Shown one piece after another: positions 1 through 64,000 of a stretch of 64,000 bases of DNA; positions within the stretch are counted from its first letter, which is position 1; each line of letters opens with the position of its first letter. The position numbers and the translations under genes were made by a program. The notes below the pieces were generated by a model, which made no database searches, was not told the DNA's origin, and saw only the letters and a list, made by a program, of their open reading frames with translations. Where the stretch lies: sequence record OM982647. One strand, given 5' to 3'. Source of the stretch: Escherichia phage ST2.

Positions 1-710
1 AGAAATCCTTTAACATAATCAAAATCACGTTCAAACACATGGGCACTTACCATGGTATGAGTATAATCACCAACTTCTACACCACATTCGTTAGCGATAT
101 AATGAAGTAATTTTCCTTGGAGATAAAAATCCAGCTGCATAACAACAGCACAGTTCTGGGAACGCATATGACAGTGGGTATAAAGCTTACCATCGCGAAT
201 ATAATAAGTCACTGAGTCAGTACATGGATATTCAAGCGTTTCGTCCGAATCAAGCAAAGCCTGATCAGAACTTTCTAGAATTTGGAACACAACTCTTCGA
301 GAGTTAGGCTTCTCTTTAAGTTCTTTTAGAAGAGCTGGTAATTGGGCCGCAATGCGAGGACCATAGAAAGTGTTGAAGTTCGCCGGCAAAACATCTGATT
401 TTGGTTTAGAAATAAATTTAGCGACATTAGGATATGCCTTAAACGCTTCTTCTGCGTTGGTACCACCAGAAATCATAAACTTCCAGAAGTCTTCGGCATA
501 TTCATAAGAGATGCGGTTAATACGTGGATCGGTCATTTTGAATGATGATGGAGTGTCAACAACTACTGTCATAGACCCAATTTCATTACAACGTCCAATA
601 CGAGAATCAGTTACGAATTCCGGGTTTTCTAAAATTTCACGATTGACTGCTTTAAATGCGGCTTGAAAATCTGCGGCTTTGATATATTTCATTGTGTTAT
701 GTTTTCCCAT
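1..710 (-). CDS. 42: dCMP hydroxymethylase-like enzyme (thymidylate synthase fold), N-terminal part; gene continues past window start
   Basis: Minus-strand ORF open to position 1, ATG at 708-710; TS/dCMP-HMase-like motifs (NSRRVVFQI, YPCTDSV, MRSQN); position matches T4 gene 42. Confidence 0.75.
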   Translation of the reverse strand, partial: MGKHNTMKYIKAADFQAAFKAVNREILENPEFVTDSRIGRCNEIGSMTVVVDTPSSFKMTDPRINRISYEYAEDFWKFMISGGTNAEEAFKAYPNVAKFISKPKSDVLPANFNTFYGPRIAAQLPALLKELKEKPNSRRVVFQILESSDQALLDSDETLEYPCTDSVTYYIRDGKLYTHCHMRSQNCAVVMQLDFYLQGKLLHYIANECGVEVGDYTHTMVSAHVFERDFDYVKGF

Positions 711-751
711 GTTTACCTCAATACAGTTATTATATACTCAATTCATAAAGC

Positions 752-991
752 TTATTTGAATTTCTTAGCGATGTTGATATAACGTAGAGCTTCGGCATCG
801 ATACTTCTAAGAACACTATGAAGAAATGCATCAGCGTAGTATTCCAATTGAACAGGTTCTTTAATCACTTTAGCCGCTTTGGTTTCAAACAGGCCCATCA
901 GGGCCTTTTTAAGAATTTGTTCGTTAGTGTTCAGTTTTATAGTCAAAATCTCTTCGTTAAGTTTATAATTAAAACTTTTTCTAGAAATCAT
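752..991 (-). CDS. hypothetical protein (79 aa)
   Basis: Track ORF in same-strand array; start overlaps stop of upstream gene. Confidence 0.45.
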   Translation of the reverse strand: MISRKSFNYKLNEEILTIKLNTNEQILKKALMGLFETKAAKVIKEPVQLEYYADAFLHSVLRSIDAEALRYINIAKKFK

Positions 992-2157
992 TCCGGGTAC
1001 CTCAAAGCGTCATCAGAGTTAGTTATATCAATAATAGATATGGAGTTTTCTGCTAACCCGTTTTTAGATAATTGACGTTTATAATACCTTTCACAATATG
1101 TACACGTTGACCCACAGATTTCATTAGCACAATCAAAATCTGGATGTCTGAACCACCTTTTTTCTAAAAAGCCATCTAACAAAGAGGTTTCAATATTTAC
1201 TGTATGTGAAAACTCAGTCTCATTTTCAAGAGTGAAAATAGTCTCTAAAGGCTTCCACAGTTCTAACAAATTACCTTCAAACTTTTCAGAAGCGTATGCT
1301 TCAAGAACTTTCAAAATGTAGTCTGTGCTACCTGTACGTCCTGAAACTTTGAATTGAGTGATACCAATATCATTATAAAGTTTCAAATCTTGAGGACGAA
1401 CAAAACGAGTTCTCAACCAGTTAAATGGGTCTGTATCACGAGCTTTAATACAGTGCTGCATTGGATATCCATTTAAGGATTTAGCATCATCAGCTGTAAC
1501 ATCAGTACTATGGAAAATATAGCAAGAGTCACGATAGCTACAATGTGTTGTATACCCTTTACCAGCATTAGAACAGAACTCATTTACAAGAACTTCAAAT
1601 ATTATATTATTCTTATTGCAAAACTCTGCTGCACGCTTCAGGAAAGAAACTGAACGGTTCTTATGAATTCCGCAACAGACCTTTTTGATATTATATTGGT
1701 CATGCAAGTATTTGATTTGAGTTACAGCATCGACATGTAGAATTGTTGAAACTTCAATCTCAATGTCTTTATTGACTTCACGAACAATTTCCATAACAAC
1801 AGGGTTAGCGATAGTAATACGCCATACGCCTATTGACCAAAGATACTGAACATAATCCTGAATAGCTTTCTTCTTCCACTCAACTAGTTCTCTTTTTGAA
1901 CCAGGATTTATCGTGTTGAGTGTATAGTTAAAGCAAATACCTAATTCGTTACAACGTTTAACGTAATCTTCTAACATCTTTTTGTCAACGTCAGGAAGCC
2001 TAAAATCAGGTCTGGCTGCTACAAAAGCCATTTCTCTTGTAGAGCCGTATACTTCGTTTATCAAGCTATTAGGATAAGTGTTATTGAGCTCTACGATTTT
2101 ATCAAGAAGAGCTAAATCAAAATTCGTTCCAATTTTAAAAGTATTCATTTTTTGCAT
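988..2157 (-). CDS. peptidase-U32-family-like protein with Cys cluster
   Basis: 389 aa; TIM-barrel-like N-terminus; motifs EFCSNAGKGYTTHCSY and NGYPMQHCIKAR resemble U32 Cys signature; C-terminal CANEICGSTCTYC cluster. Confidence 0.5.
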   Translation of the reverse strand: MQKMNTFKIGTNFDLALLDKIVELNNTYPNSLINEVYGSTREMAFVAARPDFRLPDVDKKMLEDYVKRCNELGICFNYTLNTINPGSKRELVEWKKKAIQDYVQYLWSIGVWRITIANPVVMEIVREVNKDIEIEVSTILHVDAVTQIKYLHDQYNIKKVCCGIHKNRSVSFLKRAAEFCNKNNIIFEVLVNEFCSNAGKGYTTHCSYRDSCYIFHSTDVTADDAKSLNGYPMQHCIKARDTDPFNWLRTRFVRPQDLKLYNDIGITQFKVSGRTGSTDYILKVLEAYASEKFEGNLLELWKPLETIFTLENETEFSHTVNIETSLLDGFLEKRWFRHPDFDCANEICGSTCTYCERYYKRQLSKNGLAENSISIIDITNSDDALRYPE

Positions 2158-2203
2158 CTCACGTTAATTGATGCGATGGTTTTTGCAGGTCTTACTTAAA
2201 TTA

Positions 2204-2590
2204 TTATAGATTCGGTTTATATGATTTAAATGTTTCGAATTCGCCTTTATTCATAAGAGCTTTGAATTCGTCAGGACGCATAGCTTTGTCGTCGATAATC
2301 CAATCATATACTGGTTTATGTGTTAGCAAATTATGGTACTTCAAGCCAATGTTTGCCAAGTTCTGAATCAGACTTGGGAGAATGTCAATTGCTATACGAC
2401 CAGGACCTACTGACTTCATACCGCGAGCAGTGTAAAGCGTTATGGTATGCCCTGCATCATACAGGGCATTAATGGCAGACACCATTTCGACGTCTGGTTT
2501 GAAGTTCACGTAATCACGATTGTTATTCCACTCTGTTATACAATCATCGACATCAAAATAAAGATTAAGCATGTTTTCTACACGGTGCAT
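2204..2590 (-). CDS. HAD-superfamily phosphatase (putative sugar-phosphate phosphatase)
   Basis: HAD motif I FDVDDCIT, motif II LYTARG; ATG at 2588-2590 overlaps upstream stop (TAATG). Confidence 0.6.
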   Translation of the reverse strand: MHRVENMLNLYFDVDDCITEWNNNRDYVNFKPDVEMVSAINALYDAGHTITLYTARGMKSVGPGRIAIDILPSLIQNLANIGLKYHNLLTHKPVYDWIIDDKAMRPDEFKALMNKGEFETFKSYKPNL

Positions 2591-4275
2591 TAGATTCGTT
2601 CCCATTGATGAGTGATATCGCCACCGATTGGACGATAAGAAACGCCAGTTTCTTTATCAGTTAGTACCCATTTACCAGGATTTTTTGTAATCAGAGTAGC
2701 CGTTACAGGTTCTGCTACGTCATAACTAATAGAGCCGTCCTGAAGTACACGGCCCATGTTACGTAATTGCTTAGTCAGAAGTTCCATACCTTTATAATAT
2801 GCGGCTACCGCTTTAAGTGGATTATTCTTGAAATAACCACCTAATGCAATCCAGATAATTGCCACTGCCAAATGATGATACTCGTTAAACGAACTCATCT
2901 TTCCATATTTGTAAACTAATGGATTGATGTTAATAGTCACATTACAAGTTGTTTCATCAATAGTAAACTGTCCCCAGGTCGGATTAGCGTTGAATTCATC
3001 ATAACCAGAAACAGCATAAAGCACTTTAGCTTCATCATACAATTTTGGCCCGTAAATCTTGGTTTCGCCAAAATATCCACGAGGGTCGATAAACTTGACT
3101 TCACCGTTATCAGTAATCATAGTATTACTGAAGTTCGGGTCACCATGAATAACAGAGTACTGACCCTGAGAACGGTTATGATAACGAATAAGGTGTTCTA
3201 AAGCTTGTTTCAGCATTGGCTTCAGACGCCCAATCTTAGTGTAGTTCACGTGTGTGATTTTACCAAATGAATCAATCAATGGTTGAATGCTTTCACAACG
3301 ATCAATAACTTTCGTATAGAATTCTTTAGTGAAATCACGACGAACAGTTTCAGGACTTACAAAATAAGTGTCTGTGCTGAATTTCAGTGCATCTAAAATT
3401 GCATCAACAATTTGTGGACGAGCAAGACTTGATTTGGATTTAATATATTCAAATGCCGGCTTACCTTTAATGCGTTCCATTTCAAAGTTATTTTCATTAA
3501 CAGAAACTAACTGAGGGACTGAATCTGATTTCACTTTAAGATACCATGAAATCTCATCTTTTTGAAGAGCTCGACCCTGTTCGGTTAATGCGAATTTAGT
3601 TACAGTTTCTTCACCAATTTCAACTGCATTAAAACTACGATTAAGTTCACGAACTTCATGAGCTTTTTCAAGTTTAGGCATATCACCTAAATCAATTAGA
3701 TTCATAAGCTCTGATTTATTGAATGCGCTGCCGTAAAGGAATTCTACGAAATCACGTCCTTTGCAGTATTCATGAATTTCCTCATCGGTAGAACCCATAT
3801 AGAATTCCCAGTCTTTGAACTGATAAATTCCTACAACATTACCACCTGTTGAACCTACGTTAATGATATTTTCACCGTCGAAATTATATCGACATTCGTC
3901 ACCCTTAACATAGATTGCGTTAACATTCCAAGACCATGAACCAAAATCAGGAATAATATCACACCAGTTAACAATTACATTATGGCCGTCTAAATCTTTG
4001 TGTAATTTAGCAAGAGCATAAGCAGATCCATACGCTTCATCAACTGTGCGAATAGTCACATTGAACCCTTCTTGCTCACAATAAGCTCGAACAGTTTCAG
4101 CAAATTTTGAATGAACTACTACAATAATTTCATCTGCGCCAAGGTCAGAATAAATTGTATACAAATTGCTCAGAATAGTGTCTTGTTTATAGTTAACAAG
4201 CACCTTAGGAATATGATGCGTTATTGGATATAAACGAGTTGCCAATCCAGCACCAAGAATAACAGCTTTTTTCAT
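2590..4275 (-). CDS. bifunctional sugar-1-phosphate nucleotidyltransferase / APH-fold anomeric sugar kinase
   Basis: 561 aa; N-terminal MKKAVILGAGLATRL (NTP-transferase G-x-G-x-R); C-terminal HGDPNFSNTMI ... KFIDPRG (kinase catalytic loop and metal-binding motif). Confidence 0.7.
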   Translation of the reverse strand: MKKAVILGAGLATRLYPITHHIPKVLVNYKQDTILSNLYTIYSDLGADEIIVVVHSKFAETVRAYCEQEGFNVTIRTVDEAYGSAYALAKLHKDLDGHNVIVNWCDIIPDFGSWSWNVNAIYVKGDECRYNFDGENIINVGSTGGNVVGIYQFKDWEFYMGSTDEEIHEYCKGRDFVEFLYGSAFNKSELMNLIDLGDMPKLEKAHEVRELNRSFNAVEIGEETVTKFALTEQGRALQKDEISWYLKVKSDSVPQLVSVNENNFEMERIKGKPAFEYIKSKSSLARPQIVDAILDALKFSTDTYFVSPETVRRDFTKEFYTKVIDRCESIQPLIDSFGKITHVNYTKIGRLKPMLKQALEHLIRYHNRSQGQYSVIHGDPNFSNTMITDNGEVKFIDPRGYFGETKIYGPKLYDEAKVLYAVSGYDEFNANPTWGQFTIDETTCNVTININPLVYKYGKMSSFNEYHHLAVAIIWIALGGYFKNNPLKAVAAYYKGMELLTKQLRNMGRVLQDGSISYDVAEPVTATLITKNPGKWVLTDKETGVSYRPIGGDITHQWERI

Positions 4276-4316
4276 GTTGAAGTCCTCATTGGTAAGTAGG
4301 AGTATTGTACACTATT

Positions 4317-4460
4317 CTAGTTAAAGCATTCATACTTTGCTTGTAGTCCAATCATAATCCATCCAATTACAAGTGTTGGAATCATTACTGGAGCCGTTAA
4401 GCTCCAGTAGATAGTCATGACAAACATCAATAGTAAAAGTCCTATTGTTATTGATTTCAT
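4317..4460 (-). CDS. small hydrophobic membrane peptide (47 aa), not in ORF track
   Basis: ATG at 4458-4460 overlaps stop of SIS gene (ATGA); translation MKSITIGLLLLMFVMTIYWSLTAPVMIPTLVIGWIMIGLQAKYECFN; occupies imm position. Confidence 0.35.
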   Translation of the reverse strand: MKSITIGLLLLMFVMTIYWSLTAPVMIPTLVIGWIMIGLQAKYECFN

Positions 4461-5092
4461 TGTTCGCCTCGTAACATGGCACCTAGTGCACCGCCAGGGT
4501 GGAACTTAAGGAAGTCATTAGAGGTAAATCCACGTTCAGACGAAAGGTTGATAGCAAACGTATCGATAAGCGCTAACAACAATGTAGTGGACATAGTCGG
4601 AGCTAAAGAGTTCTCGTCAACTTCTACCGCGATACCGGTACAGAACGTATAATCAAAAAGAGCTTCGTATTCTTGTGGAATGTCAGGGTTACAATGTAAC
4701 AGAATCTGTTTAACCTGAGGACGAATCATACGAAGATGCTTAGCCACGCCTATCATTTCTTCAGTTTTACCAGAACGACTAATATGAATCAACACATCAT
4801 TAGGCGCAATGAATCCTGCATCACCGTGAGAATAATGCCCGGTGTTCAAGTACATACTCGGGATACCGAGTGAAGCAAATGTCTCAGAAGCTTTAGTTGC
4901 AATATTAGCATTCTTACCAACACCTGTAATAATTACTCGGCTTTCATAATTACTAAGTCCCGGGCGTCGAAGAGTTTCTAGAATAGCATTATAACGAGCA
5001 GGGTTTTGACTAATTACTTTGGCCATAGCGGCCAAAGAAGAAGCTTGTTTTATGATTGCGTCAATAGCGATAGTAATAGGAGTAGTTTTCAT
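4457..5092 (-). CDS. SIS-domain sugar-phosphate isomerase (arabinose-5-phosphate isomerase KdsD/GutQ-like, no CBS domains)
   Basis: 211 aa; SIS motifs VIITGVGKNANIA, HISRSGKT, C-terminal RGFTSNDFLKFHPGGALG typical of KdsD. Confidence 0.7.
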   Translation of the reverse strand: MKTTPITIAIDAIIKQASSLAAMAKVISQNPARYNAILETLRRPGLSNYESRVIITGVGKNANIATKASETFASLGIPSMYLNTGHYSHGDAGFIAPNDVLIHISRSGKTEEMIGVAKHLRMIRPQVKQILLHCNPDIPQEYEALFDYTFCTGIAVEVDENSLAPTMSTTLLLALIDTFAINLSSERGFTSNDFLKFHPGGALGAMLRGEQ

Positions 5093-5132
5093 ATTTCTCT
5101 CATTTAATTAGTTTACCGTCCATGACATTATA

Positions 5133-7844
5133 TCAAAAATCGAACATATCGAACAGAGATGCTTTCTTCTCGTAATCGAGTTTCGCTGCTGATGTGAATC
5201 CTTCAAGTGGTTTAATAAATGTCTTCTCAAGGAGAACAGTGTAGTCCATCCAATGAAGTACATCGTCTTTAATTAAATCTGTGATTTCAGTACCAGAAGG
5301 CCATGCGATACATTTATCACCGAATGGGTTTCCTTCGCGTAAAGGCAGAACATATACTTTTTCACCTTCTACAACTTGTGGAGCATCGATATTACCTTTG
5401 ATAGCTCGGTTATATGTCAGAATTCCACGAATATGGAACGGGCATTTGGGACCAGGGAATCCACCAACGTCATATTTAGCAATGTTATTCGCAGAAGATA
5501 CCGACGCGATGCTAATATAATTCAATTGACGGAATTCTTTTTCAAACTCTTTAAAATATTCTTGTAATGATTCTTCACCTTCTTGAAGCATACGACGAAT
5601 ACATTCTTTAAGAGCTTTCTGTACTGCTTTAGGGGTCGAAGATTTCTGAGTCTCTAGACCCATGATTTTGAGTTTAGGCTCAGCGTAACGAGTACCTTCC
5701 ATATCCCACACGTTTAATGCATAACGTTTCTTACCGGTCCAGAATCCACCAATACCTTTAGAACCGAGCGGAGGACCAGCGATAGCTTCTCGGTCCATGA
5801 ACATTAAGTGTTGTTTATTGTTCATGTATTCACACATTTCACGGAAACCTCTATCAATAGCTGGTTCCATACGTTCACGTGCAAACTTATCTAAGAAGTC
5901 TACCCAATGGTTAGTATCACGGAATTTAGATTCGCCAACCTTATCAATAATTTTATCTGCAGATACATAAATGGAGTCTGTATCACCATATAGAACGAAA
6001 GCTTCGCCTTCTGTACCACAAACTTCATTCAGATATTCATTAACTTTACGTTCAATCCACTGTAAAGCCATTTGACCAAATGTTGTGATTGCAGTTGCAT
6101 TACGCAAATCGTAATAACGGAACCAAACGTTTCCAAGTGCACCATAAAGAGAGTTGATGAGCAATTTACGGTTAATCTGTGCAGTCATACCTGCAACTTC
6201 AGTACGTTGAGCTCTAAACAACATTTCATTAAGAGATTTAGCAGACAACTTTTTAATCTTTTCTTTAATCTCGTCAGTGAAGTCGAAACGATAATCAACA
6301 TCTAATGGTTCATCAACAGAAAGATTAGGATTATGCAAGGCCTCTTTAATTATTTCACCATTACGTTGAGCTGCAAGCATGTAACCTTTATGTTCTTTAC
6401 GTTGATTAAAGACCTTAGTGATTTCAGTTGGAACTACACCATCACGGTCTTTATAATACATCATGCCGTTAGGAGAACAACTGTACACATCAGAAGGACG
6501 TTCAGCAACAGCGTTAATATAATCATGCAGCGGAGCTACTTTAAACGTTCCTGCTATTGTTTCCGGGCTAATATTCACTTGGCGAATAATACTTGGATAC
6601 AGAGATGTAAGGTCGAAACTCATTACATATTTGTATCGATTTGGAATAGGTTCCTTAACAAAAGCGCCAGGATAAGGTTGAACCGGGTGAGAACGACCTT
6701 GTGGAATCACCTTGTTCTGCTCTTTAAGGCTATTAAAAATAATAGCATCCCATGTTTTAATTGGACTGAACACAGATTGAATCTGAATTTTAGCATAATA
6801 ACCCATGTCCAAACTCAAGTTGATGAACTGACGCTTAGCATCGATTTGCAATACACGATACACGTCGATAATGTTATAAGAAATATATCGTTGGTGATTG
6901 CTTTCACGAAGCTTAGAAATAGGGCCGTCATATTTCAGTTTACCGACATTCAATTCAAATTCTGAAATGTAATCCAGAGAATACGACGGTTGGTTTGTGA
7001 AAGAGAATTTTTTGTAAAGGTCAATGTAATCAAGAACAGAGATACCGAACAATGTAATGATTTCACGAGAACCATACATGTTTTCGATAACTTTAACACG
7101 AGTTTTACGATGTGGTGACAACCGTTTCGCAGTAGATTCGCCAAAAATATTCTTGATTCTGTTATACACATATGGAATATCAAATGACTCAACGTTCCAT
7201 CCAGTCAAAATGACAGGAGTTTTCTGTTGCCAGAAGTTGAGATATTCCATCAATAATTCTTTTTCATTATCAAACGGCATATAAACGATTTTGTCGATAA
7301 TTTCGGATGGAACTTCATCACCACCTTGTTCTTGAAGCTTAGCCGCAATTTCGATAGACCATTCTTCTACATTACCATATGGAGAATTCAATAGATCAAA
7401 TACGTAGAACCTGTCGTCAATTGAGTCATAATGGGTGATAGCATCAATAGGATGTTTTGCTTGTGACGGCTCAGGGAACCCGTCCGGAGATGTTACTTCG
7501 ATGTCGAAGTTAGCCACACGAATTTTTGTATGGTCGTATTTGATTTCATAGTTATAAGTGTCAGACAAATACGCCAATTTAAAATCGTCCATGCCAAGTG
7601 CTTCAAGTCCGATATCTTCCATGCGTTTAATCCATTGGGAGGCATCACGCATATTAGCGAACAACTTACGAGTACACGGTTTACCGTAGATATCGAAATA
7701 TTTCGTAGCCTGACTTTCTGGACAATGAGCAAACAGTGATGGTTTATATTCTACTTCACGAGTACGTTCACGGCCATTAGAATCGATGTAACGTTCAAAA
7801 ATTGAATCACCAATCTGTTCAACCGTTAAGTAAAATTCTTTCAT
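5133..7844 (-). CDS. 43: DNA polymerase (B family) gp43
   Basis: 903 aa; exonuclease motif ANFDIEV and polymerase motif YGDTDS; T4 gp43 size and position. Confidence 0.97.
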   Translation of the reverse strand: MKEFYLTVEQIGDSIFERYIDSNGRERTREVEYKPSLFAHCPESQATKYFDIYGKPCTRKLFANMRDASQWIKRMEDIGLEALGMDDFKLAYLSDTYNYEIKYDHTKIRVANFDIEVTSPDGFPEPSQAKHPIDAITHYDSIDDRFYVFDLLNSPYGNVEEWSIEIAAKLQEQGGDEVPSEIIDKIVYMPFDNEKELLMEYLNFWQQKTPVILTGWNVESFDIPYVYNRIKNIFGESTAKRLSPHRKTRVKVIENMYGSREIITLFGISVLDYIDLYKKFSFTNQPSYSLDYISEFELNVGKLKYDGPISKLRESNHQRYISYNIIDVYRVLQIDAKRQFINLSLDMGYYAKIQIQSVFSPIKTWDAIIFNSLKEQNKVIPQGRSHPVQPYPGAFVKEPIPNRYKYVMSFDLTSLYPSIIRQVNISPETIAGTFKVAPLHDYINAVAERPSDVYSCSPNGMMYYKDRDGVVPTEITKVFNQRKEHKGYMLAAQRNGEIIKEALHNPNLSVDEPLDVDYRFDFTDEIKEKIKKLSAKSLNEMLFRAQRTEVAGMTAQINRKLLINSLYGALGNVWFRYYDLRNATAITTFGQMALQWIERKVNEYLNEVCGTEGEAFVLYGDTDSIYVSADKIIDKVGESKFRDTNHWVDFLDKFARERMEPAIDRGFREMCEYMNNKQHLMFMDREAIAGPPLGSKGIGGFWTGKKRYALNVWDMEGTRYAEPKLKIMGLETQKSSTPKAVQKALKECIRRMLQEGEESLQEYFKEFEKEFRQLNYISIASVSSANNIAKYDVGGFPGPKCPFHIRGILTYNRAIKGNIDAPQVVEGEKVYVLPLREGNPFGDKCIAWPSGTEITDLIKDDVLHWMDYTVLLEKTFIKPLEGFTSAAKLDYEKKASLFDMFDF

Positions 7845-7891
7845 TTAATTTCCTTTAGACGAGTTATTGTCTTTTGTTTGTTGATGAACTT

Positions 7892-7919
7892 ATTATACTC
7901 CAAATGGGACCGAAGTCCC
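7892..7919 (-). promoter_or_regulatory. stem-loop (GGGACTTCGGTCCC) followed by TATAAT-like -10 upstream of gene 43; regA terminator / gene 43 promoter composite
   Basis: Hairpin 7906-7919 sits 7 nt after regA stop; TATAAT (minus) at 7892-7897, about 48 nt before gene 43 ATG. Confidence 0.4.
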
Positions 7920-7925
7920 ATTGCT

Positions 7926-8294
7926 TTAATTACCAATTGTATATTTTGCTTTCAAAGTCCAGTCATCTTTCTGTTTAAAAGAGATAACTCGGAAGTTATT
8001 AGTCAGGCTAAATAGATCTTCACGAGCAGAGTCTTCAATAACAATCAATCCCCAGTCTTCAAGCAACTGAGCAATCGAATCGCGTCGTTGGTAGTCTTCA
8101 CCATCGATATCAACCTGACGTCCGTCCATACGCAACATTTCTTTAAAGTGGACGATGTAGTATTTACCTTGCTTTTGGAGGATATGACAAGACTGGTAAA
8201 GGACTTTATCCTTATTATTAGCGATCCCCATACGGGTCAAAGTCTCTTTGACTTTCAGAAAATCTTCTGGGTTCTTCAATTTAATTTCGATCAT
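7926..8294 (-). CDS. regA: translational repressor RegA
   Basis: Matches T4 RegA from MIEIKLK (ATG 8292-8294); upstream in-frame Met likely not used. Confidence 0.9.
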   Translation of the reverse strand: MIEIKLKNPEDFLKVKETLTRMGIANNKDKVLYQSCHILQKQGKYYIVHFKEMLRMDGRQVDIDGEDYQRRDSIAQLLEDWGLIVIEDSAREDLFSLTNNFRVISFKQKDDWTLKAKYTIGN

Positions 8295-8296
8295 TT

Positions 8297-8860
8297 TTAC
8301 CATTCCAATGCTAATTTTTTAAATTGTTTTTGTTCTTTCACATTTTTTGTAACTTCTTTGAGAAACTCATCAGTGACCATGGCCTTCAGTTCTTTAAGGA
8401 CTATTGGCAACTTGTTATTTTTTTCAAGGAGCCGCTTATACTCGGTAGCATCATTCATGTTGATTGTGTAACGTTTCATCAACAGTTTGATAACTAGTAA
8501 CTCTGAAGTGTCTTCGACTAGTTTAGCCCATTTAGAGAATCGACGACCACGCGGAATTGCCGCCATCATGTAGTTGAAGTGCGCTTCATCACTTAATTCA
8601 GAACCGACTAAGTTCATCATGTAAACAGCTGGCATACATTCCGGGAACTGGGATAATGAGTTCTCAACCATAAATTTTGAGTAGTCGACCTGAGCAATTA
8701 ACATAGATTTCTTTTCATTAATAGCATTAATGATTTTAAAGAATTCATTCTCAGGTTTTTCTTTAAACATGTCAGCACATTTTTGAATCGCATCAGCGTC
8801 ATTAGACTTCCATGCGATTTGGTGCTCGTTAAGTTGGACTTCATCATCAAATAAGTTCAT
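8297..8860 (-). CDS. 62: clamp loader small subunit gp62
   Basis: 187 aa, T4 gp62-like sequence and position. Confidence 0.93.
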
Positions 8861-8861
8861 A

Positions 8862-9824
8862 TTATTTCCAAGTCAGTTCGCAGGTCAGTTGAAGAAGCAT
8901 ATACATAACATGTAATTCAATATTACTTGCTAATCCATGAAACTTATTATTTTCGCCTGCAATTTCGTAAAGCGAAATAATACTTTTACCGGGTGCAACT
9001 TGGTCATAACATTCTGAAACTAATTTATCGATGAACCATGAATAATCTGCAGCATATTTTGGAGCTAATGCACGAAGCTGTTTGATATCTTTGTTCTTCA
9101 TTGCTTCGATAACATCAGAGACTGTGCCACGGTCATTAGTTACGATAGACAGAATACCTGCATCAAGAACACCTTTAGACGAGTACTGGTCTAATTGTCC
9201 AATTGTACGACGAAAGTCCGGGAAGTTCTTTTTAACCAGAGCTGCAACAACTTTCATATCAGCGATTTCGATATTTTCATTCTTACAGATTTCAACCATA
9301 CGGTGAATCATTTTCTTCATCATCGAGATTTTATCTTCTTCGGTTGGACGACCGAATTCGATAACTCGACAACGACTACGTAACGGTTCGATAATTCCAT
9401 CGATGTTGTTGGCAGTAATAATAATAGAACAGTTACTAGAGAATTCTTCCATAAACGTACGAAGGTGGCGTTGTGATTCGGCGAGGCCACTACGGTCAAA
9501 TTCATCGATAACGATAACTTTCGGCTTGCCTTCCATTGAGACTGAACGAGCGAATGCAGTTAACGGACCGCGTACAAAATCAATCTTACAATCAGAACCG
9601 TTGACGAACATCATTTCGGCATTGATATCATTACATAATGCTTTTGCTACGGTTGTTTTACCTGTGCCAGGAGAAGGAGAGTGCAAAATAATATGAGGAA
9701 GTTTTCCTTTAGATACTAAAGACTTGAATGTTTCATGGTCATACGCAGGCAGAATACATTCGTCAATGGAAGAAGGACGATATTTCTGTTCTAGAATGTG
9801 TTCTTTGGAATTGATAGTAATCAT
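8862..9824 (-). CDS. 44: clamp loader large subunit gp44 (AAA+)
   Basis: 320 aa; Walker [11 protein letters not shown]; T4 order 45-44-62-regA-43. Confidence 0.95.
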
Positions 9825-9899
9825 GTAATTTTCCTCATTATCATTAAACTGGAGGATTTCTCCTCCATAATCGTATTACATTAAACGTAAAGCTTTGAC

Positions 9900-10586
9900 T
9901 TAGAAGTCGTGAGTAGAATCGGCTTCCATCGCAATAACATAACTCACTTGAGAGCTTTCAAACTTGGCTGCAACTTTATCACCAGCTCCCCACAACATTA
10001 CTTTATAGTTACCTGGCTGGATTTTCATATTAGCCATATTGATTACGAAGTTAAAGTTGTTAGAACCATCATAATCGGTAAGAGTCAAAGAATACTTAGG
10101 ACGAGTTAGTCCTGAATCTTCAACTTTATTATAGCCATTGATAACAATTTTACCATCTTTATTTGTAATAGCAATTGTATCAATCTGAAGACCACGTGAA
10201 ACTCGAAGCAATTGTTGAAGGTCTTCAGCTTTAATTTCGGTAATCACAGAAGCCACTGGGAATTGAATTGGCTTATTAGGAAAAACAATGGTGCTCTTGT
10301 CAGCGGCAGGCCAATAAACCGTGGAACGTGTATCTGCAATTTTAATATTGCCATCAGTGTGCATTGAAATTTCAGCATCGTCAGACACTAGACTCAAAAT
10401 GCTTAAGAAGCTATTCAAATCATAAAGTGCTACGTCAAAATCAATTTCATCAGAGATATTTGCTTCCGCATAAGTGGTGCCATTAACTGCACGAGTCATA
10501 ATAAATTTACCTTGACTCAACAGAATGCCGGAGTTAATAGAGGCAAAGTTTTTCAGAATAGCGATAGTATCTTTAGACAGTTTCAT
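9900..10586 (-). CDS. 45: sliding clamp gp45
   Basis: T4 gp45-like from MKLSKDT (ATG 10584-10586); 228 aa. Confidence 0.95.
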   Translation of the reverse strand: MKLSKDTIAILKNFASINSGILLSQGKFIMTRAVNGTTYAEANISDEIDFDVALYDLNSFLSILSLVSDDAEISMHTDGNIKIADTRSTVYWPAADKSTIVFPNKPIQFPVASVITEIKAEDLQQLLRVSRGLQIDTIAITNKDGKIVINGYNKVEDSGLTRPKYSLTLTDYDGSNNFNFVINMANMKIQPGNYKVMLWGAGDKVAAKFESSQVSYVIAMEADSTHDF

Positions 10587-10628
10587 TTTATTTCCTTTCA
10601 AGACAATTCAAAGTTTATAACAAATTTA

Positions 10629-11045
10629 TTATGCAGCAACCATCTGCTTTTTAATAGCTTCAGGCAGTGATTCAATATATTCTGGAATTTTAGAAGCAAC
10701 AATTTCGCCAGCTGCAATTAGTTGTTCGTCGGCATCAACACAGTAAAAATCTTCAAGGCGTTCAGAACCGTCTTTATCAAGAACGATTTTAGCACCTGCT
10801 TCGATAGAATCTTTATAGTGCTTACGCATCAAATGAATCCACATATCAGACACATCGTTATCAATAAAACCATAAATCATAAAACGAGTTTCTTGTGGCA
10901 AAGATTGGAGTTTTTTAGCACTTGCGTCATCACAATGCAGGACCCATGCTTTACGAACACGATTATGGTTATGCGGGTTAGCGTCAGTACGGATAGAAGT
11001 AACTTTCAGATCAGCAGCGGTAAAACCTTTAGCAGTAGTAAACAT
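10629..11045 (-). CDS. rpbA: RNA polymerase binding protein RpbA-like
   Basis: 138 aa ORF at the rpbA position between genes 45 and 46. Confidence 0.6.
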   Translation of the reverse strand: MFTTAKGFTAADLKVTSIRTDANPHNHNRVRKAWVLHCDDASAKKLQSLPQETRFMIYGFIDNDVSDMWIHLMRKHYKDSIEAGAKIVLDKDGSERLEDFYCVDADEQLIAAGEIVASKIPEYIESLPEAIKKQMVAA

Positions 11046-11057
11046 ATTATTTCTCTC

Positions 11058-11258
11058 TTATTCGTAGAAGTCGGTAACTGTCCATGCGGAATTGCGATTA
11101 GACATTATTTTATTATACTCATCTTTAAAAGCAGATTTGAGCATTTGTTCAGTAACAATATGTTCTTCACCTGAAAACGTATTGGTCAAAACATATTTTT
11201 TAATTTCAGGGACAACAAGAAGATGTTGGCCGGTTGAATACTCCATGTTGTTCTCCAT
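11058..11258 (-). CDS. hypothetical protein (45.2-like position)
   Basis: 66 aa track ORF in same-strand array. Confidence 0.5.
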   Translation of the reverse strand: MENNMEYSTGQHLLVVPEIKKYVLTNTFSGEEHIVTEQMLKSAFKDEYNKIMSNRNSAWTVTDFYE

Positions 11259-11300
11259 TTAATTTGATGTGGTCATTATAACCACATCGTGTTAAAGCGT

Positions 11301-12989
11301 TTATGAAACAGTCATCACAGTAAATCGTCCAACTTTACTCATCTGAAGATGTTGTCCATAACGTTGAGGGTCGTGGTCTCGATGAGAGATAATGAACACG
11401 TTAGTATTTTGTAAACTTCCAAGAATGGTATCTATAGCCTTAACAGCTTCAGAATCTACAGCGCCGTCAAAAACCTCATCAAGAATCAGAGTGTTGATTT
11501 TAACACCGGAGACCTTTTCAGCAATATCTCGCCATGTAAACAACAATGCGATATCGATACGTGCCTTTTCACCTTGACTAAATGAAGCATAACTAAAATC
11601 TTCACGACCACGTGATTTTATAGATTCATTGAATTCTTCATCAATAGAAAACACGTAATCAGCTTCCATGATTTTAAGATAATGGTTAATCTGCTTGTTG
11701 AACAGAGGCACGTATTTTTTAATGATAGCACCTTTAATACCAGAATCTTTTAACATATCTGTGATAATACCACGATGGTATTTTTCAAGAACGATATCCG
11801 ATTTTGTTTTAATGATTTTATCAAGTTCTTTTTGAAGCAAAGCTATCTCATCGGCATGGTCGATAAATTCCGCCGAGGCTTGTTCTATTGCAGCTTTAAC
11901 TTTCTTAGCTTTATCAATAGTGGCAATCATTGCTTGTTTCTTGGTACGAATATCAGATGCAAGGTCCTGTTTAGTCTTAACATTAGCTCTATATTCGTCC
12001 ACTAGGACACTCAGATTATCTCTGTGACAGGTAAGTTGCTCGAATGAGTGATTACATTCATGAAGCTTATCGGTAATCTTAGAGACAATAGGATCACCCT
12101 GGTGCAACTGTGATGCACAAGTAGGACATGTACCGCCATCATTATACATCTTAATAACTTTGTTATATGAGTCAATTTTAGATTTAATCAAGAATGCTTC
12201 TTGTCCTATCTTGTTGAATGCCTCAGTAGGGTCTTCATCAAGAACGATATTAAGTAGCCGCTCATTAGCTTCTTCGATTTCCGCTTTTAATGAACGTGCT
12301 TCTTTGGCTAGGTCGTCATACATATTCTGTAGACGCGCTACATTATCACCAGATAATTTCTTTTGACGTTCGATATTCTCGTTATAAATCTTAATTTGTT
12401 GGATAACACCATCTTTCTTAGCATCGAGAACTTGTCCCTGGGAATTAAGTTCTCGAACTTGAGACTTATTGATTTTATCCATTTCAGCGAGTGTGCCGAC
12501 TTCTAAAAGGTCTTCGACAAGTTTTCTACGAGCAGGGGTGCTAAGAGCCATGAAAGGGGTATACCCTGCCGTCCCAAGCACAACGATTTGTTTAAAAGAC
12601 GCGTATGACATTCCGATGCTACGTTCAAATTCTTCTTGGAAGTCACGACTGCTGGCAGATTCATCAAGACGAACACCGTCAACGGAGATTTCGAAAATAT
12701 TGGGCTTTTGGCCACGTTTAATGAAGTATTTTTTATCATCGAATTCCATCCAAAGCTCAACTAAGAGCTCTTTCTTGTTCGTGCTATTAATGATTTGTCC
12801 TTTCTTAACATCACGAAATGGTTTACCGAAAAGTCCGAAAGTAATGGCTTCTAACATCGTAGATTTACCACCGCCATTTTTACCAGTGATTAATGTCTTT
12901 TGAACTTTATCTAATTGGATATCAATAGGATTCCCACCTACCGACATGATGTTTTGATAACGAACACGATTTAATTTAAATGATTTCAT
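11301..12989 (-). CDS. 46: recombination endonuclease subunit gp46 (SbcC/Rad50-like)
   Basis: 562 aa; Walker A GKNGGGKST; coiled-coil middle; signature and Walker B at C-terminus. Confidence 0.95.
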   Translation of the reverse strand: MKSFKLNRVRYQNIMSVGGNPIDIQLDKVQKTLITGKNGGGKSTMLEAITFGLFGKPFRDVKKGQIINSTNKKELLVELWMEFDDKKYFIKRGQKPNIFEISVDGVRLDESASSRDFQEEFERSIGMSYASFKQIVVLGTAGYTPFMALSTPARRKLVEDLLEVGTLAEMDKINKSQVRELNSQGQVLDAKKDGVIQQIKIYNENIERQKKLSGDNVARLQNMYDDLAKEARSLKAEIEEANERLLNIVLDEDPTEAFNKIGQEAFLIKSKIDSYNKVIKMYNDGGTCPTCASQLHQGDPIVSKITDKLHECNHSFEQLTCHRDNLSVLVDEYRANVKTKQDLASDIRTKKQAMIATIDKAKKVKAAIEQASAEFIDHADEIALLQKELDKIIKTKSDIVLEKYHRGIITDMLKDSGIKGAIIKKYVPLFNKQINHYLKIMEADYVFSIDEEFNESIKSRGREDFSYASFSQGEKARIDIALLFTWRDIAEKVSGVKINTLILDEVFDGAVDSEAVKAIDTILGSLQNTNVFIISHRDHDPQRYGQHLQMSKVGRFTVMTVS

Positions 12990-13240
12990 ATGTATTCTCT
13001 TCGAATGAAGTCCTCTACATATTTTAACATGTCATCTCTATCAGCAAAATATTCATCTAGTTCTGCATACATAACAACACCTGGTGCGTACTCACAGGTA
13101 ACATACATTGTTCCAAAGAAACGAGGAGTTGATTCCTCGTAATTCTCGGTCCATTCAACTATACCAATATAACCGTCACCAATACTAAATTCATGACGAT
13201 GGATTTCATAATCAGTCTTCGTCATTATACGCATCCTCAA
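12986..13240 (-). CDS. hypothetical protein (46.1-like)
   Basis: 84 aa ORF coupled to neighbours. Confidence 0.55.
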   Translation of the reverse strand: MRMRIMTKTDYEIHRHEFSIGDGYIGIVEWTENYEESTPRFFGTMYVTCEYAPGVVMYAELDEYFADRDDMLKYVEDFIRREYI

Positions 13241-13469
13241 TACACGCTTCAGCCATTTTAAGAATAGAGCCGGGAGTATCGTTGTCCATTATATTAAAGC
13301 TAAATTCAATAGCCCAGTCGGTGCAGACATGAACTGCTTTAACTTCATTGCCTTCAACGCGTAATGGCTCAATCCAATACTTGATAGTGTTCTCGAATCC
13401 ATCGTCATCTTTAACGTCCATTTCAACTTCAAGCCTGAGTCCAGCATTGTTAAATTCATCTAAAGTCAT
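13212..13469 (-). CDS. hypothetical protein (46.2-like)
   Basis: 85 aa ORF coupled to neighbours. Confidence 0.55.
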   Translation of the reverse strand: MTLDEFNNAGLRLEVEMDVKDDDGFENTIKYWIEPLRVEGNEVKAVHVCTDWAIEFSFNIMDNDTPGSILKMAEACIEDAYNDED

Positions 13470-14485
13470 TGTGTTGCCTCAATATAAAGTTCGTTAGAAT
13501 ATTTGACCAGCGCTTCTCTGTCTTCGTCTGAGATATCTGGAATCGCGTCAATATATTCTTTAATGATATCTTGAAGTGATTTAATCTCGATTTCCTGGTC
13601 GTCATCAGATTCAACACTATTATCAACTTTAGAAACCATACGAAGAGAGTGAACTACTTTTTCAAGTTCAGATTCAAACTTAGTCAACTCTGAATCAATT
13701 TCTGATACTATAACACGTACGGCCAGATTAGTATAATCAGAATAATTGATTTTGCCTTTAAACGGATAAGTGATTCGTCGATGCCATGTTGTTTCATTAG
13801 GAATAAATTCCATACGTTCAACATCAGTGTCAAATACCCAGAATCCGCGCGGGTCGTTCTCATCACCTGCAGTAAGGGTCCATGGTGTCCCAATATATTT
13901 GACGTTAGCAGCTTCAGAGATTGTGTGGAAGTGGCCGGACCAGACTTGTTTATAAGTCTTTAAGAAATCAGGTTCAAGCCCATGAGACTTCATTCCTTTA
14001 TAGAAATAAAAGCCATTCAGTTCCCAGTGCCCAACACAATACGCTGCAGAAGAAGTCTTGATGTGCTCTAAGATTTCACCTGTATTTTCTTCACACATCC
14101 ATGGAACGATATCAATCAGACATCCGTCAAAATCTACAGTAGTTGGATGCTCATAAATAGTAAAGTTTTCAAATTGAGTTAACAATTCAGAAACAGTGTT
14201 AGGTGTTATTGTATTCTTAAACGCCATGTCATGGTTTCCTATCGTGACATGAACGTGAATGCCTGCTTTAGAAATCATATCAACGATTTCACGATTGAAT
14301 TCCATTGTACGATGTGTTATTGCTTTACGGACGTCAAACCAATCACCGTACTGGATCCAAGTTTTAATCCCGTGTTTCTTAGAGTATTCAATTGCTTGAC
14401 GAATACCATCACGTTGAATATCTTGAACCCATGGGTCGTCTTGTTTGACTCCGATATGGAAGTCGCCTAAGTGCAAAATTTTCAT
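13466..14485 (-). CDS. 47: recombination endonuclease subunit gp47 (SbcD/Mre11-like)
   Basis: 339 aa; phosphoesterase motifs LHLGDFH, GNHD. Confidence 0.95.
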   Translation of the reverse strand: MKILHLGDFHIGVKQDDPWVQDIQRDGIRQAIEYSKKHGIKTWIQYGDWFDVRKAITHRTMEFNREIVDMISKAGIHVHVTIGNHDMAFKNTITPNTVSELLTQFENFTIYEHPTTVDFDGCLIDIVPWMCEENTGEILEHIKTSSAAYCVGHWELNGFYFYKGMKSHGLEPDFLKTYKQVWSGHFHTISEAANVKYIGTPWTLTAGDENDPRGFWVFDTDVERMEFIPNETTWHRRITYPFKGKINYSDYTNLAVRVIVSEIDSELTKFESELEKVVHSLRMVSKVDNSVESDDDQEIEIKSLQDIIKEYIDAIPDISDEDREALVKYSNELYIEATQ

Positions 14486-14529
14486 ATTATTTCCTCATTA
14501 GTTAATTCATTCTATCATCCGTTTATAAA

Positions 14530-14555
14530 GCAAAAAAGGAACTCCGAAGAGTTCC
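14530..14555 (-). terminator. rho-independent terminator
   Basis: Minus strand GGAACTCTTCGGAGTTCC followed by T6. Confidence 0.6.
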
Positions 14556-14728
14556 TATCCACATAGTACACCGTACAGAGGCTCATTTGAACTTTTAAAT
14601 CGAATGGGCTTGTATGTAATAGTTCCTTCGGCTTTAGCTTTATCATAAGACTCTTTAAAACGTCTCATTCTTTCTGCTTTGCCTTTACGGATTTTATCGA
14701 AATTTTCAGAGGTCAGGTCGTTCGTCAT
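14555..14728 (-). CDS. small hypothetical protein (57 aa), not in ORF track
   Basis: ATG 14726-14728 after GAGAGG; stop adjacent to terminator hairpin. Confidence 0.35.
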   Translation of the reverse strand: MTNDLTSENFDKIRKGKAERMRRFKESYDKAKAEGTITYKPIRFKSSNEPLYGVLCG

Positions 14729-14767
14729 GCATAATCGCCTCTCAGAAAATACCTAAATCGATTTCTC

Positions 14768-14989
14768 TCATCGTTTCCACCATTTCTTAACTTGAAATGA
14801 ATCGACCCACACGAGTTGTTTTGGGTCTGCCTTTACAATAGGCGGACAAATTTCTGTAATAGAACCGTCGTGATATTCCTTTTCAGAAATTTTAACACAA
14901 AGAGGACCTCCCAATTTAAGGGTGAACCCTGCGTTCAGCTTCAGACGTTTAAACTTTGTTTGAACTAGCGCCATTAATGATGTCCTCAA
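14768..14989 (-). CDS. hypothetical protein
   Basis: 73 aa track ORF, same-strand array. Confidence 0.5.
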   Translation of the reverse strand: MRTSLMALVQTKFKRLKLNAGFTLKLGGPLCVKISEKEYHDGSITEICPPIVKADPKQLVWVDSFQVKKWWKR

Positions 14990-15272
14990 TAGCCTGACGA
15001 GTAGTAACCCACTGGATTTTAATTAACTTGTCATTATATGGTTGTCGTAGAATATCCCGAGATTTCTTAATAGCATATTCGTAAGCTTCGAAGTTGTTTT
15101 GAATTGCTGCTTCTTGAGCATGAGCATAAAGACGGTTTAGTTCAAAACGATTCTTTTTAAGAATCTTTTCGGATTTTTTACGTGCTTCAGCTTCATTTTT
15201 CTTTTGGATTTCTTGTAGCATTTTAGCTACTGCATCTTCTGCTTCTTTATTTTCAATAATCTCGGTAGTCAT
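14949..15272 (-). CDS. hypothetical protein
   Basis: 107 aa track ORF. Confidence 0.5.
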   Translation of the reverse strand: MTTEIIENKEAEDAVAKMLQEIQKKNEAEARKKSEKILKKNRFELNRLYAHAQEAAIQNNFEAYEYAIKKSRDILRQPYNDKLIKIQWVTTRQAIEDIINGASSNKV

Positions 15273-15273
15273 A

Positions 15274-15483
15274 TTATCTCATTAAATTAAAATAAAAACG
15301 TCCATCCTCTTCAATACAGAACTCATACTCAACCGGAGTCCCATTTATCGAAAATGACACGTCATGTGGGTTCAAAGGGTCGATGTCAAAATTAATTTTA
15401 AATTCACGACCCAACAGTTTTACCAAATAAGGGATTGCTTCGTCAAAAGGTTCTTCTAAGTAGTTAGAGATGTCAATTGTCAT
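15274..15483 (-). CDS. hypothetical protein (69 aa)
   Basis: ATG at 15481-15483 overlaps the last codons of gene 55 (different frame). Confidence 0.5.
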
Positions 15484-16030
15484 CCTCATATAAAAAATCC
15501 AAACTAGGCGAATCGCTAACAACTTCCTTCTTTTCAGCCCCAGGAGCTTTATAAGCGGATTCTTCATAATGCGTCATTTTATCGTAGATGTCTTGAATAA
15601 ACGTTTCATCTACCAACGCTACCATATCATCGTCATGACTGTCGTAGACATTATGAACGAAGTAACTATATTTCTTTGCAACTTCCTTACGTTCTTTTTT
15701 GATACGTTGGACAAAAGCATTAAAACAAGCTCGAGTTATGTATGCATGTGGGTTATTGTACTTAGTTTCGTCGAAATTATGAAGTCCCTTAATAGAGGCT
15801 TCAATCCCATCTGCAATCATCTCCTGCTTCCAAGACTGGGTATATCCTGAAAAGTTGAAACGTTTGGACAGGCCTTCGGCGATAAGCATAATTGCTAAAC
15901 CGATGGTATCATTCTGACGAATAATTTTGTTTGGGTCTTTATTATTTAAAAGCTCCTTTTTCCACTCGATTATAGCGGCGAGAAGCTCTTTATTATTCAC
16001 ATAGTTATTTTTAGGTTTTTGTTCAGTCAT
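15473..16030 (-). CDS. 55: late-transcription sigma factor gp55
   Basis: 185 aa; T4 gp55-like sequence and size. Confidence 0.93.
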
Positions 16031-16080
16031 AAGTACCTCTTAGCTCAATTCATAGGTCTATTATATCATAATATTTAGAG
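16031..16080 (-). promoter_or_regulatory. promoter with stem-loop upstream of gene 55
   Basis: Minus strand TAGGTCT ... TATAAT ... AGACCTA inverted repeat around -10 (approximate span). Confidence 0.4.
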
Positions 16081-16102
16081 ACCTATCTTAAAGCACGAGA
16101 TA

Positions 16103-16372
16103 CTATCGGAGCAAACAATAAGCCTGAAACACTTTTTCCATTAAACGTTTGAACTCATGGATATCGATATAAAGCTCAGTAAGACCGGCATTATAAAGAA
16201 AATCTAAAAAGTTCTCATGTGTTTCGTTATAGTCGCCTTCGTTTAATTGAGATACATGAGTTTCCCAAAAACCAACACCTTTAACGAATGGAAAATACGT
16301 GACTTTCATGTATTCGTCAACATAAAATTCGCCCAGCTTTTCTTCAGTTATACTGATTCGAGTTAATTTCAT
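16103..16372 (-). CDS. hypothetical protein
   Basis: 89 aa track ORF. Confidence 0.5.
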   Translation of the reverse strand: MKLTRISITEEKLGEFYVDEYMKVTYFPFVKGVGFWETHVSQLNEGDYNETHENFLDFLYNAGLTELYIDIHEFKRLMEKVFQAYCLLR

Positions 16373-16596
16373 TCTAGTTCCTTTGCTGCTTCAAGAGCAG
16401 CATCCAGCGAATCAAATTGGTCAACGAAATCAATATTCAACGCATCGTCAACCGTAGCATATAACCACCATTGTTTGAATTCATATTCTAGAATAAATCC
16501 AGGACCTTCAATCTGAGGAAGACCTAGGCTATTTGTACTAACTTCGTAACCAGCTAGACGCAGGTCATTAATCAAAGTTTCTGTTAATACGCTCAT
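16369..16596 (-). CDS. hypothetical protein
   Basis: 75 aa track ORF, overlapping start/stop. Confidence 0.5.
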   Translation of the reverse strand: MSVLTETLINDLRLAGYEVSTNSLGLPQIEGPGFILEYEFKQWWLYATVDDALNIDFVDQFDSLDAALEAAKELE

Positions 16597-16925
16597 TTTA
16601 CCGCCTTAACAATTTTCAGGTCAACAAATTTTTTCTTACGTTGATTTTTCATACGACGGATAGTCTTTTCAGAGATTTCATGTTTCTGATAAGCTTTAGA
16701 TTCAACACCAAATGCAGCAACGTCAAATTCAGAAAGAATATATTGTACTAGAATTTCACGAATAGAATTACGTCCAATTTTCTGGTCGTGTTTTTGCATG
16801 ATTTCATAAAGACGGAATTCCCATGCGTCAAGAACTTGAGGAGTAACAATATTGCCGGATTCCAGAAGAGCAACAACTTTATCGAAAGCGAAAGAATTAA
16901 CTACGTTTTTGATTTTAGTAGACAT
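16593..16925 (-). CDS. hypothetical protein (110 aa)
   Basis: Start moved to ATG 16923-16925 (MSTKIK) after GAGGAAA; upstream in-frame codons lie in promoter. Confidence 0.5.
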   Translation of the reverse strand: MSTKIKNVVNSFAFDKVVALLESGNIVTPQVLDAWEFRLYEIMQKHDQKIGRNSIREILVQYILSEFDVAAFGVESKAYQKHEISEKTIRRMKNQRKKKFVDLKIVKAVK

Positions 16926-16962
16926 ATTATTTTCCTCGGTTATTTTATTATCCAACGAGAGA

Positions 16963-16992
16963 ATTATACTCATCTCTCAAGAGTTTGTATAC
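16963..16992 (-). promoter_or_regulatory. early promoter with inverted repeat flanking -10
   Basis: Minus strand GTATAC ... GAGAGA-TGAG-TATAAT-TCTCTC. Confidence 0.5.
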
Positions 16993-17231
16993 TATTTTTT
17001 AAGCATGAAAAGTAAGTAATTTGTATCACGTGGAGTAATATCAACACCCATATCAAAGATGCCTTTATAGATTGGGTATTTGTTTTCGGTTGTATCGAAG
17101 CTGAAACTATTTCCATCACAACTAACAGTAATAGCATCTGTTAAAATGTCATACTCAATCCTAACAATTGAATCCCCAATTTTAATGTCGAGGTGTTTTT
17201 TGAATTTGATAAAATCTAATTCTTGGGCCAT
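16992..17231 (-). CDS. hypothetical protein
   Basis: 79 aa track ORF. Confidence 0.5.
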   Translation of the reverse strand: MAQELDFIKFKKHLDIKIGDSIVRIEYDILTDAITVSCDGNSFSFDTTENKYPIYKGIFDMGVDITPRDTNYLLFMLKK

Positions 17232-17294
17232 GATATTTTCCTCATTTTAAGAGGATAGGAAGACATGTTATTATCTTCCTACCATCGTAAACTA

Positions 17295-17495
17295 TTAACC
17301 GAACTTTTTAGCGCCTTTCCAGCCTTCGTACATAACTGCGCAAGTCAATAGCACAGCATGTTGGCATTCTTTGTATTTGTAAATCCAGAACCAGCGTAAA
17401 AAGTCTTCATCCTCAACACCGTTGAGTTTCATATTGGCAAAGAATTCGGCACGTTCTTCACGAAGTTGCCATGACACAATATTTTCAGGATTCAT
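17295..17495 (-). CDS. hypothetical protein
   Basis: 66 aa track ORF. Confidence 0.45.
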   Translation of the reverse strand: MNPENIVSWQLREERAEFFANMKLNGVEDEDFLRWFWIYKYKECQHAVLLTCAVMYEGWKGAKKFG

Positions 17496-17627
17496 TTAAA
17501 TTTCCCAATTGCCATTTTCATCAATAAATTTAATCCAGTCAGTTACTGACCACTTAGTTGTATCGCCTTTTGGAGTAGCATTTAAAGTGTAGAACCCTTG
17601 CTTAAAAAGCCAGCGTTTGATATTCAT
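17496..17627 (-). CDS. hypothetical protein (43 aa)
   Basis: ATG 17625-17627 after GAGGAAA; longer track ORF overlaps upstream gene. Confidence 0.4.
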   Translation of the reverse strand: MNIKRWLFKQGFYTLNATPKGDTTKWSVTDWIKFIDENGNWEI

Positions 17628-17634
17628 AATTTCC

Positions 17635-17928
17635 TCAACTGTAACGATAACATTCGTTAGCTTTACGTTTGGCTTCAGTATGAGAAGTATTATAATCATA
17701 ATCTTCTTTACTGTAAACATCTTTTTTCAACTTACGAACTTCTTTGCGGAGTTGTCGATTCATTTCATTCTTGACTTCAGAATCAACGCCTTTCATACGT
17801 TTCCATTTATCTGAGCGGAAAATGTTTTCAACCATGTTTTTGTGGCTAACACCGTCAGGAGCTTTACGCTTACCAAAATAGTCGTAATCACGAACTTTCA
17901 AATCTTTACGACGATATGTTTTACCCAT
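17635..17928 (-). CDS. hypothetical basic protein (97 aa)
   Basis: ATG 17926-17928 after GAGG; Lys/Arg-rich. Confidence 0.5.
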   Translation of the reverse strand: MGKTYRRKDLKVRDYDYFGKRKAPDGVSHKNMVENIFRSDKWKRMKGVDSEVKNEMNRQLRKEVRKLKKDVYSKEDYDYNTSHTEAKRKANECYRYS

Positions 17929-17935
17929 AAGTACC

Positions 17936-18184
17936 TCAGAGGTTGATTGATACAACACGTTTGATAAAATTCACTTCACTTACTGAAAGGTCTTTAAGAC
18001 CGATTGATTCTAAACGCTGAGTAAGCGTCAACATCGGGATATAATCCCATTGAGTTTTATTTGCTTGATAAGTACGAACGCCATTAGCAATTTCAACATG
18101 TAAATCGGAAATGGTAACGAATACCGGTCGCTCGTCATTAACTTTAAGGGTTAGAACAACTTTCTTTGAATCTAAACTAATCAT
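17936..18184 (-). CDS. hypothetical protein
   Basis: 82 aa track ORF. Confidence 0.5.
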   Translation of the reverse strand: MISLDSKKVVLTLKVNDERPVFVTISDLHVEIANGVRTYQANKTQWDYIPMLTLTQRLESIGLKDLSVSEVNFIKRVVSINL

Positions 18185-18363
18185 GGCTTAATTTCCTTCG
18201 CAATTGAACAGAAGATACCACGGTCACAAAGCATTTCGCCAATTTCTGGATATTTGATTGAACGGTACCAAACATCCAGGCTTGAAACTCTGGTTATCTG
18301 TATTGCATTACCGTTGACAGAATAGTACTGGCCAACCTTAATTTCTTTATCTTCAATTGTCAT
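18181..18363 (-). CDS. hypothetical protein (60 aa)
   Basis: ATG 18361-18363 after GGA; upstream part of track ORF is probably untranslated. Confidence 0.4.
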   Translation of the reverse strand: MTIEDKEIKVGQYYSVNGNAIQITRVSSLDVWYRSIKYPEIGEMLCDRGIFCSIAKEIKP

Positions 18364-18528
18364 TTTATTTTCCTCTATAGTAGATGGTTTAATCTTAACA
18401 CATCTATTGAGGATGTAAACTGTTTTATGAAAATATTTTCGATTTGAGAGGGGCACAAGGAGATAGTGAAGTGAAGATTCCAATGGATTATATTAGAAAT
18501 GAGATAAAGAAGACCAGGCGGCACCTGG

Positions 18529-18852
18529 TCAATCTTCTATGATATCAGAGTCATATCCTAATGAAATCAAGGACTTTTTAAACTCTGAAATATTCTTTTG
18601 TTTCTTATCATTTAAAAATATGACAGGATAACGAATATTAAGTGAAGTGAATCCTGCACGTTTAGCAAGAGATACGATTAAAGGACGGTCATATTCAATC
18701 TTACCATTATTAGTGAGGACTTTATAAAATGTGTAAGGAGCATTGAGCTCCTTTAAAAGTTTTGTAACAGTATAACATCCTGGACAACGTCCAACTTCTT
18801 CAGGGATGCCATAAATTTCAATCTTGTTCTTTAAGTTCGAGTTTTGTTCCAC
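18529..18852 (-). CDS. nrdH: glutaredoxin-like protein (NrdH-like), start uncertain
   Basis: CPGC active-site motif; no in-frame ATG near upstream stop, possible GTG start at 18850-18852. Confidence 0.5.
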   Translation of the reverse strand: MEQNSNLKNKIEIYGIPEEVGRCPGCYTVTKLLKELNAPYTFYKVLTNNGKIEYDRPLIVSLAKRAGFTSLNIRYPVIFLNDKKQKNISEFKKSLISLGYDSDIIED

Positions 18853-19135
18853 GAGAAATAATTCCTTGGTAAGCCCAATAAGGAGGATTAACAGAATCCT
18901 CGCCAGAGTTTTCTTCAGGAAAATAAACCTGGATAACGAAGCCGGATTCATCAAAGGTAAAATAAACCGTAGGCAGTTCACCTAACAAATCGGCACGAGC
19001 GTTGATTTCTTCGAGGTCTTGTTCACGTCCAGCCCAGAAGCTTGGGTTCAGACTACATTCATAGAAATAATAGTCATTACCGAACATATCAAAACCATTC
19101 CAACTCTCTACTACATACCGCTCAAAACTAATCAT
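18818..19135 (-). CDS. hypothetical protein
   Basis: 105 aa track ORF. Confidence 0.5.
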   Translation of the reverse strand: MISFERYVVESWNGFDMFGNDYYFYECSLNPSFWAGREQDLEEINARADLLGELPTVYFTFDESGFVIQVYFPEENSGEDSVNPPYWAYQGIISRGTKLELKEQD

Positions 19136-19137
19136 AA

Positions 19138-19353
19138 TTAAGCCTTTTTATCAAGAACAGAATTCAGTTTATTAGTAATTTTGTCCAAACGTTCATTGAA
19201 TTCGCTGGAGGATAAACCCTTTTCTGGAGAAATTAAACTAATCACGAAAAATACACCAGTAAAAGGAATAAGAAAAATAGCTCCAACTACCATAAACAAA
19301 AAGAACGTTACAGTTGTAAGAAAATCAGCTAAACCTTTACGAAATTTGTACAT
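19138..19353 (-). CDS. hypothetical membrane protein
   Basis: 71 aa with one hydrophobic helix. Confidence 0.5.
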   Translation of the reverse strand: MYKFRKGLADFLTTVTFFLFMVVGAIFLIPFTGVFFVISLISPEKGLSSSEFNERLDKITNKLNSVLDKKA

Positions 19354-19463
19354 ATTTACCCTTAATTAACTAAGCATTGATAATCATTAAACTATATTGC
19401 GAATAAAATTCTGGACCAAAACGAAAAATCATATCATTTATAGTATCCATAATGTAATTCAAT

Positions 19464-19934
19464 TTAATCATGTTTCCACACCCCATCGGTATTTGACCAA
19501 AGTCGCTGATTATCTGATCCTCGCCATAGCTTTTTAGTCGGAAGATTTTTCTCATACTTCCCATCAATAATAACATCAACATATTTAAGCATTTCTAGTT
19601 GTTTAATATCTTCAAACTTATATCCTGTCCACAACCAAATGCTTTTATTGGGATAAAGATTTTTTACTGTTTGAACAATGCAATGAATAACATCTCGGTT
19701 ATCAGGATAGAGAGGGTCTCCTCCAGTTATAGTTAATCCTTCTATATAATCATTATTCAAACATTCAATCAATTGTTCTAGTGTTTCACCAGTGAATGGA
19801 ATACCATTTCTAGCGTTCCATGTTGATTTATTATAACACCCTTCACATTTATGCAAACAACCTGTAACGAAAAGAACGACCCTGCAACCAGGGCCATTCA
19901 CAAAATCGCAAGGATAAAATCTATCATAATTCAT
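19464..19934 (-). CDS. nrdG: anaerobic ribonucleotide reductase activating protein NrdG (radical SAM)
   Basis: 156 aa; CLHKCEGC motif. Confidence 0.92.
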   Translation of the reverse strand: MNYDRFYPCDFVNGPGCRVVLFVTGCLHKCEGCYNKSTWNARNGIPFTGETLEQLIECLNNDYIEGLTITGGDPLYPDNRDVIHCIVQTVKNLYPNKSIWLWTGYKFEDIKQLEMLKYVDVIIDGKYEKNLPTKKLWRGSDNQRLWSNTDGVWKHD

Positions 19935-21748
19935 TGGTGTTTAACCCTATGCATGATTTCTTTATTTTTACCGAGATTAAATCCGCGTTCGTTCGGATTT
20001 CCAAGATATCCGCATGTTCTTCTTATAGTGTTCATCTTTTTAGGATCAGTTTCTCCACAAACTGAACAAACAAATCCGTTTTCAGTAGGAGTCATTTCAT
20101 GGGTACTTCCACATGTAAAACATTTATCTACTGGCATATTAACACCAAAATAATCTAAATGTTGTGCAGCATAATCCCACACGGCCTCAAGTCCTTTTAA
20201 GTTATTTTTCATATCAGGAAGTTCAACATAAGAAATGTGACCACCTGTCGCAATGAAATGATATGGCGCTTCACGAGAAATCTTTTCAAACGGAGTAATA
20301 TTTTCTTCTACTGAAACATGGAAACTGTTAGTGTACCAACCTTTATCAGTAACATCTTTTACGCTTCCATATTTTTCTGTATCAAGTTTACAGAAGCGAT
20401 AACAAAGGTTTTCAGCAGGAGTCGAATATAAACTAAAAGCAAATCCAGTTCTTTCAGTCCACTGTTTAAGATGAGCATTCATTTTAGTTAAAATTTCTTG
20501 TCCAATATCACGACCAACAAGAATATTCAATTCATGAATACCGATGTATCCTAAAGACACTGAACTTCTGCCGTTTTTAAATAACTCAATTATGTCGTCA
20601 TCAGGTTTAAGACGAACCCCGAATGCACCTTCTTGGTAAAGAATAGGAGCAACAGTTGCTTTAACTCCTTTTAAAGAACTAATTCTACACATCAAAGCTT
20701 CAAAACACAGATCCATTCGTTCATTAAATAGCTCAACAAATTTCTGATCATTGAACTGTGTTCCAATATAAGAATCTAATGCGATACGAGGAAGATTCAG
20801 TGTTACAACACCGAGATTATTACGTCCATCAAGAATTTCATTACCGGTCGAATCTTTCCATACGCTCAAGAAACTACGACAACCCATTGGAGAAACAGGA
20901 ACTGAAGAACCGGTAATAGCTTTATTATTCTTAACCGAAATAATATCAGGATACATTCTTTTGCTTGCGCACTCTAGAGCAAGCTGCTTAATATCATAGT
21001 TCGGATCGTCTTTATAAAGATTAACACCTTCTTCAACAAACATAACAAGTTTAGGAAAAATAGGAGTTATCCCATCACGACCAAGGCCTTTAATACGATT
21101 TTTTAGAATTGCTTTCTGAATCATTCGTTCAGTCCAGTCAGTTCCTGTACCAAATGTAATTGTCACAAAAGGCGTTTGTCCGTTTGAGCTAAAAAGAGTA
21201 TTTACTTCATATTCATAAGCTTGAAATGCATCATAGACATCTTTTTCTGTTTTGGATTGAGCATAATTCAGAATGTCTGGTATTTGCCATTTTTCTGCAT
21301 CTTCGACATGTTTAGCGTATGTGCGTTTAACATAAGGAGAAAGAACTTTATCGACATTCGCAAATGTAGTTCCGCCATACTGGTGAGAAGCAACTTGTGC
21401 AGTAATTTGTGCCATAATTGCAGTAGCAACACCAATCGATTTAGGCGTTTCAATTTGAGCATTGCCTAATTTAAATCCGTTCTCGAGCATCCCCTTTAAA
21501 TCGACTAAACAGCAATTAGTAAACGGAAGAGCAGGAGAATAATCAATATCATGCATGTGAATGATTCCACTTTCATGCGCATGCATAATAAAAGACGGGA
21601 CCATATTTTTGGCAATGTGCTTAGACACAATACCGGCCATAAGGTCCCGTTGAGTTGGAAAAACACGAGAATCTTTATTAGCATTCTCGTTCAAAAGATC
21701 TTTATTAGTTTTATGAATTAATCCTTCAATTTCTTTTTCAATTTTCAT
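19931..21748 (-). CDS. nrdD: anaerobic ribonucleoside-triphosphate reductase NrdD
   Basis: 605 aa; C-terminal glycyl-radical motif RRTCGYLG and Zn ribbon CFTCGS...CSVCG; contiguous, no intron. Confidence 0.95.
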   Translation of the reverse strand: MKIEKEIEGLIHKTNKDLLNENANKDSRVFPTQRDLMAGIVSKHIAKNMVPSFIMHAHESGIIHMHDIDYSPALPFTNCCLVDLKGMLENGFKLGNAQIETPKSIGVATAIMAQITAQVASHQYGGTTFANVDKVLSPYVKRTYAKHVEDAEKWQIPDILNYAQSKTEKDVYDAFQAYEYEVNTLFSSNGQTPFVTITFGTGTDWTERMIQKAILKNRIKGLGRDGITPIFPKLVMFVEEGVNLYKDDPNYDIKQLALECASKRMYPDIISVKNNKAITGSSVPVSPMGCRSFLSVWKDSTGNEILDGRNNLGVVTLNLPRIALDSYIGTQFNDQKFVELFNERMDLCFEALMCRISSLKGVKATVAPILYQEGAFGVRLKPDDDIIELFKNGRSSVSLGYIGIHELNILVGRDIGQEILTKMNAHLKQWTERTGFAFSLYSTPAENLCYRFCKLDTEKYGSVKDVTDKGWYTNSFHVSVEENITPFEKISREAPYHFIATGGHISYVELPDMKNNLKGLEAVWDYAAQHLDYFGVNMPVDKCFTCGSTHEMTPTENGFVCSVCGETDPKKMNTIRRTCGYLGNPNERGFNLGKNKEIMHRVKHQ

Positions 21749-22218
21749 TTTAAACTCTTTCTAAGCTGCTTCTTAAATGAAGCTATTAACTGTGTTTTGG
21801 TGTCAGATTCATTATATTCAAATCCTCTTTGAAGCATCTCAGCCATCATTTCCTCTTTACCTAGTCTTGAGAACTCTTTAGTTTTGTCTGGAACAAAATT
21901 AGGATGGATATTATTATCAGAATAATCTTGTTTCAAATAAGCAAGAAGAGCTTCAAGCCATTCGAGGTAATCAACGTTTTGACCTTTAAGACCAGAACGG
22001 TTGAACTTATGCTTCATTTGACCTTCTGCTGCGTTGCACAGGTTACATAGTAAACCACGAACCTTACCTGCTTTTGGCCCGTTTAATTCGTGGTCGTGGT
22101 CAAGATGGTTACCTTGAACATCAGGGTCTAATTCACGGTGGCAAATAGGACACTTACCGTTCTGTGCATCATAAAATTTTTGTTTTTCTTCTTTATATTT
22201 TGCGCCTGATAATAACAT
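21745..22218 (-). CDS. 49: endonuclease VII (Holliday junction resolvase) gp49
   Basis: 157 aa; Zn-binding Cys cluster and HDHELNGPKAGKVRGLLCNLCN. Confidence 0.93.
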   Translation of the reverse strand: MLLSGAKYKEEKQKFYDAQNGKCPICHRELDPDVQGNHLDHDHELNGPKAGKVRGLLCNLCNAAEGQMKHKFNRSGLKGQNVDYLEWLEALLAYLKQDYSDNNIHPNFVPDKTKEFSRLGKEEMMAEMLQRGFEYNESDTKTQLIASFKKQLRKSLK

Positions 22219-22253
22219 GATAAACCCTTACCTTAAATAGATAAGGGTATTTA

Positions 22254-22667
22254 TTAACTTAAACGTCTTTCTAAATATTCAATGTATTCTGCGGCTGCTT
22301 GCATCAGGTTACCTTCATAGCCGTCGTTATTTTCTTGTCCGGCTAATTTAGCTAATGCATAAGAAATTCGTTCACCTTCGAATTCGCCAAGTCCACCATC
22401 ACAAACTACTTGGTCAATTTCTTCGAGTTCATCTATTGAATGGGATTCCCAGAAGCACCAAAGAGAAGTATCACGGTCATAGATGCAAAGTTTCTCACCT
22501 GTGTTCAACATCACTTCGATAATGCCATGGTCGCCATAACCATCTTCGGTAGTAGTACCAATTACCTTGATGATCGTATCTTTCTTTAATTCAGGAAACT
22601 TGACTTGTAGTTCTTCATCTTCTTTAACAATCTTAAACCATTTACCGCGAGTTTCAGAAATATTCAT
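22254..22667 (-). CDS. hypothetical protein (137 aa)
   Basis: Start at ATG 22665-22667 (MNISETRGKW). Confidence 0.5.
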   Translation of the reverse strand: MNISETRGKWFKIVKEDEELQVKFPELKKDTIIKVIGTTTEDGYGDHGIIEVMLNTGEKLCIYDRDTSLWCFWESHSIDELEEIDQVVCDGGLGEFEGERISYALAKLAGQENNDGYEGNLMQAAAEYIEYLERRLS

Positions 22668-22668
22668 A

Positions 22669-22866
22669 TCAATATTCTCTATAAAAGTTACGATGAGAAC
22701 GTTTAGCTTTGCGAAGCTGATGTTTAGTAGGACGAACTGTAAATGGTTGACCAGAGAAAAAATTCGGATCGGTTTTAATAAGCAAATACCAATCATGCTT
22801 GCCATTTTTTAATAAACGGTACAATAATTTAACTTGCATAATAATCTCTTCCCATTTCCATATCAA
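22669..22866 (-). CDS. hypothetical protein
   Basis: 65 aa basic ORF. Confidence 0.4.
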   Translation of the reverse strand: MIWKWEEIIMQVKLLYRLLKNGKHDWYLLIKTDPNFFSGQPFTVRPTKHQLRKAKRSHRNFYREY

Positions 22867-22967
22867 TTAATTCATTTATTGAAGGTTCATCATAACATGG
22901 TTCTTCGTCGTTGTAAACTGTTTCGACGTCTGGCTCGACAGTCTCCCATCGAGCAGAATACCACGGT

Positions 22968-23324
22968 TTAACCCCGGAGTTTATTGAGCTCTTCATAATC
23001 AATCCAGGATTCTAGCCCTGACGGCAGGTCACATTCAATGTTCCACAGAAGCTCTTCAATGGCTTGCAGGCGATTATATTCTTCAACGGTAATGGTAACC
23101 ATTGGTGCAACCGGTTCTGCCTTTTTAACCATCATATCGTTCATCAGGACGTAAAGGTCATCACGAACGACAGTGTCGTTCCAACCCCATGATTTGGCTT
23201 CGTAAGCTAATGATGAAGGGAGCACATTTAAAACTTCAATAATAGTTGGAGCATCAGGACCAAGTTCATTGGCACAAACTTCGTATACATCTTGGAAATC
23301 TTTAAGATTTAATGAATATGTCAT
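22968..23324 (-). CDS. hypothetical protein
   Basis: 118 aa track ORF. Confidence 0.5.
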   Translation of the reverse strand: MTYSLNLKDFQDVYEVCANELGPDAPTIIEVLNVLPSSLAYEAKSWGWNDTVVRDDLYVLMNDMMVKKAEPVAPMVTITVEEYNRLQAIEELLWNIECDLPSGLESWIDYEELNKLRG

Positions 23325-23584
23325 TTAAAATATTCTCGTAGTTGGTCAAAGCCACCGATCGAAGTTCCATCAGGAGCAAACACCTGAGGCATCGTCAATC
23401 CAACATGTGTTTCACGTCCAAGCTTAGCCAGAAGCTCAGCAATTTTCTCATCATCAAAAACACCTTTTTCTGGCATAACATTAATGAATTCGAATGGCTG
23501 TTTCTTAACAGTCAGCAATCGTTTCGCATTATCACAATAAATGCATTTATGAATAGTAGAGTCATACCCGTACACTTTAAACAT
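23321..23584 (-). CDS. nrdC: glutaredoxin/thioredoxin NrdC
   Basis: 87 aa; CIYC redox motif; T4 NrdC-like. Confidence 0.9.
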   Translation of the reverse strand: MFKVYGYDSTIHKCIYCDNAKRLLTVKKQPFEFINVMPEKGVFDDEKIAELLAKLGRETHVGLTMPQVFAPDGTSIGGFDQLREYFK

Positions 23585-23990
23585 TATTTTTCCTTTCGTC
23601 GATTAAATATGCAACGCCAAATACAAAACATGTAATAAAACCTGTGATACAGATAGAAACCAACAACACTGTACCAAAGAACCAAATCAGGTTATCTTTA
23701 GTAGTTTGTTTGATATCCATCTCACGAATTTCTATAGCTATCGTATCACCTTTATTCAGAAGCGTATAAAATGATGGAGATACACGCCTGTCAAAAACTC
23801 GTCCTTGCTCATCTTTATAGACTGCAATAAATTCTAATTTAGAATATTTTCCTGTAGATTGACCTGAGATTAATTCCACTACCTCCACAGGAATTACTTT
23901 AGTTTCCATGTAAGTATTCTGGCTGTTCCAAATGAATGGAATAACAGCAAAAACTAAAGCTGCGATAAAACAACGAAGGCTATATCTCAT
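23577..23990 (-). CDS. hypothetical membrane protein
   Basis: 137 aa with N- and C-terminal hydrophobic helices. Confidence 0.5.
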   Translation of the reverse strand: MRYSLRCFIAALVFAVIPFIWNSQNTYMETKVIPVEVVELISGQSTGKYSKLEFIAVYKDEQGRVFDRRVSPSFYTLLNKGDTIAIEIREMDIKQTTKDNLIWFFGTVLLVSICITGFITCFVFGVAYLIDERKNNV

Positions 23991-24295
23991 TATAATGTTC
24001 TCTCAAATTTGTGGAAGCATTTACGGCATTTCAATTTCAAGTTATCAGTGGTCCAGTTAACCAGTTGGACTTGGATAGTTCCACATTCCGGGCATGGATG
24101 TTTTGCTGCCGATTTGGCAGCATTTTCACGTCGTTCAACCATTTTCATTATTTCGTTCCATGCCGGAGGAACGAACTCTTCTTCACCGTGGATTTTATCT
24201 CGTTGAACAAATTCAATCTTTGAACTATCGTCAATAAACTTAACCAAGCTGTGATTAGTGCTCATATCAATATCCTCTAAAAGACGTAGTTTCAT
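23990..24295 (-). CDS. zinc-ribbon protein
   Basis: 101 aa; CPEC ... CRKC. Confidence 0.5.
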   Translation of the reverse strand: MKLRLLEDIDMSTNHSLVKFIDDSSKIEFVQRDKIHGEEEFVPPAWNEIMKMVERRENAAKSAAKHPCPECGTIQVQLVNWTTDNLKLKCRKCFHKFERTL

Positions 24296-25245
24296 TATAA
24301 CACCTCAATGGCATTTCGTAAACCATCCGCTTTTGCATTCAGAGCTTTTAATGATTTAGTTTGTTCTGCAATCTGGGCTTCGACTTCTTTCAGACGAGAT
24401 TTGAGATATTCGCGTTCTTCTCTTAAGTTATCAACTTTTTCTGCTTTAGGCTCTTTAATAGGCTTAGGCTTATACTCGTTAGGGTTCTTCAACTTAATTT
24501 GAATGCGAGAACTGTATAACATTGAGCCATTATCTTCGGTTTCATCATACATTTCCACTACATCCATAATTTTTAGCATCATACGAAGTTTATAAGACAG
24601 CGAACGAACGGTTTTGTTGCGCTTATTAATTTCTTCGGCTTTCATAGTACCGAGATTACGTGAGTAGTAATAAGGAACCTGGATATCAATTGACAATGAT
24701 GCGTTACCATTACCAGTTGGTTTGAATACTGCAGTAACCCAATCTTTAACATGAACTTTATTTGTACGGTCATCGCCGCCTGTGAATAATTTACATGAAT
24801 GTTTAAAAAGCATATTCACTTGGTTATTGAATTCACAAGCAAATTTATCAGCAAATTTAGTTTCAGGAATGGTAGAGAACCAATCAGCCAAATGAGTCTT
24901 TTTAACATCATTAACAATAGTGAATTCAACCAAATCGGTTTTAGATGTCACAGATTTAATAAAGCTCGGTTTCATAAAGTTTTTAATGTTATCGCGAGCT
25001 ACAGTAGAAGATAATAAACGAGAACGTTTGAACCATTGAAGCAGCGTCCCTAATGAATGAGAATACGCATTCTGAGTATCTTTACAGATATGATTTTCTT
25101 GACCTGTGTATGTACCAAAATCTCGAAGAATGCCACTTACTACAACTCGGTGTGGAACATCAAATCCTAATGAACCAGAAGCACGTTGGGCATGAACGTT
25201 AGCGATAAGGCCTGCAAAGTATTCAATGTAATGTGAACGTGTCAT
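24295..25245 (-). CDS. hypothetical protein with C-terminal coiled coil
   Basis: 316 aa; heptad-like C-terminus. Confidence 0.55.
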   Translation of the reverse strand: MTRSHYIEYFAGLIANVHAQRASGSLGFDVPHRVVVSGILRDFGTYTGQENHICKDTQNAYSHSLGTLLQWFKRSRLLSSTVARDNIKNFMKPSFIKSVTSKTDLVEFTIVNDVKKTHLADWFSTIPETKFADKFACEFNNQVNMLFKHSCKLFTGGDDRTNKVHVKDWVTAVFKPTGNGNASLSIDIQVPYYYSRNLGTMKAEEINKRNKTVRSLSYKLRMMLKIMDVVEMYDETEDNGSMLYSSRIQIKLKNPNEYKPKPIKEPKAEKVDNLREEREYLKSRLKEVEAQIAEQTKSLKALNAKADGLRNAIEVL

Positions 25246-25273
25246 AATATTTTCCTCTCGTTAAGATAGAAAG

Positions 25274-25303
25274 ATTATACTCCAACCATCCTTGGTTGTA
25301 AAC
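25274..25303 (-). promoter_or_regulatory. early promoter GTTTAC-N18-TATAAT with spacer hairpin
   Basis: Minus strand GTTTACAACCAAGGATGGTTGGAGTATAAT. Confidence 0.55.
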
Positions 25304-25307
25304 TGAT

Positions 25308-26240
25308 TTATGATTTTAATGCATTCATTGCGTTAAAAAGTTTAGAGTACTGCAACTGGAGCTTGGTAACTACTTGTTGAGCATCACGAAGCTTAGCTTG
25401 TGCTTTGTCAAGTTCAACAGACAGTTGGTCCACAGTGGCCTTGATTTGATTATAATAGTAATCTTCGGCAGGAAGAAGACCGTTAGAGATTTCCAGTTTA
25501 GTCGACGGTGTGCCGTTAAACATAACAGGTTGTGCTGAAGCTGCATTAATCTTACCGATAGTCGGGTCGACAATAATTGACGCTTCGAACATTGCATTTT
25601 CCTTTTTAAGATTTTTATAATATTCAGAGTCTTTGTGCCACCATGGCGCAGGAACCTTTTTACCAATAGATACACGGGCCTGGATAGCGATATGGCCCTT
25701 ATTCTTGATAAGGTCGATAATATTAAGCTCACGAGAATAAATCGCTTTAATCTGGTGGATATTATCACCTAAAACTTCCAACGCTTGGTGGAATACACGA
25801 GCAACGTTATCATTCTTAGGTTTATACGTAAGAGTAAACTCATTCTCACTGATAACCATGATTTCTAACTTATCGTAAGTATATTTCAAATGTTTCATGT
25901 TAATTGCTTGAGGACGAATACGAGAAGCAATGGCCATCAGATTGTTAAGGTTATTTCTGAACTGTTTAGCAAAATATTGCCCGGTGCCGCCGATACAAAA
26001 ATTACGAAGTTTCTGTTTGGCTAATAAACGGCTGAACTCACCATTTTTAATGAACTCTTTAACGGGTGTGTTGGTAACGCATTCAAATTGAGTAAACTTA
26101 CGAGAAGTAATCCCATAATATGAACAGATTTCCTCAATCTCTTCAGGAGTCTTTACAGGCATACGGATAGGATTAGGTCCTGGAGTATATGCGTTCGAGG
26201 TAAATTCTTTGATAAGTTCTCTACGTGTAATAGAAGCCAT
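25308..26240 (-). CDS. hypothetical protein with C-terminal coiled coil
   Basis: 310 aa. Confidence 0.55.
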   Translation of the reverse strand: MASITRRELIKEFTSNAYTPGPNPIRMPVKTPEEIEEICSYYGITSRKFTQFECVTNTPVKEFIKNGEFSRLLAKQKLRNFCIGGTGQYFAKQFRNNLNNLMAIASRIRPQAINMKHLKYTYDKLEIMVISENEFTLTYKPKNDNVARVFHQALEVLGDNIHQIKAIYSRELNIIDLIKNKGHIAIQARVSIGKKVPAPWWHKDSEYYKNLKKENAMFEASIIVDPTIGKINAASAQPVMFNGTPSTKLEISNGLLPAEDYYYNQIKATVDQLSVELDKAQAKLRDAQQVVTKLQLQYSKLFNAMNALKS

Positions 26241-26266
26241 TTTATATTCCTCATGTTGAAAAATTT

Positions 26267-26296
26267 ATTATACTCCAACCATCCTTGGTTGTACAT
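26267..26296 (-). promoter_or_regulatory. early promoter, near-duplicate of 25274-25303
   Basis: Minus strand TGTACAACCAAGGATGGTTGGAGTATAAT. Confidence 0.55.
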
Positions 26297-27294
26297 CATT
26301 CCTTAAGAAGTTTTACTACTTGAATAAGATTAGCTCGTTCTGTTTTATTTTTACCGTTTAAGCCTGCTAATCGTGAGATCTCATCGTCAGTCTGTTGAAT
26401 AGTTACATTAAGTTCGTTAATCAAAGCTTCAAAGTATTTGATTTGCTCAGCATGTTTTGATTCAAATTTCTGAACCGGAATAACGTCTTGGTTTAGTTCA
26501 TCAATAAGGTCTTTAAGAGCATCTTCTTGGTTGATATCATATTCAACTTCTTTTATTTCTTCAACGAGCTCGTCTTTATATCTAACGTCTTTTAGTCCTG
26601 GTGCGGGCCCGGAAATCTCTTCTTTAAGAGTACAAACATACCCAATATGGTATCCAATACCCAGGAACGGCTTGATATCAACTTCGTCGATAAATCCACA
26701 ATGTTTAAGACCAGAGCCGATTAGGTCAAAATATCCTTGACGTCGTCCTTCAAACGTTACACGAACTACTAAGACGGTTTTACCTGCAACCTTTTGAAGC
26801 TCACATTTATAAAAGTCAGTTGAACCTGAATAACGTGGATGAGTTTTAAAGTTCATCTGACGATCTAGGCCCATTTGTAAACGTGCTGTTACGGCCATAA
26901 AACGTGTTTGGTTCTCGTTAAGATGAGCAACAATCTGTTTCAAAGGCATTTTACCCTGTTCACGACCGAACAAATCAGTACGTCCTAAATTACGCAAGAT
27001 GTTGTTAGAGTTAATCATCGACAGAACGTTAAGTTTATTCAGCGCGCTGAAGATTCCATCAACCATTGATTTTCCGTAACCTTTACACGCTTTAATAAGC
27101 GCTCGCGGTAGATTAGTATAGATTTCAGACGGCATATGAAAATCAAATTTTCTAACCAGTAATTGATGAACTTGGATAGCAATTTGCTCATAATTAAGTG
27201 CTCTGCGATCGTTATGGTCTTTAAACCACACTTTAATCTGTGAAGCACATAAACCGTTAATTTCATGTTTTACCGCATCAGATGTAATGCTCAT
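26296..27294 (-). CDS. hypothetical protein with C-terminal coiled coil
   Basis: 332 aa. Confidence 0.55.
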   Translation of the reverse strand: MSITSDAVKHEINGLCASQIKVWFKDHNDRRALNYEQIAIQVHQLLVRKFDFHMPSEIYTNLPRALIKACKGYGKSMVDGIFSALNKLNVLSMINSNNILRNLGRTDLFGREQGKMPLKQIVAHLNENQTRFMAVTARLQMGLDRQMNFKTHPRYSGSTDFYKCELQKVAGKTVLVVRVTFEGRRQGYFDLIGSGLKHCGFIDEVDIKPFLGIGYHIGYVCTLKEEISGPAPGLKDVRYKDELVEEIKEVEYDINQEDALKDLIDELNQDVIPVQKFESKHAEQIKYFEALINELNVTIQQTDDEISRLAGLNGKNKTERANLIQVVKLLKE

Positions 27295-27329
27295 AACTAT
27301 TTCCTCAGATTGAATTGGAACTCAAAACC

Positions 27330-27353
27330 ATTATAACCCGTCCTTGGGTAAAG
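27330..27353 (-). promoter_or_regulatory. early promoter CTTTAC-N-TATAAT
   Basis: Minus strand CTTTACCCAAGGACGGGTTATAAT. Confidence 0.45.
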
Positions 27354-27356
27354 CGT

Positions 27357-27884
27357 TTATGCGTGAACCGTCTTTAAACGTTCTTTAAATTTCCGAAGAG
27401 TACTAATACGTTCTGCTTTCTGTTTTGTATAGTTTGCAATACGTTCTGAAGTGAGAGCGTATCGTTCGTTTACTGTTTCTTTCATGAAGTCAGGGATTTC
27501 ACGAGAAGCTTTAATTTCATCAAACTTATCGAGTACCGCCTGGTCTTCAGCGATTAAATTTTCGTACATCTCGATATCTTTCTTGATAAACTCGATATCT
27601 TCCTGGGTTACTTTGGATAAACGAGATGCTTTATCCTTTTTGTACTGCTCGTTAGTTTCACGAGACCAGAATAATGTACGTTTTTTGTTAGTGTTTTTGT
27701 AGACTTCCACAATTCCAACTGAATCGATGATAACAATCCAATTCCAGCGAGATTTGAAAATCTGACCTCCGTCCACGGTAATCTCGTTACCATAAGCAAC
27801 GTCATTAAAGAACTTGCTTTGTGCTTCAGATTTAAATTTACCGTCGTTATAATTTATCAGGTTGAAAATATCTTTAGCGTTCAT
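27357..27884 (-). CDS. hypothetical protein
   Basis: 175 aa. Confidence 0.55.
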   Translation of the reverse strand: MNAKDIFNLINYNDGKFKSEAQSKFFNDVAYGNEITVDGGQIFKSRWNWIVIIDSVGIVEVYKNTNKKRTLFWSRETNEQYKKDKASRLSKVTQEDIEFIKKDIEMYENLIAEDQAVLDKFDEIKASREIPDFMKETVNERYALTSERIANYTKQKAERISTLRKFKERLKTVHA

Positions 27885-27911
27885 GTTTTACCTCCAGTAG
27901 TTGATAGGTCT

Positions 27912-27940
27912 ATAATAACATAACCATAGACCTTGTAAAC
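27912..27940 (-). promoter_or_regulatory. early promoter/stem-loop cassette
   Basis: Minus strand GTTTAC-N17-TATTAT with AGACCTAT inverted repeat. Confidence 0.45.
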
Positions 27941-27942
27941 AA

Positions 27943-28230
27943 CTAAAAGAAACTTTTTTCGGTATTTTTTCCACTGAACCAAACAGACTTCGGGATTTTT
28001 TGTAATTTTTCAGATTTAAGTTTCTCTTCCAGTTCTTTCTTATATACACCCTTGTCATACTGGAGCATCTCTATGGCATTCTTTTGCAAATGATCTAAGG
28101 TAATTAAGGCTTTAGTTTTTCCTTTCAAGGAAGAGTCCTGGCGAACATCCTCGCTATATTGCATCGTAGAACTAACCATACGATGAGCATACAGTTCTAC
28201 TGCGGCTTTAATTTTTTGCATAAAATCCAT
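27943..28230 (-). CDS. hypothetical protein
   Basis: 95 aa. Confidence 0.5.
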   Translation of the reverse strand: MDFMQKIKAAVELYAHRMVSSTMQYSEDVRQDSSLKGKTKALITLDHLQKNAIEMLQYDKGVYKKELEEKLKSEKLQKIPKSVWFSGKNTEKSFF

Positions 28231-28368
28231 AACATATCCTCTTTGATTTGTACATCGTTATTTTTAAATATTTCTATGCCCTCAGTAGGTTCCTGGTGTC
28301 CTTCTTTGAGGTAAGCCATATGATTATTCATCTTTATGGCTTTTGTTACCTCAGAACTTCCTATAAGC

Positions 28369-29370
28369 TTATTTCAGTAAAGTTACTTCAGAGATTTCCT
28401 CCCAACCATCTTTATCAGTTGAAATAAAATCTGCTACATAAAGAGCCGTACGTAATGATACATTGCGAAGACGAGATACGTTAGCCTTCATCCAAGACAA
28501 TGCTTTATACGTTTCTGCATCAGTCAGACCACGTTTCTGCATCATGTCAGTAGATAATATTACATCTTCAACTCGAACCATAATCTCTTCATTAGAGTGT
28601 ACTCCAAGGTCGAGATACACTGAACGAGATACTAAAGCTTGAAGGTGTGGAGCAAGTTTAGAACCGCGTTCTAACTCTTTATCGATATCAACATTTGTAA
28701 TGAAAACGATAGTACCTTCAAACTCAAATTCTTTATCAATACCCTTATCATCGAGATAAGATGACGCAGTGCTCCAGCAAACTTTGCGTTTATCACCGGT
28801 ATCTAATGCTGCTTTAAGAAGGTTCAAGATGTCCATATCTGAGAATACGTCAACGTCGTCGATTAAGAGAACGCTGTCTGCATCACGGTTGAGCCAAAGT
28901 TGTTCGTAAAGACCAATACCAGAGATTTTACCATTAATGCTTTTGTATTTGATGAAACCATTATCATTAGCATTATTAAGTGCTTTATCCAGAGAATACG
29001 TCTTACCAATACCAGCTGCACCTGAAATAATGAGTGAACGAATTTTGCCATCGATAATGCCATTCGTCATCATGTTCATTACTTTAAAGCGTTTGTTGAT
29101 ACGAGTTTTCATATCTTCAGTGCTTTCAACAACTGCAACTGGTGATGTCTCAACTCCTTCCATTACGATGTCTGATTTGAAGACCCATACTCCACGTTCA
29201 GAACCATCAATCATAACGAAAATTTTACCATCACCTAAGTGGGAACATTCAGGATTAAGCTTTGCCGGGAACCAGGTCTTTGTGGCAACATAAGAACCAG
29301 AGATTTCGTTATTACGATAGATACCTTTTTTGATTTGAACGTTGAACATTTTATTCTCCAATTTACTCAT
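28369..29370 (-). CDS. AAA+/P-loop ATPase
   Basis: 333 aa; Walker A GAAGIGKT, Walker B LLIDDVD. Confidence 0.7.
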   Translation of the reverse strand: MSKLENKMFNVQIKKGIYRNNEISGSYVATKTWFPAKLNPECSHLGDGKIFVMIDGSERGVWVFKSDIVMEGVETSPVAVVESTEDMKTRINKRFKVMNMMTNGIIDGKIRSLIISGAAGIGKTYSLDKALNNANDNGFIKYKSINGKISGIGLYEQLWLNRDADSVLLIDDVDVFSDMDILNLLKAALDTGDKRKVCWSTASSYLDDKGIDKEFEFEGTIVFITNVDIDKELERGSKLAPHLQALVSRSVYLDLGVHSNEEIMVRVEDVILSTDMMQKRGLTDAETYKALSWMKANVSRLRNVSLRTALYVADFISTDKDGWEEISEVTLLK

Positions 29371-29379
29371 TTTGTTTCG

Positions 29380-29418
29380 ATAGGTCTATAATAACATGTT
29401 TAAAGCAAAAGTAAACAA
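29380..29418 (-). promoter_or_regulatory. early promoter/stem-loop cassette
   Basis: Minus strand GTTTAC-N17-TATTATAGACCTATC. Confidence 0.45.
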
Positions 29419-29637
29419 TTATTTGCGACGAGATTTTTTGGTAAGAGGTTTAAAGAACACTGCTTTACCGGCTGGGGTTAAGGTGACTCGTAATGCATTA
29501 CCTATTCCTAAGGATGCTTTAACCAAACCTTTAGCTTTCAGTTCACCGAATGCTTGACGTTGGTCTGCATCACGAGTGTTAACCATAAGACCTTTATCAC
29601 CTGCTTCACGAATCATTTCTAACATTTTGGTTTTCAT
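29419..29637 (-). CDS. hypothetical protein (72 aa, possible winged helix)
   Basis: ATG 29635-29637 (MKTKMLEM) after GAGGAGAA. Confidence 0.5.
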   Translation of the reverse strand: MKTKMLEMIREAGDKGLMVNTRDADQRQAFGELKAKGLVKASLGIGNALRVTLTPAGKAVFFKPLTKKSRRK

Positions 29638-29649
29638 TTTGTTCTCCTC

Positions 29650-29692
29650 TTGTTTTGATAGGTCTATAATAACATATCCTAAAAGTATGTAC
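29650..29692 (-). promoter_or_regulatory. early promoter/stem-loop cassette
   Basis: Minus strand TGTACA ... TATTATAGACCTATC. Confidence 0.4.
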
Positions 29693-29700
29693 ACTACTTT

Positions 29701-29738
29701 TTAAAAATATTTTTACCCCCTAAAGGGCCCGAAGGCCC
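29701..29738 (-). terminator. terminator-like hairpin
   Basis: GGGCCTTCGGGCCC followed by T-rich tract just after stop of 29742-30731. Confidence 0.4.
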
Positions 29739-29741
29739 TTA

Positions 29742-30731
29742 TCATTTATAGTATGAATTGTGGTTTTCTAAATAGACTTGCTCAAGGAAATCATCCCAGA
29801 AACTCATATCTACTTTTTGTTGCATACCGTTCTTAGCGGCTTGTTCCGATGCTTGTTCAACTTGGCCAACGATATCTTCTAGGAATTCTTGTACAGTTTT
29901 AAACGTATGTTTACCAAGCTTAACATCGAGAATAAATGGAGCATCCTGAAGTGGGTAAACCAGGTCGCCGGTTTTGTAAATTTCCAATAGTTGAAGTCCA
30001 CCACGACATGCATGACTCAATGCTTTCCAGTCAATACCTTCGTTAGCTTCTGCCTTACGAGCACGTTCGCCATAGTTCTCTTCTAGTTTAACCAGGATGG
30101 CATTGAACTCTTTATTGGTTAATGTGTCTTGGAATTTACGGTCTAACAGATTATAGAATGTTTGCTTACCTGTTTTCTCGTTTTCGGTTTCAACCCATGA
30201 AGCAAATTCACCTATAGGCAGAACATTCTTCATATGTGATAAACGAATTACTGCACCGTTATCAAAGTATTGTCCCCATTCATTAGAACGTTTAAGGGCT
30301 TGACGAAGAACAGCCAGTCGAGAACCCTTGACACCATATTTAGAAGCTTGCTTACGGACATACCCTAAATAAGATTTCATGTTAGTGGTATAGAAACGAG
30401 ACCTGTTATCTTGAATATACTTCCATACATCAGGCAAATCAGATTTAACTACTAGACTTTGTGGAGTGTGAAGCATATCTAATGCGACGGTTTCACCAAC
30501 CGCAGCTAGTTTAAAGAAATATTTGAGACTATATAACTCATGGTCCACGTCGTCTTTTGTGTTCTTCGAAGCAGTGTTGTTAGTGTTCTTGCTCATATGT
30601 TCTTTAACGTTACCAGTCAAGATATCACGAGCATGAGGGACATAAATTTCTTTAAAATCGACGTCAGATTCAGGAGTAGACGTTCCATAAAGGTGGCTAC
30701 CAAAGTAGCCTTTCATAATTGTTTTCATCAT
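29742..30731 (-). CDS. nucleotidyltransferase-fold protein
   Basis: 329 aa; GSHLYGTSTPESDVD (GS-x9-13-DxD pattern). Confidence 0.55.
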   Translation of the reverse strand: MMKTIMKGYFGSHLYGTSTPESDVDFKEIYVPHARDILTGNVKEHMSKNTNNTASKNTKDDVDHELYSLKYFFKLAAVGETVALDMLHTPQSLVVKSDLPDVWKYIQDNRSRFYTTNMKSYLGYVRKQASKYGVKGSRLAVLRQALKRSNEWGQYFDNGAVIRLSHMKNVLPIGEFASWVETENEKTGKQTFYNLLDRKFQDTLTNKEFNAILVKLEENYGERARKAEANEGIDWKALSHACRGGLQLLEIYKTGDLVYPLQDAPFILDVKLGKHTFKTVQEFLEDIVGQVEQASEQAAKNGMQQKVDMSFWDDFLEQVYLENHNSYYK

Positions 30732-31201
30732 TTAGCCTTATATTCAAGAGTAGGACAGACTTTTTCTTTACGGGCTTTAAGGTATTCACCTATTAATGAT
30801 TTCTTACGTTCAATAGGCTCAAGTCCATTTTTAATTCGTTCTTGGTTTTGTGCAATGAGCTCAACTTCTTTATAATACTTCCGCTCTCTGTATAAGTCGA
30901 TTAGCCACGGTATGCCTAATACTAAAACTATAGAAATACCAACACATAATGCAATGAATAAAACACCTACACCAATTGAGGCCGGAACTAATGTCCATAA
31001 ACTACTAAAGACAAAGAATTTAGTTAAAATTTCCTGGCCAACGATTGTGGCCGCTGCTAAAATCGCAAATCCAATAATCGAAACAAACAATACCGGGAGA
31101 AACGTTTTCCAAAAATAAGCACACAACGTTTTCGGACGATTCCATGTACTATTAAACGCGGCATAAATTTTAAAGTGCCAAGAGTTTTCATTGATAATCA
31201 T
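30728..31201 (-). CDS. hypothetical membrane protein
   Basis: 157 aa with three hydrophobic segments. Confidence 0.55.
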   Translation of the reverse strand: MIINENSWHFKIYAAFNSTWNRPKTLCAYFWKTFLPVLFVSIIGFAILAAATIVGQEILTKFFVFSSLWTLVPASIGVGVLFIALCVGISIVLVLGIPWLIDLYRERKYYKEVELIAQNQERIKNGLEPIERKKSLIGEYLKARKEKVCPTLEYKAK

Positions 31202-31210
31202 AATAATTCC

Positions 31211-31741
31211 TTATTTCAAAGTTGGGATAATAGAATCGAGATAAGCTTTAAGGGCAACTGCTTCATCTTTGTCTAATGTAATGATATGTTGACGAAGGTC
31301 ATCAATTTGGCGAATAACTACGACATCACCGTCTTCATAAGAAGGATTAACTCCTAGGACTGTTGTATAGTCAGGGCGGTCCTGATTTGTAATAAAAGCA
31401 TTACGGCATTTAGCCCATTGAAGTTTGGCCTTTTTGGCCGTTTCAGATTCCACGAATTCTTTCACCTTAGTGACGAATGTTTTCCAATTATTAATAGAAA
31501 AACATTCGTCTTCAGTTTCGATATTAACCCCACTATAAAGTCCATGATAAAAACGAACTTGAAGGTCTTCGTTAATGTTAATTACAGATGCATGGCCTGG
31601 TGGATTGAGTTTCAAAATTTTGTCCAGTTCCATAGGAAGAATAGTAACTGCATCATCTTCTTGTGTCAGAACGTAAGCATAACCACGTTTTTCGATACAT
31701 AAATCACCAAACAACTCAGTCATTTCAATTACAGTTTTCAT
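31211..31741 (-). CDS. hypothetical protein (176 aa)
   Basis: Start at ATG 31739-31741 (MKTVIEM); track start is a TTG. Confidence 0.5.
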   Translation of the reverse strand: MKTVIEMTELFGDLCIEKRGYAYVLTQEDDAVTILPMELDKILKLNPPGHASVININEDLQVRFYHGLYSGVNIETEDECFSINNWKTFVTKVKEFVESETAKKAKLQWAKCRNAFITNQDRPDYTTVLGVNPSYEDGDVVVIRQIDDLRQHIITLDKDEAVALKAYLDSIIPTLK

Positions 31742-31742
31742 A

Positions 31743-31922
31743 TTATTCACCAATTAAAGTTTCAACAAAATTCACCAAAGCATTCTGGCAAGCGTCAACC
31801 TGATTTTCATAAAAGTCTCCGTTATCATTTACCGCATTATAAGCTACATCATTCAAATCTGAATCGGCTTCACGTAAGTCACGGATAAGGTCCATCAATT
31901 TATTAGCTTGTTCACGGGTCAT
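31743..31922 (-). CDS. small hypothetical protein (59 aa), not in ORF track
   Basis: ATG overlaps stop of upstream micro-ORF; stop abuts next ATG. Confidence 0.3.
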   Translation of the reverse strand: MTREQANKLMDLIRDLREADSDLNDVAYNAVNDNGDFYENQVDACQNALVNFVETLIGE

Positions 31923-32029
31923 TTTACCATACTCGTTTCAATAAGATTCACTATGCCGTTTACCATGTTATAAGTAAACATCGGATAATTATATTGTACT
32001 ACAACATAAGCGATAAGCAAAAGTTTCAT
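31919..32029 (-). CDS. small hydrophobic peptide (36 aa), not in ORF track
   Basis: MKLLLIAYVVVQYNYPMF...; downstream of promoter 32040-32085. Confidence 0.25.
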   Translation of the reverse strand: MKLLLIAYVVVQYNYPMFTYNMVNGIVNLIETSMVK

Positions 32030-32039
32030 TTTGGACTCC

Positions 32040-32085
32040 GTTCGTTTTGATAGGACCACTATAACATAGTCCTACCAAGACGTAA
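32040..32085 (-). promoter_or_regulatory. early promoter/stem-loop cassette
   Basis: Minus strand GTTTAC-N18-TATAGT inside TAGGACTA/TGGTCCTA inverted repeat. Confidence 0.5.
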
Positions 32086-32086
32086 A

Positions 32087-32320
32087 CTACCGATTGTGTT
32101 TTAAATGTTGATAAAGCTCTTCAACTTGTTTAGGGTCCAAAACAATTAAGTCATTTTCTTGGCGAAGATAAATCCATCCCTTATCCCCAGGACCATTTTT
32201 ACAAAACATCACCACCATATCATCATCTTCAGCGCTTTCAGGTAAAAGTTCAAGTACACCGTCTTCAGATTTTCCAGTATAATCGTAAAGCATAATATCC
32301 TCACATAATCTCGTTAACAT
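32087..32320 (-). CDS. hypothetical protein
   Basis: 77 aa. Confidence 0.5.
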   Translation of the reverse strand: MLTRLCEDIMLYDYTGKSEDGVLELLPESAEDDDMVVMFCKNGPGDKGWIYLRQENDLIVLDPKQVEELYQHLKHNR

Positions 32321-32480
32321 ACATTTGCAATTCGGTGTGGGCGTCAGCCATCTTTTTCATAGCTCTGTTAATGTCGATGTCTCCATCTTCACAACCATGA
32401 GCATTTTCCCAATCAGATACCGCATTAGCGTACTCTTCAATCAAAAACATTAACTTAGAAATTTTTTCTTTACGTGTCAT
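32301..32480 (-). CDS. hypothetical protein (59 aa)
   Basis: ATG 32478-32480 after GGAG. Confidence 0.45.
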   Translation of the reverse strand: MTRKEKISKLMFLIEEYANAVSDWENAHGCEDGDIDINRAMKKMADAHTELQMYVNEIM

Positions 32481-32496
32481 AGCGTTCTCCTCTAGT

Positions 32497-32535
32497 AAGT
32501 AAGGTCTACTATAACACAACCTGAGGAGAAGTAAA
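32497..32535 (-). promoter_or_regulatory. early promoter GTTTAC-N17-TATAGT
   Basis: Minus strand AGTTTACTTCTCCTCAGGTTGTGTTATAGT. Confidence 0.45.
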
Positions 32536-32545
32536 CTGATAGATG

Positions 32546-32575
32546 CCAAAAAGCCCCAACCTTTCGGAAGGGGCT
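32546..32575 (-). terminator. rho-independent terminator (copy 1 of 3 identical hairpins)
   Basis: Minus strand AGCCCCTTCCGAAAGGTTGGGGCT plus T5. Confidence 0.7.
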
Positions 32576-32581
32576 AGTAAA

Positions 32582-32884
32582 TTAGATAGATGTAGGCTCT
32601 AATTTTATTTTCATGAACTCGGCAAATTGTCTGGCAGTTTTTATGCCTTGTTCATGACATTCAAATGCATCATCACAGGGGCTATTTTTGTAATGCTTTG
32701 CCATATACTTATAGAATTTTTCAGAATTCTCGACATTTTGAATTTCAAACAAAGTATATACGTTTTTAATCCCTGATTCCATAAAGTTATCAAAATATGG
32801 GTCAACATATGCAGTACCAACGATAGGAGTTGTTGCTGCAAAAAACCCCAGCATCGCCACAATGGCTATCGCTCTTAAGGCCAT
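32582..32884 (-). CDS. rI: lysis inhibition regulator RI-like (secreted antiholin)
   Basis: 100 aa; N-terminal signal/SAR-like segment; FDNFMESGIKNVYTLFE resembles T4 RI; adjacent to tk. Confidence 0.7.
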   Translation of the reverse strand: MALRAIAIVAMLGFFAATTPIVGTAYVDPYFDNFMESGIKNVYTLFEIQNVENSEKFYKYMAKHYKNSPCDDAFECHEQGIKTARQFAEFMKIKLEPTSI

Positions 32885-32896
32885 ATAGGCCTCCTG

Positions 32897-33109
32897 TTAA
32901 TTTTGGCCAGTATTTATTTTTCGCCTTTGGACGGCCTTAACATCTGCGAGGTATTTTTCCAGCTTGCGCTTGCGTGTATAATCAGCTTTAGAACCAGTTT
33001 GTCGGATATCCTCGTTTAAATGAGAAATAGAATGTCCTAATTCTCTTCGGATTTCATCCAATTGGGTTACAGTAAGATTACGAAGTTGTCTTTCGTTTAA
33101 TTGCTGCAT
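32897..33109 (-). CDS. hypothetical protein
   Basis: 70 aa. Confidence 0.5.
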
Positions 33110-33136
33110 ATATACCTCTTGGTTAGATATTAGTAT

Positions 33137-33718
33137 TTATAACAACCCTGTCAAATCATTCCAATGCTTCCGGCATAATGACACATATCTATCGGTGTCA
33201 CCAATTTCAATTTGACTGCCGTCTGTAATTGGAAGTCCGTCTTCCGTGACTCTAGCTACCATTGTGGCCTTTTTACCGCAATGACAGACACCTTTAAGTT
33301 CAACAAGCTTATCGGCGATAGCCATTAATGCTTGAGAACCTTCAAATAGATTACCTTTAAAATCTGTTCGTAGTCCATATGCCATTACCGGCACATTGTA
33401 TACGTCAACAATACGACTAAGTTGATACACCTTTTCAGTAGTTAAGAACTGAGCTTCGTCAACAAATACACAGTGAATATCCTTTTGTGCTGCAGCCCAT
33501 TTATAAAATTCAAAGATATCCATGTCTTTTGTAATTATATTGGCATCCTGACGAATACCAATGCGAGAGACTATTTCACCTTTTGAATCACGAGTATCAA
33601 TAGCCGGTTTAAGAACTAATACACCCATGCCACGTTCTTTATAGTTGTGTGCGGCAGTAAGTAATGAAGCAGACTTACCAGCGTTCATAGCGGCATATGT
33701 AAAAATTAAACTAGCCAT
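33137..33718 (-). CDS. tk: thymidine kinase
   Basis: 193 aa; P-loop AAMNAGKS; C-terminal Zn-binding Cys pair. Confidence 0.93.
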   Translation of the reverse strand: MASLIFTYAAMNAGKSASLLTAAHNYKERGMGVLVLKPAIDTRDSKGEIVSRIGIRQDANIITKDMDIFEFYKWAAAQKDIHCVFVDEAQFLTTEKVYQLSRIVDVYNVPVMAYGLRTDFKGNLFEGSQALMAIADKLVELKGVCHCGKKATMVARVTEDGLPITDGSQIEIGDTDRYVSLCRKHWNDLTGLL

Positions 33719-33727
33719 AAGAGTCCC

Positions 33728-33910
33728 TTATAGTGAATTCACGTAGTCAATGAGTTCTTGTTCTTTCCTGTCAAATGATTCCATCAATGCTTGATATTCT
33801 TCATCTGTTAAAGGAGCATATTCATCGTACGCATTGGTGGCTGCTTGCTCATCTAATAGGTCATGGATAAGTTCGAACAGTTTAGTTTTCTCTTCTTTGG
33901 ACAATTTCAT
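33728..33910 (-). CDS. hypothetical protein
   Basis: 60 aa acidic ORF. Confidence 0.45.
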   Translation of the reverse strand: MKLSKEEKTKLFELIHDLLDEQAATNAYDEYAPLTDEEYQALMESFDRKEQELIDYVNSL

Positions 33911-34134
33911 TTAGGTTCACCTTCTTTAACGAAATCTGGGTAAGGGTAAAATCCTGAGTAAAACCCTTCACCTTTATGATTGCTACAACCTTTGTTCGAA
34001 CAGTAACACCAATAATCAAAATCACAAGCCATTTCGTCATTGCATAAAGCAAAAACTACAGGCCATTCGCATTTTTCGCATTTAGCACCTGTAAGAATTT
34101 TTGTTTGACTCATAGCCATGTCACCTTTAAGCAA
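33907..34134 (-). CDS. Cys-rich zinc-finger-like protein
   Basis: 75 aa; CEKCEW ... CNDEMAC ... CYCSNKGC. Confidence 0.5.
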   Translation of the reverse strand: MLKGDMAMSQTKILTGAKCEKCEWPVVFALCNDEMACDFDYWCYCSNKGCSNHKGEGFYSGFYPYPDFVKEGEPK

Positions 34135-34337
34135 TATTCTTCTACATGTTGTTTACGGCCTTTCTTATCAATAAAGGTATATTCAACGAATGTTCCGATG
34201 TAGTCTTTATCTACATCATGTGGACTATTAATTGGACATTTTGTACGGCAAATGCGTTCCCATTGACGAATAATTACTGCCTTATTCTTTGGGTCATACG
34301 GATGTGGATAATGTATATTCATAACAATGGTTCCCAA
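34110..34337 (-). CDS. hypothetical protein
   Basis: 75 aa. Confidence 0.45.
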   Translation of the reverse strand: MGTIVMNIHYPHPYDPKNKAVIIRQWERICRTKCPINSPHDVDKDYIGTFVEYTFIDKKGRKQHVEEYCLKVTWL

Positions 34338-34816
34338 TCAACAATCACAATTTCTAGTTTAGTGGAATATGTATCTAAAATCTCTTCGATGACATCCCAG
34401 TTTCCACCACCGATACCTGCACCAATTCTTGGCATATAAATTACAGGCTTTGTTATCTTATTCTTTCCGAATTTATTTAATTCTATTATACAATTCATTA
34501 AAGCAGAGTACTCAAAATTAGGTCCAGGCTCAAACTGTGTATAAAGATTAAAACAATAAGCTTTATGGGTCTTAAAATATTTTTCATAAACCGAATAAGA
34601 CCCGAGTTTAGATTCATCTCCGAATTCGGTTTGAAGTTTATCGGCTTCCAGAATTTTTGGATAAGCCTTTGCTAATTGTCCTGCTACACCAGCGCCCATT
34701 GTATGAAAACAATTACACCCATGAGCAATATTATTACCTTTAGAAAACAGGGCGACAATATCGCCCTTGATATAGTTTTTAATCACTTGCTGCAAGTCCT
34801 CTAGTATAAGAGTCAA
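34319..34816 (-). CDS. macro-domain protein (ADP-ribose binding/processing)
   Basis: 165 aa; NIAHGCNCFHTMGAGVAGQLA and later GAGIGGG glycine-rich loops. Confidence 0.65.
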   Translation of the reverse strand: MTLILEDLQQVIKNYIKGDIVALFSKGNNIAHGCNCFHTMGAGVAGQLAKAYPKILEADKLQTEFGDESKLGSYSVYEKYFKTHKAYCFNLYTQFEPGPNFEYSALMNCIIELNKFGKNKITKPVIYMPRIGAGIGGGNWDVIEEILDTYSTKLEIVIVDWEPLL

Positions 34817-35126
34817 CTAGACGGTCCACCATAGAATTGCATGCCGCCTTATCTTTAGGTTCCGCCACCGAGCATTCTAATATTTGCCATTTTTTATGAT
34901 ATCGTTTAATTAAGGTAGACGCCTTGAACCTACTAGACGCCCCATCTTTTTCTCCGTCTTTATACGCATATAACAATTTTTGTGAAAAATCTACTTTACA
35001 CTCTTGACTTTTACCACAATAATCGGACGCCGTTCTGTTTGTATACTCCGTTACATCAGTATATGTAGTATTAGCAAGAGCGTTAAATGAAACCAAGCCA
35101 ACTATTAAAGCCAACATTTTGGTCAT
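34779..35126 (-). CDS. secreted hypothetical protein
   Basis: 115 aa; N-terminal signal peptide; paired cysteines. Confidence 0.5.
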   Translation of the reverse strand: MTKMLALIVGLVSFNALANTTYTDVTEYTNRTASDYCGKSQECKVDFSQKLLYAYKDGEKDGASSRFKASTLIKRYHKKWQILECSVAEPKDKAACNSMVDRLVDSYTRGLAASD

Positions 35127-35665
35127 TCTTTTATTTCCAGTAGTTTATTTGATTTAAGGTAATTAGCCTTTTCTAGGACTTCAGAAGCATATTTACTTCC
35201 AGCACTTGTCTTCCATCCCGCATTATATGAGGATATAGCTTTTCTTATATCCCCATTATGTATATTTAACCAATAAGAAAATTCGATATAAGCCCATCTG
35301 GCTGAATTAGACCGCTTAGATAGCATTTTCTTAATTTGGGCATCAGTCATATTATAACCAAGCTGGTTAATTCTTGCCCTCATTGTTGGTAGATAATTTT
35401 GGAACATTCCATACGCATGGTGACCTTTCTTATCTTTAAGATTAATACCGGCAGATGATTCCTGCCATAGTATTGCGGCCATTATGTATCCAAGTCCTTT
35501 CTTATGCATATTTTCATGCGTTTTAAATTTTCCGTCCTTAGAAAACTGTTCCCCAAACTGATAAGCATAATTCAAGTTATCGAGTTGGACATTACTAAAA
35601 GTATGCTCGGAGCTATGTGCTGATAATGAAAGAGCAAATAGACCAGCGAGTAGTGCTTTTCTCAT
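35123..35665 (-). CDS. secreted lytic-transglycosylase-like (SLT domain) protein
   Basis: 180 aa; signal peptide; ILWQESS ... YGMFQ motif. Confidence 0.6.
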   Translation of the reverse strand: MRKALLAGLFALSLSAHSSEHTFSNVQLDNLNYAYQFGEQFSKDGKFKTHENMHKKGLGYIMAAILWQESSAGINLKDKKGHHAYGMFQNYLPTMRARINQLGYNMTDAQIKKMLSKRSNSARWAYIEFSYWLNIHNGDIRKAISSYNAGWKTSAGSKYASEVLEKANYLKSNKLLEIKE

Positions 35666-35673
35666 GTTTACCT

Positions 35674-36132
35674 CTAGATTTTAATCACTGCTTTAGAAGC
35701 TTTTCCTGGTAGTCGTTTATTGTTAATAATAGCCATTCTGCATTGAAGAGTCTTCATTTTGAATGCTGGATTTTCGCGACAAACTGTAAGTCCTAACCAA
35801 AGATTTCCATCAGTTATTTCTAAACGGCCTGGGCGATATTCGACACCTTCGACAAAATCTTCATCAACATCTGGACGTGCCGGCATTGATAAAAATTCTG
35901 TAACTTCTTTAACATGATTTTTTACTTTACGAAATAATTCAAAAACGTAATTCTCATCTATTTCTCTTTGGATGGCACGATCTAAGAGATGTTGAGAATA
36001 CTTGATATGAAAGCCTGGTAGTCCAAGAGACTTTGCAGCATCTTTTATACCGGCATTGATTTGACGAAACTCCGTTTCAAAGATTCGACGGAGTTTATTG
36101 CGGCGGATAAAAACGTCTGAATTGATAGTCAT
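35674..36132 (-). CDS. regB: endoribonuclease RegB-like
   Basis: 152 aa; size and position relative to denV/e as for T4 regB. Confidence 0.6.
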   Translation of the reverse strand: MTINSDVFIRRNKLRRIFETEFRQINAGIKDAAKSLGLPGFHIKYSQHLLDRAIQREIDENYVFELFRKVKNHVKEVTEFLSMPARPDVDEDFVEGVEYRPGRLEITDGNLWLGLTVCRENPAFKMKTLQCRMAIINNKRLPGKASKAVIKI

Positions 36133-36147
36133 TTTGATTTCTCCTCT

Positions 36148-36190
36148 AGTTGACAGGTCTATAGTAACACAACTAGAGGAGAAGTAAACT
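36148..36190 (-). promoter_or_regulatory. early promoter/stem-loop cassette
   Basis: Minus strand GTTTAC ... TATAGACCTGTC. Confidence 0.4.
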
Positions 36191-36193
36191 ACT

Positions 36194-36409
36194 TTATTGA
36201 TAAAATGGAGTTAAAGCCCAAGATTCTTTAGATACCATATTGGCGAAATGCCTCATCTCTTCGATTTGGCGACGACGCTGGTCAGCATAGTCTTCTTCGC
36301 CTTCTTCCTTACAATCTTCAAGGTCTTCTTCAAGATACTTTAAGTATTCACTACAAATTTTGTTGACCTTTTCTTGGAAGTCCAATAACCCGGTAATAGT
36401 AGAAGCCAT
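36194..36409 (-). CDS. hypothetical protein
   Basis: 71 aa acidic ORF. Confidence 0.5.
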   Translation of the reverse strand: MASTITGLLDFQEKVNKICSEYLKYLEEDLEDCKEEGEEDYADQRRRQIEEMRHFANMVSKESWALTPFYQ

Positions 36410-36654
36410 TAGTATTTTTCCTCAGGCTGAAATACCGCGCGACAAGCCCACATACTAGCTTCCTTTAGACGCTCTTTAGCGCAGTTAAGTTGGGACAAAG
36501 CCGTCAGAGCTTCAGGAGTATTTGCTGATAATGCTTCTTCTGCCAGGGCGTCCAGAATAAGTCCTAAACGAACTTCGGCATCTTTAATAGCGTTCACTTT
36601 ACCGATTTTATCATCGGTATGTGGCTTGTAGCCTTTGATGTCTTCAATCGACAT
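36409..36654 (-). CDS. hypothetical protein (81 aa)
   Basis: ATG 36652-36654 overlaps upstream stop. Confidence 0.45.
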   Translation of the reverse strand: MSIEDIKGYKPHTDDKIGKVNAIKDAEVRLGLILDALAEEALSANTPEALTALSQLNCAKERLKEASMWACRAVFQPEEKY

Positions 36655-36868
36655 AAGGAATTTCCTCATCGGTGGCAAGGTCATATTCGACCAATTGGAT
36701 AGGCTCATTAATACCATATCCACGTACAGTGATATCGGTTGTCGGATATTTTCCAGTAATATCACCCGTTCTAAATGCTTCAATGAATGATTGCTCGCCT
36801 GAGCAACTAAACCAGGCGGCAAAACATTTTAAAACATCTTCAGACCCTTCTATAACCAATTTAGCCAT
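36644..36868 (-). CDS. hypothetical protein
   Basis: 74 aa. Confidence 0.5.
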   Translation of the reverse strand: MAKLVIEGSEDVLKCFAAWFSCSGEQSFIEAFRTGDITGKYPTTDITVRGYGINEPIQLVEYDLATDEEIPYVD

Positions 36869-37230
36869 TATAGACTCTCAGTAAAGGTACGAGCGATAAC
36901 GTCGCGCTGTTGTTCCGGAGTCAGAGAGTTAAAGCGAACTGCATATCCGGATACACGGATGGTCAGCTGCGGATATTTTTCCGGATGCTTAACTGCATCT
37001 TCCAGAGTTTCACGACGCAGAACGTTAACGTTCAGGTGTTGACCACCTTCAATTTTAACTTTAGGTTGATGTTCAATTTCAATTTCACGAGCATGCAAAC
37101 CGTAGAAAATTTCTGGGTCTACAATAGCGTCTTCTTTAAAAGTCTTAGAGACAATAATCCGGGCTTGAGTACCGTCTTCAAAATAAATAGTGCCTTTATG
37201 TGCACCTTCAAGAATTTGATATGCTTTCAT
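36868..37230 (-). CDS. hypothetical protein
   Basis: 120 aa. Confidence 0.55.
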
Positions 37231-37236
37231 ATAACC

Positions 37237-37545
37237 TCAATTAGAAAATAAATTTATCCAAGATTTTTCTTTAATCAAAAATGGGTCGGAATTAAACGCC
37301 ATTAAACTTTGAGTGATTAATCCCTTAAATGGCCCATCAATAAATTCCATTTTGAAATGCGGAATACTAGTCATCATCCGTGCATTAGGAGCAGTACAAA
37401 GAACCTGCTGCCCGGCGAACGGACCTTTAGTCAAACGATATCGTTTAGGTTTAAAATGGTAAATCTCGTAATTTTCTACAAGAGCCCTTTTATTGCATAC
37501 TGGGCTGTTATAACAATACTCAAAAACTTCAATAGTGGTCATCAT
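37237..37545 (-). CDS. hypothetical protein
   Basis: 102 aa. Confidence 0.5.
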   Translation of the reverse strand: MMTTIEVFEYCYNSPVCNKRALVENYEIYHFKPKRYRLTKGPFAGQQVLCTAPNARMMTSIPHFKMEFIDGPFKGLITQSLMAFNSDPFLIKEKSWINLFSN

Positions 37546-38081
37546 TGCATTCCAATCACAAAAAATTGAGGACGAGCATTACCGCCGATGCAATATTTGC
37601 TTTTGCAGCAGTGCTGTACTGTTTTAATGTGGACATTGTAAATCTTATCCATATCAGGAGCTTTAATAGGTTCGTCAATTATATACAGAATACGAGAAAG
37701 CGTTAATCCACGGAATTTAGAACCTTCATTGCCAATAAAACTACGAACAGAATCAGTAAATAAACGGAATCGAATATCATCGCTAGAATAACGAGAAAAT
37801 TCTTTTTTAATGTCGCCAGCAGAAATTTTAGCATAAGCTGAAGTATTAGAAAGAACAATAACTGTTCCGCCATCATATAACCAATTAGCAGCAAAGTTAG
37901 TCACAGCAATTGATTTACCTGATTGTCTGCCACCGTCTAAACGAAGTGTACAGTACTGCTTGAGTACGTCTTCAAATGGTGGGACATAACCATTCTTACA
38001 AATTTCTTCTACTCTAGCATCAGAATGGTGTGTAAAAGCATTCATCAGGGATAGATAAGGACCGGTTAAAAATGTTCTCAT
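37542..38081 (-). CDS. P-loop NTPase
   Basis: 179 aa; Walker A GGRQSGKS, Walker B ILYIIDEP. Confidence 0.55.
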   Translation of the reverse strand: MRTFLTGPYLSLMNAFTHHSDARVEEICKNGYVPPFEDVLKQYCTLRLDGGRQSGKSIAVTNFAANWLYDGGTVIVLSNTSAYAKISAGDIKKEFSRYSSDDIRFRLFTDSVRSFIGNEGSKFRGLTLSRILYIIDEPIKAPDMDKIYNVHIKTVQHCCKSKYCIGGNARPQFFVIGMQ

Positions 38082-38255
38082 TTAGTTTCTCTTTTAGGTT
38101 GGGGCCATTCCGTGGCACATGTTAGGTCCTTCGACTCGCTATGTAAACCCATTACCGCACTTGGGCTCGACCTTATTACAGGTTGGAAAAGGTACATCAC
38201 TCAGAGGACTCGACGTTCATAAGGAGAGGTTGCGTTTCCCTTTATTAGGCAAGAA

Positions 38256-38585
38256 TTATACTCTAGGCTTTTGAGCTTGTTTGGTATTGGATTCCCATGC
38301 GGCTTTGGTAATTTTGTTAGCGGCATAACCAAAGGCATTAGATAGAACACCTTTAGAGTTGAATACATCCAATCCAATAAGTACACCGGCTGTGTTAAAT
38401 TTAGGAGCAAAGTACGCATTAGTTTTAGAAAGAGCTTTTTTCAATTCAGGGTCTTGAACCAAGCTATCAAAAACGCCTTTACTATTTACTTTATATGTTA
38501 CTTTGGGATTTTTACCTTCTTCGATAGCAGCTTTCTGTTCCGCAGATAATGTAACTTCAGTGATAAACTCTTGATATGTTTTCAT
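38256..38585 (-). CDS. internal (capsid-packaged) protein candidate with CTS leader
   Basis: N-terminus MKTYQEFITE (capsid targeting sequence ending in Glu). Confidence 0.65.
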   Translation of the reverse strand: MKTYQEFITEVTLSAEQKAAIEEGKNPKVTYKVNSKGVFDSLVQDPELKKALSKTNAYFAPKFNTAGVLIGLDVFNSKGVLSNAFGYAANKITKAAWESNTKQAQKPRV

Positions 38586-38610
38586 TTTGTTCCTATTGTT
38601 TTAATTTATG

Positions 38611-38925
38611 TTATTCTTTAGGGAAGTTTTTAGAGTATGCATCATAAAGTTTATTACCAATACGGCGGAAGACTTTAGCTGCAAAACGGTTTTCAGGGTT
38701 TTTAATCATGATTTGCATCATGTAAGTTCCTGCATCCGAAAGAGCTTCTTCGTAGTACCCATTAATTTCTTTAAGAGTCCTACGTTTACCACCAGGACCA
38801 TCAACAGTAATTTTCCATTTACCTGTAGAAGTGCGGCTCGGTGGCTCAACTTGTTCAATCCAAATATAACCACCTTCAACGCGTTGGTTGGCGGATTCTG
38901 CAATAAATTCTTTATACGTTTTCAT
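38611..38925 (-). CDS. internal protein candidate with CTS leader
   Basis: N-terminus MKTYKEFIAE. Confidence 0.65.
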   Translation of the reverse strand: MKTYKEFIAESANQRVEGGYIWIEQVEPPSRTSTGKWKITVDGPGGKRRTLKEINGYYEEALSDAGTYMMQIMIKNPENRFAAKVFRRIGNKLYDAYSKNFPKE

Positions 38926-38939
38926 TTTTTGTTTCCTTG

Positions 38940-38987
38940 TTTGTTTTGATAGAGTAATTATACCATATTAATACTTAAGCGTAAACA
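38940..38987 (-). promoter_or_regulatory. early promoter GTTTAC-N18-TATAAT
   Basis: Minus strand GTTTACGCTTAAGTATTAATATGGTATAAT. Confidence 0.5.
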
Positions 38988-38989
38988 AT

Positions 38990-39250
38990 TTAAGCTTTAC
39001 CGCCAGAAATAATTCCGAAGTTGTTAAAATCGTATCCAATATCGTCAACATCTACTTTAGGACTTACTACAACATAAGCAATTTCACTACGTTTTGCATA
39101 GGTGTTGATTTCTTTACCATCGCCACCTAAGAAAGAATACCCATTACGTTTTAATGAGCCAAAGTCTTCCGCATCACCAATGAAAGCTTTAACTTTAAAT
39201 TTAGGACCTTTGGCGTCTGCTTCAATGATAAATTCTTGATACATTTTCAT
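38990..39250 (-). CDS. internal protein candidate with CTS leader
   Basis: N-terminus MKMYQEFIIE. Confidence 0.6.
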   Translation of the reverse strand: MKMYQEFIIEADAKGPKFKVKAFIGDAEDFGSLKRNGYSFLGGDGKEINTYAKRSEIAYVVVSPKVDVDDIGYDFNNFGIISGGKA

Positions 39251-39256
39251 TTTTCC

Positions 39257-39670
39257 TTAGTAAATTGATTTACCATAGTATTTGTACCAAGTCGGACGTT
39301 GAGCAATTTTTTCATCTAAGCGTGCTTGACTTATCGCAATGGACGCTTCGGACGGGACATAATTATTACGAAATTCGGCAGGGATGTCAGAAATATCCTG
39401 GACAGTCGTGTCCTTGATTTTGAAACCACGTTTCAAGCATTCGGCGATTAGCTCGATTTGACGTAAACGTAAAAATTCGAGTTTGTCATAAAAGAACGTT
39501 ACGTGACCTGTGCCTAAGATAAATGTTGGAGAGATTTTAAAATCCTTTACACGTTTACCGTTTTGAACATGTTTACGGACTGCACCAAATACGCGTGGTA
39601 ATTCACGATACTCAGCCATAAGATGTTGGTCGGTCAGTTCAGAAACAAGTGTTAAATTGATACGGGTCAT
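39257..39670 (-). CDS. denV: pyrimidine dimer DNA glycosylase (endonuclease V) DenV
   Basis: T4 DenV-like from [12 protein letters not shown] (ATG 39668-39670). Confidence 0.9.
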
Positions 39671-39682
39671 AATTTCCTCCAA

Positions 39683-39727
39683 GTAGTTGATGAATGTATA
39701 GTATCAAAGTCCTTGGAGGAAGTAAAC
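39683..39727 (-). promoter_or_regulatory. early promoter GTTTAC-N18-TACTAT
   Basis: Minus strand GTTTACTTCCTCCAAGGACTTTGATACTAT. Confidence 0.45.
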
Positions 39728-39728
39728 A

Positions 39729-40010
39729 CTATTTTTCTGAAGCGCCTGAAATATATTTTTCAAGACGTTGTTTCATCAGCGAGCCGTTCTTAGCGATTTC
39801 TTCCGGTTTATCGCACATACGCAACAAGGCTTCAAGCTTAACGATATCACTGGTACGTTCAAATTTGCGAGTATCTATCTTACTGGCAAGTTCAGAAATA
39901 CGTGCTAATAGACTTTCGGCTTCAACCAAAGCTGCACCTAGCTTAGTTGCAAACGTGTCAGTAGCTTCATTAAGAATAGATTCTGATAAAAATTCACTAT
40001 ATGTTTTCAT
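39729..40010 (-). CDS. internal protein candidate with CTS leader
   Basis: ATG 40008-40010 overlaps lysozyme stop; N-terminus [10 protein letters not shown]. Confidence 0.6.
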
Positions 40011-40495
40011 ATATACGCTTTCCAAGTTCCTGTTTTAAATGTTGAGATTACGCGTTTCGCGCGATTAGGTGTCTGGCGATACCATTTAGATTTGGCTAGA
40101 TTTACTGCCGCTTCATCCCAACGTTTCTGTTGAAGCATACGAAGAGAATTAGTAAAACCAGCGACGCCTGCTACACCCATTTGGAAGACCATATTGACCA
40201 ATGCACATCGACGAACCGCGTCTAAAGAATCATACACCGGTTTAAGTTTAGCATTACCCAAGATTCCGCGAACGGCTTTATCAACGTCTTCATTAAATAG
40301 CTTTTCGGCCTCATCAAGGGTAATTGTACCGTTGCATTTACGTCCGACCATTCTGTCAAGTTCAGCTTTAGCTACGGCTAAAGAAGGGTTCTTTGTTACT
40401 AAATGGCCTATGCCAATCGTCCAAAAGCCTTCAGTGTCTTTGTATAAAGTCAGCCTAAGACCTTCGTCATTACGAAGCATTTCAAATATATTCAT
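40007..40495 (-). CDS. e: lysozyme (endolysin) e
   Basis: T4 lysozyme-like from [15 protein letters not shown] (ATG 40493-40495). Confidence 0.95.
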
Positions 40496-40529
40496 AATAC
40501 CTCCCACGTTTATAGGAGGTATTTATTAC

Positions 40530-40988
40530 TTATAGGAGGGTAGTGAGCACCTTATATAATGATTTGCCCATTACATATTCCCATTGAGAAGGTTTAATTA
40601 AAGCGAATGCATCAAATTCAGGAATCTGTCGTCCGTCTGGGAATGTATGATAGGAATTACAAACACTGTTTCTGAATTGCTCGTGCTCTACAGGGATGGT
40701 ATATTGGAACAGATGAATATTCTTACTGTCTGAGTAATGATGTTCACCTAGGTCTTTCAGGAAGGCAGGGTCATATTGTGTAAACCCAGTTTCTTCTTCG
40801 CATTCACGAATAGCGGCTTCAATAGGAGATTCGCCAGGTTCGACACGGCCTTTAGGAATATCCCACCGATGAGCTAATGCACCTTTAGGACGAGAACCAG
40901 TTACACGGCCCATGAATAACTCTTTATCTTTTGTCATGAAGATAATACCGGCTGATAGTTCTTTCACTTTATTTTTCTTACTCATCAT
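40530..40988 (-). CDS. nudE: Nudix hydrolase NudE
   Basis: 152 aa; Nudix box GRVEPGESPIEAAIRECEEETG. Confidence 0.85.
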   Translation of the reverse strand: MMSKKNKVKELSAGIIFMTKDKELFMGRVTGSRPKGALAHRWDIPKGRVEPGESPIEAAIRECEEETGFTQYDPAFLKDLGEHHYSDSKNIHLFQYTIPVEHEQFRNSVCNSYHTFPDGRQIPEFDAFALIKPSQWEYVMGKSLYKVLTTLL

Positions 40989-41229
40989 CTCGGTCCCATG
41001 ATTTGGCCATCAATTCGGACATAAATTCTTCAATGCGCGTTTCTTTAGACGGACTTTCACTATTAGAGACCGCAAGTTTGTAATCTGCAATAGGACGGAA
41101 CAAATCAAGGTCCATATTAAGATCGTCTTTGATTTTTTCTTCTGACACATCTTTATCGTATGTGTACAGATAACTATCACATGATTCTGATTTAATGTAA
41201 ATTGCTATACTCATCTCAAATTCCTGCAT
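40978..41229 (-). CDS. hypothetical protein
   Basis: 83 aa acidic ORF. Confidence 0.5.
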   Translation of the reverse strand: MQEFEMSIAIYIKSESCDSYLYTYDKDVSEEKIKDDLNMDLDLFRPIADYKLAVSNSESPSKETRIEEFMSELMAKSWDRDDE

Positions 41230-41702
41230 TCGGTAATAAAACGTTCAACTTCATTATTCTTGGCTTTTATCTTGTCTTTATGTTCTTGTAAACTACTTTT
41301 AATAAGATTAATAATGATGGCAGCGGTACCACCGCCAATGATGCCACCAACAACACTTATGATACTAGATGCTAATAAGATAGCAATAATATCAACAAAA
41401 CCGAAAGAACTCACCTTAGTACTAAAAAACCACACTGACGGTACAAATATAATCCATCCTGTTATCCATTGGCACTTATTGAAAAACTTTTCAAGCTCAG
41501 CTTGAGTTGTTCGTATTACTTCATCGATAGGTTGATATCCGTTAATGTATCTGTTCACAATAATACCTGCTGGCTGGTCGATTTTAAATTCTTGGCAAAT
41601 ATGTTTCACTAAGTAGGATGGACATCCTGTCCAATCTACTGAATAGTATGAAATACCTTCATTGCCATCGTCTATATTAGACCAATATGTTTTGTTAATC
41701 AT
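41211..41702 (-). CDS. hypothetical membrane protein
   Basis: 163 aa; two hydrophobic helices with Gly-rich segment. Confidence 0.5.
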   Translation of the reverse strand: MINKTYWSNIDDGNEGISYYSVDWTGCPSYLVKHICQEFKIDQPAGIIVNRYINGYQPIDEVIRTTQAELEKFFNKCQWITGWIIFVPSVWFFSTKVSSFGFVDIIAILLASSIISVVGGIIGGGTAAIIINLIKSSLQEHKDKIKAKNNEVERFITECRNLR

Positions 41703-42388
41703 TACCAGCCTTCCATAGGGAATTCCAGATAAACTTGGGCGTTGACACGAATTTCATTGGTAATCTTTTTAACTCGGTCTGTATTACGAGATACACGTCC
41801 GAACCAACGCCATCCATTACTAATTGCACGAGAACCAGTGTGCCATGTTTGCCAATCAAACTGAAGAAGAGTACGATCTGGAGCTTCCCATTTCTCTAGT
41901 TCGCCTTTTTCGATTTTTTCGAGGACTTCTTTGTGCCACTGACGATAGATAAGTTCGCCATCAGGAATCTGACTGAACTCTGCAGTTCCTGTTGCAAAAT
42001 GAGTAGGACACACATCAGCGTTAACAAGACCAAGAATATGTTCAGAATGGTAACGAGGGTTGTCATAGTCAGGTTGTCCTGCAGTAATAAAGTGTTGACC
42101 AACTGGAATATCAGGGCGTGGTACGTCATCATGGTGATAGCCTGGGATTGCAGGATACCAACCAGGCATCAGCATGTGGACTCGTGAATCAAATACAACC
42201 TGGTCGGTGTTCCAATCATCAGGCAAGTTCATAATGAAAGAGCGAGTAATAGGACCGCCGTTATTATAAGCAAATTCTAAACTACAGTTGAAGAACATAG
42301 GCTCGTTCTTGATTTTATCATTAGAAATGCTACCGGCAAAACCACCTACTGCACGAGCTTGACTATTAAACACTTTAGAACTATTCAT
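41702..42388 (-). CDS. hypothetical protein (His-rich motifs)
   Basis: 228 aa; GYHHDD and HSEH motifs, fold not assigned. Confidence 0.5.
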   Translation of the reverse strand: MNSSKVFNSQARAVGGFAGSISNDKIKNEPMFFNCSLEFAYNNGGPITRSFIMNLPDDWNTDQVVFDSRVHMLMPGWYPAIPGYHHDDVPRPDIPVGQHFITAGQPDYDNPRYHSEHILGLVNADVCPTHFATGTAEFSQIPDGELIYRQWHKEVLEKIEKGELEKWEAPDRTLLQFDWQTWHTGSRAISNGWRWFGRVSRNTDRVKKITNEIRVNAQVYLEFPMEGW

Positions 42389-42389
42389 A

Positions 42390-42695
42390 TTATTTTCCTC
42401 GACATTCTTTAATGAAATTTTCTAGATTGGTAGATTCAATAGCTTTTTTACGAGCTTCTGCGTGTTCTTCTTCAGACAATTTACGTTTATAATTGACCCA
42501 GACATTATGGTCTAAACCAGTTGTGGCATATAATATCAAAGCTCCGACGAATAATAAAAACGGCGATAAAAATATACAACCAGGAACACCATCCATACTG
42601 TAAGCCTTTTGTAATACTGCAACAGAAAGAGTTGCGTAAAAAAGTGATGCAAATATTGTAAAAAGACCAATTCGGTTGGTTTCGCCTAATTTCAT
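42390..42695 (-). CDS. hypothetical membrane protein
   Basis: 101 aa; two hydrophobic helices. Confidence 0.5.
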   Translation of the reverse strand: MKLGETNRIGLFTIFASLFYATLSVAVLQKAYSMDGVPGCIFLSPFLLFVGALILYATTGLDHNVWVNYKRKLSEEEHAEARKKAIESTNLENFIKECRGK

Positions 42696-42702
42696 AATAT
42701 TC

Positions 42703-42752
42703 TCCTCATGTTTTAATAGGACTACTATAACATAGCCCTATAATTGTGTAAA
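42703..42752 (-). promoter_or_regulatory. early promoter/stem-loop cassette (near-identical copy A)
   Basis: Minus strand GTTTAC-N18-TATAGT inside ATAGGGCTA/TAGTCCTAT inverted repeat. Confidence 0.5.
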
Positions 42753-42766
42753 CAGTTTTTGTGAAG

Positions 42767-43723
42767 TTATTTGAAAGGTTTTACTATATGGAAATTTTGT
42801 TTGAAACGTTTTACGTAATCGTCGTGTCCTAAGCTTTGGTACATACTTACAACTTTGCTGTAGTTTTCCCAGGCGTATTCACGGAACCAACCGGAGGTGA
42901 TGCTTGTGCAGACTTTTTCTAATGCCATCATGAAACTGGCTTCAGGGTTAATTTCAAAGTTATTAGGAATCTGAGAACGTTCTAACGCTAGTACACATGA
43001 TTCTTCGTATACACCGGCCAATTTGACCATTTCCGGTAATGATTCGAACTTCTCGCGTGAGGTCATGACTTCAGAACCATCTTTCATATAAAATGTATAC
43101 GCTGGGCGGTCTGTTAGTGCAATGGCTTCATGAATAGTATCATGGTCATATGTATAGATGTCATCTTTAAAGAACGCACTTTTAGAAGTGTCAAGAACCG
43201 GGTGAGCATAGTTCAAAGTTTCTTTCTGGCGTTTCAGCATAATTTCAGTAAGTTCATCGTTCAGTGTAACACCTTTACCACGAAGATACTGAATATGGTT
43301 CGTAGTCTTTAAAAAGAATGGATTATTTTTCTTGAAACGATGAGACATCTTAATTGCAAGGCACATCTCAGGAGTTGCCCAGTAAAACCCGTTCAAACGG
43401 TCTTTAGACAAATTTTTCTCGGCGTATTTTAAAAGGTCATAAGAAGACGTGAAATCTTCAGGAGTGAGTTCACCGACTAATTCACGGACATTAGTGATTG
43501 CCGGAACAATATATGCTTCAAAATGAGTTTCGCGCCCATTATGGAAGCATTTGAAAACTTGGACATCAGGGTTATCTTGGTGAACATATACACCCATCAT
43601 TTGATTTTTGAATGCATTCCAAGAACCTTGGTCCGCAATAAAGTCCCAATCGCTATTTTTGATAGCGCTAGAATCAATAAGACCATGATAGTGAAGTGCA
43701 CGAGAACCAATAACTAACATCAT
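42767..43723 (-). CDS. hypothetical protein, possible nucleotidyltransferase fold
   Basis: 318 aa; IGSRALHYHG...SDWDF resembles GS-x-DxD pattern. Confidence 0.45.
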   Translation of the reverse strand: MMLVIGSRALHYHGLIDSSAIKNSDWDFIADQGSWNAFKNQMMGVYVHQDNPDVQVFKCFHNGRETHFEAYIVPAITNVRELVGELTPEDFTSSYDLLKYAEKNLSKDRLNGFYWATPEMCLAIKMSHRFKKNNPFFLKTTNHIQYLRGKGVTLNDELTEIMLKRQKETLNYAHPVLDTSKSAFFKDDIYTYDHDTIHEAIALTDRPAYTFYMKDGSEVMTSREKFESLPEMVKLAGVYEESCVLALERSQIPNNFEINPEASFMMALEKVCTSITSGWFREYAWENYSKVVSMYQSLGHDDYVKRFKQNFHIVKPFK

Positions 43724-43751
43724 AATATTTTCCTCGGATTAATTCATCAAC

Positions 43752-44003
43752 TTAAATTTCACGACATGCGATATTATATTCATCCCATAGGTCATCATGT
43801 GAAGCCTCTACCAATGGAACGATTGTACCGTTTATGTCTTCATTATAAGGGCAAATTGTACAGTGCGCATCTTCGAATCGGATGCCTTTGTGTTCAGATT
43901 TTTTATAACGCATATCGAATATCTTTGCAAACTTTTCACGAGTAATAGTTTTAGCAACTACTTCGGTTCCAATACTTTCGTAATAAATCATTGTGGTCTC
44001 CAT
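43752..44003 (-). CDS. hypothetical protein
   Basis: 83 aa with Cys/His residues. Confidence 0.5.
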   Translation of the reverse strand: METTMIYYESIGTEVVAKTITREKFAKIFDMRYKKSEHKGIRFEDAHCTICPYNEDINGTIVPLVEASHDDLWDEYNIACREI

Positions 44004-44010
44004 TTAATTT

Positions 44011-44052
44011 GATAGGACTACTATAACATAGCCCTATCTTGTTGTAAACTGT
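44011..44052 (-). promoter_or_regulatory. early promoter/stem-loop cassette (near-identical copy B)
   Basis: Same about 40-bp element as 42703-42752 and 51769-51812. Confidence 0.5.
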
Positions 44053-44053
44053 T

Positions 44054-44251
44054 TTAGCAAGAATAACTAGATGATACCCAGCCTTGAACAGTAATGCTAT
44101 TATTAGATAATGAGATTGCGTTCTGGAGATTCAGACCTGCGTTATCTTCAATCCATAATGTAACTTCTTCGCGTTCTTCTGTTGCAATTTGGAACAGGTT
44201 TTCTAGAGCAGCTACTGCGGTACGTACAGCACAATCTAATTCACGAGACAT
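44054..44251 (-). CDS. small protein, paralog family with C-terminal GWVSSS..C motif
   Basis: 65 aa ending QGWVSSSYSC. Confidence 0.5.
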   Translation of the reverse strand: MSRELDCAVRTAVAALENLFQIATEEREEVTLWIEDNAGLNLQNAISLSNNSITVQGWVSSSYSC

Positions 44252-44260
44252 ATGGTTTCC

Positions 44261-44533
44261 TTAGCAAGTGTGAGAAGATGCAACCCAACCGCCATCTTCA
44301 AGGCTCAGGTTGTAGTCGTATTGGTAAACGTCAGCCCATTCAGCATAGCCGTTTTTTGTACAACGTTCAAGATCGGCTTTAAGATGTCCGGGCGAATGAT
44401 AGGTTCCACCCATACCATAAGCTGGATACAAGTCGAATGTTGTGTTTTGTTTATCAGCAATTTCTTTGGCAGCATCAATAGCTTCATAGATTTTTGCTAC
44501 GGCTTCAGCCAGTTCGGTTTGTTCTTTAGACAT
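44261..44533 (-). CDS. small protein, paralog family with C-terminal GWVASS..C motif
   Basis: 90 aa ending DGGWVASSHTC. Confidence 0.55.
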   Translation of the reverse strand: MSKEQTELAEAVAKIYEAIDAAKEIADKQNTTFDLYPAYGMGGTYHSPGHLKADLERCTKNGYAEWADVYQYDYNLSLEDGGWVASSHTC

Positions 44534-44542
44534 AATGATTCC

Positions 44543-44848
44543 TTAGCACAATGCAGAAGACGAAACCCAAGCACCTTCAGTAATAATGTAACCATTACCT
44601 TCACGCTTAACATCGCCGCCATTATTTTCAATTTCATCTTTCATCCACTGGGATACGATTTCACCCTTAGGATAATAAGTACGTCCGCTACCATAATCAC
44701 CTACAGAAAATGATACGGCATATTGGTCTGCGATCTTTGTTGCTTCTTCTTCGATACGTTCAGCTTGATTCAGAAGTTTATAAATTGCATCTGAAGCGGA
44801 TTTGGCATCATTAAACTCTGGTACTTTAATTTCAATAATCTTACTCAT
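44543..44848 (-). CDS. small protein, paralog family with C-terminal AWVSSS..C motif
   Basis: 101 aa ending EGAWVSSSALC. Confidence 0.55.
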   Translation of the reverse strand: MSKIIEIKVPEFNDAKSASDAIYKLLNQAERIEEEATKIADQYAVSFSVGDYGSGRTYYPKGEIVSQWMKDEIENNGGDVKREGNGYIITEGAWVSSSALC

Positions 44849-45204
44849 TTTCTACATTCCTTAATAAAGTTTTCGATTGTTTCATTTTCACGTCTAGCTA
44901 AGAGTTCATTATAACTAATCATTTGAGAAGCGTAAACCTTTTTATTTTTCTTATTATGGTTTATAAAATCGTAGTAAAAATAGACTACAGTACAAAAGGA
45001 TGCGATGGATGCAAAGGCTTGGGTATACCGTAAGTCCTGCCATTGGTCTGTGAATCCACCGGTATTCCCTATAAATCCTAACACAACGCCGTCAATAAGA
45101 AATCCAACTAATCCAAAGGCAAATCCCATGCCAATACTCATAATAAAAATTAGAATGTTCTCACCAAGAGACGGCCATACAGTTAAGAGTTGAGGCTTTT
45201 GCAT
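44845..45204 (-). CDS. hypothetical membrane protein
   Basis: 119 aa; multiple hydrophobic helices. Confidence 0.5.
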   Translation of the reverse strand: MQKPQLLTVWPSLGENILIFIMSIGMGFAFGLVGFLIDGVVLGFIGNTGGFTDQWQDLRYTQAFASIASFCTVVYFYYDFINHNKKNKKVYASQMISYNELLARRENETIENFIKECRK

Positions 45205-45608
45205 CTTATTTCCTTAACGAATTCCATAGCTTCTTCATATTCATATTTTTTAACAGCTTCATCATACTGAGCTTGGGCTTTTGCGCACTGAACTTTCCAT
45301 TCTCTTAATCGAGCTCTATAATGACGTCCTTGGTACCAATATCCCACCCAGTTAATAGGCATTAATAAAAATGGCACAATAAACGACCCGGCTATAATAA
45401 GTAAAAACACTGCATCAGACGATATAACTTCACTAGAATCTAAAATAGCTCCTATAATCATAAAGATTAAAAATGCTAAAGCTAAAATAGGGCCAAATAG
45501 TACTTCGTTTGGGATTAATTTACGTTTGTATTCGTATGCCCAGGGCTTAATTGGCATGTACAGGGTTGGCTTTGACATATTCTCTACATTCCATAATAAA
45601 TTGCTCAA
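45183..45608 (-). CDS. hypothetical membrane protein
   Basis: 141 aa; two hydrophobic helices. Confidence 0.5.
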   Translation of the reverse strand: MSNLLWNVENMSKPTLYMPIKPWAYEYKRKLIPNEVLFGPILALAFLIFMIIGAILDSSEVISSDAVFLLIIAGSFIVPFLLMPINWVGYWYQGRHYRARLREWKVQCAKAQAQYDEAVKKYEYEEAMEFVKEIRCKSLNS

Positions 45609-46170
45609 GGATTAAATTGTTAGTGAAATTAGGACTAACAACCATAGTTTCATAAAGCGCATCAATAGCACTTAAAGCATCAACTCTTTTAAGCAAAGGC
45701 TTGCCTTCATACATAGTTTCAGAATCGACGATTAACGTAAAGTAATATTTTTTATTATCGACTAGAACTTCTGTGTCGATATAAAACATATTAGACCTCA
45801 GAAGCTTATCTCTAAAACCATAATAATCTTCTGAACGTTCGCTGATATATTCCCATTCAGTGTTTAAACAACAAACAGACCACGTAGGAGCAACGAAATC
45901 AGTGAATCTAATATCATGGTCTGCAACTAGTTTAGCAATAGCTCCGATATCATGAATCATAATACCTGGGGCTAATAAAGATTTTCTGCTATGGCTAGCC
46001 GTTTTCTCAGTAGTCTCATAAGAAGACGACCAGTACCATTTACGTCCAGTTGCAACATATCGTAATGAATCAACTAAAGACGTAGGTGGATTTACCTTAT
46101 CTCGGAACTCTTCGAACATTGAGTCAATATCATTATTTTGGTTTCGCATGTTAACTCCTTTATTATCCAA
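45547..46170 (-). CDS. hypothetical protein
   Basis: 207 aa; exact start uncertain. Confidence 0.5.
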   Translation of the reverse strand: MDNKGVNMRNQNNDIDSMFEEFRDKVNPPTSLVDSLRYVATGRKWYWSSSYETTEKTASHSRKSLLAPGIMIHDIGAIAKLVADHDIRFTDFVAPTWSVCCLNTEWEYISERSEDYYGFRDKLLRSNMFYIDTEVLVDNKKYYFTLIVDSETMYEGKPLLKRVDALSAIDALYETMVVSPNFTNNLILEQFIMECREYVKANPVHAN

Positions 46171-46198
46171 AAGGAGGACCGGAGTCCTCCGTATTATT

Positions 46199-46792
46199 TT
46201 ATTTCAAAGAGTTAATATATTCTTGTACATCAGCAGAAGTGGTTTCGACACCGGCTGGAGTGCCATTGAACGTTTCAACACGAGTCAGAGTGTCTTCGAT
46301 ATCAACCTTAGTCAGTGCAGCGATTTCAATTACATCATCGGCCGTAGAGATACCAAGGGCATTGGCTGCTCGAGTTTCACGAATGTATTCGAGTTTGATT
46401 GCCAGGTTCTGACGAGCATCGTCAAGTTCAACCACCTTACGAGCAATTTCAATTCGCATAGCGGCGTACCCGTCAGCTTTTGTATTAAGTTGTTCGGCAG
46501 TTCGACGATACAGAAGACCAAGCTTAGCATGCATGGTAACATCTTGTCCTTCGGCCAAGAGCTTACGAATTTCACGTTCCTTAGAAGCGGCTTGCTTGTT
46601 CTTTTCATTAACAAGTTCGCGAATACGTTTTTCTTCATTAATAGATTTAACAGAAGCCGTTTTTAGTTCTTTGATTTGGGTAATCAACTTATCTGCAGCT
46701 GCGTTATACTGTTCTTCGACAGTCAGATTTTTAGCCATAGCAGTACCCAGTTTAGTGCGGATGAATTCAACAAGTTTCTTCAGTGTGTTCAT
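46199..46792 (-). CDS. coiled-coil protein (PspA/IM30-like?)
   Basis: ATG 46790-46792 (MNTLKKL) after AAAGG; long helical heptads. Confidence 0.5.
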
Positions 46793-46833
46793 ATTATTAC
46801 CTTTCAATTGGTGGTTTATTATCCAACGAGAGC

Positions 46834-46862
46834 ATTATACTCTGCTCTCAAGAGTTTGTAAA
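46834..46862 (-). promoter_or_regulatory. early promoter with inverted repeat flanking -10
   Basis: Minus strand TTTACA ... GAGAGC-AGAG-TATAAT-GCTCTC; paralog of 16963-16992. Confidence 0.5.
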
Positions 46863-47090
46863 TTATTTTTTAATCAAATTGACATAAAACTTGGCGTCTT
46901 CCGGGTGCATGCCTTCGCAGTATTCTTCAACCATGAACTTCTTAATAGCTTCATAAGGACCACTCAGATTAAGCTCAGTTGTCCAGAACTTGGAATCTTG
47001 GACTGAATCGATACGAACTTCAGGGTGTCGGTTGCGAATAACTTCTTCGGTGTATTCGTAATCAACGACATCAATACTAACTGTAGCCAT
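46863..47090 (-). CDS. hypothetical protein
   Basis: 75 aa. Confidence 0.5.
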   Translation of the reverse strand: MATVSIDVVDYEYTEEVIRNRHPEVRIDSVQDSKFWTTELNLSGPYEAIKKFMVEEYCEGMHPEDAKFYVNLIKK

Positions 47091-47137
47091 TTTGTTTCTC
47101 CTCTTGATTTGATGTGATTACTATATCATAAACTTAC

Positions 47138-47302
47138 TTAGATGTAAATTATTTCAACGTCACCTTTAGCTGCTTTATAACCTTCAGCCCAAGATACAAC
47201 AGAGTTTTTATCCGAGGATTCAAATTCAGGCATTGGACTTTCACCAATATTCACACAGTATGTTTCTTCATTTTCGTCGAACCAAATAATTAAAGTAGTC
47301 AT
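47138..47302 (-). CDS. small hypothetical protein (54 aa), not in ORF track
   Basis: ATG 47300-47302 after GAGGAG, downstream of promoter 47320-47365. Confidence 0.4.
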   Translation of the reverse strand: MTTLIIWFDENEETYCVNIGESPMPEFESSDKNSVVSWAEGYKAAKGDVEIIYI

Positions 47303-47319
47303 TTTGTTTACTCCTCTGT

Positions 47320-47365
47320 AGTTGATAAGTCTATAGTATCACCGTCCTTGGCGTTTGTACATCAT
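47320..47365 (-). promoter_or_regulatory. early promoter/stem-loop cassette
   Basis: Minus strand TGTACAAACGCCAAGGACGGTGATACTATAGAC. Confidence 0.4.
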
Positions 47366-47369
47366 TATT

Positions 47370-47702
47370 TTATTTTTTCCAACTTAACAACTTGTAGTGT
47401 CCTTCACTCGTACGAGGTTTATCCCAAGAAATACTAATATATGATTCGCTGTCAATAGAAGTCGCCGGGTTTTTCTCTACCGTAAGACCTTCACTTTCCA
47501 GCCATTCAATAGTATTTGCGCATAAATCAGAAGAACACCTAATCGGAAACCGGCAAGATTTTTCACCTTTAGCTGCAGTGTTATACATCTTTTCTAAAAT
47601 ACGCTTTTGCACGTTTTTAAAAATAGTTTCAGCAGATTCTTCAGATTTTTTATTCAGTTCAGTATAAAGACTCATAACATTCTTCTCATTAATAGGGCTC
47701 AT
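47370..47702 (-). CDS. hypothetical protein
   Basis: 110 aa. Confidence 0.5.
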   Translation of the reverse strand: MSPINEKNVMSLYTELNKKSEESAETIFKNVQKRILEKMYNTAAKGEKSCRFPIRCSSDLCANTIEWLESEGLTVEKNPATSIDSESYISISWDKPRTSEGHYKLLSWKK

Positions 47703-47732
47703 AATATCTTAATCATGAGCCCATGTACACAT

Positions 47733-48008
47733 TTATTTCATATTATTGAAATAATCTTCCGCATCAAAATCGTTATCATGGTAAACTTTGGTAGACGATT
47801 TGGCGTAGCCTTCGGCCGAGAACATATTAATCACAACTTTAATTGTATACCACTGTCCGTCTTCATTACCCATTACTGCGTAAGTTTCAAACATCGGATG
47901 GTCAGGTCCAATAACTTTAATATCATTCACCGTACGTCCGAAATCTTCTGGAACACATTTCATAAAGAAGTTGAACAGTTCACCGTAATTATCCATTTCA
48001 TTCTCCAA
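47733..48008 (-). CDS. hypothetical protein
   Basis: 91 aa. Confidence 0.5.
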   Translation of the reverse strand: MENEMDNYGELFNFFMKCVPEDFGRTVNDIKVIGPDHPMFETYAVMGNEDGQWYTIKVVINMFSAEGYAKSSTKVYHDNDFDAEDYFNNMK

Positions 48009-48029
48009 GTTTTTTCTGTATCGGTAGTT

Positions 48030-48075
48030 GATAGTTGTATAGTACCACGGAAGAACAGGGATGTAAACAGTTTTG
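48030..48075 (-). promoter_or_regulatory. early promoter GTTTAC-N18-TACTAT
   Basis: Minus strand GTTTACATCCCTGTTCTTCCGTGGTACTAT. Confidence 0.45.
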
Positions 48076-48136
48076 TGAAAAAATTTTTAAAAAGTTCTGG
48101 GGAATTCTAGGGCAGGGAGAGGAAAGGCCTAGATAC

Positions 48137-48163
48137 CAAAAAGCCCTATCATTTAGATAGGGC
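48137..48163 (-). terminator. rho-independent terminator
   Basis: Minus strand GCCCTATCTAAATGATAGGGC plus T5, after stop of 48171-48734. Confidence 0.65.
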
Positions 48164-48170
48164 TTTAAAA

Positions 48171-48734
48171 TTATTTACCTAGTTTAGTTATTATAGCTTC
48201 GGCAGCAGCTTTTAGCTTAGATGCAGTGTTAATACGATTTTTAATTTCAGTATACGCATCGCCAAGAACATCAAGGCTATCAGAATAAACACTTACACTA
48301 TTGCGTTCGCTATTTGAAATAGAACCTTTAGTTTTACGATCAAAATCAGTGTACACGTCTTGAAGATCACGGGCTGCCTTCTTTGCATCATCCAATGCAT
48401 CAAGAGCTTTATTCAAAGCATTGACATATTTTTTAGTGTCAAACATATTCTTAGAAATTTTAACAGGTGCACGTTCAGGAGTAGCTAAGGCGGATTTAGG
48501 AACCTGCGTGCCAGATGCCAGTTTCTTAGAAATTTTGAAAAACGCTTTATTGAAACTATTTTCTTGACTCATCGTAAAAGAACTAGTATCGATGTTATAC
48601 ATTTCAATAGCTTTAGCTTTCCACTTAAGAAAATCGCCACGGTCTTTTGGATCCAAGTGGAAGAATACTTTAGTAAGATCTGCTTCAGATGGTAATTTTG
48701 CTGCTTCGGTTAAAAATTCGGCATAGGTTTTCAT
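48171..48734 (-). CDS. internal protein candidate with CTS leader (187 aa)
   Basis: N-terminus MKTYAEFLTE. Confidence 0.65.
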   Translation of the reverse strand: MKTYAEFLTEAAKLPSEADLTKVFFHLDPKDRGDFLKWKAKAIEMYNIDTSSFTMSQENSFNKAFFKISKKLASGTQVPKSALATPERAPVKISKNMFDTKKYVNALNKALDALDDAKKAARDLQDVYTDFDRKTKGSISNSERNSVSVYSDSLDVLGDAYTEIKNRINTASKLKAAAEAIITKLGK

Positions 48735-48824
48735 TTAAAATCCTTGAAATAATTTATCGGTTTGTTATTAATTATTTATTACTTTGGTATTATCAGTAAC
48801 AGCATTCTCCGAGTGAGTCAAACT

Positions 48825-48851
48825 AAAAAGCCCCAACCTTTCGGAAGGGGC
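48825..48851 (-). terminator. rho-independent terminator (copy 2 of 3)
   Basis: Same GCCCCTTCCGAAAGGTTGGGGC hairpin plus T-run. Confidence 0.7.
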
Positions 48852-48857
48852 ATTCTA

Positions 48858-49322
48858 TTATTTAATTTGTTTAGCAGACCAGATACGGTCTTTAATAAGT
48901 TTTTGGATATCTTCAACATACTCAAGGCTATGAGCGTGAGGATTATCTTTGAAGCTATGTGCTCGTGCCAGTTTCTGGCCTTCTGTTTTGATTACTAAAA
49001 GCTCTTTAAGAATTGCTTCATACTTAGAAATAATTCCTTTGGCGATATTTTTTTCTTGAGCGGCTTTAGGGTCCGCTTTTGGCACAGGTGCTTTACCTGT
49101 AGCTTTCTGGAACAATTCACCTGATGCAGCTAGGCTTTTAAAAACTCGGCTAACAGTATTAGCATTAGTAAAACCTTCGGCTTTAAAATCTCTAATAAAA
49201 CGGAAACGTTCTTCATCAGAGGCGTCTTTGTAAGAATATTTACCTGCTTGAATTGCTGCAATCGCAGCGGCTTTTACATCTGAACTAGATTGTTCAGTCA
49301 AAAATTCAGCGTATGATTTCAT
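48858..49322 (-). CDS. internal protein candidate with CTS leader (154 aa)
   Basis: N-terminus MKSYAEFLTE. Confidence 0.65.
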   Translation of the reverse strand: MKSYAEFLTEQSSSDVKAAAIAAIQAGKYSYKDASDEERFRFIRDFKAEGFTNANTVSRVFKSLAASGELFQKATGKAPVPKADPKAAQEKNIAKGIISKYEAILKELLVIKTEGQKLARAHSFKDNPHAHSLEYVEDIQKLIKDRIWSAKQIK

Positions 49323-49367
49323 GTTGCTTTTCCTAAGTTAATTAACTTATCTATTTATTATTATGCC

Positions 49368-49397
49368 AAAAAAAAGCCCCAACCTTTCGGAAGGGGC
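49368..49397 (-). terminator. rho-independent terminator (copy 3 of 3), ends tRNA/small-RNA transcript
   Basis: Hairpin plus T8 on minus strand. Confidence 0.7.
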
Positions 49398-49700
49398 TAT
49401 GCCTTGCGGCAACCTTGTCGGGGTTCCACCTGCTAAGGCAAGTGTTTGTACGAAACGCCGGGATTCGAACCCGGTTATTAAGTAGTTGACGCTACTCAAT
49501 ATTTTTAAAAGGCCATATCTCGACCATATCCGAACGTTCCGTCAAAAACGCTACTCGGCTTACGGCAAAGATATTTCCTCGAATCGATAATTCGGTGCGC
49601 CGTTTCTGCTGTGATGTAAGGGGATATTAACAAATCGTAAAGATTTATTAAGACCAGTCCTTACGCAGGGAACATCAGTCCGACGACTTACCGGTAGCGA
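49398..49700 (-). ncRNA. candidate small stable RNA(s) downstream of tRNA cluster (T4 rnaC/rnaD-like position)
   Basis: About 300 nt non-coding; tRNA-like T-arm CCGGGTTCGAATCCCGG on minus strand near 49458-49474; ends at terminator. Confidence 0.35.
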
Positions 49701-49709
49701 CCCGGCTTC

Positions 49710-50054
49710 TTATTTTGACATATCATCAATTTGCTCTCGACGCCGACGCCATAGATTAATCACTTCATTAACACATTCGGCGTTTGGTATATGACGGCAA
49801 TAATATAATGATTCGCGTTTCTGGAACCGATGTTGCAATGGGATTTCGTTTAAAAGGTCTTTACGGTCAAAGTATTCAAAACTAGTTAACCCAGAACGAT
49901 TTTTAATGAACTTCCAATGTCCAAATTCATTTTGAACATAGATGTAATCGGCATGCTGATACAACGAATTAATCAATCGGTCTGAAATAACTGTATCATG
50001 TTCGTTAAAATAAAACGTTAAATCATGAACTACTAAGTAAACATTACCTTTCAT
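49710..50054 (-). CDS. hypothetical protein
   Basis: 114 aa between tRNA cluster and small-RNA region. Confidence 0.5.
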   Translation of the reverse strand: MKGNVYLVVHDLTFYFNEHDTVISDRLINSLYQHADYIYVQNEFGHWKFIKNRSGLTSFEYFDRKDLLNEIPLQHRFQKRESLYYCRHIPNAECVNEVINLWRRRREQIDDMSK

Positions 50055-50073
50055 ATTTTCCTCACTTATTAAA

Positions 50074-50149
50074 TGGTCGAGACAGTAGGGATCGAACCTA
50101 CGACCTAGGACTTAGAAGGTCCTTGCTCTTCCTTCTGAGCTATGCCTCG
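50074..50149 (-). tRNA. tRNA-Arg (anticodon UCU)
   Basis: Manual cloverleaf: acceptor CGAGGCA/TGTCTCG, D-arm GCTC..GAGC, anticodon loop CTTCTAA, T-arm GTAGGTTCGATCCCTAC, encoded CCA. Confidence 0.8.
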
Positions 50150-50153
50150 TATT

Positions 50154-50228
50154 TGGCGGACGTGCATGGATTCGAACCATGGGCCAATTGATTAACAGTC
50201 AACTGCTCTACCACTGAGCTACACATCC
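50154..50228 (-). tRNA. tRNA-Asn (anticodon GUU)
   Basis: Acceptor GGATGTG/CACGTCC, anticodon loop CTGTTAA, T-arm CCATGGTTCGAATCCATG, encoded CCA. Confidence 0.8.
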
Positions 50229-50232
50229 AAAT

Positions 50233-50307
50233 TGGTGGCCCTGGCTGGTTTCGATCCAGCTACCTATCAGTTATGAGCTGACAGCTCTCCCATTGAGCTA
50301 CAGGGCC
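50233..50307 (-). tRNA. tRNA with CAU anticodon (Met or Ile)
   Basis: Acceptor GGCCCTG/CAGGGCC, anticodon loop CTCATAA, T-arm GCTGGATCGAAACCAGC, encoded CCA. Confidence 0.75.
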
Positions 50308-50386
50308 TAAATAACTTTCTATTACCAAAGGCACTTTAGAGTGCCTTTGGTAATAGAGGGTATGAATTAATAATAACACATAATTC

Positions 50387-50902
50387 TTAAAGCAAATCAA
50401 TCATTTTAACAGTTGGCAAAACGATTTCTTCTTCAATATAAGCAAATTCAACACATTCAACTACACGCAAGAAATCATAATCATAATATTCAGAAGCATG
50501 GCCAAGAATACCAGTGAGACCTTCTGATACTAAATATCCGTTCTCACAGAAAAGGTCGAATACACGCGATTCGTCTTCTTCAGATTTATTACCAAGGTCG
50601 ACTTCAATATCAAAGACCTTTTTAATGAATTCTGGATAAAGCTGGTCTGAGAACAGTCCTTCAACCAAGTATTCATAGATTAAAAGCGAGCAATCACTGA
50701 ATAGTGTATTACCACAGTAACGTTCAGCTTTAGTGCTAGAATGACGACTCTTAAATTTCTTCAAAAGATATTTAAACTGTTGGAGCTCATGCTCTTCCAC
50801 TTCAAACAATGTTTTGGTTTTATAGTTGTCACCATCATTTTCGTAGGTAGTGACGTCAATTACGTAGCCCTTAGGAATTGTACTGCCTAAACAAATATTC
50901 AT
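50387..50902 (-). CDS. hypothetical protein
   Basis: 171 aa acidic ORF. Confidence 0.5.
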   Translation of the reverse strand: MNICLGSTIPKGYVIDVTTYENDGDNYKTKTLFEVEEHELQQFKYLLKKFKSRHSSTKAERYCGNTLFSDCSLLIYEYLVEGLFSDQLYPEFIKKVFDIEVDLGNKSEEDESRVFDLFCENGYLVSEGLTGILGHASEYYDYDFLRVVECVEFAYIEEEIVLPTVKMIDLL

Positions 50903-50906
50903 TTAC

Positions 50907-51197
50907 TCACCGTACCATATTAATGTAATTATATTCAATGCAACGTAATTTCAAAGGATTCTTGAAAATATCATATTCAAGAGGGCCTTTTTCTGTTTCA
51001 ATAAAGAAATCAAAGTTAACTGTGTTAAATTTATCATCTTCACAGAGTAATTTAACTTGCGAAGATGAACGGTCGATATAAACCTTTTCAACCTCAAAGT
51101 TAGTCAGAATACCATAGTCATTAACTAGTGCTTTAGCTGCACGTTGATCGCTTTCATATCCATTCTCGACAGATTTTACTTTAGCATAAAGAATCAT
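50907..51197 (-). CDS. hypothetical protein
   Basis: 96 aa. Confidence 0.5.
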   Translation of the reverse strand: MILYAKVKSVENGYESDQRAAKALVNDYGILTNFEVEKVYIDRSSSQVKLLCEDDKFNTVNFDFFIETEKGPLEYDIFKNPLKLRCIEYNYINMVR

Positions 51198-51556
51198 GAG
51201 TGTTCCACCACTTCAAAGGTATGAGCATCAACAATATGATACCAGTCAAAATTTTCTTCTGCGTTTTTATAAATTTCGCGAAGAGCCTCAACAGTTTTTC
51301 CTGTAGCAACAAGGTCGTCAATACCACCAAGAGGATAACAGTCATAACCAGCAAACAGAAGGAAATTAATAGTTTCTGTAGGTTCTGGATGCAGAACTCC
51401 GTTATCGTCTACCACTTCAAAGAAAGTGTAAGAAGGAGTACAAGTTTTAATCCAGGCCCATGCTTGAGCCGCTGAATCAAATGGTCTGCGTATCAAACGA
51501 CAATCAGGGTCTTTAGAAGGATTTGCTTCAAAATCTGCATATACATGATATTTCAT
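51194..51556 (-). CDS. hypothetical protein
   Basis: 120 aa. Confidence 0.5.
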   Translation of the reverse strand: MKYHVYADFEANPSKDPDCRLIRRPFDSAAQAWAWIKTCTPSYTFFEVVDDNGVLHPEPTETINFLLFAGYDCYPLGGIDDLVATGKTVEALREIYKNAEENFDWYHIVDAHTFEVVEHS

Positions 51557-51763
51557 TTACTCACCTTTTGCAATTTTATCCATAACAATAGCGATTAAAC
51601 CGATTAGAAATGCTACTACCAATGAGATAGAGTTTTCAGTTGTTGTCAGTAGTCCACAAATGAATCCTACAAACATCGAAAAACTAAAAGCCATTGAAGC
51701 AATTACTACAGCAACATTACGAATCAGTTCAGCGCGTTTCATTTTATTTCTCCATTTACTCAT
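51557..51763 (-). CDS. hypothetical membrane protein
   Basis: 68 aa; two hydrophobic helices. Confidence 0.5.
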   Translation of the reverse strand: MSKWRNKMKRAELIRNVAVVIASMAFSFSMFVGFICGLLTTTENSISLVVAFLIGLIAIVMDKIAKGE

Positions 51764-51768
51764 TTGTT

Positions 51769-51812
51769 TTGATAGGACTACTATAACATAGTCCTATCGT
51801 GTTGTAAACTAC
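51769..51812 (-). promoter_or_regulatory. early promoter/stem-loop cassette (near-identical copy C)
   Basis: Minus strand GTTTACAACACGATAGGACTATGTTATAGTAGTCCTATC. Confidence 0.5.
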
Positions 51813-52100
51813 TTACAGAAGAGTTTTTGCAATAATTTTAAGCTGAGCTACAGAAATATGCTTAGCTTTAAACAGTGCGGTCTCTTCAGCCGGAGAGATA
51901 ACAATAGTAGCGCCGTCTTTCTTAGCAGACCATCCGTCCCCTAAGTAAACAGTACCTTTTACTTCTTCACCGTCAACCAGACTAATCATTGGTTTACCCT
52001 CACGTCCTTTATTTGTTTTAATAACTTCAGAAGTAAGGGATGCTTCGGTCAGAGTAGAAATGTTAGCAACAGGTGATATAAATTCTTTATAGGTTTTCAT
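51813..52100 (-). CDS. internal protein candidate at the IPI locus with CTS-like leader
   Basis: N-terminus MKTYKEFISP...; adjacent to 57B as T4 ipI. Confidence 0.6.
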   Translation of the reverse strand: MKTYKEFISPVANISTLTEASLTSEVIKTNKGREGKPMISLVDGEEVKGTVYLGDGWSAKKDGATIVISPAEETALFKAKHISVAQLKIIAKTLL

Positions 52101-52121
52101 TTTATTTCCTTGAGGCTGTTT

Positions 52122-52165
52122 ATTTGATAGGATGATAGTATCACACCATCATCCTTATGTAAACC
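52122..52165 (-). promoter_or_regulatory. early promoter GTTTAC-N18-TACTAT with AGGATGAT/ATCATCCT inverted repeat
   Basis: Minus strand GTTTACATAAGGATGATGGTGTGATACTATCATCCT. Confidence 0.45.
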
Positions 52166-52177
52166 GTTTTGTGAAAA

Positions 52178-52863
<686 letters not shown>

Positions 52864-52867
52864 TTTA

Positions 52868-53602
52868 TTACCTTAAGATTTTTTCAATTTTAGAATAAAG
52901 CTCTTCTAAAGAGCCGTCGTTTGTAATAACTAAATCGCCTTCTTCAATAGGCAACCCAGCTTCTGTAATATGTTTATCAGTGGATTCCGTACCAGAGCGA
53001 ACCACATGAATAACTGTAGCACCCATCGCTCTAGCGGTTTCCATTTCATGGACTTGGCGTGTATCGGTCACAACGTAGTAATCGAAATCACTTCCAATAT
53101 AATCCATATAGTTTAATGCAAAAAGCTTAACCCAATACATACGGTCAAATAAATTAACGACAACATCCGTACCGAGGGCTTGCATAAGACGGCGGATCGA
53201 CCACGTGTCGTTGATATTATTTATAGCTTCACGCAGGGCTTCGTACGGTTTAATATCTAGATATGAGTATCCACCTTCTAGTGATAATAATACGTTAACA
53301 CCATTAATCGGCAGGTATTGTCGTTGTAAATAAATCAGCGTTTCTTCCATTAATTCAATAACATCCAATTTATTGAGATTTAATGGTGTTTCACGGTCGT
53401 ATCCAATGCCTTCAAAGTATTCATATTTCAACTCGGTGAATACATCCGGGTTTTCGGCATGTTTACGCTCCCAAGCTATTGCTAGAGCGTCTTTAATTGG
53501 ATATGCTAATTGATATTTTATGGATTTAAAGTTTGAATTGATGTAATCAGCAGTAGTGTCTTTACCACTACGTTTGATGCCGCTTAAAAAGATTAGCTCC
53601 AT
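52868..53602 (-). CDS. 1: deoxynucleoside monophosphate kinase gp1
   Basis: 244 aa; P-loop GIKRSGKDT. Confidence 0.9.
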   Translation of the reverse strand: MELIFLSGIKRSGKDTTADYINSNFKSIKYQLAYPIKDALAIAWERKHAENPDVFTELKYEYFEGIGYDRETPLNLNKLDVIELMEETLIYLQRQYLPINGVNVLLSLEGGYSYLDIKPYEALREAINNINDTWSIRRLMQALGTDVVVNLFDRMYWVKLFALNYMDYIGSDFDYYVVTDTRQVHEMETARAMGATVIHVVRSGTESTDKHITEAGLPIEEGDLVITNDGSLEELYSKIEKILR

Positions 53603-53656
53603 AGGTTTTTCCTCATATAATTTATGAACGATTATAACATATGGAGCTAGAAGCGA

Positions 53657-54247
53657 TTAGCGCAAGGAAGGGTGTCTAGAAATGGATTTAGATTCGGCAG
53701 CTTGACGTGGTTGTTGAGATACAATGACTTCACCGTCTTTTTCTATCGTCATATACGCGTAATGAATAGTTGCTACGCAAGTAACGGCAGGGTCAGAGTC
53801 TTCAGTGTAACTAAATTCAATTTCGCTCAAATCAGAAATCCATGGTTTATAGAAATTTGCCGTCAAAACTACTTCGGTCTTATTGTTGTTTAAAATGTGC
53901 AAAGTAACAAACTCAGGACCATCAGAGTGGGCCGTATTATGTCCGGTTATATAGTTATTAGTGCTGAGCATCCATTTATACATGTTCATCCAGGACGTCA
54001 TGTCTTCATCAACTATAAATCGTACAACAAAAGGGTCATATTCAAATGTGGTGCCTGCACGCATTGCACGTCCTAACCCCATTGTGCCTGTCACAGTTTC
54101 AACAACAGGAATTCTCACACCTGGCAATGGTGCCGTTTGGGCATTGAGCACAAAACCTGAAGTTCGTGTACTATCCGGGATATCCACAACAAAGTTTGTT
54201 ATATTTGTTTGGTTAAAAATCTGTCTCGTTGGACGAGTCATAAGCAC
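53657..54247 (-). CDS. 3: tail completion/sheath stabilizer gp3
   Basis: Position between genes 1 and 2 as in T4; exact start uncertain. Confidence 0.75.
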   Translation of the reverse strand: MLMTRPTRQIFNQTNITNFVVDIPDSTRTSGFVLNAQTAPLPGVRIPVVETVTGTMGLGRAMRAGTTFEYDPFVVRFIVDEDMTSWMNMYKWMLSTNNYITGHNTAHSDGPEFVTLHILNNNKTEVVLTANFYKPWISDLSEIEFSYTEDSDPAVTCVATIHYAYMTIEKDGEVIVSQQPRQAAESKSISRHPSLR

Positions 54248-54343
54248 CTCAAAAACGCTTTAATAAAAATGCAGTATAATGGTTTTAGGTCTCTTCCATT
54301 AATCCGGTTCAACAGAATATCAGACGAACGGAAGAGAATAGAA

Positions 54344-55165
54344 TTAAGATTTCCAAACAGTATTCGCAGAGAAACGTTTTCCTTTTGACATAAATTGCTG
54401 AGTAGGTAACATGATTATGTTAGCCCAGTCTTTAGGAGCTATTTCTGTTATTGTTCCTCTAATGTGGCCTGGCAGGTATGCTTTAATCATTTTGTCAGCA
54501 CCTTGAAATCCTTTCACCTTGCTCCAGTCTATCTTCAACTTTGTGTTATTAGTAATAGTAGTTGTGCTAGCATATTGCTTCAGCAATTCTTCAAGAAACT
54601 GTTGACGTGCTTTAGGTGGGATATAGTGCAAGTTTAGCCCATACATCAAATTATGTTTACCTAATCCTAAATAAATAATCAAAGGATATCTGTCCCAATA
54701 TGGCAGAGTATCTTTATGTTTAGCATCATACACGTAAGTATAAATTTTGCCTGGCGTAGGCTTGACTACTTTATGACCTTTTACACTTTTCTTAATTGTT
54801 TCAACAAACCACTTAGATGATTTGTTGTTTACTGCTGCGCCTTCATTTCTAATCTTTTCTCGTACTGAACTGCGAAACGAGTTTATCATCAGAAGTTGAC
54901 GTTCTTGCTTATTGAGTTTATTTTTAGGTTTAGATTCAAGCGTTTCAATTTTCTGTGCAGTCTTAATAGATGATGCATATCTAGACATTGCAGATGTAAA
55001 CGATGAGTATTTTATTCCTTTTGATTCTGCAAATGCTTTTGCAGTGATTCCTTTCTCTTTAGCTTTCTTGTATTCTAATCCTATCTCAATCCATTTTCTT
55101 TCATTCATAGACTGAGCAATCTTAGGGGCTTGTACGCCTTCAGATATAATTTGGAATATGCTCAT
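54344..55165 (-). CDS. 2: DNA end protector protein gp2
   Basis: 273 aa; T4 gp2 size and position. Confidence 0.85.
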
Positions 55166-55167
55166 AA

Positions 55168-55617
55168 TTACCCCTTGTATCCGAGTTTCCTAAGTCCGTC
55201 TTCGGTTAGAACTCGAAATTTTATATTTCTCTTTTCAGCAACAGCTGAGGCAGCTTTCCATTTGTCACAGTTCACAGACCAGGTATATATTTCATTCATA
55301 TAACGTTTCTTTGCTGCAGTCGTAAGATTTGCAGGCTTAATAGGCGGCTGAGTTTCTTTCTTTGGTTTTATTTCTACAAAGAACTCTTGACCTGATGCAT
55401 CTTTCATCCATATATCCATAAAGTATCTACGTTTTTTACCTTCTGCGTTACAGAAATATGGAATTACTGCTGTTTCGCTGCCCCATGCAATAATTTCTGG
55501 ATTTTTATCTAACCATTCGAAAAAGAATTTTTCCCAGTTTGAACGATACGTTATTTTGGTATGGTCTCCACGGTATTTTTTTAAATTTTTTGGGACCCAT
55601 TTACCAGAGTAGGCCAT
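55168..55617 (-). CDS. 4: head completion protein gp4
   Basis: Start at ATG 55615-55617 (MAYSGKWVP), 149 aa; upstream in-frame ORF extends into late-promoter region. Confidence 0.85.
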
Positions 55618-55628
55618 GTTGTCCTCCT

Positions 55629-55636
55629 TATAAATA
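55629..55636 (+). promoter_or_regulatory. late promoter TATAAATA for gene 53
   Basis: Exact TATAAATA about 43 nt upstream of gene 53 start. Confidence 0.7.
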
Positions 55637-55643
55637 GTATTAT

Positions 55644-55651
55644 TATTTATA
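55644..55651 (-). promoter_or_regulatory. late promoter TATAAATA (minus strand) for gene 4
   Basis: Plus-strand TATTTATA; divergent with gene 53 promoter. Confidence 0.65.
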
Positions 55652-55678
55652 CCAATTTCATATTGGAAGGAGACTATC

Positions 55679-56254
55679 TTGTTATTTACATTCTTCGACC
55701 CAATAGGATATAGTGCTAAAACCATTAATAAGAATGCACCTACTATTCCTATGACAGACATATTTCGTAACTATAAAGAGTACTTTAAGCGTGTTGCTGC
55801 CAATTATAGATTACGTTCTTATTATATTAAAGGCTCTCCGCGTCCTGAAGAACTAGCAAACATAATTTATGGAAACCCTCAATTATACTGGGTCCTTTTG
55901 ATGTGTAATGATAACTATGATCCGTATTATGGTTGGATTACATCTCAGGAAGCAGCGTATCAAGCTTCTATTCAGAAATATGCAAATGCCGGCGGAGACC
56001 AAATTCTTTATCATATTAACGAAAAACGCGAGAAATTTTATAACTTAGTTTCATATCCAGATGAGCCATTAGTATGGTATGATAAAGGCGATAAAGCTCG
56101 TAAGTATCCACAATATAAAGGACCTTTAGCTGCAGTAGATACTTATGAAGCGGCAGTATTAGATAATGAAAAACTTCGTAAAATAAAAATTGTTGCAAAA
56201 GAAGATATAAACTCGTTTATCACAGATTTGATTCGTGAGATGGAGATTGCATAA
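55679..56254 (+). CDS. 53: baseplate wedge protein gp53
   Basis: 191 aa; apparent TTG start after AAGGAG; T4 gp53-like. Confidence 0.85.
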   Translation: MLFTFFDPIGYSAKTINKNAPTIPMTDIFRNYKEYFKRVAANYRLRSYYIKGSPRPEELANIIYGNPQLYWVLLMCNDNYDPYYGWITSQEAAYQASIQKYANAGGDQILYHINEKREKFYNLVSYPDEPLVWYDKGDKARKYPQYKGPLAAVDTYEAAVLDNEKLRKIKIVAKEDINSFITDLIREMEIA

Positions 56255-57987
56255 TGGAAATGATTAGCAGTAGCCTTAATTGGTTCGTGGGTGTTGTCGA
56301 GGACAGAATGGACCCATTAAAACAAGGGCGAGTTCGAGTGCGAGTAGTTGGTCTTCATCCGGCACAGAGAGCACAAGGTGATGTACAAGGTATTCCTACA
56401 GAAAAACTTCCATGGATGACTGTTATTCAACCTATTACGTCTGCATCAATGTCTGGTATTGGCGGATCTGTTACAGGCCCTGTCGAAGGAACTCGAGTAT
56501 ATGGTCATTTCTTAGACAAATGGAAAACAAACGGTATTGTACTTGGTACATATGGTGGAATTGTACGTGAAAAGCCTAATAGACTCGAAGGTTTTTCAGA
56601 CCCTACAGGTCAATATCCGCGACGTTTAGGTAATGATACGAACGTATTAAACCAAGGCGGTGAAGCTGGTTATTATTCAAACTCTAACGTAATTCAAGAT
56701 AACAACTTAGATTATGGTATAAACCCAGACGATACAGATTTAGCAAATATTCCAGAAGATGACGACCCTAATTTTACAATAACAGAAATGTTACGTCGTG
56801 ACGAAGGTCTTCGTGATAAAGTGTATTGGGACCATCTCGGATATCCTACAGTAGGTATTGGACACCTTATCGTAATGGAAAAGACTCGAGATATGTCTCG
56901 AATTAATAAATTGTTATCTGATCAAGTAGGGCGTGAAGTAACAGGAAATCCGGGAACTATTACATTAGAAGAAGCAACAGCGTTATTTGAGAAAGACCTT
57001 GCTAAGATGCAGAAAGACATCCGTTCTAATTCTAAAGTAGGTCCTGTTTATGCTAAAATGAACAGATCTCGCCAAATGGCATTAGAAAACATGTGCTTCC
57101 AAATGGGCGTTGGTGGTGTAGCAAAATTCAATACTATGCTTAAAGCAATGGCCGAAGGTGATTGGAAAACTGCATACAAATCTGGGCGCGATTCATTATG
57201 GTTCCAACAGACTAAAGGACGCGCTTCACGTGTAACAACAATTATTTTAACCGGTAACATGGAATCATATGGTGTTCCTGTTAAAACACCGCCTTCACCA
57301 GGAGTTGGTGCTGATTTAGTTACTAGAAATACCGATCCAGAAGACCCGGCAGGTCCTCCTGTTCCGTTAGATTCACGTATCCTTTTTAAAGAACCGGAAT
57401 CAAGTTATCGTGGTGAATACCCGTATGTTCATGCTATGGAAACAGAAAGCGGTCATATCCAAGAGTTTGACGACACTCCAGGTAACGAACGTTATCGCTT
57501 AGTTCATCCAACAGGGTCATATGAGGAAGTTTCTCCGTCAGGGCGCCGTACTCGTAAAACTGTAGAAGACCTTTTTGACATCACTAATGGTGATGGGAAC
57601 TTCTTGATTTCTGGCGATAAGCTTGTTAACGTTGGTGCTAATGAAATATATTATAACATGGCAGACCGCCTCCATCAAATAGACGGCAATGACACAATCT
57701 TTATTCGCGGTAACCAATCTAAAACTGTTGAAGGCGATGGAACTCTTTACGTTAAGGGTAATATCAAAATAGTTGTTGACGGAAATGCAGATATTCTTGT
57801 TAAAGGTGATGCCAAAACTCAGGTCGAAGGGAATCATGATTACACCGTCAACGGAAACGTTAAATGGACTGTTAATGGTAATGTTGATATGACTGTTGCT
57901 GGCAATTGGTCGGAGACAATGACTACAATGAGCTCAATAGCTTCAGGACAATATACTGTTGACGGATCTCGTATTGATATCGGGTAA
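56254..57987 (+). CDS. 5: baseplate hub / tail-associated lysozyme gp5
   Basis: 577 aa; lysozyme domain DEGLRDKVYWDHLGYPTVGIGHL and C-terminal beta-helix repeats. Confidence 0.95.
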   Translation: MEMISSSLNWFVGVVEDRMDPLKQGRVRVRVVGLHPAQRAQGDVQGIPTEKLPWMTVIQPITSASMSGIGGSVTGPVEGTRVYGHFLDKWKTNGIVLGTYGGIVREKPNRLEGFSDPTGQYPRRLGNDTNVLNQGGEAGYYSNSNVIQDNNLDYGINPDDTDLANIPEDDDPNFTITEMLRRDEGLRDKVYWDHLGYPTVGIGHLIVMEKTRDMSRINKLLSDQVGREVTGNPGTITLEEATALFEKDLAKMQKDIRSNSKVGPVYAKMNRSRQMALENMCFQMGVGGVAKFNTMLKAMAEGDWKTAYKSGRDSLWFQQTKGRASRVTTIILTGNMESYGVPVKTPPSPGVGADLVTRNTDPEDPAGPPVPLDSRILFKEPESSYRGEYPYVHAMETESGHIQEFDDTPGNERYRLVHPTGSYEEVSPSGRRTRKTVEDLFDITNGDGNFLISGDKLVNVGANEIYYNMADRLHQIDGNDTIFIRGNQSKTVEGDGTLYVKGNIKIVVDGNADILVKGDAKTQVEGNHDYTVNGNVKWTVNGNVDMTVAGNWSETMTTMSSIASGQYTVDGSRIDIG

Positions 57988-57990
57988 TAT

Positions 57991-58506
57991 ATGGCACAAA
58001 TACTTCCTTTAAATACCGACTTAGGAGAAGACATGGAAGGGGCGTCTATTGACGTCCTTTTTACTCCACAGTTAGAAACAACCGAAACTTTAGTGTCAAT
58101 AAATATAACAGATTATGAACCGACACAAGGCATTACGGTAGATGGTAATCGTTTATATGGAACATATGAAAGTGTGTTTAGCTTTTCTTCGGATGCATTG
58201 AAATACCGATTAAATGATGATTTTGAAACCGCATCTTCATGGGACGATTTACCAAAAGATGAGTCCACACAGTTATATTTGTGGAGAGCTCCTCAGAATC
58301 TTCGTAAAGTGTTTAGTTATACGGTTGAAATGATTTATAACTACCAAGAAGAAAATTCATCAGGCGGTTCTAGAAGTGACTCTGGCACAGAACCTCCACC
58401 GGCTCCAGTACAAAAAACTCTTACTAAGGTTTATACAAAAACTATAGTAGGAAATTGGAGCAAATGGGCTCAACAATTACGAAACTATGTTTATGTGAGG
58501 CCGTGA
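57991..58506 (+). CDS. 5.1: gp5.1-like protein
   Basis: 171 aa ORF after gene 5. Confidence 0.7.
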
Positions 58507-58508
58507 AA

Positions 58509-58802
58509 ATGTCTGGCTTAAGTTACGACAAGTGCGTTACAGCAGGTCATGAAGCATGGCCTCCTACTGTAATAAATGCTTCCCAATCTAAAGTATTCAC
58601 CGGCGGTATTCCTGTTCTTGTGGCAGGAGACCAAATAACACCTCATACAGAAATTAAAAAACCATACGAGACTCATGGAGGTGTTACTGAACCTCGTACA
58701 TCTAAAGTATACGTCACCGGTAAAAAGGCTGTTCAAATGGCTGACCCAATTTCATGCGGGGATACTGTTTCTCAGGCCTCGTCAAAAGTCTTTATAAAAT
58801 AG
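58509..58802 (+). CDS. 5.4: PAAR-like baseplate spike tip gp5.4
   Basis: ATG 58509-58511 (MSGLSYDKC); about 97 aa. Confidence 0.75.
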
Positions 58803-58810
58803 GAATTAAA

Positions 58811-60781
58811 ATGGCAAACACTCCTGTAAATTATCAATTAACCCGAACAGCGAATGCTATTCCCGAGATTTTTATCGGGGGCACATTTGCCGAAATCAAA
58901 CAGAACATTATTGAATGGCTCAATGGACAGAATGAATTTCTTGATTATGATTTTGAAGGTTCACGCTTAAACGTATTGTGCGACCTTTTAGCATATAACA
59001 CTCTTTATATCCAACAGTTCAGTAATAGTGCAGTGTATGAAAGCTTTATGCGTACTGCTAACTTGCGCAGTTCCGTTGTACAAGCGGCGCAGGATAATGG
59101 ATATCTGCCTGCATCTAAATCAGCAGCACAAACAGAAATTATGCTCACATGTACGGATGCATTAAATAGAAACTATATCACTATTCCACGTGGTACTCGT
59201 TTCCTGGCGTATGCTAAAGGTACTTCTGTAAATCCATATAACTTTGTTTCCACCGAAGACGTCATTGTAGTTAAAGACAAAAATAATCAATATTTCCCAC
59301 GTCTTAGGTTAGCTCAGGGACGTATTGTTCGTACTGAATTAACATTTGATAAATTAAAACCTATCATTATTCGTGATAAGAACATTGACCGTAATTTGGT
59401 TAAATTGTATGTTGACGGAGCAGAATGGATTAACTGGACTCGCAAATCGATGGTTCATGCTGGTTCTACTTCAACCATTTATTATATGCGAGAAACTGTT
59501 GACGGGAACACTGAATTTTATTTTGGTGAAGGTGAAATCTCTATTAACACATCAGAAGGTGCTTTAACATCCAACTACATTGGTGGCCTTAAACCTGTCC
59601 AGGGTTCTAAAATCGTAATTGAGTATATTTCTACTAATGGCGCAGATGCTAATGGTGCTGTAGGATTCTCTTATGCTGATACATTAGCTAATATCACAGT
59701 TATTGGAATTAATGAAAACCCAAGTAATAACCCTGACTTCGTTGGTGCGGATGGCGGTGGCGACCCTGAAGATATTGAACGTATCCGTGAATTAGGTACA
59801 ATTAAACGCGAAACTCAACAACGATGTGTGACTGCGACTGATTACGACACATTCGTCTCTGAACGATTTGGTTCTATTATTCAAGCGGTTCAGACATTTA
59901 CGGATTCATCTAAGCCTGGGTACGCATTTATTGCTGCTAAACCTAAGTCTGGGTTATATTTGACTTCAGTCCAACGAGACGATATTAAAAATTATCTTAA
60001 TGAGTATAACTTAGGGACGATAACTCCTGTTGTTATTTCTCCTGATTATTTGTTTATTAAAATGAATATTCGCGTTACGTATGCATTGAACAAATTACAG
60101 GAATCTGAACAATGGTTAGAAGGCCAAATTATTAATAAAATCGACCGTTATTATATTGAAGACGTGGAAATTTTTAACTCGTCATTCGCAAAATCTAAAA
60201 TGTTAACGTATGTCGATGACGCAGATATTTCTATCATTGGTTCGTCTGCGACTATTCAAATGGTTCGCGAGGTACAGAACTTCTACAAAACACCTGAAAC
60301 AGGTATTAAATACAATAACCAGATTAAAGATAGAACATTAGAATCTAACGTGTTTTCATTTGATAGTTTACGCGTTGACCCTGAAACGGAAGCTACTATT
60401 AAATATGACGTTCGCATTGTAGGTTCAGATAGAAATGACCGTGGCATTGGACAAGTTATTATTGGCCCGTTTGCAGATGGCGACGTTATAGAAAACGCTT
60501 ATATTCAACCATATACTGGTGACGATTTTAATAAACTTCATGTTACGGACGGAAGAAACAAATATTACTCTATAGGTGAAGTAAATTATCCGGCTGATTC
60601 AATTTATTGGAATATAGCTAAAATTGATTTAACTTCTGATAGGTTTGAAGTTCAAACTATTGAACTCTATTCAGACCCAGCTGATGATGTTATCTTTACT
60701 AAAGACGGGTCGTTAATTGTATTTGAAAATGACTTACGTCCGCAATATTTAACCATAGATTTGGAGCCTATTTCACAATGA
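58811..60781 (+). CDS. 6: baseplate wedge protein gp6
   Basis: Start at ATG 58811 (MANTPVNYQ) after AGGA; about 656 aa. Confidence 0.93.
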   Translation: MANTPVNYQLTRTANAIPEIFIGGTFAEIKQNIIEWLNGQNEFLDYDFEGSRLNVLCDLLAYNTLYIQQFSNSAVYESFMRTANLRSSVVQAAQDNGYLPASKSAAQTEIMLTCTDALNRNYITIPRGTRFLAYAKGTSVNPYNFVSTEDVIVVKDKNNQYFPRLRLAQGRIVRTELTFDKLKPIIIRDKNIDRNLVKLYVDGAEWINWTRKSMVHAGSTSTIYYMRETVDGNTEFYFGEGEISINTSEGALTSNYIGGLKPVQGSKIVIEYISTNGADANGAVGFSYADTLANITVIGINENPSNNPDFVGADGGGDPEDIERIRELGTIKRETQQRCVTATDYDTFVSERFGSIIQAVQTFTDSSKPGYAFIAAKPKSGLYLTSVQRDDIKNYLNEYNLGTITPVVISPDYLFIKMNIRVTYALNKLQESEQWLEGQIINKIDRYYIEDVEIFNSSFAKSKMLTYVDDADISIIGSSATIQMVREVQNFYKTPETGIKYNNQIKDRTLESNVFSFDSLRVDPETEATIKYDVRIVGSDRNDRGIGQVIIGPFADGDVIENAYIQPYTGDDFNKLHVTDGRNKYYSIGEVNYPADSIYWNIAKIDLTSDRFEVQTIELYSDPADDVIFTKDGSLIVFENDLRPQYLTIDLEPISQ

Positions 60782-63700
60782 CAGTAAAAGCGCCAGCAGT
60801 CACGAGTCTCAGATTATCTAAATTGTCCGCAAACCAAGTTCAAATTCGCTGGGATGAGGTTGGCGCTAATTTCTACTATTTTGTGGAAATAGCTGAGACC
60901 AAAACAGCTAATGGGGAAGCAATTCCCCGTAATAGCTATAGATGGACTAATTTAGGATATACCGCTGATAACAATTTCTTTGAGTCTGGTTTAAATTCAT
61001 TAACAACATATATGATGCGTGTGGCTACAGCAGCGGAGGGATTTGAGCAGTCTGATTGGAGATACACCGAAGAGTTTGAAACATTTGAAATAAACGCTTA
61101 CACATTCCAACATATGATTGAAATGCAATTAGCTAACGAGTTTATTTCTGAAAAATTTACAAAAAATAATACAAACTACGTTGATTTTAATAATGACACG
61201 ATCATGGCAGCACTGATGAGCGAGTCGTTCCAATTTAGTCCTGCATACACCGATGTGTCATCGATTAGAAATTTTATAATTGGTGAAAATCAGTATCATG
61301 AAATCCAGGGGCATATCCAGGACGTATGTAAAGATATAAATCGAGTATATCTAATGGAATCTGAAGGAATTCTTTACCTTTTTGAAAGATTCCAACCTAT
61401 TGTAAAAGTGTCTAATGATAAAGGCCAAACATGGAAAGCGGTTAAATTGCTTAATGACCGTGTAGGATATCCACTTTCACGAACTGTATATTACCAATCA
61501 GAATATACGACGTATTTGCTCGGCTATGATAAGATTTTTTACGGGCGTAAATCATCCGATATTCGTTGGTCTGCTGATGATGTTCGTTTCAGTTCACAAG
61601 ATGTAACATTTGCTAAAATCGGGGACCGATTAAATTTAGGTTTTGATGTAGAGATTTTCGGTACATACGCGTCATTACCAGGAAACGTATCACGTATTGC
61701 AGAAGCTATTACTTGTAATGACGACTATGTTTATATTGCGGCCAGAGATAAAGTTCGCTTCGTTAAAACCAGTAACGCTCCTATTGATTCAGATCCATTA
61801 TCTCCGACCTATTCCGAACGGTTGTTTGAACCTGAGACGTTTACAATAACAGGCAACCCTAAAGCAGTTTGTTATAAAATGGATTCTGTTGGTGGAAGAA
61901 TATTCGCTCTTATTATTGGTGAAGTCGAAAATGTTAATGACGACCCAAGAACAAAGCCTATTTTGGATTCCGTTGATAAAGGTGTATACGTTTTAGACCA
62001 TGACGCTGGAACATTTAAAAGGATATTTGGTAATACCGAAGAAGAACGCCGTCGTATAGAACCGGCTTTCACTAATATGTCTACTGATGGTGTTGAGCTT
62101 TATATCTCTTCTAGTAATTTTAAATTTTTAGAATCTGATATTGTTGACGACCCAGAAACGCAATCTAAGTATGGACTTTTAAGAGCAGTTAAGTATGAAT
62201 ATCCTAGAGAATGGCTCGCAGATAAACATTACCATATGATGATTTTCGCATCAAACGAAGAAAGTAATTGGGAAACTTTTTCACCAACTCCTATGCAGTA
62301 TTATGCAGAACCTTTCTTTAGTTATTCTAGAAAATCAGGCACACGTTCTTGGATTAATAACTCTGATAGAGCGGTAGTGATTTATTCTGATTTGCTTTAC
62401 ACAAAGGTAGTGGAAAGCCACCCTAGCACTTCACCTGATCGTAAAGTTCATGAATACTGGAATGATGGCGATTGTAAGATTGTTATGCCGAATATAGAAT
62501 TCACTGGATTTAAAAAATACGCATCTGGTATGTTGTTTTATAAATCATCAGGTGAAATAATTTCATATTACGATTTTAGTTATCGTGTTAGAGATAACGT
62601 TTCTATAATTTGGAAGCCCACTAACGTATTCTTGACCGCCTCATTACAAAACCAAGAAAAAGAAACTTCTTGGGTTCCTGTTGAAGAGACAGGTCTAGCT
62701 GACCCGGATTTACGCCCATTACTCACTACAATGATGCCAGAGTCTTATCTGTTGGATAATACAAACTTTGAAGCATTTTGTGAAGCGTATATTCAATATC
62801 TTTCTGATGGATACGGGACTCATTATAATAACTTATTGAATTTGATTAAAAATAAATACCCACGAGAAGAACACGCATGGGAATATCTTTGGTCCGAAAT
62901 TTATAAACGGAACATTTATTTGAATGCTGAGAAACGTGATTTAGTTTCTAGGTTCTTTGAGTCCAGAAGTTATGATTTTTATTCTACTAAAGGAACTGAA
63001 GCGTCGTATAAGTTTTTGTTTAAAGTTCTTTATAACGAAGACGTTGAAGTGGAAATTGAGTCATCTGCCGGAACAGAGTACGATATCATAATTCAATCTG
63101 ATTCTATAAGTGAAGATTTGGTTGGACAAACTATATACACCGCTACAGGTAGATGTAATGTTACATATTTAGAAAGAAGCTATTCTAAAGGTAGATTACA
63201 ATGGACTGTGACTATTCATAACCTTTTAGGTAGGCTTTTAGTCGGCCAAGAAGTAAAAGCCGAAAGACTAGCAGATTTTGAAGGTGAAATAGTTCGCGGT
63301 ATTAAAGGTAAAGAACTTGCCCAAAACACTATCGATTATTTTAATCGTGGTAGAGCTTATTACGTCATGAAAATAAAGTCAAATCTTCCGTCCTCTCGTT
63401 GGAAATCTGACGTACTACGTTTTGTACATCCGGTAGGATTTGGATTTATTGCAATAACCTTATTAACAATGTTTATTAATACAGGATTAACGCTTAAACA
63501 TGTTGAAACTATTATTAATAAATATAAAAATTATAAGTGGGATTCCGGACTGCCTACGGAATATGCAGACCGCGTCGCTCGTTTAGACCCTCAAGGTAAT
63601 GTAGAATTCAATCCTGTTACAGGTGAAGTAATTTATGATGCTGGACCTTATGCCGGTATCGAATACCCTTTACCTGCAAATTATAACGAAGAAAATGATA

Positions 63701-63876
63701 ACTCTATTTTCCAAGGACAATTACCGTCCGAACGACGCAAGCCAATGAGCCCATTATTTGATGCATCAGGTACAACGTTCTCTAGATTTAGAGAGCTTGT
63801 TAATGAAAGATTGTTAGATAACGTGGGAAATCCTAGAGACCCGATTAATCCACCACAGGTTAAATTAGATGAATGA
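60778..63876 (+). CDS. 7: baseplate wedge protein gp7
   Basis: 1032 aa, same size as T4 gp7; start overlaps gp6 stop. Confidence 0.93.
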   Translation: MTVKAPAVTSLRLSKLSANQVQIRWDEVGANFYYFVEIAETKTANGEAIPRNSYRWTNLGYTADNNFFESGLNSLTTYMMRVATAAEGFEQSDWRYTEEFETFEINAYTFQHMIEMQLANEFISEKFTKNNTNYVDFNNDTIMAALMSESFQFSPAYTDVSSIRNFIIGENQYHEIQGHIQDVCKDINRVYLMESEGILYLFERFQPIVKVSNDKGQTWKAVKLLNDRVGYPLSRTVYYQSEYTTYLLGYDKIFYGRKSSDIRWSADDVRFSSQDVTFAKIGDRLNLGFDVEIFGTYASLPGNVSRIAEAITCNDDYVYIAARDKVRFVKTSNAPIDSDPLSPTYSERLFEPETFTITGNPKAVCYKMDSVGGRIFALIIGEVENVNDDPRTKPILDSVDKGVYVLDHDAGTFKRIFGNTEEERRRIEPAFTNMSTDGVELYISSSNFKFLESDIVDDPETQSKYGLLRAVKYEYPREWLADKHYHMMIFASNEESNWETFSPTPMQYYAEPFFSYSRKSGTRSWINNSDRAVVIYSDLLYTKVVESHPSTSPDRKVHEYWNDGDCKIVMPNIEFTGFKKYASGMLFYKSSGEIISYYDFSYRVRDNVSIIWKPTNVFLTASLQNQEKETSWVPVEETGLADPDLRPLLTTMMPESYLLDNTNFEAFCEAYIQYLSDGYGTHYNNLLNLIKNKYPREEHAWEYLWSEIYKRNIYLNAEKRDLVSRFFESRSYDFYSTKGTEASYKFLFKVLYNEDVEVEIESSAGTEYDIIIQSDSISEDLVGQTIYTATGRCNVTYLERSYSKGRLQWTVTIHNLLGRLLVGQEVKAERLADFEGEIVRGIKGKELAQNTIDYFNRGRAYYVMKIKSNLPSSRWKSDVLRFVHPVGFGFIAITLLTMFINTGLTLKHVETIINKYKNYKWDSGLPTEYADRVARLDPQGNVEFNPVTGEVIYDAGPYAGIEYPLPANYNEENDNSIFQGQLPSERRKPMSPLFDASGTTFSRFRELVNERLLDNVGNPRDPINPPQVKLDE

Positions 63877-64000
63877 TTCAAGTGTTGTCTATCGTGCGAT
63901 AGTTACTTCAAAATTTAGAACTGAAAAAATGTTGAATTTCTACAATTCAATAGGTGATGGTGATAATAAAAACACCATCTTTATAACGTTTGGTCGGTCT
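63869..64000 (+). CDS. 8: baseplate wedge protein gp8, N-terminal fragment (runs past window end)
   Basis: ATG 63869 overlaps gp7 stop (ATGAATGA); MNDSSVVYRAIVTSKFRTEKM. Confidence 0.8.
   Translation, partial: MNDSSVVYRAIVTSKFRTEKMLNFYNSIGDGDNKNTIFITFGRS

Follow-up and report, generated by a model that had tools for sequence, protein, structure and literature searches.

The analysed window, 64,000 nucleotides of Escherichia phage ST2 (OM982647), shares 95-98% DNA identity with RB69 and PhAPEC2 and, judged by its sequence, derives from an RB69-like coliphage of the T4 type (Mosigvirus). It carries 25 candidate T4-type early promoters between 16.96 and 52.16 kb, without exception on the minus strand, when one mismatch to GTTTAC-N17/18-TAYWRT is tolerated and an SD and ATG are required downstream. 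The strict motif alone was matched 16 times (17.7-52.2 kb), always on the minus strand, which is the sense strand of the early region, as opposed to about 0.3 matches expected from shuffles. The element that a sequence-only reading of this DNA had described, GTTTAC followed after 17-18 nt by a TATAAT-like hexamer on the minus strand, is thus well supported. However, its assertion that most small early genes are preceded by the element was too generous, as 25 cassettes per approximately 90 genes correspond to about one gene in three to four.

The cassettes also turned out to be longer than the proposed unit of roughly 40 bp. The conserved unit spans about 65 nt (60-70 nt) from the A-rich upstream region through the ATG, with a fixed layout: an A-rich UP-like region (A/T content 0.73 vs 0.63 in the background), GTTTAC(A), a spacer of 17-18 nt, TGn-TATAAT, the start-site region CCTATCAA, a leader of about 20 nt, the SD, and the ATG 27-28 nt past the -10. 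The largest families from an unbiased repeat search were these promoter cassettes, and the TGn and the C at -3 to -1 of the window consensus agree with the published logos of RB69 and T4 early promoters. We infer promoter activity and start sites from homology to T4, RB69, and RB49. The cassettes are as follows, named by the gene that they precede.

16963-16992 (-), gp55.2 homologue: -35 GTATAC, -10 TATAAT; stem GAGAGA/TCTCTC around the -10
17265-17292 (-), RB69ORF075c homologue: stem TAGGAAGA/TCTTCCTA; -10 TAACAT; -20.0 kcal/mol, z = -4.5
18392-18420 (-), gp55.6 homologue: stem TAGATG/CATCTA plus CCTC..GAGG extending to the SD
24294-24323 (-), candidate at the nrdC.3/nrdC.2 junction: consensus hexamers, no stem; within coding sequence, the weakest assignment
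25274-25303 (-), nrdC.3: small hairpin AACCA-agga-TGGTT entirely in the spacer; twin of 26267-26296
26267-26296 (-), nrdC.5-like gene: degenerate -35 ATGTAC; spacer and -10 identical to 25274-25303
27912-27940 (-), nrdC.8: stem AGGTCTAT/ATAGACCT around the -10
29388-29416 (-), nrdC.10: no clear stem
29666-29694 (-), RB69ORF102c homologue: -35 GTGTAC; no clear stem
32058-32087 (-), MobD.2-like 36-aa ORF: stem TAGGAC/GTCCTA, ATAGGACTA family
32508-32536 (-), mobD.2a: spacer TTCTCCTC pairs with the SD GAGGAGAA; terminator repeat just before
36161-36189 (-), regB: 14-bp stem TTCTCCTCTAGTTG/CAACTAGAGGAGAA; -10 and start site in the loop, SD in the 3' arm; -21.6 kcal/mol, z = -4.9
38119-38148 (-), weak candidate for vs.8: GTTTAC, -10 TAACAT; at the edge of a replaced internal-protein segment
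38957-38986 (-), RB69ORF124c-like gene: consensus hexamers; no clear stem
39698-39727 (-), denV: 10-bp stem TTCCTCCAAG/CTTGGAGGAA covering the SD; -17.8 kcal/mol, z = -5.2
42724-42753 (-), RB69ORF133c homologue: ATAGGGCTA/TAGTCCTAT, one G.U pair
44020-44049 (-), RB69ORF135c homologue: GATAGGGCTA/TAGTCCTATC, one G.U pair
44908-44937 (-), RB69ORF139c homologue: perfect hexamers; no stem; long leader of 59 nt
46834-46863 (-), e.6: stem GAGAGC/GCTCTC; paralogue of 16963-16992 with a compensated pair; z = -3.3
47120-47149 (-), frd.3: ATTTAC, TATAGT; no clear stem
47333-47362 (-), RB69ORF145c homologue: degenerate, ATGTAC-18-TACTAT
47701-47730 (-), RB69ORF146c homologue: stem GGGCTCAT/ATGAGCCC around the -10; -17.8 kcal/mol, z = -4.0
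48039-48068 (-), e.8: no stem; canonical terminator at 48138-48166 just before
51780-51809 (-), tRNA.4 homologue: 10-bp stem GATAGGACTA/TAGTCCTATC; -16.6 kcal/mol, z = -5.8
52135-52164 (-), ipI: stem AGGATGAT/ATCATCCT; z = -3.3

The repeated copies noticed earlier are real. GTTTAC-N5-(G)ATAGG(A/G)CTA-tgt-TATAGT-AGTCCTAT(C) occurs three times in nearly identical form (42724-42753, 44020-44049, and 51780-51809), the pair at 25274-25303 and 26267-26296 is identical over 27 nt (repeat family D19), and the pair at 16963-16992 and 46834-46863 shares 90% identity across 62 nt (repeat family D13).

The promoters themselves are not new because 57 early promoters were already predicted in RB69 (Nolan 2006, PMC1524935). 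The cassettes share with T4-type early promoters the consensus of a UP-like A-tract, GTTTAC, TGn, TATAAT, and C at -3 to -1 (Nolan 2006; Hinton 2010), as well as the strand and the locations in the genome, ahead of orthologues of T4 early genes and of novel ORFs. However, the published descriptions are of a linear motif, and the word "stem-loop" is absent from Nolan 2006; self-complementarity around the -10 and its covariation lie outside the published definition. We consider it likely, with a probability of roughly 0.8, that the repeats are predicted strong sigma70-dependent early promoters of the T4 type, across which read-through RNA folds into a hairpin and at which gene modules cross over.

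Complementarity across the promoter

The presence, geometry, statistics, covariation, and strand bias of the stems can be read directly from the DNA, as can the junctions that fall in cassettes. In the 22 window promoters included in the test, the mean perfect stem was 6.45 bp, compared with 4.47 ± 0.21 bp in 500 shuffles (maximum 5.32 bp), and 13 of the 22 had a stem of at least 6 bp where 2.9 were expected. The inverted repeat claimed at the -10 is therefore far above chance and tied to its position, but it is clear in only about half of the promoters. Individual window hairpins reach -14 to -22 kcal/mol with z as low as -5.8, and the enrichment is present in each lineage tested, T4 included. 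Across 136 non-redundant promoters, the 5' arm is most frequent in the spacer (0.35 vs 0.06), the loop covers the -10 (0.48 vs 0.18), and the 3' arm is most frequent at the start site (0.28 vs 0.07), with a lesser rise at the SD (0.17 vs 0.07). Hairpins with a 3' arm that stops at the start site form the larger class; in the SD class, loops reach up to 34 nt. A clear stem is lacking in 69 of the 136 promoters, so a hairpin is not a requirement.

Stems are also longer with their own partner than with cross-lineage partners (regB, 11.4 vs 6.2 bp; gp55.2, 6.75 vs 4.17 bp; tRNA.4, 7.1 vs 5.05 bp). Orthologues of gp55.2 carry the compensated stems GAGAGC/GCTCTC, GGGACC/GGTCC, and GAGGAC/GTCCTC. For regB, a spacer-SD stem of at least 7 bp was found in 21 of 30 distinct upstream regions (42 loci), in at least 10 compensated versions. 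At the level of sequence, the stem is kept by compensatory changes across genera including T4, which is selection for pairing.

The palindromy could instead be a functionless by-product of shared motifs (AGG in the spacer and CCTATC at the start), with chance repeats perfected by templated quasi-palindrome mutation. T4 is the classic system for such mutations, and half of the promoters manage without a stem. We regard this origin as very improbable because exchanging the 3' halves among promoters retains the conserved motifs yet gives only 4.87 ± 0.27 bp (maximum 5.59 bp) against the observed 6.45 bp, orthologous promoters of different genera have sequence-unrelated stems at one and the same position, and stems are scarcer at promoters preceded by a terminator.

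Probable hairpins on read-through RNA

The mismatches interrupting the stems are G.T or T.G in 11 cases and A.C or C.A in two (p = 0.017), and composition-controlled folding is stronger for the sense than for the antisense strand (z = -2.55 vs -1.94, paired p = 3e-7). This sense-strand bias of the inverted repeat points most likely to RNA-level action on read-through transcripts, that is, to a hairpin working as RNA on transcripts from upstream, although the strand-bias tests would equally fit a DNA hairpin of the non-template strand. Inverted repeats can indeed fold in DNA as well as in RNA, and the indel junctions located in cassettes would suit cruciforms or hairpins that tune promoter opening or are cut by structure-specific nucleases (endo VII, gp46/47) to start recombination, with RNA folding being incidental. 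We find this DNA-based explanation rather improbable: a symmetric cruciform is hard to reconcile with the strand asymmetry, extrusion is disfavoured by the 25-34 nt loops of the SD class, and the 3' arm aims at the SD or the start site, both of which are features relevant to RNA.

For the RNA hairpin, we propose the following sequence of events. The promoters would fire right after infection, each heading a short operon of accessory early genes. In about half of the cassettes, the spacer is complementary either to the SD or to the region of the start site. Since the promoters are many, tandem, and co-oriented, RNA from an upstream promoter would traverse the next such cassette and fold into a hairpin whose loop contains the -10. 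RNA from the cassette's own promoter would start inside or after the 3' arm and lack the 5' arm; unable to form the hairpin, it would leave the hairpin as a mark of read-through RNA.

The hairpin is rare at promoters with a canonical terminator just upstream (2 of 12 vs 65 of 124 without one, p = 0.03). The hairpins that spare the SD would most likely be putative intercistronic insulators, acting by attenuation or as a barrier to RNA decay and replacing a classical terminator. The anticorrelation suits any insulator role, including the original proposal for the PeSL (promoter-early stem-loop) cassettes of T4-type phages as terminators or attenuators halting RNA polymerase ahead of the next promoter, and an RB49 stem-loop placed between promoter and lacZ cut expression about as strongly as rrnB T1 (Arbiol 2010, PMC2839356). 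That assay, however, cannot tell termination from RNA decay or translation effects. At least five T within 8 nt after the hairpin occurred in only 1 of 58 cases, the tails averaging 4.1 A, and a terminator scan called no cassette hairpin yet detected genuine terminators elsewhere in the region. With A-rich tails in place of U-tracts, termination is unsupported by sequence; the SD-class loops of up to 34 nt also speak against it, and we hold it to be unlikely.

Predicted occlusion of the SD

In a subset comprising regB, denV, mobD.2a, and gp55.6, the 3' arm is the SD itself. Here, the hairpin would silence translation of read-through RNA, so that these genes would be expressed only during the activity of their own early promoter: own-promoter RNA would lack the 5' arm, and only this promoter-proximal RNA should therefore be translated. 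For the gp55.6 homologue, the predicted unpaired probability of the RBS is 0.41 in read-through RNA compared with 0.84 in own-promoter RNA. Predicted RBS accessibility in long vs short RNA showed no overall difference from promoter-less gene starts (p = 0.13), and the gating would thus be limited to a subset. In T4 denV, TCTCCTGTAG/CTACAGGAGA occupies the same place as the window stem; in the nrdC.8 orthologous promoter of T4 and JS98-like phages, the spacer pairs with the SD instead.

As with RNA-level action, we infer this translational gating, for which a precedent is known from the T4 genes e, soc, 49, and I-TevI (reviewed by Uzan and Miller 2010). There, too, long read-through transcripts sequester the SD and/or AUG in a helix, and a promoter in the sequence of the 5' arm or loop yields a shorter RNA without the 5' arm, which is translated. 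The internal promoter of those genes is late (gp55, TATAAATA), resulting in late-only translation, whereas an early sigma70 promoter as found here would give early-only translation of regB and denV. Neither gene is in the list of gated genes in that review, and SD occlusion by an early-promoter hairpin, as predicted from these sequences, would be the newest element of our analysis.

Cassettes as junctions of gene modules

The sequence-only reading had likened the repeats to the PeSL cassettes of T4-type phages. Such cassettes are known from RB49/phi1 (Arbiol 2010, PMC2839356) as well as PST/T4 and nt-1/KVP40 (Comeau 2014, PMC4122927), and everything in the PeSL definition that can be tested computationally was found here. 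Shared features are a strong sigma70-type early promoter with an A/T-rich upstream region and SD plus ATG at the 3' end, a stem-loop between -35 and -10 or overlapping the -10, G.T pairs in stems, noted for phi1 too, and clustering in hyperplastic early regions beside small accessory ORFs, on the flanks of indels between close relatives. In contrast to PeSLs, the promoter is GTTTAC/TATAAT-like (T4 type) rather than TTGACA, the stems are A/T-rich and idiosyncratic rather than polyG/polyC, and the hairpins lack a U-tract. The stem-loops described for T4/PST lie just upstream of the promoter (Comeau 2014), whereas the enriched position here and in T4 encloses the -10. To the known PeSLs and T4 early promoters, our analysis adds selection for pairing and the location at junctions of gene gain and loss.

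Comparing cassette-flanked gene content among relatives, as had been suggested, revealed four small modules that differ from those relatives and have their junctions within cassettes; in three cases the junction shows an overlap of 21-48 bp. The ORF075c module (305 bp), bounded by the cassettes at 17265-17292 (upstream) and 16963-16992 (downstream), is missing from PhAPEC2, and its upstream junction falls at the -35 hexamer of the former. The ORF145c module (191 bp), bounded by 47333-47362 (upstream) and 47120-47149 (downstream), is missing from PhAPEC2 and CCU7, with a 21-bp alignment overlap in the common GAGGAG-AAACAAAATG leader. WFbE185 has an extra 283-bp ORF at the tRNA.4 cassette, flanked by a duplicated cassette of 48 bp, and RB69 has the extra ORF156c (349 bp) at the ipI cassette with a 24-bp junction overlap. 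Furthermore, an indel boundary relative to PhAPEC2 lies 3-8 bp from the cassette at 32058-32087, and a boundary of the 38186-38903 replacement lies 19-20 bp from that at 38957-38986.

These four indels support the PeSL shuffling idea, but under a null confined to intergenic positions, cassettes no longer show a surplus of breakpoints (p = 0.8), so that overall breakpoint enrichment is inseparable from intergenic location. As repeated homologies of 30-70 bp bordering genes, the cassettes may double as crossover points for the gain, loss, and replacement of small modules, as a side effect. The ATAGTAGTCCTAT sub-family was not found at loci of other genera; it is present in two to six copies in stretches of about 40 kb of near-identical Mosigvirus genomes, and in three copies in a shorter 20.6-kb segment of phiE142.

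Early-promoter cassettes in the variable early region

In a megablast search against the phage collection, 40-52 kb of the window proved 98% identical to Escherichia phage PhAPEC2 and ~95% identical to RB69 (Mosigvirus, Tevenvirinae). The flagged interval is the RB69/T4 early region, which runs from gene 55 via nrdC, tk, vs, regB, denV, e, the e.x genes and the tRNA cluster to ipI and 57A and is transcribed entirely on the minus strand. The patterns GTTTAC-N17-TAYWRT and GTTTAC-N18-TAYWRT gave 4 and 12 exact matches, as opposed to 0.09 and 0.22 in shuffled sequences, and all 16 lie on the minus strand between 17.7 and 52.2 kb. When one -35 mismatch was tolerated and a downstream Shine-Dalgarno (SD) sequence and ATG were demanded, we counted 25 cassettes, which a blind repeat search also returned as its top families. 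They are confined to the variable early region from gp55 to ipI (16.96-52.16 kb), and none falls in the replication or late-gene blocks that flank it in the window. The repeated early-promoter/stem-loop cassettes proposed by the sequence-only reading are confirmed as an observation, with 16 exact matches against ~0.3 expected and stems above those of shuffled sequences, and the three copies it called almost identical match its description. Two of the genes that follow a cassette are:

Downstream of cassette 47701-47730, minus strand: RB69ORF146c homologue
Downstream of cassette 48039-48068, minus strand: e.8

The consensus consists, in order, of an A-rich 8-mer, GTTTAC(A), 17-18 nt, T-G-n, TATAAT and aga-CCTATCAA, with AAAAAATA directly preceding the -35 element. 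Across the 25 cassettes, the consensus counts were G21 T24 T20 T24 A24 C25 A16 for the -35 and T24 A25 T17 A13 A18 T24, then agaCCTATCAA, for the -10, which T-G precedes in 17-18 cases. The 25 nt upstream of the cassettes contain 73% A+T (42% A), compared with 63% (33% A) region-wide. The ATG follows 25-42 nt past the -10 in 23 of the 25 (mode 27-28), and the stop codon of the upstream gene is seen ahead of the cassettes, in keeping with an intergenic position; the promoter at 24294-24323 is located inside a coding sequence. The putative transcription start is the A of CCTATC, 7 nt past the -10 and within the loop of the hairpin described below.

Matching promoter sequences stand ahead of the homologous regB, denV, nrdC.8 and ipI genes of T4, and on sequence grounds the cassettes can be identified as the RB69-lineage version of T4 early promoters. 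They share with these the GTTTAC element, the TGn extended -10, the TATAAT-like hexamer, the C-rich -3..-1 positions and the UP-like A-tract. The consensus, including the C preference at -3..-1, agrees with descriptions of T4/RB69 early promoters (Nolan 2006, PMC1524935; Hinton 2010), 57 of which had already been predicted in RB69 (Nolan 2006, PMC1524935). The census thus adds annotation to the map of early transcription in an RB69-like phage.

Two cassettes share, at 51740-51770 and 29347-29377, the leader AAACAAAATGAGTAAAT(T)GGAGAA(A/T)TAAAATG, which may contain an earlier start: 21-24 nt ahead of the annotated ATG lies another, in frame or out of frame. Because of this extra ATG, it is ambiguous which codons truly begin the tRNA.4 and nrdC.10 homologues.

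An inverted repeat encloses the -10 element

The inverted repeat around the -10 is real. The longest perfect helix enclosing the -10 averaged 6.45 bp over 22 promoters of the window, whereas shuffling the spacer and downstream segments gave a mean of 4.47 +/- 0.21 (maximum 5.32 in 500), and swapping the 3' halves among promoters, which keeps the conserved motifs, gave 4.87 +/- 0.27 (maximum 5.59). Stems of at least 6 bp were present in 13 of the 22, with 2.9 expected, and standard folding of the cassettes yielded energies from -14 to -22 kcal/mol and z-scores as low as -5.8. The stem sequences are unrelated between cassettes (ATAGGACTA/TAGTCCTAT, AGGTCTAT/ATAGACCT, GGGCTCAT/ATGAGCCC, AGGATGAT/ATCATCCT and TAGGAAGA/TCTTCCTA), and the paralogues at 16963 and 46834 differ by a compensated pair, GAGAGA/TCTCTC versus GAGAGC/GCTCTC.

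We extended the comparison to 30 syntenic loci from viral contigs, T4 and six Mosigvirus genomes. The enrichment of stems was present in each lineage tested, T4 itself giving 6.25 versus 4.40 +/- 0.24. Among 136 non-redundant promoters, the 5' arms cluster in the spacer (0.35 versus 0.06), the loop lies over the -10 (0.48 versus 0.18), and the 3' arms are commonest around the start site (0.28 versus 0.07), with a second shoulder on the SD (0.17 versus 0.07); a separate, weaker class of hairpins upstream of the -35 represents true terminators. A stem of at least 6 bp was found in 67 of these promoters, about half being without one, and its 3' arm ended at the -10/start site in 45 and reached the SD in 22.

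Pairing is maintained between lineages

Column-based covariation on a MAFFT alignment of the regB promoters was abandoned because the SD cores were out of register. We instead used an alignment-free test, in which the 5' half of each lineage was paired with its own 3' half or with the 3' halves of other lineages. Own stems were longer than foreign stems at regB (11.4 versus 6.2 bp), gp55.2 (6.75 versus 4.17), tRNA.4 (7.1 versus 5.05) and denV (7.0 versus 5.1). In a wider sample of 42 loci with 30 distinct upstream regions, the regB promoter was present throughout, and 21 of the 30 upstream regions carried a perfect stem of at least 7 bp between the spacer, right after the -35, and the SD, in at least 10 compensated versions; the remainder mostly have a hairpin of the start-site type. 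Some denV lineages display a third geometry, with the 5' arm on the -10/start and the 3' arm on the SD/AUG. In all geometries, a transcript starting ~7 nt past the -10 is devoid of the 5' arm.

A probable sense-strand structure unlike classical terminators

Among the mismatches breaking otherwise perfect stems, we counted 11 of the G.T/T.G kind and 2 of the A.C/C.A kind (p = 0.017, with composition taken into account), and the sense strand folded better than the antisense strand (z = -2.55 versus -1.94, paired p = 3e-7, composition being controlled by shuffling). The G.T excess and the stronger sense z disfavour a symmetric cruciform and favour a sense-strand structure. These two measures alone gave a strand signal; extension of the stems by G.U or C.A was inconsistent. 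The most economical reading is that the hairpin acts as RNA reading through from an upstream promoter, the alternative being a hairpin in the non-template DNA strand. The hairpin is rare where a canonical terminator precedes the promoter (2/12 versus 65/124, Fisher p = 0.03), as would be expected of a device that acts on read-through RNA.

The stem-loops themselves do not look like classical terminators. A T-rich tail (at least 5 T in 8 nt) followed only 1 of 58 hairpins, the tails being A-rich, and a terminator scan of the region called none of the cassette hairpins, while it did call the genuine terminators at 46173-46190, 48140-48166 and 50318-50357. A role as terminator or attenuator, which belongs to the description of promoter-early stem-loop (PeSL) elements, thus does not, judged by sequence, appear to apply to the cassettes.

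A separate terminator hairpin, GCCCCTTCCGAAAGGTTGGGGCTTTTT (sense strand), occurs three times, at 32548-32576, 48825-48853 and 49371-49399, with a diverged copy at 48138-48166.

Predicted gating of translation in a subset of cassettes

On the long transcript, SD/AUG is predicted to be paired in a subset comprising regB (14 bp), denV (10 bp), mobD.2a (8 bp) and gp55.6 (partial), for which the predicted unpaired probability of the ribosome-binding site (RBS) is 0.30-0.41 on the long RNA and 0.51-0.84 on the RNA made from the cassette's own promoter. Over all cassettes, the difference in RBS accessibility between read-through and own RNA did not depart from that at promoter-less gene starts (p = 0.13), and general RBS occlusion was accordingly dropped and kept for the SD-pairing subset alone. 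The position of the internal promoter fits gating: the spacer holds the 5' arm and the loop the putative start, so that the own transcript would be without the 5' arm.

In T4, the genes e, soc, 49 and I-TevI carry an RBS-occluding hairpin around a late promoter (Uzan and Miller 2010). The cassettes share the logic of a promoter within such a hairpin, but their timing is opposite: the T4 promoters are late (gp55) and confine translation to the late period, whereas those of the cassettes are early sigma70 promoters. Since the promoter within the hairpin is early, early-only translation is predicted. The regB gene is tightly regulated and its early promoter is off after 2-3 min (Uzan and Miller 2010), which would fit early-only gating.

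A further reading, held tentatively at a probability of roughly 0.4, is that the -10 hairpin is a conserved RNA device by which T-even-type phages, in early regions with promoters in tandem, sort own-promoter from read-through transcripts, the SD form gating and the start-site form insulating. The SD form would make genes such as regB and denV translatable from their own early promoter alone, and their synthesis would end at early-promoter shut-off though middle-mode read-through RNA persists, the mirror image of what is known for the lysozyme gene e, whose gating is late-only. The start-site form could serve as a terminator-independent intercistronic insulator, which might for example block RNase E scanning, or 3' exonucleases once RegB, the endoribonuclease that destroys early mRNAs, has cut.

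Relation to PeSL elements and earlier descriptions

The sequence-only reading had likened the cassettes to PeSLs, and this likeness is supported at the sequence level. As in the definition of these elements (Arbiol 2010, PMC2839356), we found a sigma70-like early promoter with properly spaced -35 and -10, an A/T-rich stretch ahead of it, a stable stem-loop in or beside the promoter, though ~half of the promoters are without a stem, an SD and start codon at the 3' end in an intergenic position after the upstream stop, and a preference for hyperplastic regions beside variable or orphan ORFs. The interpretation is in this respect supported on top of the confirmed observation, and the mechanism is one that we infer in part.

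RB69 is not mentioned by Arbiol 2010 (PMC2839356), nor are stem-loops by Nolan 2006 (PMC1524935). Our search of the openly available literature found no prior account of SD-occluding early-promoter hairpins and no T4 start-site RNA-seq. Features that may be new are the evidence that the stems evolve by compensatory changes, their bias between strands, their anticorrelation with terminators and, at regB and denV, a conserved early-promoter hairpin that occludes the SD. With stems that co-vary, are sense-biased, avoid promoters already provided with a terminator and occlude the regB/denV RBS across genera, what was a descriptive motif becomes a regulatory hypothesis, open to testing, on the insulation of expression between dozens of strong promoters in tandem. 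These observations may also bear on how synthesis of some early proteins ends while read-through transcription goes on; early-promoter shut-off itself is not yet fully understood (Uzan and Miller 2010).

Cassettes and the gain and loss of gene modules

Against eight relatives, we identified 34 distinct length-changing events, 17 of them with a boundary no more than 10 bp from a cassette. Of the 68 boundaries, 24 lie that near, compared with 5.9% of positions picked at random (p = 4e-13). Among intergenic positions, however, the share is 39.5%, and the boundaries show no excess over this intergenic null (p = 0.8), for which reason we do not claim that cassettes attract breakpoints beyond their intergenic placement. 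The view of the cassettes as drivers of modular gene shuffling may draw better support from individual cases, namely four clean cassette-bounded modules that differ from the relatives, three with 21-48 bp of junction overlap; the placement of boundaries overall is what intergenic location would give.

Modules gained or lost relative to relatives
16989-17295: ORF075c module, cassette at both ends; PhAPEC2 junction at the -35 hexamer
47104-47296: ORF145c module, flanked by cassettes 47333-47362 and 47120-47149; overlap of 21 bp in the leader they share
51764-51811: extra ORF in WFbE185, flanked by a 48-bp duplicated cassette
52081-52104: RB69ORF156c insertion, 24-bp overlap
48851-49371: fifth module, bounded by terminator repeats, not by a promoter; absent from RB69

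The findings extend PeSL-type cassettes to the Mosigvirus group, where they coincide with the gain and loss of gene modules; this turnover, which involves internal proteins and small orphan ORFs, probably helps to adjust host range and counter-defence. On either side of the 519-bp module missing from RB69 (ORF 48858-49322) lies a copy of GCCCCTTCCGAAAGGTTGGGGCTTTTT, with 27 bp of overlap at the junction; repeated terminators therefore serve as crossover sites as well. Some chained blast junctions at ~29.4-32.6 kb and 42.7-45.4 kb (L014, L036 and L037 among the comparison loci) probably reflect mis-chaining between paralogous cassettes and were excluded as evidence.

The ATAGTAGTCCTAT sub-family is represented by 2 to 6 copies per ~40-kb stretch fetched from Mosigvirus genomes of ~95% identity, with 3 in the shorter 20.6-kb phiE142 segment and none at the loci of other genera. 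Copies of the TATAGTAGTCCTAT cassette sub-family in syntenic stretches of these genomes range from 2 in CCU7 to 6 in RB69, with 3 in the window. The frd.3 promoter has the TATAGTAGTCCTAT motif in RB69 and is missing it in the window, a difference consistent with patchy conversion.

In the JS98-like lineage (contigs L017-L021), a near-same cassette, GTTTAC-ATCTCCTGTAG-...-TACTAT-AGACCTATCAA-CTACAGGAGAT, stands ahead of both regB and denV, and nrdC.8 carries it as ATCTCCAGTAG/CTACTGGAG; denV of T4 has a near-same cassette of this GTTTAC-ATCTCCTGTAG-...-TACTAT form. The nrdC.8 promoter hairpin is of the start-site type in the window and of the SD type in T4 and the JS98-like phages. The near-same cassettes at regB, denV and nrdC.8, together with the type switch at nrdC.8, suggest whole-cassette replacement between loci, and the shared JS98-like cassette and the ATAGTAGTCCTAT copy variation point to exchange or conversion between cassettes.

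Between tk.2 and tk.4, an insertion of 410 bp relative to both RB69 and PhAPEC2 (33918-34329) carries two small ORFs that overlap. It has no bounding promoter cassettes and a junction overlap of ~5 bp, and WFbE185 contains half of it (34114-34319).

Putative internal proteins, and tRNAs

Seven minus-strand ORFs share the 5' end ATGAAAACATATCAAGAGTTTAT... and the N-terminus MKTYQEFI..., which we take to resemble the capsid-targeting sequence of T4 internal proteins. The window may thus encode about seven injected internal proteins.

ORFs with the shared 5' end (minus strand): start; repeat copy
38585; 38556-38588
38925; 38896-38928
39250; 39221-39253
~40010; 39981-40013
48734; 48705-48737
49322; 49293-49325
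52100; 52071-52103

Several of these ORFs are found at indel hot spots: 38186-38903 is swapped for an IpIII-like gene in PhAPEC2, and 48851-49371 is missing in RB69.

Rfam at gathering thresholds reported three tRNAs and nothing else:

50074-50307, minus strand: tRNA genes Arg(tct), Asn(gtt) and Met(cat)

Only Arg and Met figure in the annotations of RB69 and several relatives, while PhAPEC2 has three. An 18-bp perfect hairpin (50318-50357) lies directly upstream of the tRNA cluster.

Follow-up and report, generated by a model that had tools for sequence, protein, structure and literature searches.

Four described systems come closest to the locus analysed here. A T4 deletion mutant regains its plating on hosts with the SIR2 defence gene dsr1 when the NrdC.5 protein of phage T4 is supplied in trans (Srikant 2022, PMC9391042); our literature searches on the Pfam family of NrdC.5, DUF7235, and on later NrdC.5 and Dsr1 work found nothing beyond that study. 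T4 NrdC.3, NrdC.4 and NrdC.6 are uncharacterised ORFs. A model for the mechanism that we propose below for NrdC.5-type proteins is DSAD1, an SPbeta-type phage inhibitor which is reported to neutralise a SIR2 NADase defence protein via direct binding (PMC10973363 and others). DSAD1 is set beside NrdC.5 by description only: its target is DSR2, whereas that of T4 NrdC.5 is Dsr1, where binding is assumed by analogy. The fourth system is the PeSL, for which an early promoter consensus (TTTACW-N17-TAYWAT; PMC4122927) and mini-circles (PMC2839356) have been described in T4-like phages.

The window, by which we mean the whole 64-kb stretch of DNA analysed, comes from a Tequatrovirus (T4-like coliphage). 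An earlier note on this DNA had described four consecutive ORFs in the nrdC region, and both statements hold: proteins of 316, 310, 332 and 175 aa are encoded on the minus strand at 24295-25245, 25308-26240, 26296-27294 and 27357-27884, respectively, and the block adjoins nrdC (23321-23584). We regard the four ORFs as real coding genes because their dN/dS against close relatives is 0.08-0.22 (0.08-0.10 for the 316-aa gene). What T4 carries as its nrdC.3-nrdC.8 accessory region is represented here by a local haplotype, with ORFs corresponding to nrdC.3, nrdC.5, an nrdC.6-like gene and nrdC.8. It differs from T4 in that the window is devoid of an nrdC.4 homolog and that the nrdC.7 homolog adjoins nrdC, whereas in T4 this gene lies upstream of nrdC.6. 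The remainder of the window contains neither another paralog nor another repeat of the block, and Rfam detected no known RNA families in 23000-30000. Homology to T4 nrdC.x proteins of known housekeeping function had been raised as an argument against a specialised role of the block; the homology is clear, but a housekeeping function is known for none of those genes.

The 316-aa gene is assigned to nrdC.3 by its ORF, by phrog_1435 and by homology of its product to T4 NrdC.3 (56% identity); the protein also matches NrdC.4 weakly, and its family in precomputed annotations is PF26897. The 332-aa gene is an nrdC.6-like paralog according to phrog_2257, an hhalign match to the cluster c46 and N-terminal homology to T4 NrdC.6 (39% identity over 127 aa); precomputed annotations place its product in PF26899. 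Compared with T4 NrdC.6 this protein is 57 residues longer and keeps the C-terminal tail, which is frameshifted in the T4 reference nrdC.6. The 310-aa gene encodes a DUF7235 protein and is a divergent nrdC.5 allele. Its product matches the Pfam model from position 1 to 307 of 307 (E 1.9e-111, 372.8 bits, cut-off 30), as T4 NrdC.5 does with 5e-126 and 420.6 bits, and the same search found no DUF7235 match at E<=1 in the 316-, 332- and 175-aa proteins. The RB69 homolog carries the annotation NrdC.5, and GenBank already holds an identical 310-aa protein (phage ST2).

T4 NrdC.5 and the 310-aa protein have in common the Pfam family over their full length, the position in the nrdC region, the length class and the C-terminal tail motif QxxKLxxAxxAL. 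They differ in sequence, with about 22-26% identity (22% over 292 aa), which places them in different allele classes, and the anti-Dsr1 phenotype is published for the T4 protein only. The anti-defence module suggested in the earlier note therefore gains indirect support for one gene, through the likeness of this DUF7235 protein to anti-Dsr1 NrdC.5. Since T4 NrdC.5 counters Dsr1, the best reading of the locus, to which we assign a probability of roughly 55%, is that the genes stand in tandem and encode non-enzymatic counter-defence binders which have diversified and are exchanged between phages at promoter cassettes. Of the elements of this reading, the homologies and the architecture, the repeat and the mosaic junction are shown, as are purifying selection and the phenotype published for NrdC.5. 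An anti-defence gene array at this position is plausible and not new.

Judging from profile comparisons, the 316-, 310- and 332-aa proteins are distant paralogs belonging to one superfamily restricted to T4-like phages, which also takes in nrdC.4 and three other clusters from such phages. Comparisons with hhalign gave 97.9% for nrdC.3 and nrdC.4, 91% for nrdC.5 and c46, and 79% for c46 and the nrdC.6-like cluster. The nrdC.3 and nrdC.5 clusters compared directly gave an insignificant 0.4%; the link between nrdC.3/nrdC.4 and nrdC.5/nrdC.6 is provided by merged profiles (96.8%, E 2.6e-10 over 167 columns) and by intermediate clusters. Controls stayed below 1% for nrdC.8 (merged profiles) and at or below 0.7% for the nrdC.10 and c12 clusters. 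Members follow a common plan: the alpha/beta N-domain varies, the linker is hypervariable, and the C-terminus is a heptad helix of ~50 residues that is homologous throughout. The C-terminal tails of all members align, and in c46 (2e-7) and c71 (2e-6) the DUF7235 profile matches the last ~65 residues alone. Three common motifs are visible across 23 representatives and are kept across clusters otherwise diverged past BLAST detection. Motifs 1 and 2 as well as the tail are common to the 316- and 332-aa proteins and to T4 NrdC.3, NrdC.4 and NrdC.6. No conserved pattern of His, Asp, Cys or Ser is visible across the same 23 representatives.

Coiled-coil tails had been ascribed to all four proteins. 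We compared heptad scores with the 95th percentile of shuffles, and the claim stands for the 316-aa protein (0.82 against 0.70 for residues 267-314) and the 310-aa protein (0.90, above the percentile, for residues 258-310). The 332-aa protein is borderline (residues 282-310), although its tail still aligns with the others, and the 175-aa protein, which scores 0.70, falls short of its threshold of 0.72. The heptad helices are encoded on the minus strand at 24298..24447 (residues 267-316 of the 316-aa protein) and 25311..25472 (residues 257-310 of the 310-aa protein). Both AlphaFold models show the tail as one long helix, and no other part is predicted as well. The 316-aa protein, modelled from a 38-sequence superfamily alignment, reached a mean pLDDT of 58 and a pTM of 0.50 (helix 269-315, block-mean pLDDT 72-91), and the 310-aa protein, modelled from 28 sequences, a mean of 40.5 with confidence confined to helix 257-309 (block-mean 54-88). 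These weak models have a similar order of elements: helices, three strands, helices and the long C-terminal helix.

The earlier statement that the proteins lack a catalytic motif was borne out in Pfam, NCBIfam, PADLOC and a PDB sequence search. Pfam, NCBIfam and the PDB search gave no match to an enzyme family, and only sub-threshold coiled-coil noise came from NCBIfam, PADLOC and the PDB search, where the matches of the tail were to coiled coils. Foldseek found nothing at E<=1e-3 in the PDB and only uncharacterised proteins of T4-like phages in BFVD (TM <= 0.27). Since the fold searches gave no informative match, the proteins may conceal a cryptic enzymatic or nucleic-acid-binding fold. They are basic, two of them with a pI of about 9.4, which rules out reading them as DNA mimics; a basic pI also fits nucleic-acid binding. 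The same properties could be read as those of host-takeover proteins, in which basic early proteins bind host nucleic acid or the transcription or translation machinery, the coiled coil allowing dimeric binding, so that host functions are shut off or redirected and immunity is not the target. We consider this unlikely. What weakens the counter-defence reading is that its functional datum comes from T4 NrdC.5 only, a protein ~22-26% identical to the 310-aa protein.

In a set of 1.84 billion representative proteins, only 21 clusters matched the superfamily, and its members were found in T4-like phages of Enterobacterales only. The 316-aa gene has 653 phage records, which fall into three identity bands; the 310-aa allele is present in about 132, and the 332-aa gene has a bimodal distribution, with 150 records at 95-99% and 587 below 60%. 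The whole 3.6-kb block occurs at 95-99% identity in about 140 records; therefore it has recently been inherited as one haplotype and not gene by gene. Within an allele class selection is purifying (dN/dS 0.08-0.22), and between the strongly divergent allele classes of the three genes there are few intermediates, a pattern that arms-race genes should show. The restriction to T4-like phages of Enterobacterales is also compatible with competition within that group. The genes might serve in superinfection exclusion, help the phage to compete with satellites or prophages, or support its growth in particular physiological states; what NrdC.5 does to Dsr1 would then be a special case. Many conditional genes are indeed found in the hypervariable accessory regions of T4-like phages (PMC4122927). 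However, the sole member tested, NrdC.5, acts against a host defence gene, and we judge such roles to be improbable.

Near-identical promoter cassettes had been noted before the first two genes, and these indeed carry an exact 27-nt direct repeat (25274-25300 and 26267-26293), for which 0 matches are expected by chance. On the minus strand, the repeat covers most of the -35 hexamer, the spacer and the -10 of the early-type promoters TTTACA-17-TATAAT upstream of the 316-aa gene (copy 1, 25274..25302) and TGTACA-17-TATAAT upstream of the 310-aa gene (copy 2, 26267..26295). Both spacers contain, on the same strand, the hairpin CAACCA-AGGA-TGGTTG (25283-25298 and 26276-26291). This hairpin covaries (90.7% of cells paired; 12 double-sided changes compared with 4.0 in shuffles, a value that 0 of 500 shuffles reached), has nothing unusual in its stability (z -0.3 to -1.7) and is followed by no T-run in either cassette. 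The assertion that an early promoter precedes every gene is correct for three sigma-70 early-type promoters and not for the 332-aa gene. No -35 at proper spacing lies upstream of that gene; instead, the MotA-box-like AAACGCTTTA located 13 nt upstream of TATAAT predicts a MotA-dependent middle promoter (27330..27358, minus strand), the published consensus being (a/t)(a/t)(a/t)TGCTTtA at 12+/-1 bp upstream of a good -10 (PMC2988021). Its 13-nt spacer holds the hairpin ACCC-AAGGAC-GGGT, and the cassette overlaps the stop codon of the 175-aa gene and has a homolog upstream of T4 nrdC.7. The region has no excess of promoter-like sites over shuffles (33 vs 38.7), so our promoter calls rest on position, conservation and the published T4 consensus.

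By its sequence, the 27-nt repeat is a PeSL-type mobile promoter cassette. Like published PeSL (Arbiol 2010; Comeau 2014), the cassettes of the window are short early promoters repeated in the hyperplastic region, and they lie beside variable ORFs and at mosaic junctions. They differ in the place of the stem-loop, which is inside the promoter spacer here and upstream of the promoter as a terminator in published PeSL, in the constant AGGA loop and in one copy being built on a MotA (middle) promoter. Other T4-like contigs carry the copy-1 cassette ahead of unrelated genes. Similarity to T4 at the nucleotide level sets in again at about 27326, at the promoter cassette upstream of the 332-aa gene, and from this junction only we infer cassette recombination. 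T4-like phages differ in the gene content of the nrdC slot, with 1 to 4 copies per phage, and this, together with the match of the repeated promoters to PeSL (PMC2839356, PMC4122927), upholds the earlier idea of shuffled cassettes. That the cassettes spread ORFan genes through mini-circles (PMC2839356) with no benefit to the phage would account for their presence at the flanks of these genes, at other genes and in other genomes, and for occasional decay, but it is very improbable given the dN/dS of 0.08-0.22, full-length ORFs in hundreds of genomes, motifs kept beyond BLAST detection and the demonstrated function of NrdC.5. Decay in the superfamily is seen as tail-only remnants and the frameshifted T4 nrdC.6.

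For counter-defence we propose the following scheme. The 316-, 310- and 332-aa proteins would be made before phage DNA replication and would most likely be non-enzymatic counter-defence proteins, for which we infer binding over catalysis. The divergent alpha/beta N-domain would neutralise its target, a host immune protein or the trigger of such a protein, by binding, and the conserved C-terminal amphipathic helix may serve oligomerisation or docking to a common partner. Within the family, the 310-aa protein corresponds to T4 NrdC.5, by which the NAD-depleting SIR2 protein Dsr1 is overcome; any target of the window alleles themselves is conjectural. The genes would move between phages as units bounded by the short PeSL-type cassettes. 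More tentatively, in a reading that we hold to be less likely than not, nrdC.3/4/5/6 and their relatives in T4-like phages of Klebsiella, Enterobacter, Serratia and Pectobacterium could constitute one modular counter-defence platform, in which a constant helix, whose conserved polar positions (Q-R-x-K-L-x-x-A) suggest a shared partner over a generic zipper, is combined with N-domains that are replaced rapidly and recognise one host immune sensor each, and new specificities arise by integron-like recombination at hairpin-bearing promoter cassettes.

Current concepts are unchanged by these results, as the genes are catalogued T4 ORFs and the system is of a known kind. Should the paralogs prove to be counter-defence proteins directed at different targets, the allele in the slot would help to foresee the range of E. 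coli strains open to a T4-like therapeutic phage, and the superfamily would supply several natural variants for working out how NrdC.5 neutralises Dsr1. The cassettes at mosaic junctions offer a concrete case for the PeSL model of accessory gene swapping in T4-like phages.

The single architecture claimed for all four proteins does not extend to the 175-aa protein, which is unrelated to the other three. Full-length orthology (82% identity to T4 NrdC.8 over 175 of 175 residues) and synteny identify its gene (27357..27884, minus strand), located downstream of the nrdC.9 homolog in the direction of transcription, as the T4 nrdC.8 ortholog. NrdC.8 was ruled out as a superfamily member by hhalign values below 1.5% to every cluster, and it is a separate conserved early protein outside the paralog array. 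A 2026 paper (PMC13275509) names nrdC.8 a nucleotide reductase, for which our searches gave no sequence support. Homologs occur in 745 records, mostly at >=80% identity; tblastn listed no Klebsiella phage among the organisms with one, and a 175-aa protein of Klebsiella phage KPV15 is among the Foldseek matches in BFVD. The GGAG Shine-Dalgarno of T4 nrdC.8 undergoes moderate RegB cleavage (PMC1702504). The early-type promoter of the 175-aa gene, TTTACA-16-TG-TATTAT (27912..27939, minus strand), belongs to a second, three-copy cassette family, D1 (27901-27959, 29377-29435 and 29655-29713).

The 3.6-kb stretch at 24295-27884 matches 577 phage records, the top ones being Tequatrovirus genomes at 97% identity, and the window is that of a T4-like coliphage. 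One of its encoded proteins has 100% identity to an Escherichia phage ST2 protein. The earlier note had called four consecutive ORFs here, and all four are present and match its description exactly. By BLASTP against the annotated T4 genome, the 316-aa ORF (24295-25245) corresponds to NrdC.3 (56% identity), with an additional weak match to NrdC.4 (E 9e-5); the 310-aa ORF (25308-26240) to NrdC.5 (22% identity across 292 residues); the 332-aa ORF (26296-27294) to the N-terminal 127 residues of NrdC.6 (39%); and the 175-aa ORF (27357-27884) to NrdC.8 (82%). The same comparison found no nrdC.4 homolog in the window. A predicted membrane protein with 43% identity to T4 NrdC.7 (23577-23990) adjoins nrdC (23321-23584), whereas the T4 copy lies between nrdC.8 and nrdC.6, upstream of nrdC.6; the difference is a rearrangement within the hyperplastic region. 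Every gene of the region is carried on the minus strand. Across all four genes, dN/dS against close relatives is 0.08-0.22, and therefore we conclude that all four ORFs are maintained as proteins. Many GenBank genomes label all these ORFs 'thioredoxin', apparently propagated from the nrdC gene name; a thioredoxin signature is absent from every ORF so labelled.

In Pfam, the 310-aa protein belongs to DUF7235 over its full length (E 1.9e-111), as does T4 NrdC.5 (5e-126). The 316-, 332- and 175-aa proteins have no match in the Pfam copy searched, and in PHROGs each falls in a family of unknown function. We took the nrdC.10-to-nrdC interval from 19 IMG/VR T4-like contigs and clustered its ORFs. 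In every case one to four proteins, about 260-390 aa in length, occupy the slot: NrdC.3, NrdC.4, NrdC.5 and NrdC.6 in T4, three proteins in the window, three in the RB69-like group, and in the remaining groups a single protein drawn from the c46, c71 or c40 cluster. Precomputed annotations of homologs use newer families, PF26897 for the NrdC.3 type, and also for some c46-type proteins, and PF26899 for the 332-aa type. Profile-profile comparison with hhalign, run on alignments enriched with database homologs, connected NrdC.3 with NrdC.4 (probability 97.9%), NrdC.5 with c46 (91% over 199 columns), c46 with the NrdC.6-like cluster (79% over 175 columns) and c46 with c71 (73%). The NrdC.3 and NrdC.5 clusters were not significantly similar when compared directly (0.4%), and their link therefore needs intermediate clusters and merged profiles; the merged NrdC.5, c46 and NrdC.6-like profile matched that of NrdC.3, NrdC.4 and c71 at 96.8% (E 2.6e-10, 167 columns). 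The control clusters nrdC.10 and c12 scored at most 0.7% in the first comparison round. For NrdC.8, no comparison with any cluster in the pairwise and merged-profile runs gave as much as 1.5%, and it was rejected as a family member.

DUF7235 matches in c46 and c71 are confined to the last ~65 residues (2e-7 and 2e-6, Pfam). An alignment of 23 representatives has two common motifs, approximately FK-S-R-LLS...A...L-NFG and LLALGARL--G--R-M-FKT, and a common tail with P-x-E at its start and Q-R-x-K-L-x-x-A-x-x-L-K at its end. A profile searched against 1.84 billion representative proteins matched 14 clusters at E<=1e-10 and 21 at E<=1e-3; one of the 21 appears to be a false positive, a repeat protein. 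The named members all come from T4-like phages of Enterobacterales (e.g. Pectobacterium phage PM2 and Klebsiella phage F48) or from contigs of about 170 kb. The T4 accessory genes, the hypervariable region and its mobile promoter cassettes had been catalogued before. The profiles add that three of the four proteins (316, 310 and 332 aa) are probably paralogs, and that NrdC.3-NrdC.6 and the three further clusters appear to form a single superfamily that is small, confined to phages and marked by a homologous tail.

The earlier note gave all four proteins a common architecture of globular N-domain and coiled-coil tail, which NrdC.8 does not share. By heptad score, coiled-coil-like periodicity is significant in two proteins (316 aa, residues 267-314; 310 aa, residues 258-310), borderline in the 332-aa protein (282-310) and not significant in NrdC.8. 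AlphaFold2 models of the 310-aa protein (mean pLDDT 40.5) and the 316-aa protein (mean pLDDT 58, pTM 0.50) are weak overall. Both are best supported in one long helix at the C terminus, where pLDDT averaged over 10-residue blocks is 54-88 and 72-91, respectively. The order of elements is alike in the two weak models (helices, three strands, helices, tail helix), except that the 316-aa model has an additional strand pair ahead of the tail. Variation is greatest in the linker that joins the globular part to the tail. When the superfamily profile was run against PDB sequences, all hits were below threshold and fell on the tail (GCN4 and prefoldin coiled coils); a BFVD fold search returned only uncharacterised T4-like phage proteins (TM <= 0.27), and Foldseek against the PDB gave no match at E<=1e-3. 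In the superfamily alignment we see no pattern of conserved His, Asp, Cys or Ser residues. We ruled out DNA mimicry because the proteins are basic, two of them with a pI of about 9.4.

The tail was also encountered in altered forms. At about 51990-52250 of the T4 record (11990-12250 of the extracted locus), a frameshift gives the annotated NrdC.6 the ending …EELIFLFNNMMMKFSDYLD; another frame still encodes the whole conserved tail, …ISIQQYDDEIFRLSGLSSKAKSEREKLIKIVDLLKS, as far as the nrdC.5 ribosome-binding site. In the metagenomic relatives P0112 and P0122 the NrdC.6 tail is unbroken, and the T4 frameshift stems either from a mutation in the lab strain or from a sequencing error. Unannotated tail-only remnants occur in ACG-C40 (NC_019399.1, 47515-47652; residues 271-316 of the 316-aa protein, 85% identity) and Pinarejo (PP925831.1, 50021-50155; residues 287-331 of the 332-aa protein, 60%), and suggest breakage or recombination where the tail-coding segment begins.

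The nearly identical promoter cassettes that had been noted before the first two genes (316 aa and 310 aa) share an exact 27-nt repeat (25274-25300 and 26267-26293; zero expected by chance), whose copies form TTTACA-17-TATAAT and TGTACA-17-TATAAT. The NrdC.8 promoter reads TTTACA-16-TATTAT with a TG extension. Upstream of the 332-aa gene is AAACGCTTTA, with TATAAT 13 nt downstream, in the same cassette as upstream of T4 nrdC.7. Because this arrangement fits the middle-promoter rule for the MotA box (12+/-1 bp; PMC2988021) and the T4 nrdC.7 cassette, we predict three early-type promoters and one middle-type promoter in the block. These calls are based on position, conservation and published consensus; by raw count, sigma-70-like sites are no more numerous in the region than in shuffled sequence. 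The claim of an early promoter for each gene is thus correct for three genes but not for the 332-aa gene, and the observation in the earlier note largely stands, apart from this promoter and the placement of NrdC.8.

PeSLs of T4-like phages are short conserved early promoters with a stem-loop, with the consensus TTTACW-N17-TAYWAT in the T4/PST pair, and cluster in hyperplastic regions at insertion, deletion and replacement junctions (PMC2839356, PMC4122927). The window cassettes appear to fit these elements. Nucleotide similarity to T4 is lost from 25098 to 27326 and returns at the middle-promoter cassette, which places promoter cassettes at a mosaic junction, a location added here. The early cassette of the block also stands ahead of unrelated genes in other T4-like contigs, and the gene content of the slot differs among T4-like phages; the PeSL reading is supported by all three observations.

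The whole 3.6 kb is held at 95-99% identity by about 140 records, which argues for recent inheritance by haplotype. Allele classes of the three paralogs are sharply apart, with few intermediates. For the 316-aa protein, 149 records fall at 90-99%, another 357 at 60-80% and a further 140 under 60%; for the 310-aa protein, about 132 reach at least 78% and 12 lie at about 23%; and for the 332-aa protein, 150 fall at 95-99% and 587 at about 33%. NrdC.8, unlike the paralogs, keeps at least 80% identity in most of 745 records.

The only gene here with experimental functional information is T4 nrdC.5, whose anti-defence role was already published. A T4 clone with deletions no longer plated on ECOR17, deletion of dsr1 in ECOR17 restored its plating, cloned dsr1 protected MG1655 from it, and infection was regained when nrdC.5 was expressed in trans (PMC9391042). 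The Dsr1 protein has a SIR2 domain and is thought to deplete NAD+. Our literature search found no later mechanistic work on NrdC.5 and Dsr1. Other papers touch on these genes incidentally. A T4(C) revertant has a point mutation in NrdC.5, and RB7 and RB9 differ by two nonsynonymous changes, one of them in NrdC.4. RegB cleaves the nrdC.8 Shine-Dalgarno site moderately (PMC1702504), and nrdC.8 mRNA is lower in DRT1-expressing cells (PMC13275509), in a paper that mislabels nrdC.8 as a reductase.

We favor, with a probability of roughly 0.55, the reading that the three paralogs are pre-replicative, non-enzymatic counter-defence proteins, built of an N-domain binder and a tail and exchanged at promoter cassettes. 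The divergent N-domain would bind a host immune protein or mask its trigger, and the conserved tail would oligomerise the protein or dock it onto a shared partner. Different paralogs and allele classes would cover different host defences, and recombination at the cassettes would yield new combinations. The data show the homologies, the architecture, the repeats, the junction, the selection pattern and, for T4, the NrdC.5 phenotype; the preference for binding over catalysis, the role of the tail and any target of the window alleles are inferences. The suggestion in the earlier note of an anti-defence module or a set of shuffled cassettes is supported in part, by the NrdC.5 phenotype in T4 and the PeSL-like cassettes at the junction. 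Host takeover through nucleic-acid or polymerase binding by these basic proteins is an unlikely reading. Other conditional or phage-competition roles seem more doubtful still. That the genes are selfish cassettes is highly improbable; the early cassette does accompany unrelated genes, and the ORFs themselves are maintained as proteins. The remaining probability belongs to functions beyond these four readings.

The cassette spacers hold xxxCCA-AGGA-TGGxxx, a predicted small hairpin of stem, AGGA loop and stem. The -10 and the -35 or MotA box flank its copies at 25283-25298, 26276-26291 and 27336-27349, and in T4 upstream of nrdC.3, nrdC.4 and nrdC.7. Nine different versions, taken from T4 and other phages as well as the window, show covariation in the stem: 90.7% of cells are paired (65% in shuffles), there are 12 double-sided changes (4.0 expected), and one pair is seen as AU, UA, CG and GC. 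None of 500 shuffles reached the observed covariation score, for a small sample and a structure derived from the tested sequences themselves. The hairpin is the minimum-energy fold in every context tested, with ordinary stability (z -0.3 to -1.7), and no Rfam family matches it. These comparisons add a putative covarying hairpin within the promoter spacer. Because it lies 10-15 nt past the upstream stop codon, it would belong to read-through transcripts; in early-type copies GGAG, the RegB motif, follows. It might protect a 3' end, mark a site of processing or take part in recombination.

A second cassette family, to which the -10 region of the NrdC.8 promoter belongs, has copies at 27901-27959, 29377-29435 and 29655-29713. 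The three lie ahead of nrdC.8, ahead of nrdC.10 and in the stretch that leads up to a 91-aa ORF (29419-29694); their common sequence, ATGTTATTATAGACCTATC(A/G)A, comprises the -10 and downstream bases. In a more distant T4-like group (loci L011-L016; around 12772 in L013 and around 12986 in L015), early promoters lie within a longer inverted repeat, GGTGTAGGA … TCCTACACC, which spans the -10 region, recurs many times per locus and is a different type of promoter-in-hairpin cassette.

Follow-up and report, generated by a model that had tools for sequence, protein, structure and literature searches.

A stand-alone macrodomain protein of an RB69-like phage, orthologous to T4 Tk.4/AdfM, as a candidate eraser of DarT2 marks

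DarTG systems stop phages by ADP-ribosylating phage DNA, and orphan antitoxin-like erasers would give T-even phages a way of escape. A minus-strand gene of Escherichia phage ST2 (sequence record OM982647) raises the question of whether its product, for which a macrodomain had been proposed from the sequence, belongs to these erasers, and which chemistry it would use. In the following, the window denotes the whole stretch of ST2 DNA that was analysed, 64,000 nucleotides long. The gene is already annotated, and the role of its T4 orthologue is already known genetically. Near-identical phage genes are labelled "macro domain protein" or "phosphatase" in GenBank, and the T4 record describes tk.4 as "phosphatase; contains A1pp phosphatase motif". 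With gene and role described before, what is new here is an invariant glutamine at the catalytic-lysine position of T4-type AdfM.

Gene call and position of tk.4

An open reading frame is present on the minus strand at 34319..34816. It encodes 165 residues when read from a TTG codon and carries both glycine-rich strings quoted in the original prediction. The only factual error of that prediction concerns the start, which had been placed at TTG 34816. In the T4 group, tblastn alignments start only at residue 11 of the 165-residue frame and leave the first 10 residues uncovered. The counterparts in JK45 and APCEc01, which are near-identical to the window gene, are annotated with a length of 468 nt. 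T4 Tk.4 has 155 residues; in the DNA alignment, its ATG stands precisely opposite a GTG of the window, at 34784-34786. Moreover, the T4 stretch matching 34787..34816 is out of frame with tk.4, owing to a 1-nt indel. A Shine-Dalgarno-like GAGGA (34797..34801, minus strand), 10 nt upstream of the GTG, recurs at the equivalent position of T4 and JK45. Because the homologue alignments, the JK45 and APCEc01 annotations, the T4 ATG and the conserved GAGGA all favour it, GTG 34786 is almost certainly the start of tk.4, and the TTG was rejected. The gene would then span 34319..34786 (minus strand, GTG start, TGA stop) and encode a stand-alone macrodomain protein of 155 rather than 165 residues. The 10 in-frame codons extending up to the TTG (34787..34816, minus strand) lie inside the 3' end of vs and are probably untranslated as part of the macrodomain protein.

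Over the 3.1 kb around tk.4, the window shares 98% identity with T-even phages of the Mosigvirus (RB69-like) type, among them APCEc01, UGJNEcP1 and JK45. On these sequence grounds, the window is that of a Mosigvirus-type T-even phage. The gene order tk, tk.1, tk.2, tk.3, tk.4, vs, vs.1, regB is identical in the window and in T4, on one strand throughout; among the three small genes that follow tk, the second encodes a phage zinc-binding domain and the third DUF7202. Upstream, tk.4 adjoins vs, the valyl-tRNA synthetase modifier gene (34779..35126, minus strand; PHROG 1256, E 1.8e-35; T4 synteny). Downstream lies tk.3 (34110..34322, minus strand), assigned from Pfam DUF7202 (E 2e-38) and from the annotations of relatives. 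The vs stop overlaps the tk.4 GTG in GTGATTAA, and the tk.4 stop overlaps the tk.3 ATG in ATGA. Overall, vs.1, vs, tk.4, tk.3, tk.2 and tk.1 (33907-35665, minus strand) are chained by such stop/start overlaps, ATGA four times and GTGATTAA once. This six-gene chain suggests translational coupling of the whole block and fits co-transcription. Searches for a promoter of its own at tk.4 gave 8 sigma-70-like sites, fewer than the 14.2 expected in shuffled sequence, and a terminator scan at the locus returned nothing above shuffled controls.

The window protein is 85% identical to T4 Tk.4 (NP_049723) over its full length, with 131 of 155 positions identical, 24 substitutions and no gaps. Both genes share the position between vs and tk.3, the tk-to-regB order, the start position, the Shine-Dalgarno sequence and every family-invariant residue. 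On the other hand, T4 tk.4 starts with ATG and overlaps vs by 4 nt, whereas the window gene starts with GTG and overlaps vs by 8 nt. In the loop IGAGIG(G/K)GNW, T4 Tk.4 also has a lysine in place of G127 of the window protein, whose glycine is the family consensus. Orthology is near-certain from these comparisons, and we take the gene to be the RB69-group orthologue of T4 tk.4/adfM.

Some further features of the locus deserve mention. A GC-rich hairpin with an 8-bp stem, followed by a T-run (AGGGCGATATTGTCGCCCT GTTTTCT), lies at 34749-34767 (minus strand), 20 nt into the tk.4 coding region. It falls within a 26-nt run identical in T4, but its fold z-score is only -1.8 and, by a rough estimate, an identity of 26 nt is not unusual at T4 divergence. 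It was rejected as a terminator and probably reflects codon constraint or chance. Vs (34779-35126, minus strand; 4887-5234, minus strand, at locus L002) has a signal-peptide-like hydrophobic N-terminus (MTKMLALIVGLVSFNALA followed by NT) and four conserved cysteines. The same signal-peptide-like segment and four cysteines are found in T4 Vs, which is 67% identical. Judged from the sequence, such an N-terminus and cysteines look unusual if Vs binds a cytoplasmic synthetase, as its annotation has it. According to a HIDEN-SEQ preprint, no T4 gene was more strongly depleted than vs during growth in minimal medium (bioRxiv 10.1101/2025.11.20.689424). The vs.1 orthologue (35123-35665, minus strand) also has a signal-peptide-like N-terminus (MRKALLAGLFALSLSAHS), together with a sub-threshold match to the SLT lytic-transglycosylase model (18.8 bits, cut-off 21.3); the JK45 entry in GenBank wrongly calls it "endoribonuclease RegB". 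JK45 (L001, MK962757.1) is filed as a Tequatrovirus and APCEc01 (L003, NC_029091.1) as a Mosigvirus, and each is about 98% identical to the window over the 3.1 kb.

Fold and active site

The window protein matches Pfam Macro (PF01661) with 27.7 bits, above the gathering cut-off of 22, and covers positions 2-117 of the 118 of the profile. It also matches PHROG 335 ("phosphatase") with an E-value of 3e-66. A profile built from 61 homologues and compared with solved structures finds BT1257 (7e-17), TARG1 (7e-16), SCO6735 (8e-15) and Poa1p (8e-14), then the DarG structures (1e-13 and 6e-12), while viral nsp3 macrodomains reach only 2e-4. In a confident AF2 model (pLDDT 94.9, pTM 0.90), the window protein adopts the macro fold of three alpha/beta/alpha layers, including the two glycine-rich loops predicted to bind ADP-ribose. 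The nearest neighbours in sequence and structure are ALC1-like proteins (TARG1, DarG, Poa1p, SCO6735 and BT1257) and not the MacroD, PARG or viral nsp3 groups; Poa1p is as close a structural neighbour as the others. Pfam, profile matches and model bear out the proposed macrodomain fold, and a stand-alone macrodomain of the ALC1-like class is near-certain as regards the fold.

Conservation was evaluated over 121 sequences, namely the window protein plus the 120 homologues that match it best. Residues H22, G23, N25, G33, A35, D49, G62 and N80 never or almost never vary, and the same holds for Y82, T83, Q84, P119, I121, G122, G124 and W130. Most of these positions lie in three segments of the minus strand. 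The first ADP-ribose-binding loop (residues 22-35, HGCNCFHTMGAGVA; 34682..34723) contains the (near-)invariant H22, G23, N25, G33 and A35. The family signature NLYTQ (residues 80-84; 34535..34549) has N80, Y82 and Q84 in 121 of the 121 sequences. The second, phosphate-binding glycine-rich loop (residues 119-130, PRIGAGIGGGNW; 34397..34432) contains the invariant P119, I121, G122, G124 and W130. At the four positions N25, Q84, G122 and G124, the residue is retained in 119 to 121 of the 121 sequences.

In the profile alignment, Q84 falls on K84, the catalytic lysine of TARG1. When the reference proteins are added to the family alignment with MAFFT, Q84 is superimposed on Q85 of SCO6735, on the corresponding glutamine of BT1257, on K84 of TARG1 and on the lysine of the PTK motifs of DarG and PhiKZ gp104. 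The motif at this catalytic position reads NLYTQ in the window protein, NMIGQ in SCO6735 and BT1257, YLITK in TARG1, NFPTK in DarG and MFPTK in PhiKZ gp104. The SCO6735 counterparts of H22, N25, Q84, G122 and G124 are H24, N27, Q85, G126 and G128, respectively; the numbering used reproduces the published H24, V25, N27, K34, Q85, G87, K89, G126 and G128. In SCO6735, activity is abolished by Q85A, almost abolished by N27S and reduced by G128E (PMC9411070). The thymidine-ADP-ribose that DarT makes on DNA is removed by SCO6735 more rapidly than by DarG or TARG1, and the authors of that work proposed a water-mediated, lysine-free mechanism (PMC9411070). By its residues, the window protein would have a Gln-type active site on a short-loop scaffold, and not the lysine type of DarG and TARG1.

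Likeness to SCO6735 of Streptomyces coelicolor and BT1257 of Bacteroides thetaiotaomicron is partial; these cellular housekeeping or stress proteins are non-phage and 23-32% identical to the window protein. The glutamine and a conserved asparagine at the active site are common to all three. In contrast, the mobile loop after the glutamine is 5-6 residues longer in SCO6735 and BT1257, a length by which their subclass is defined, whereas in the window protein it has the length seen in TARG1 and DarG, and the signature is N-M-I-G-Q instead of the N-x-Y-T-Q of the window family. K34 of SCO6735 is replaced by A32 (Ala, Ser or Gly in 117 of the 121 sequences), and K89 belongs to the missing loop segment. 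With the long mobile loop, K34 and K89 all missing, full membership of the SCO6735/BT1257 subclass was rejected. Because K34 and K89, which position the DNA, are absent, the DNA-binding mode of SCO6735 is not transferable to the window protein.

The window protein also differs from DarG (T. aquaticus, M. tuberculosis; identity about 21%). DarG has a catalytic lysine, K80, where all 121 sequences of the window family have glutamine. DarG also carries a C-terminal DarT-binding domain after its macrodomain, whereas the window protein ends at residue 155 and consists of the macrodomain only. The DarG equivalog model NF048014 gives 32 bits against a cut-off of 250 and is covered at positions 4-146 of 338. 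No darT gene adjoins the window gene, which lies between vs and tk.3. Membership of the DarG equivalog was rejected on the score, the lack of the C-terminal domain, the glutamine in place of K80 and the neighbourhood. In human TARG1/OARD1, the catalytic dyad K84/D125 corresponds to Q84/G126 of the window protein. The active-site residues probed in the structures of Poa1p are H23, S30 and F152. TARG1 acts mainly on Glu/Asp-linked ADP-ribose of proteins, and yeast Poa1p on ADP-ribose-1''-phosphate.

A further conserved position lies outside the two loops and the signature. D49 (34638-34640, minus strand), in the motif EADK of the helix that follows the first glycine-rich loop, is found in 121 of 121 family members. 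SCO6735, BT1257, TARG1 and DarG lack a counterpart of D49 and have a Tyr or Leu at the aligned position.

Predicted role against DarTG2

Genetic data on the T4 orthologue point to a host defence as the target. Even when adfA and adfN are both missing, T4 remains fully resistant to DarTG2, and AdfN, which is of the NADAR type, acts on guanosine marks only (PMC11825919). The resistance that persists without adfA and adfN predicted a further anti-DarTG2 factor, and the tk.4 finding filled that gap. As reported in a 2025 preprint, growth of a T4 transposon library on a DarTG2 host (HIDEN-SEQ) singled out tk.4 as the one significant gene, and T4 carrying a clean deletion of tk.4 was sensitised to DarTG2; the gene was renamed adfM, for anti-DarT factor Macrodomain (bioRxiv 10.1101/2025.11.20.689424). 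The main text of the preprint names tk.4 as a hit in connection with DarTG2 and no other system (bioRxiv 10.1101/2025.11.20.689424). The reversal of a host ADP-ribosylation-based defence, put forward in the original prediction, finds support in these results, obtained with an 85%-identical and syntenic orthologue. The check proposed there, in which a deletion mutant is plated on DarTG hosts, has in effect been carried out by others in T4, with sensitisation to DarTG2 as the outcome reported in the preprint. The anti-DarTG2 phenotype is known for T4 only, and the copy of the window phage would be expected to protect in the same manner. More generally, an intact adfM in an RB69-group phage predicts DarTG2 resistance, which would be of use in host-range prediction and in the choice of therapy phages.

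In the mechanism that we propose, the AdfM orthologue would be expressed from the leftward cluster vs.1, vs, tk.4, tk.3, tk.2, tk.1, and its main job would be to shield replicating phage DNA from the DarTG2 toxin-antitoxin defence of the host. It would bind the ADP-ribose that DarT2 has put on thymidine in single-stranded DNA and, as a phage-borne orphan antitoxin, would hydrolyse the bond between ribose and base. Gln84, held by Asn25 between the two glycine-rich loops, would stand in the place of the lysine, as Gln85 does in SCO6735. Because the invariant Gln84 sits at the lysine position, like Gln85 of SCO6735, catalysis is probably lysine-free and water-mediated. On the whole of the evidence, it appears likely to us that the window gene is an AdfM orthologue which protects phage DNA by hydrolysing DarT2-made thymidine-ADP-ribose with Gln-type chemistry. 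Hydrolysis of T-linked ADP-ribose by the window protein, considered by itself, is rated nearly as high.

Literature searches found no biochemical work on Tk.4. The preprint suggests a DarG-like removal of ADP-ribose from DNA by T4 AdfM, which, given without an assay, "seems likely" to its authors (bioRxiv 10.1101/2025.11.20.689424). Since a glutamine is found where DarG, TARG1 and PhiKZ AdfM have the catalytic lysine, the DarG-like mechanism assumed for T4-type AdfM probably needs to be adjusted towards the SCO6735 type.

Protection might depend less on removing the mark than on binding, DarT2 being neutralised mainly through stoichiometric inhibition, by capture of the toxin or of its DNA substrate. 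The inactive mutants SCO6735 Q85A, DarG K80A and TARG1 K84A all inhibit DarT in vitro, most strongly in the case of SCO6735 (PMC9411070), and part of the protection could therefore be non-catalytic. In addition, AdfA and AdfB, the other known anti-DarT factors of phages, seem to be toxin binders (PMC11825919). However, the 155 residues of the window protein, compared with the 338 positions of the DarG model, leave it without the C-terminal domain by which DarG binds DarT. Furthermore, the pocket and catalytic positions N25, Q84, G122 and G124 are unvarying across the homologues, which is an enzyme-like pattern. Binding is a plausible contribution to the inhibition of DarT2 and is unlikely as its sole mechanism; we consider it improbable that it accounts for most of the effect.

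We regard as equally improbable that the main substrate of the protein is a small ADP-ribose derivative, namely ADP-ribose-1''-phosphate, O-acetyl-ADP-ribose or a Thoeris-type immune signal, and not modified DNA. Such a substrate would agree with the historical "A1pp phosphatase" annotation, with the similarity to Poa1p and with the general argument of PMC9503650. Against it, the only phenotype known for the orthologue, as given in the preprint, is specific to DarTG2, a DNA-modifying system, and the closest relatives with solved structures, those of the BT1257/SCO6735 group, act on DNA-linked ADP-ribose. For the Thoeris connection raised in the original prediction, as for its idea that the protein regulates the phage's own ADP-ribosyltransferases, we found no supporting evidence. 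T-even phages do encode three ADP-ribosyltransferases, a point in favour of the latter. Even though ADP-ribose attached to proteins is a further substrate of the ALC1-like TARG1 and SCO6735 (PMC9411070), a role in erasing or tuning the ADP-ribosylation or RNAylation of host proteins by Alt, ModA and ModB is highly improbable, as tk.4 is unlinked to the alt/mod genes, having vs and tk.3 as neighbours, and is treated as conditionally essential, with a defect that the preprint reports specifically on DarTG2 hosts.

Phage macrodomain lineages and spread of the family

The reading of the window protein as a hydrolase of DarT2 marks finds a parallel in PhiKZ gp104, also called "AdfM", which is likewise a stand-alone phage macrodomain directed against DarTG2 and for which the same orphan-antitoxin logic has been proposed. 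This DarG2-like antitoxin of a chimallivirus removes DarT2 marks from DNA in vitro (Cell Rep 2026, PMC13309987) and is imported into the phage nucleus (PMC13309987). It matches M. tuberculosis DarG with an E-value of 9e-25 and keeps the FPTK catalytic-lysine motif. Its identity to the window protein is 18%, with an hhalign probability of 96.5, and the two were not equated, gp104 belonging to a separate, Lys-type lineage.

Two macrodomain lineages that differ in mechanism may have been recruited against DarT2, one by T-even phages and the other by nucleus-forming jumbo phages. In this case, the T4/RB69-type AdfM could be a minimal, Gln84-dependent glycohydrolase with a new mode of binding modified DNA, because it is devoid of the long mobile loop and of the DNA-positioning lysines of SCO6735, the closest relative that has been characterised. 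As part of the same reading, its substrate range might extend, for example, to RNA or protein that other defence transferases have ADP-ribosylated. We advance this joint reading tentatively. A broader substrate range, if true, could explain the wide spread of the family.

Matches to the window protein are found by tblastn in 2,799 of the 50,697 phage records. The carriers include Felixounavirus, Vi01-like phages, Pakpunavirus, Campylobacter phages and cyanophages. In the three contexts of non-T-even homologues that were examined, all of them phage-like contigs, no DarT was found, and a cellular, DarT-linked source of the family draws no support from these three.

Two phage macrodomains that are not orthologues, the Lys-type PhiKZ gp104 and the Gln-type T4 Tk.4, were independently named AdfM. 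This clash of nomenclature is a likely source of annotation errors. Finally, a phage-like metagenomic contig (L007/L008; 4001-4741 and 6309-6623) encodes a 246-residue macrodomain homologue three genes upstream of a gene with a cREC_REC domain. This domain has been predicted elsewhere to process ADP-ribose derivatives.

Follow-up and report, generated by a model that had tools for sequence, protein, structure and literature searches.

Four open reading frames (ORFs) around denV in Escherichia phage ST2 (OM982647) are best explained as internal head proteins of the T4 type, and this is probably what they are. They lie on the minus strand, within positions 38256 to 40010 of the window (the whole stretch of 64,000 nucleotides that we analyzed), and each opens with the leader MK(T/M)Y(Q/K/S)EF(I/L)xE. 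The window comes from a Mosigvirus, with an identity of 97.6% to RB69 and about 98% to several RB69-like coliphages. Clusters of this kind are already known; one of the four proteins (B) was named in 1994, and two others (C and D) are annotated as "internal head protein." The only mildly new point is the fourth (A), which is unannotated and occurs only in the genera with arabinosyl modification of their DNA.

The genes are transcribed from the minus strand in the order nudE (40530-40988), lysozyme gene e (40007-40495), D, denV, C, B, A and, after a gap of 174 nt, vs.8 (37542-38081). D (39729-40010, 93 aa, equivalent to RB69ORF127c) lies immediately downstream of e, whose stop codon overlaps its ATG (ATGA), and contains two L-x-E sites, the second within SILNE. 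The gene denV (39257-39670), coding for endonuclease V (pyrimidine-dimer glycosylase), was identified by PF03013 (E value, 3e-14), phrog_1183 (E value, 1.5e-62) and the RB69 annotation; it is a landmark between D and C and falls outside the internal-protein set. Beyond it are C (38990-39250, 86 aa, leader MKMYQEFIIE, RB69ORF125c), B (38611-38925, 104 aa, leader MKTYKEFIAE, RB69ORF124c) and A (38256-38585, 109 aa, leader MKTYQEFITE, RB69ORF123c), with predicted mature forms of 76, 94 and 99 aa and pI values of 6.4, 9.6 and 9.7, respectively. Like the internal proteins of T4, A and B are basic in their mature form, whereas C and D are near neutral (pI of about 6.3 to 6.4). A Shine-Dalgarno-like sequence (AGGAA or GGAAA) is found 6 to 9 nt 5' of the ATG in all four. 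The first-pass annotation, which had described four leader-bearing ORFs around denV, was right about both their positions and their leaders. The gap that separates A from vs.8 (38082-38255) probably holds only the promoter of vs.8; an RNA element at this location was considered and rejected, as 194 of 200 shuffles of the sequence folded more stably and Rfam held no match to it.

The pattern MK.Y.EF[IL] was found seven times in the 127,996 six-frame positions of the window, each time at the N terminus of a coding-strand ORF (7 among 165 with a length of at least 60 aa), and not once in 20 shuffles of the window. A repeat search independently recovered the DNA coding for the leader as a 34-nt direct repeat present in four copies. 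A chance origin of the leader at ORF starts is excluded. These counts also extend the earlier list of leader-bearing ORFs, in which the four around denV were correct but three more in the window, starting at 48734, 49322 and 52100, had been missed. Two of them are located on the minus strand downstream of the tRNA cluster, one (48171-48734), which a frameshift divides in two in the RB69 reference, with 187 aa and the leader MKTYAEFLTE, and the other (48858-49322) with 154 aa, the leader MKSYAEFLTE and a match to phrog_2280 (unknown function). The third (51813-52100, minus strand, 95 aa) adjoins 57B and is the orthologue of ipI, with a leader of 19 aa (MKTYKEFISPVANISTLTE) and a body 90% identical to that of T4 IPI; its match to PF11634 (IPI_T4; E value, 3e-49) covers residues 20 to 95, which fits a cleavage after Glu19. 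Within A-D, Tyr4, Phe7, Ile or Leu8 and Glu10 are present in all four, position 10 being Glu and not Asp throughout, and residues 8 to 10 (ITE in A, IAE in B, IIE in C and LSE in D) follow the motif (L/I)-x-E of the prohead protease gp21. D has a second such motif, LNE, at residues 13 to 15, which aligns with the ITE of a Tequatrovirus homologue. These are the positions that matter in T4 IPIII, in which the first ten residues are enough for the packaging of foreign proteins and mutagenesis showed that targeting depends on positions 4 (Tyr/Phe) and 7 (Phe), and the cut by gp21 on positions 8 and 10 (reviewed in PMC9026906).

The transcription signals of the cluster are more equivocal. Upstream of B there is a candidate site similar to T4 early promoters (38957-38985, minus strand; TTTACG, 17 nt, TATAAT, preceded by TG), recognized by 10 of 12 matches to the consensus, and another candidate, read by eye, is found upstream of denV (39698-39727, minus strand; GTTTAC, 18 nt, TACTAT). 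An exact search for the late promoter TATAAATA gave no hit near the cluster. There are near-consensus late motifs, TATAAGTA and AATAAATA (one mismatch), upstream of e at about 40500-40540, together with a hairpin over the ribosome-binding site of e, and the corresponding place in T4 holds two exact copies of TATAAATA. D and the genes after it may be transcribed late from the motifs upstream of e. The early-type promoters, and the lack of an exact late one nearby, are what would be expected if the leader were a relic or a translation-start signal and A-D, instead of being packaged, acted in the cytoplasm of the cell that makes them. The RB69 reference, which has lesions in ORF124c and ORF148c/149c as well, could be read in the same way, since the leader is scrambled in ORF127c and Glu10 is replaced by Ala in ORF123c, although the two bodies are intact. 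We find this explanation extremely unlikely. Both lesions are confined to that single record among the variants compared, while all 13 natural variants of A keep MK[TM]YQEFITE and all 8 natural variants of D keep the leader. Between members of the A family, the leader is identical at 9 of 10 residues and the bodies only at 34%; in the B family, with about 50% identity across genera, the leader is kept in four genera. Furthermore, the codons for Thr3, Tyr4, Glu6 and Ile/Leu8 differ synonymously among the seven copies of the window, so selection acts on the leader peptide, and the sufficiency of ten residues for packaging in T4 speaks against a mere relic.

Beyond the leader, the four proteins show no relationship in sequence. 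Body-only BLASTP gave E values of >0.2 for all pairs among A-D, and comparison of their bodies with T4 IPI, IPII and IPIII gave E values of >0.3, i.e., no detectable similarity. Body-only hhalign, among A-D and against the same three T4 proteins, returned probabilities of 2.7% or less, so the earlier claim that the bodies are unrelated is borne out by both methods. A common match to phrog_3966 had made A and B candidates for paralogues. We discarded this relationship, as the hhalign probability dropped from 92% to 0.13% once the leader was removed, which indicates that phrog_3966 is a composite joined by the leader. None of A-D matched PF11634 in the Pfam search, and searches against Pfam, NCBIfam and the sequences of the Protein Data Bank produced only sub-threshold noise (NUMOD1, CsgH and myomesin). 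For the mature forms of B and C, AlphaFold2 with few homologues as input gave models with mean pLDDT values of 48 and 47, too poor to be of use.

By synteny, the interval e-denV-vs.8, in which all four genes sit, is the ipII/ipIII locus of T4. We scanned it in six genera and found two to four leader-bearing ORFs, on one or both sides of denV, and some phages with no denV in the interval. T-even phages have two variable loci for internal proteins, of which over 30 variants are on record (Arbiol et al. 2010, PMC2839356), and the two loci, with their flanking promoter/stem-loop elements, are attributed in that article to Repoila et al. 1994. Here, we took the variable loci to be e-denV-vs.8 and 57B-tRNA. 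B shares 92 of 97 residues (95%) with Ip10 of phage Pol (CAA84455), falls into the same 90% cluster and is effectively the same protein. It was found in 189 phage records belonging to Mosigvirus, Tequatrovirus, Gaprivervirus and Karamvirus, with a conserved leader. The copy in Tequatrovirus SH7 is 97% identical to that of ST2, while the surrounding genes reach only 84% (e), 63% (nudE) and 89% (vs.8), which indicates cassette exchange. C matches phrog_2667 ("internal head protein"; E value, 4e-21) and has 217 phage records, among them Tequatrovirus G4498 at 96% identity; natural variants with in-frame deletions occur, P0020 among them. D matches phrog_3499 ("internal head protein"; E value, 1e-46), has 496 phage records and is 100% identical in Tequatrovirus BGP. 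In Tequatrovirus KarlGJung, a homologue of D (48%) with a 15-aa leader ending in ITE occupies the ipI locus; cassettes are thus exchanged between the two variable loci, too. C and D carry the annotation "internal head protein" in the RefSeq entry of RB69 and in many other records, whereas A is "hypothetical" in every annotated record among the matches listed. Word-indexed searches for homologues yielded few clusters; an exhaustive one found A confined to Mosigvirus (at least 95% identity) and Dhakavirus (about 33 to 40%), with the leader kept in both; three further weak matches, to long proteins and in several stretches, were judged spurious. The genes A-D represent cassettes of the variable locus e-denV-vs.8, each exchangeable independently of the others.

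On the strength of the leader, we consider it highly likely that A-D are packaged, cleaved and injected. The 10-residue N-terminal capsid-targeting sequence would bind the scaffolding core, and the proteins would thus be built into the prohead. There, gp21 would cut after L/I-x-E, i.e., after Glu10 in A-D. A cut after Glu15 is also possible in D, as suggested by the 15-residue leader of its Tequatrovirus homologue. The mature proteins, of 8 to 11 kDa, would remain in the head with the DNA and be injected at the next infection. The genes for gp21 and the scaffold lie outside the 64-kb window and were compared in the close relative RB69, in which gp21 is 88% identical to that of T4, gp22, gp67 and gp68 are also encoded, and gp23 retains the cleavage site FLTE|AEIGG. 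No virion proteomics for any Mosigvirus came up in a literature search. The weakest link in the packaging of A-D is their supply at the time of head assembly, which we infer.

Injected proteins would arrive before any phage gene is expressed, so their likeliest job would be the disarming of first-line host defenses. The targets, by analogy with T4 Ip1, Ip2 and Ip3, would be type IV enzymes of the GmrSD family, a separate one for each protein. In T4, each of the three inhibits a different GmrSD enzyme (PMC12373910), and IPIII, which is active even when its leader is missing, is required for the infection of strain ECOR17 (PMC9391042). GmrSD enzymes restrict RB69 as well (PMC6024577), and arabinosylated DNA is a substrate of BrxU cleavage (PMC13390438). 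Taken together, these precedents make anti-restriction the leading hypothesis. The analogy inclines us slightly towards an anti-defense role for A-D; type IV restriction as their specific target seems possible but somewhat doubtful. When Ip4 to Ip10, including the family of B, were assayed against a panel of GmrSD variants, no reproducible inhibition was obtained (Silas et al. 2025, PMC12373910). The first-pass annotation had proposed that these cargoes are likely anti-defense effectors matched to the DNA modification of the phage; its first half is in line with the literature on GmrSD inhibitors, but the matching fails for B, C and D, as described below.

The same negative results, and the fact that the bodies of A-D are unrelated to known GmrSD inhibitors, could also mean that these proteins are injected effectors with targets other than type IV enzymes, either other immediate defenses or host functions to be taken over. 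The neighborhood provides an example of the former, since vs.4, in the same genome stretch, is a member of the Acb2/Tad1 family, a known anti-defense (anti-CBASS) gene, which counts in favor of the leading anti-defense reading, too. For the latter there is the ADP-ribosyltransferase Alt of T4, a packaged head protein processed by gp21 at both termini (PMC9026906). However, with mature forms of only 76 to 99 aa and no enzyme domain in Pfam or NCBIfam, A-D are likelier to be binders, and all the characterized precedents in this class are GmrSD inhibitors. We regard targets outside type IV restriction as rather unlikely. A third possibility is that A-D are packaged and play a structural or physical role, neutralizing the charge of the DNA, organizing the packed genome or helping the DNA to exit. 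Mature A and B are strongly basic, like T4 IPII and IPIII, about 1000 molecules of internal proteins are embedded in the packed DNA of T4 (PMC3012670), and proteins such as Ip4 to Ip10, with no GmrSD phenotype, would be accommodated. It seems quite unlikely all the same, as C and D are not basic, specific defense targets are now known for all three T4 internal proteins, and a generic function needs neither unrelated bodies nor rapid cassette turnover nor exchange across genera.

The modification of the ST2 DNA can be predicted from a 5-hydroxy-dCMP synthase and a cluster of arabinose-precursor genes found at 3-5041 of the window. Arabinosyl-5-hydroxycytosine DNA has been shown for RB69 and phage NP (PMC13326640, PMC13390438), and the genes of ST2 lead us to expect the same modification in its DNA. 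The idea that the cargoes are matched to this modification does not hold for B, C and D, which are found nearly unchanged in Tequatrovirus (97%, 96% and 100%, respectively), and one of these phages, BGP, in which both C and D are present, has glucosylated, 5-hmdC-based DNA (PMC13390438). A match may hold for A alone, whose two genera, Mosigvirus and Dhakavirus, have both been reported or predicted to carry arabinosyl modification. It should be noted that two related genera are too few for separating function from ancestry. A might be an injected inhibitor tuned to defenses that recognize arabinosyl-5-hydroxycytosine DNA, with the GmrSD variant of UTI89 as a candidate target, a speculative proposal that we consider distinctly improbable. 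Should it be correct, A would become the first example of an internal protein linked to a DNA modification other than glucose. As a separate observation, the UTI89 variant restricts RB69 and does not restrict T4.

Injected internal proteins are the first move of the phage against host immunity. Restriction enzymes have been defined as targets for three internal proteins of T4, and dozens of others, including Ip10, are without one. A-D are four orphan candidates, from a phage with arabinosyl-cytosine DNA, for screening against the defenses of wild E. coli. The cluster is valuable as a list of candidates for work along lines already established, to which it adds no new principle.

The closest known systems are IPII and IPIII of T4 (Ip2 and Ip3), coded between e and denV. 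They share with A-D the locus, the type of leader (MKTYQEFIAE in T4) and the gp21 motif L/I-x-E. IPII is similar in size to the proteins described here, whereas IPIII is about twice as long. Both T4 proteins are basic, as are A and B and in contrast to the near-neutral C and D, and their bodies have no detectable similarity to A-D. The position with respect to denV also differs, since three of the four genes of ST2 (C, B and A) lie beyond it. IPII and IPIII are injected inhibitors, each of one GmrSD type IV enzyme. From Ip10 of the T-even phage Pol (Repoila et al. 1994, EMBO J), B differs in nothing of substance. The other reference is IPI/IPI* of T4 (PF11634), which inhibits the GmrSD of E. 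coli CT596 and whose orthologue in the window is the gene at 51813-52100. IPI has a leader of 19 residues, cut after (I/L)TE, as opposed to the short 10-residue leaders and unrelated bodies of A-D. A long leader of the IPI type is, however, present in the homologue of D that Tequatrovirus carries in its ipI locus. Finally, the variable loci and cassette shuffling of T4-type phages (Repoila 1994; Comeau 2007; Arbiol 2010, PMC2839356) have the same architecture as the window, with early promoters and stem-loops flanking the loci and exchange across genera included, and in the Mosigvirus arrangement found here one cassette precedes denV and three follow it.

Three more minus-strand ORFs carrying a capsid-targeting leader were found in the window. 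Two of them, at 48171-48734 (187 aa, leader MKTYAEFLTE) and 48858-49322 (154 aa, leader MKSYAEFLTE), share the family phrog_2280 and are annotated as "hypothetical" in all records; they have "EFLTE|A/Q", in agreement with FLTE|A, the site at which gp23 is cleaved. The third, at 51813-52100, is an ipI orthologue with a 19-residue capsid-targeting leader. The 154-aa ORF has, on either side, one copy of a perfect 27-nt repeat (48825-48851 and 49371-49397), a terminator hairpin that reads GCCCCTTCCGAAAGGTTGGGGCTTTTT on the coding strand, and this arrangement suggests that recombination between the two hairpins either brought the cassette in or is able to remove it.

Some Mosigvirus isolates (vB_EcoM-172859UKE1 and PhAPEC2, matches H104 and H105, and protein P0020) have an in-frame deletion within C, the 86-aa internal-protein candidate at 38990-39250 (minus), that retains the leader and the last ~25 residues. 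These natural deletions indicate that C is dispensable. denV itself behaves as a dispensable cassette, since some Tequatrovirus phages (SH7, L007, and also L013 and L018) do not have it between e and vs.8, the gene order there being e, Ip10, a 157-aa leader-bearing DUF7412 protein and vs.8.

In the RB69 reference (NC_004928; L001 2755-4509 and L003 1929-2491), four internal-protein genes are damaged. The cleavage residue Glu10 of ORF123c is replaced by Ala, ORF124c has a C-terminal frameshift, a compensated -1/+1 frameshift in ORF127c scrambles leader residues 5-12, and the copy of the 187-aa ORF is split by a frameshift into ORF148c/149c. The comparison with isolates covered two of these lesions, the leader changes of ORF123c and ORF127c, and they were found in none of the natural isolates examined, so they arose either by decay in the laboratory or as errors of early sequencing.

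A vs.4 homologue (36409-36654, minus) with a Pfam Acb2/Tad1 hairpin domain (E 5e-18), a known family of anti-CBASS sponges, is located 1.6 kb downstream of the A-D internal-protein cluster, so counter-defence genes are abundant in this part of the genome. Homologues of the 5-hydroxy-dCMP synthase and arabinose-precursor gene cluster (3-5041, minus), 98-99.7% identical to RB69, would place ST2 among the phages with arabinosyl-5-hydroxycytosine DNA.

Finally, the tRNA cluster and ORF 49710-50054 are followed immediately, on their downstream side, by ~390 nt without any ORF (49323-49709, minus). No match to this stretch was found in Rfam or by ARAGORN. It includes a tRNA-like T-arm, GGTTCGAATCC, and sits where T4 has its stable RNAs, rnaC and rnaD.
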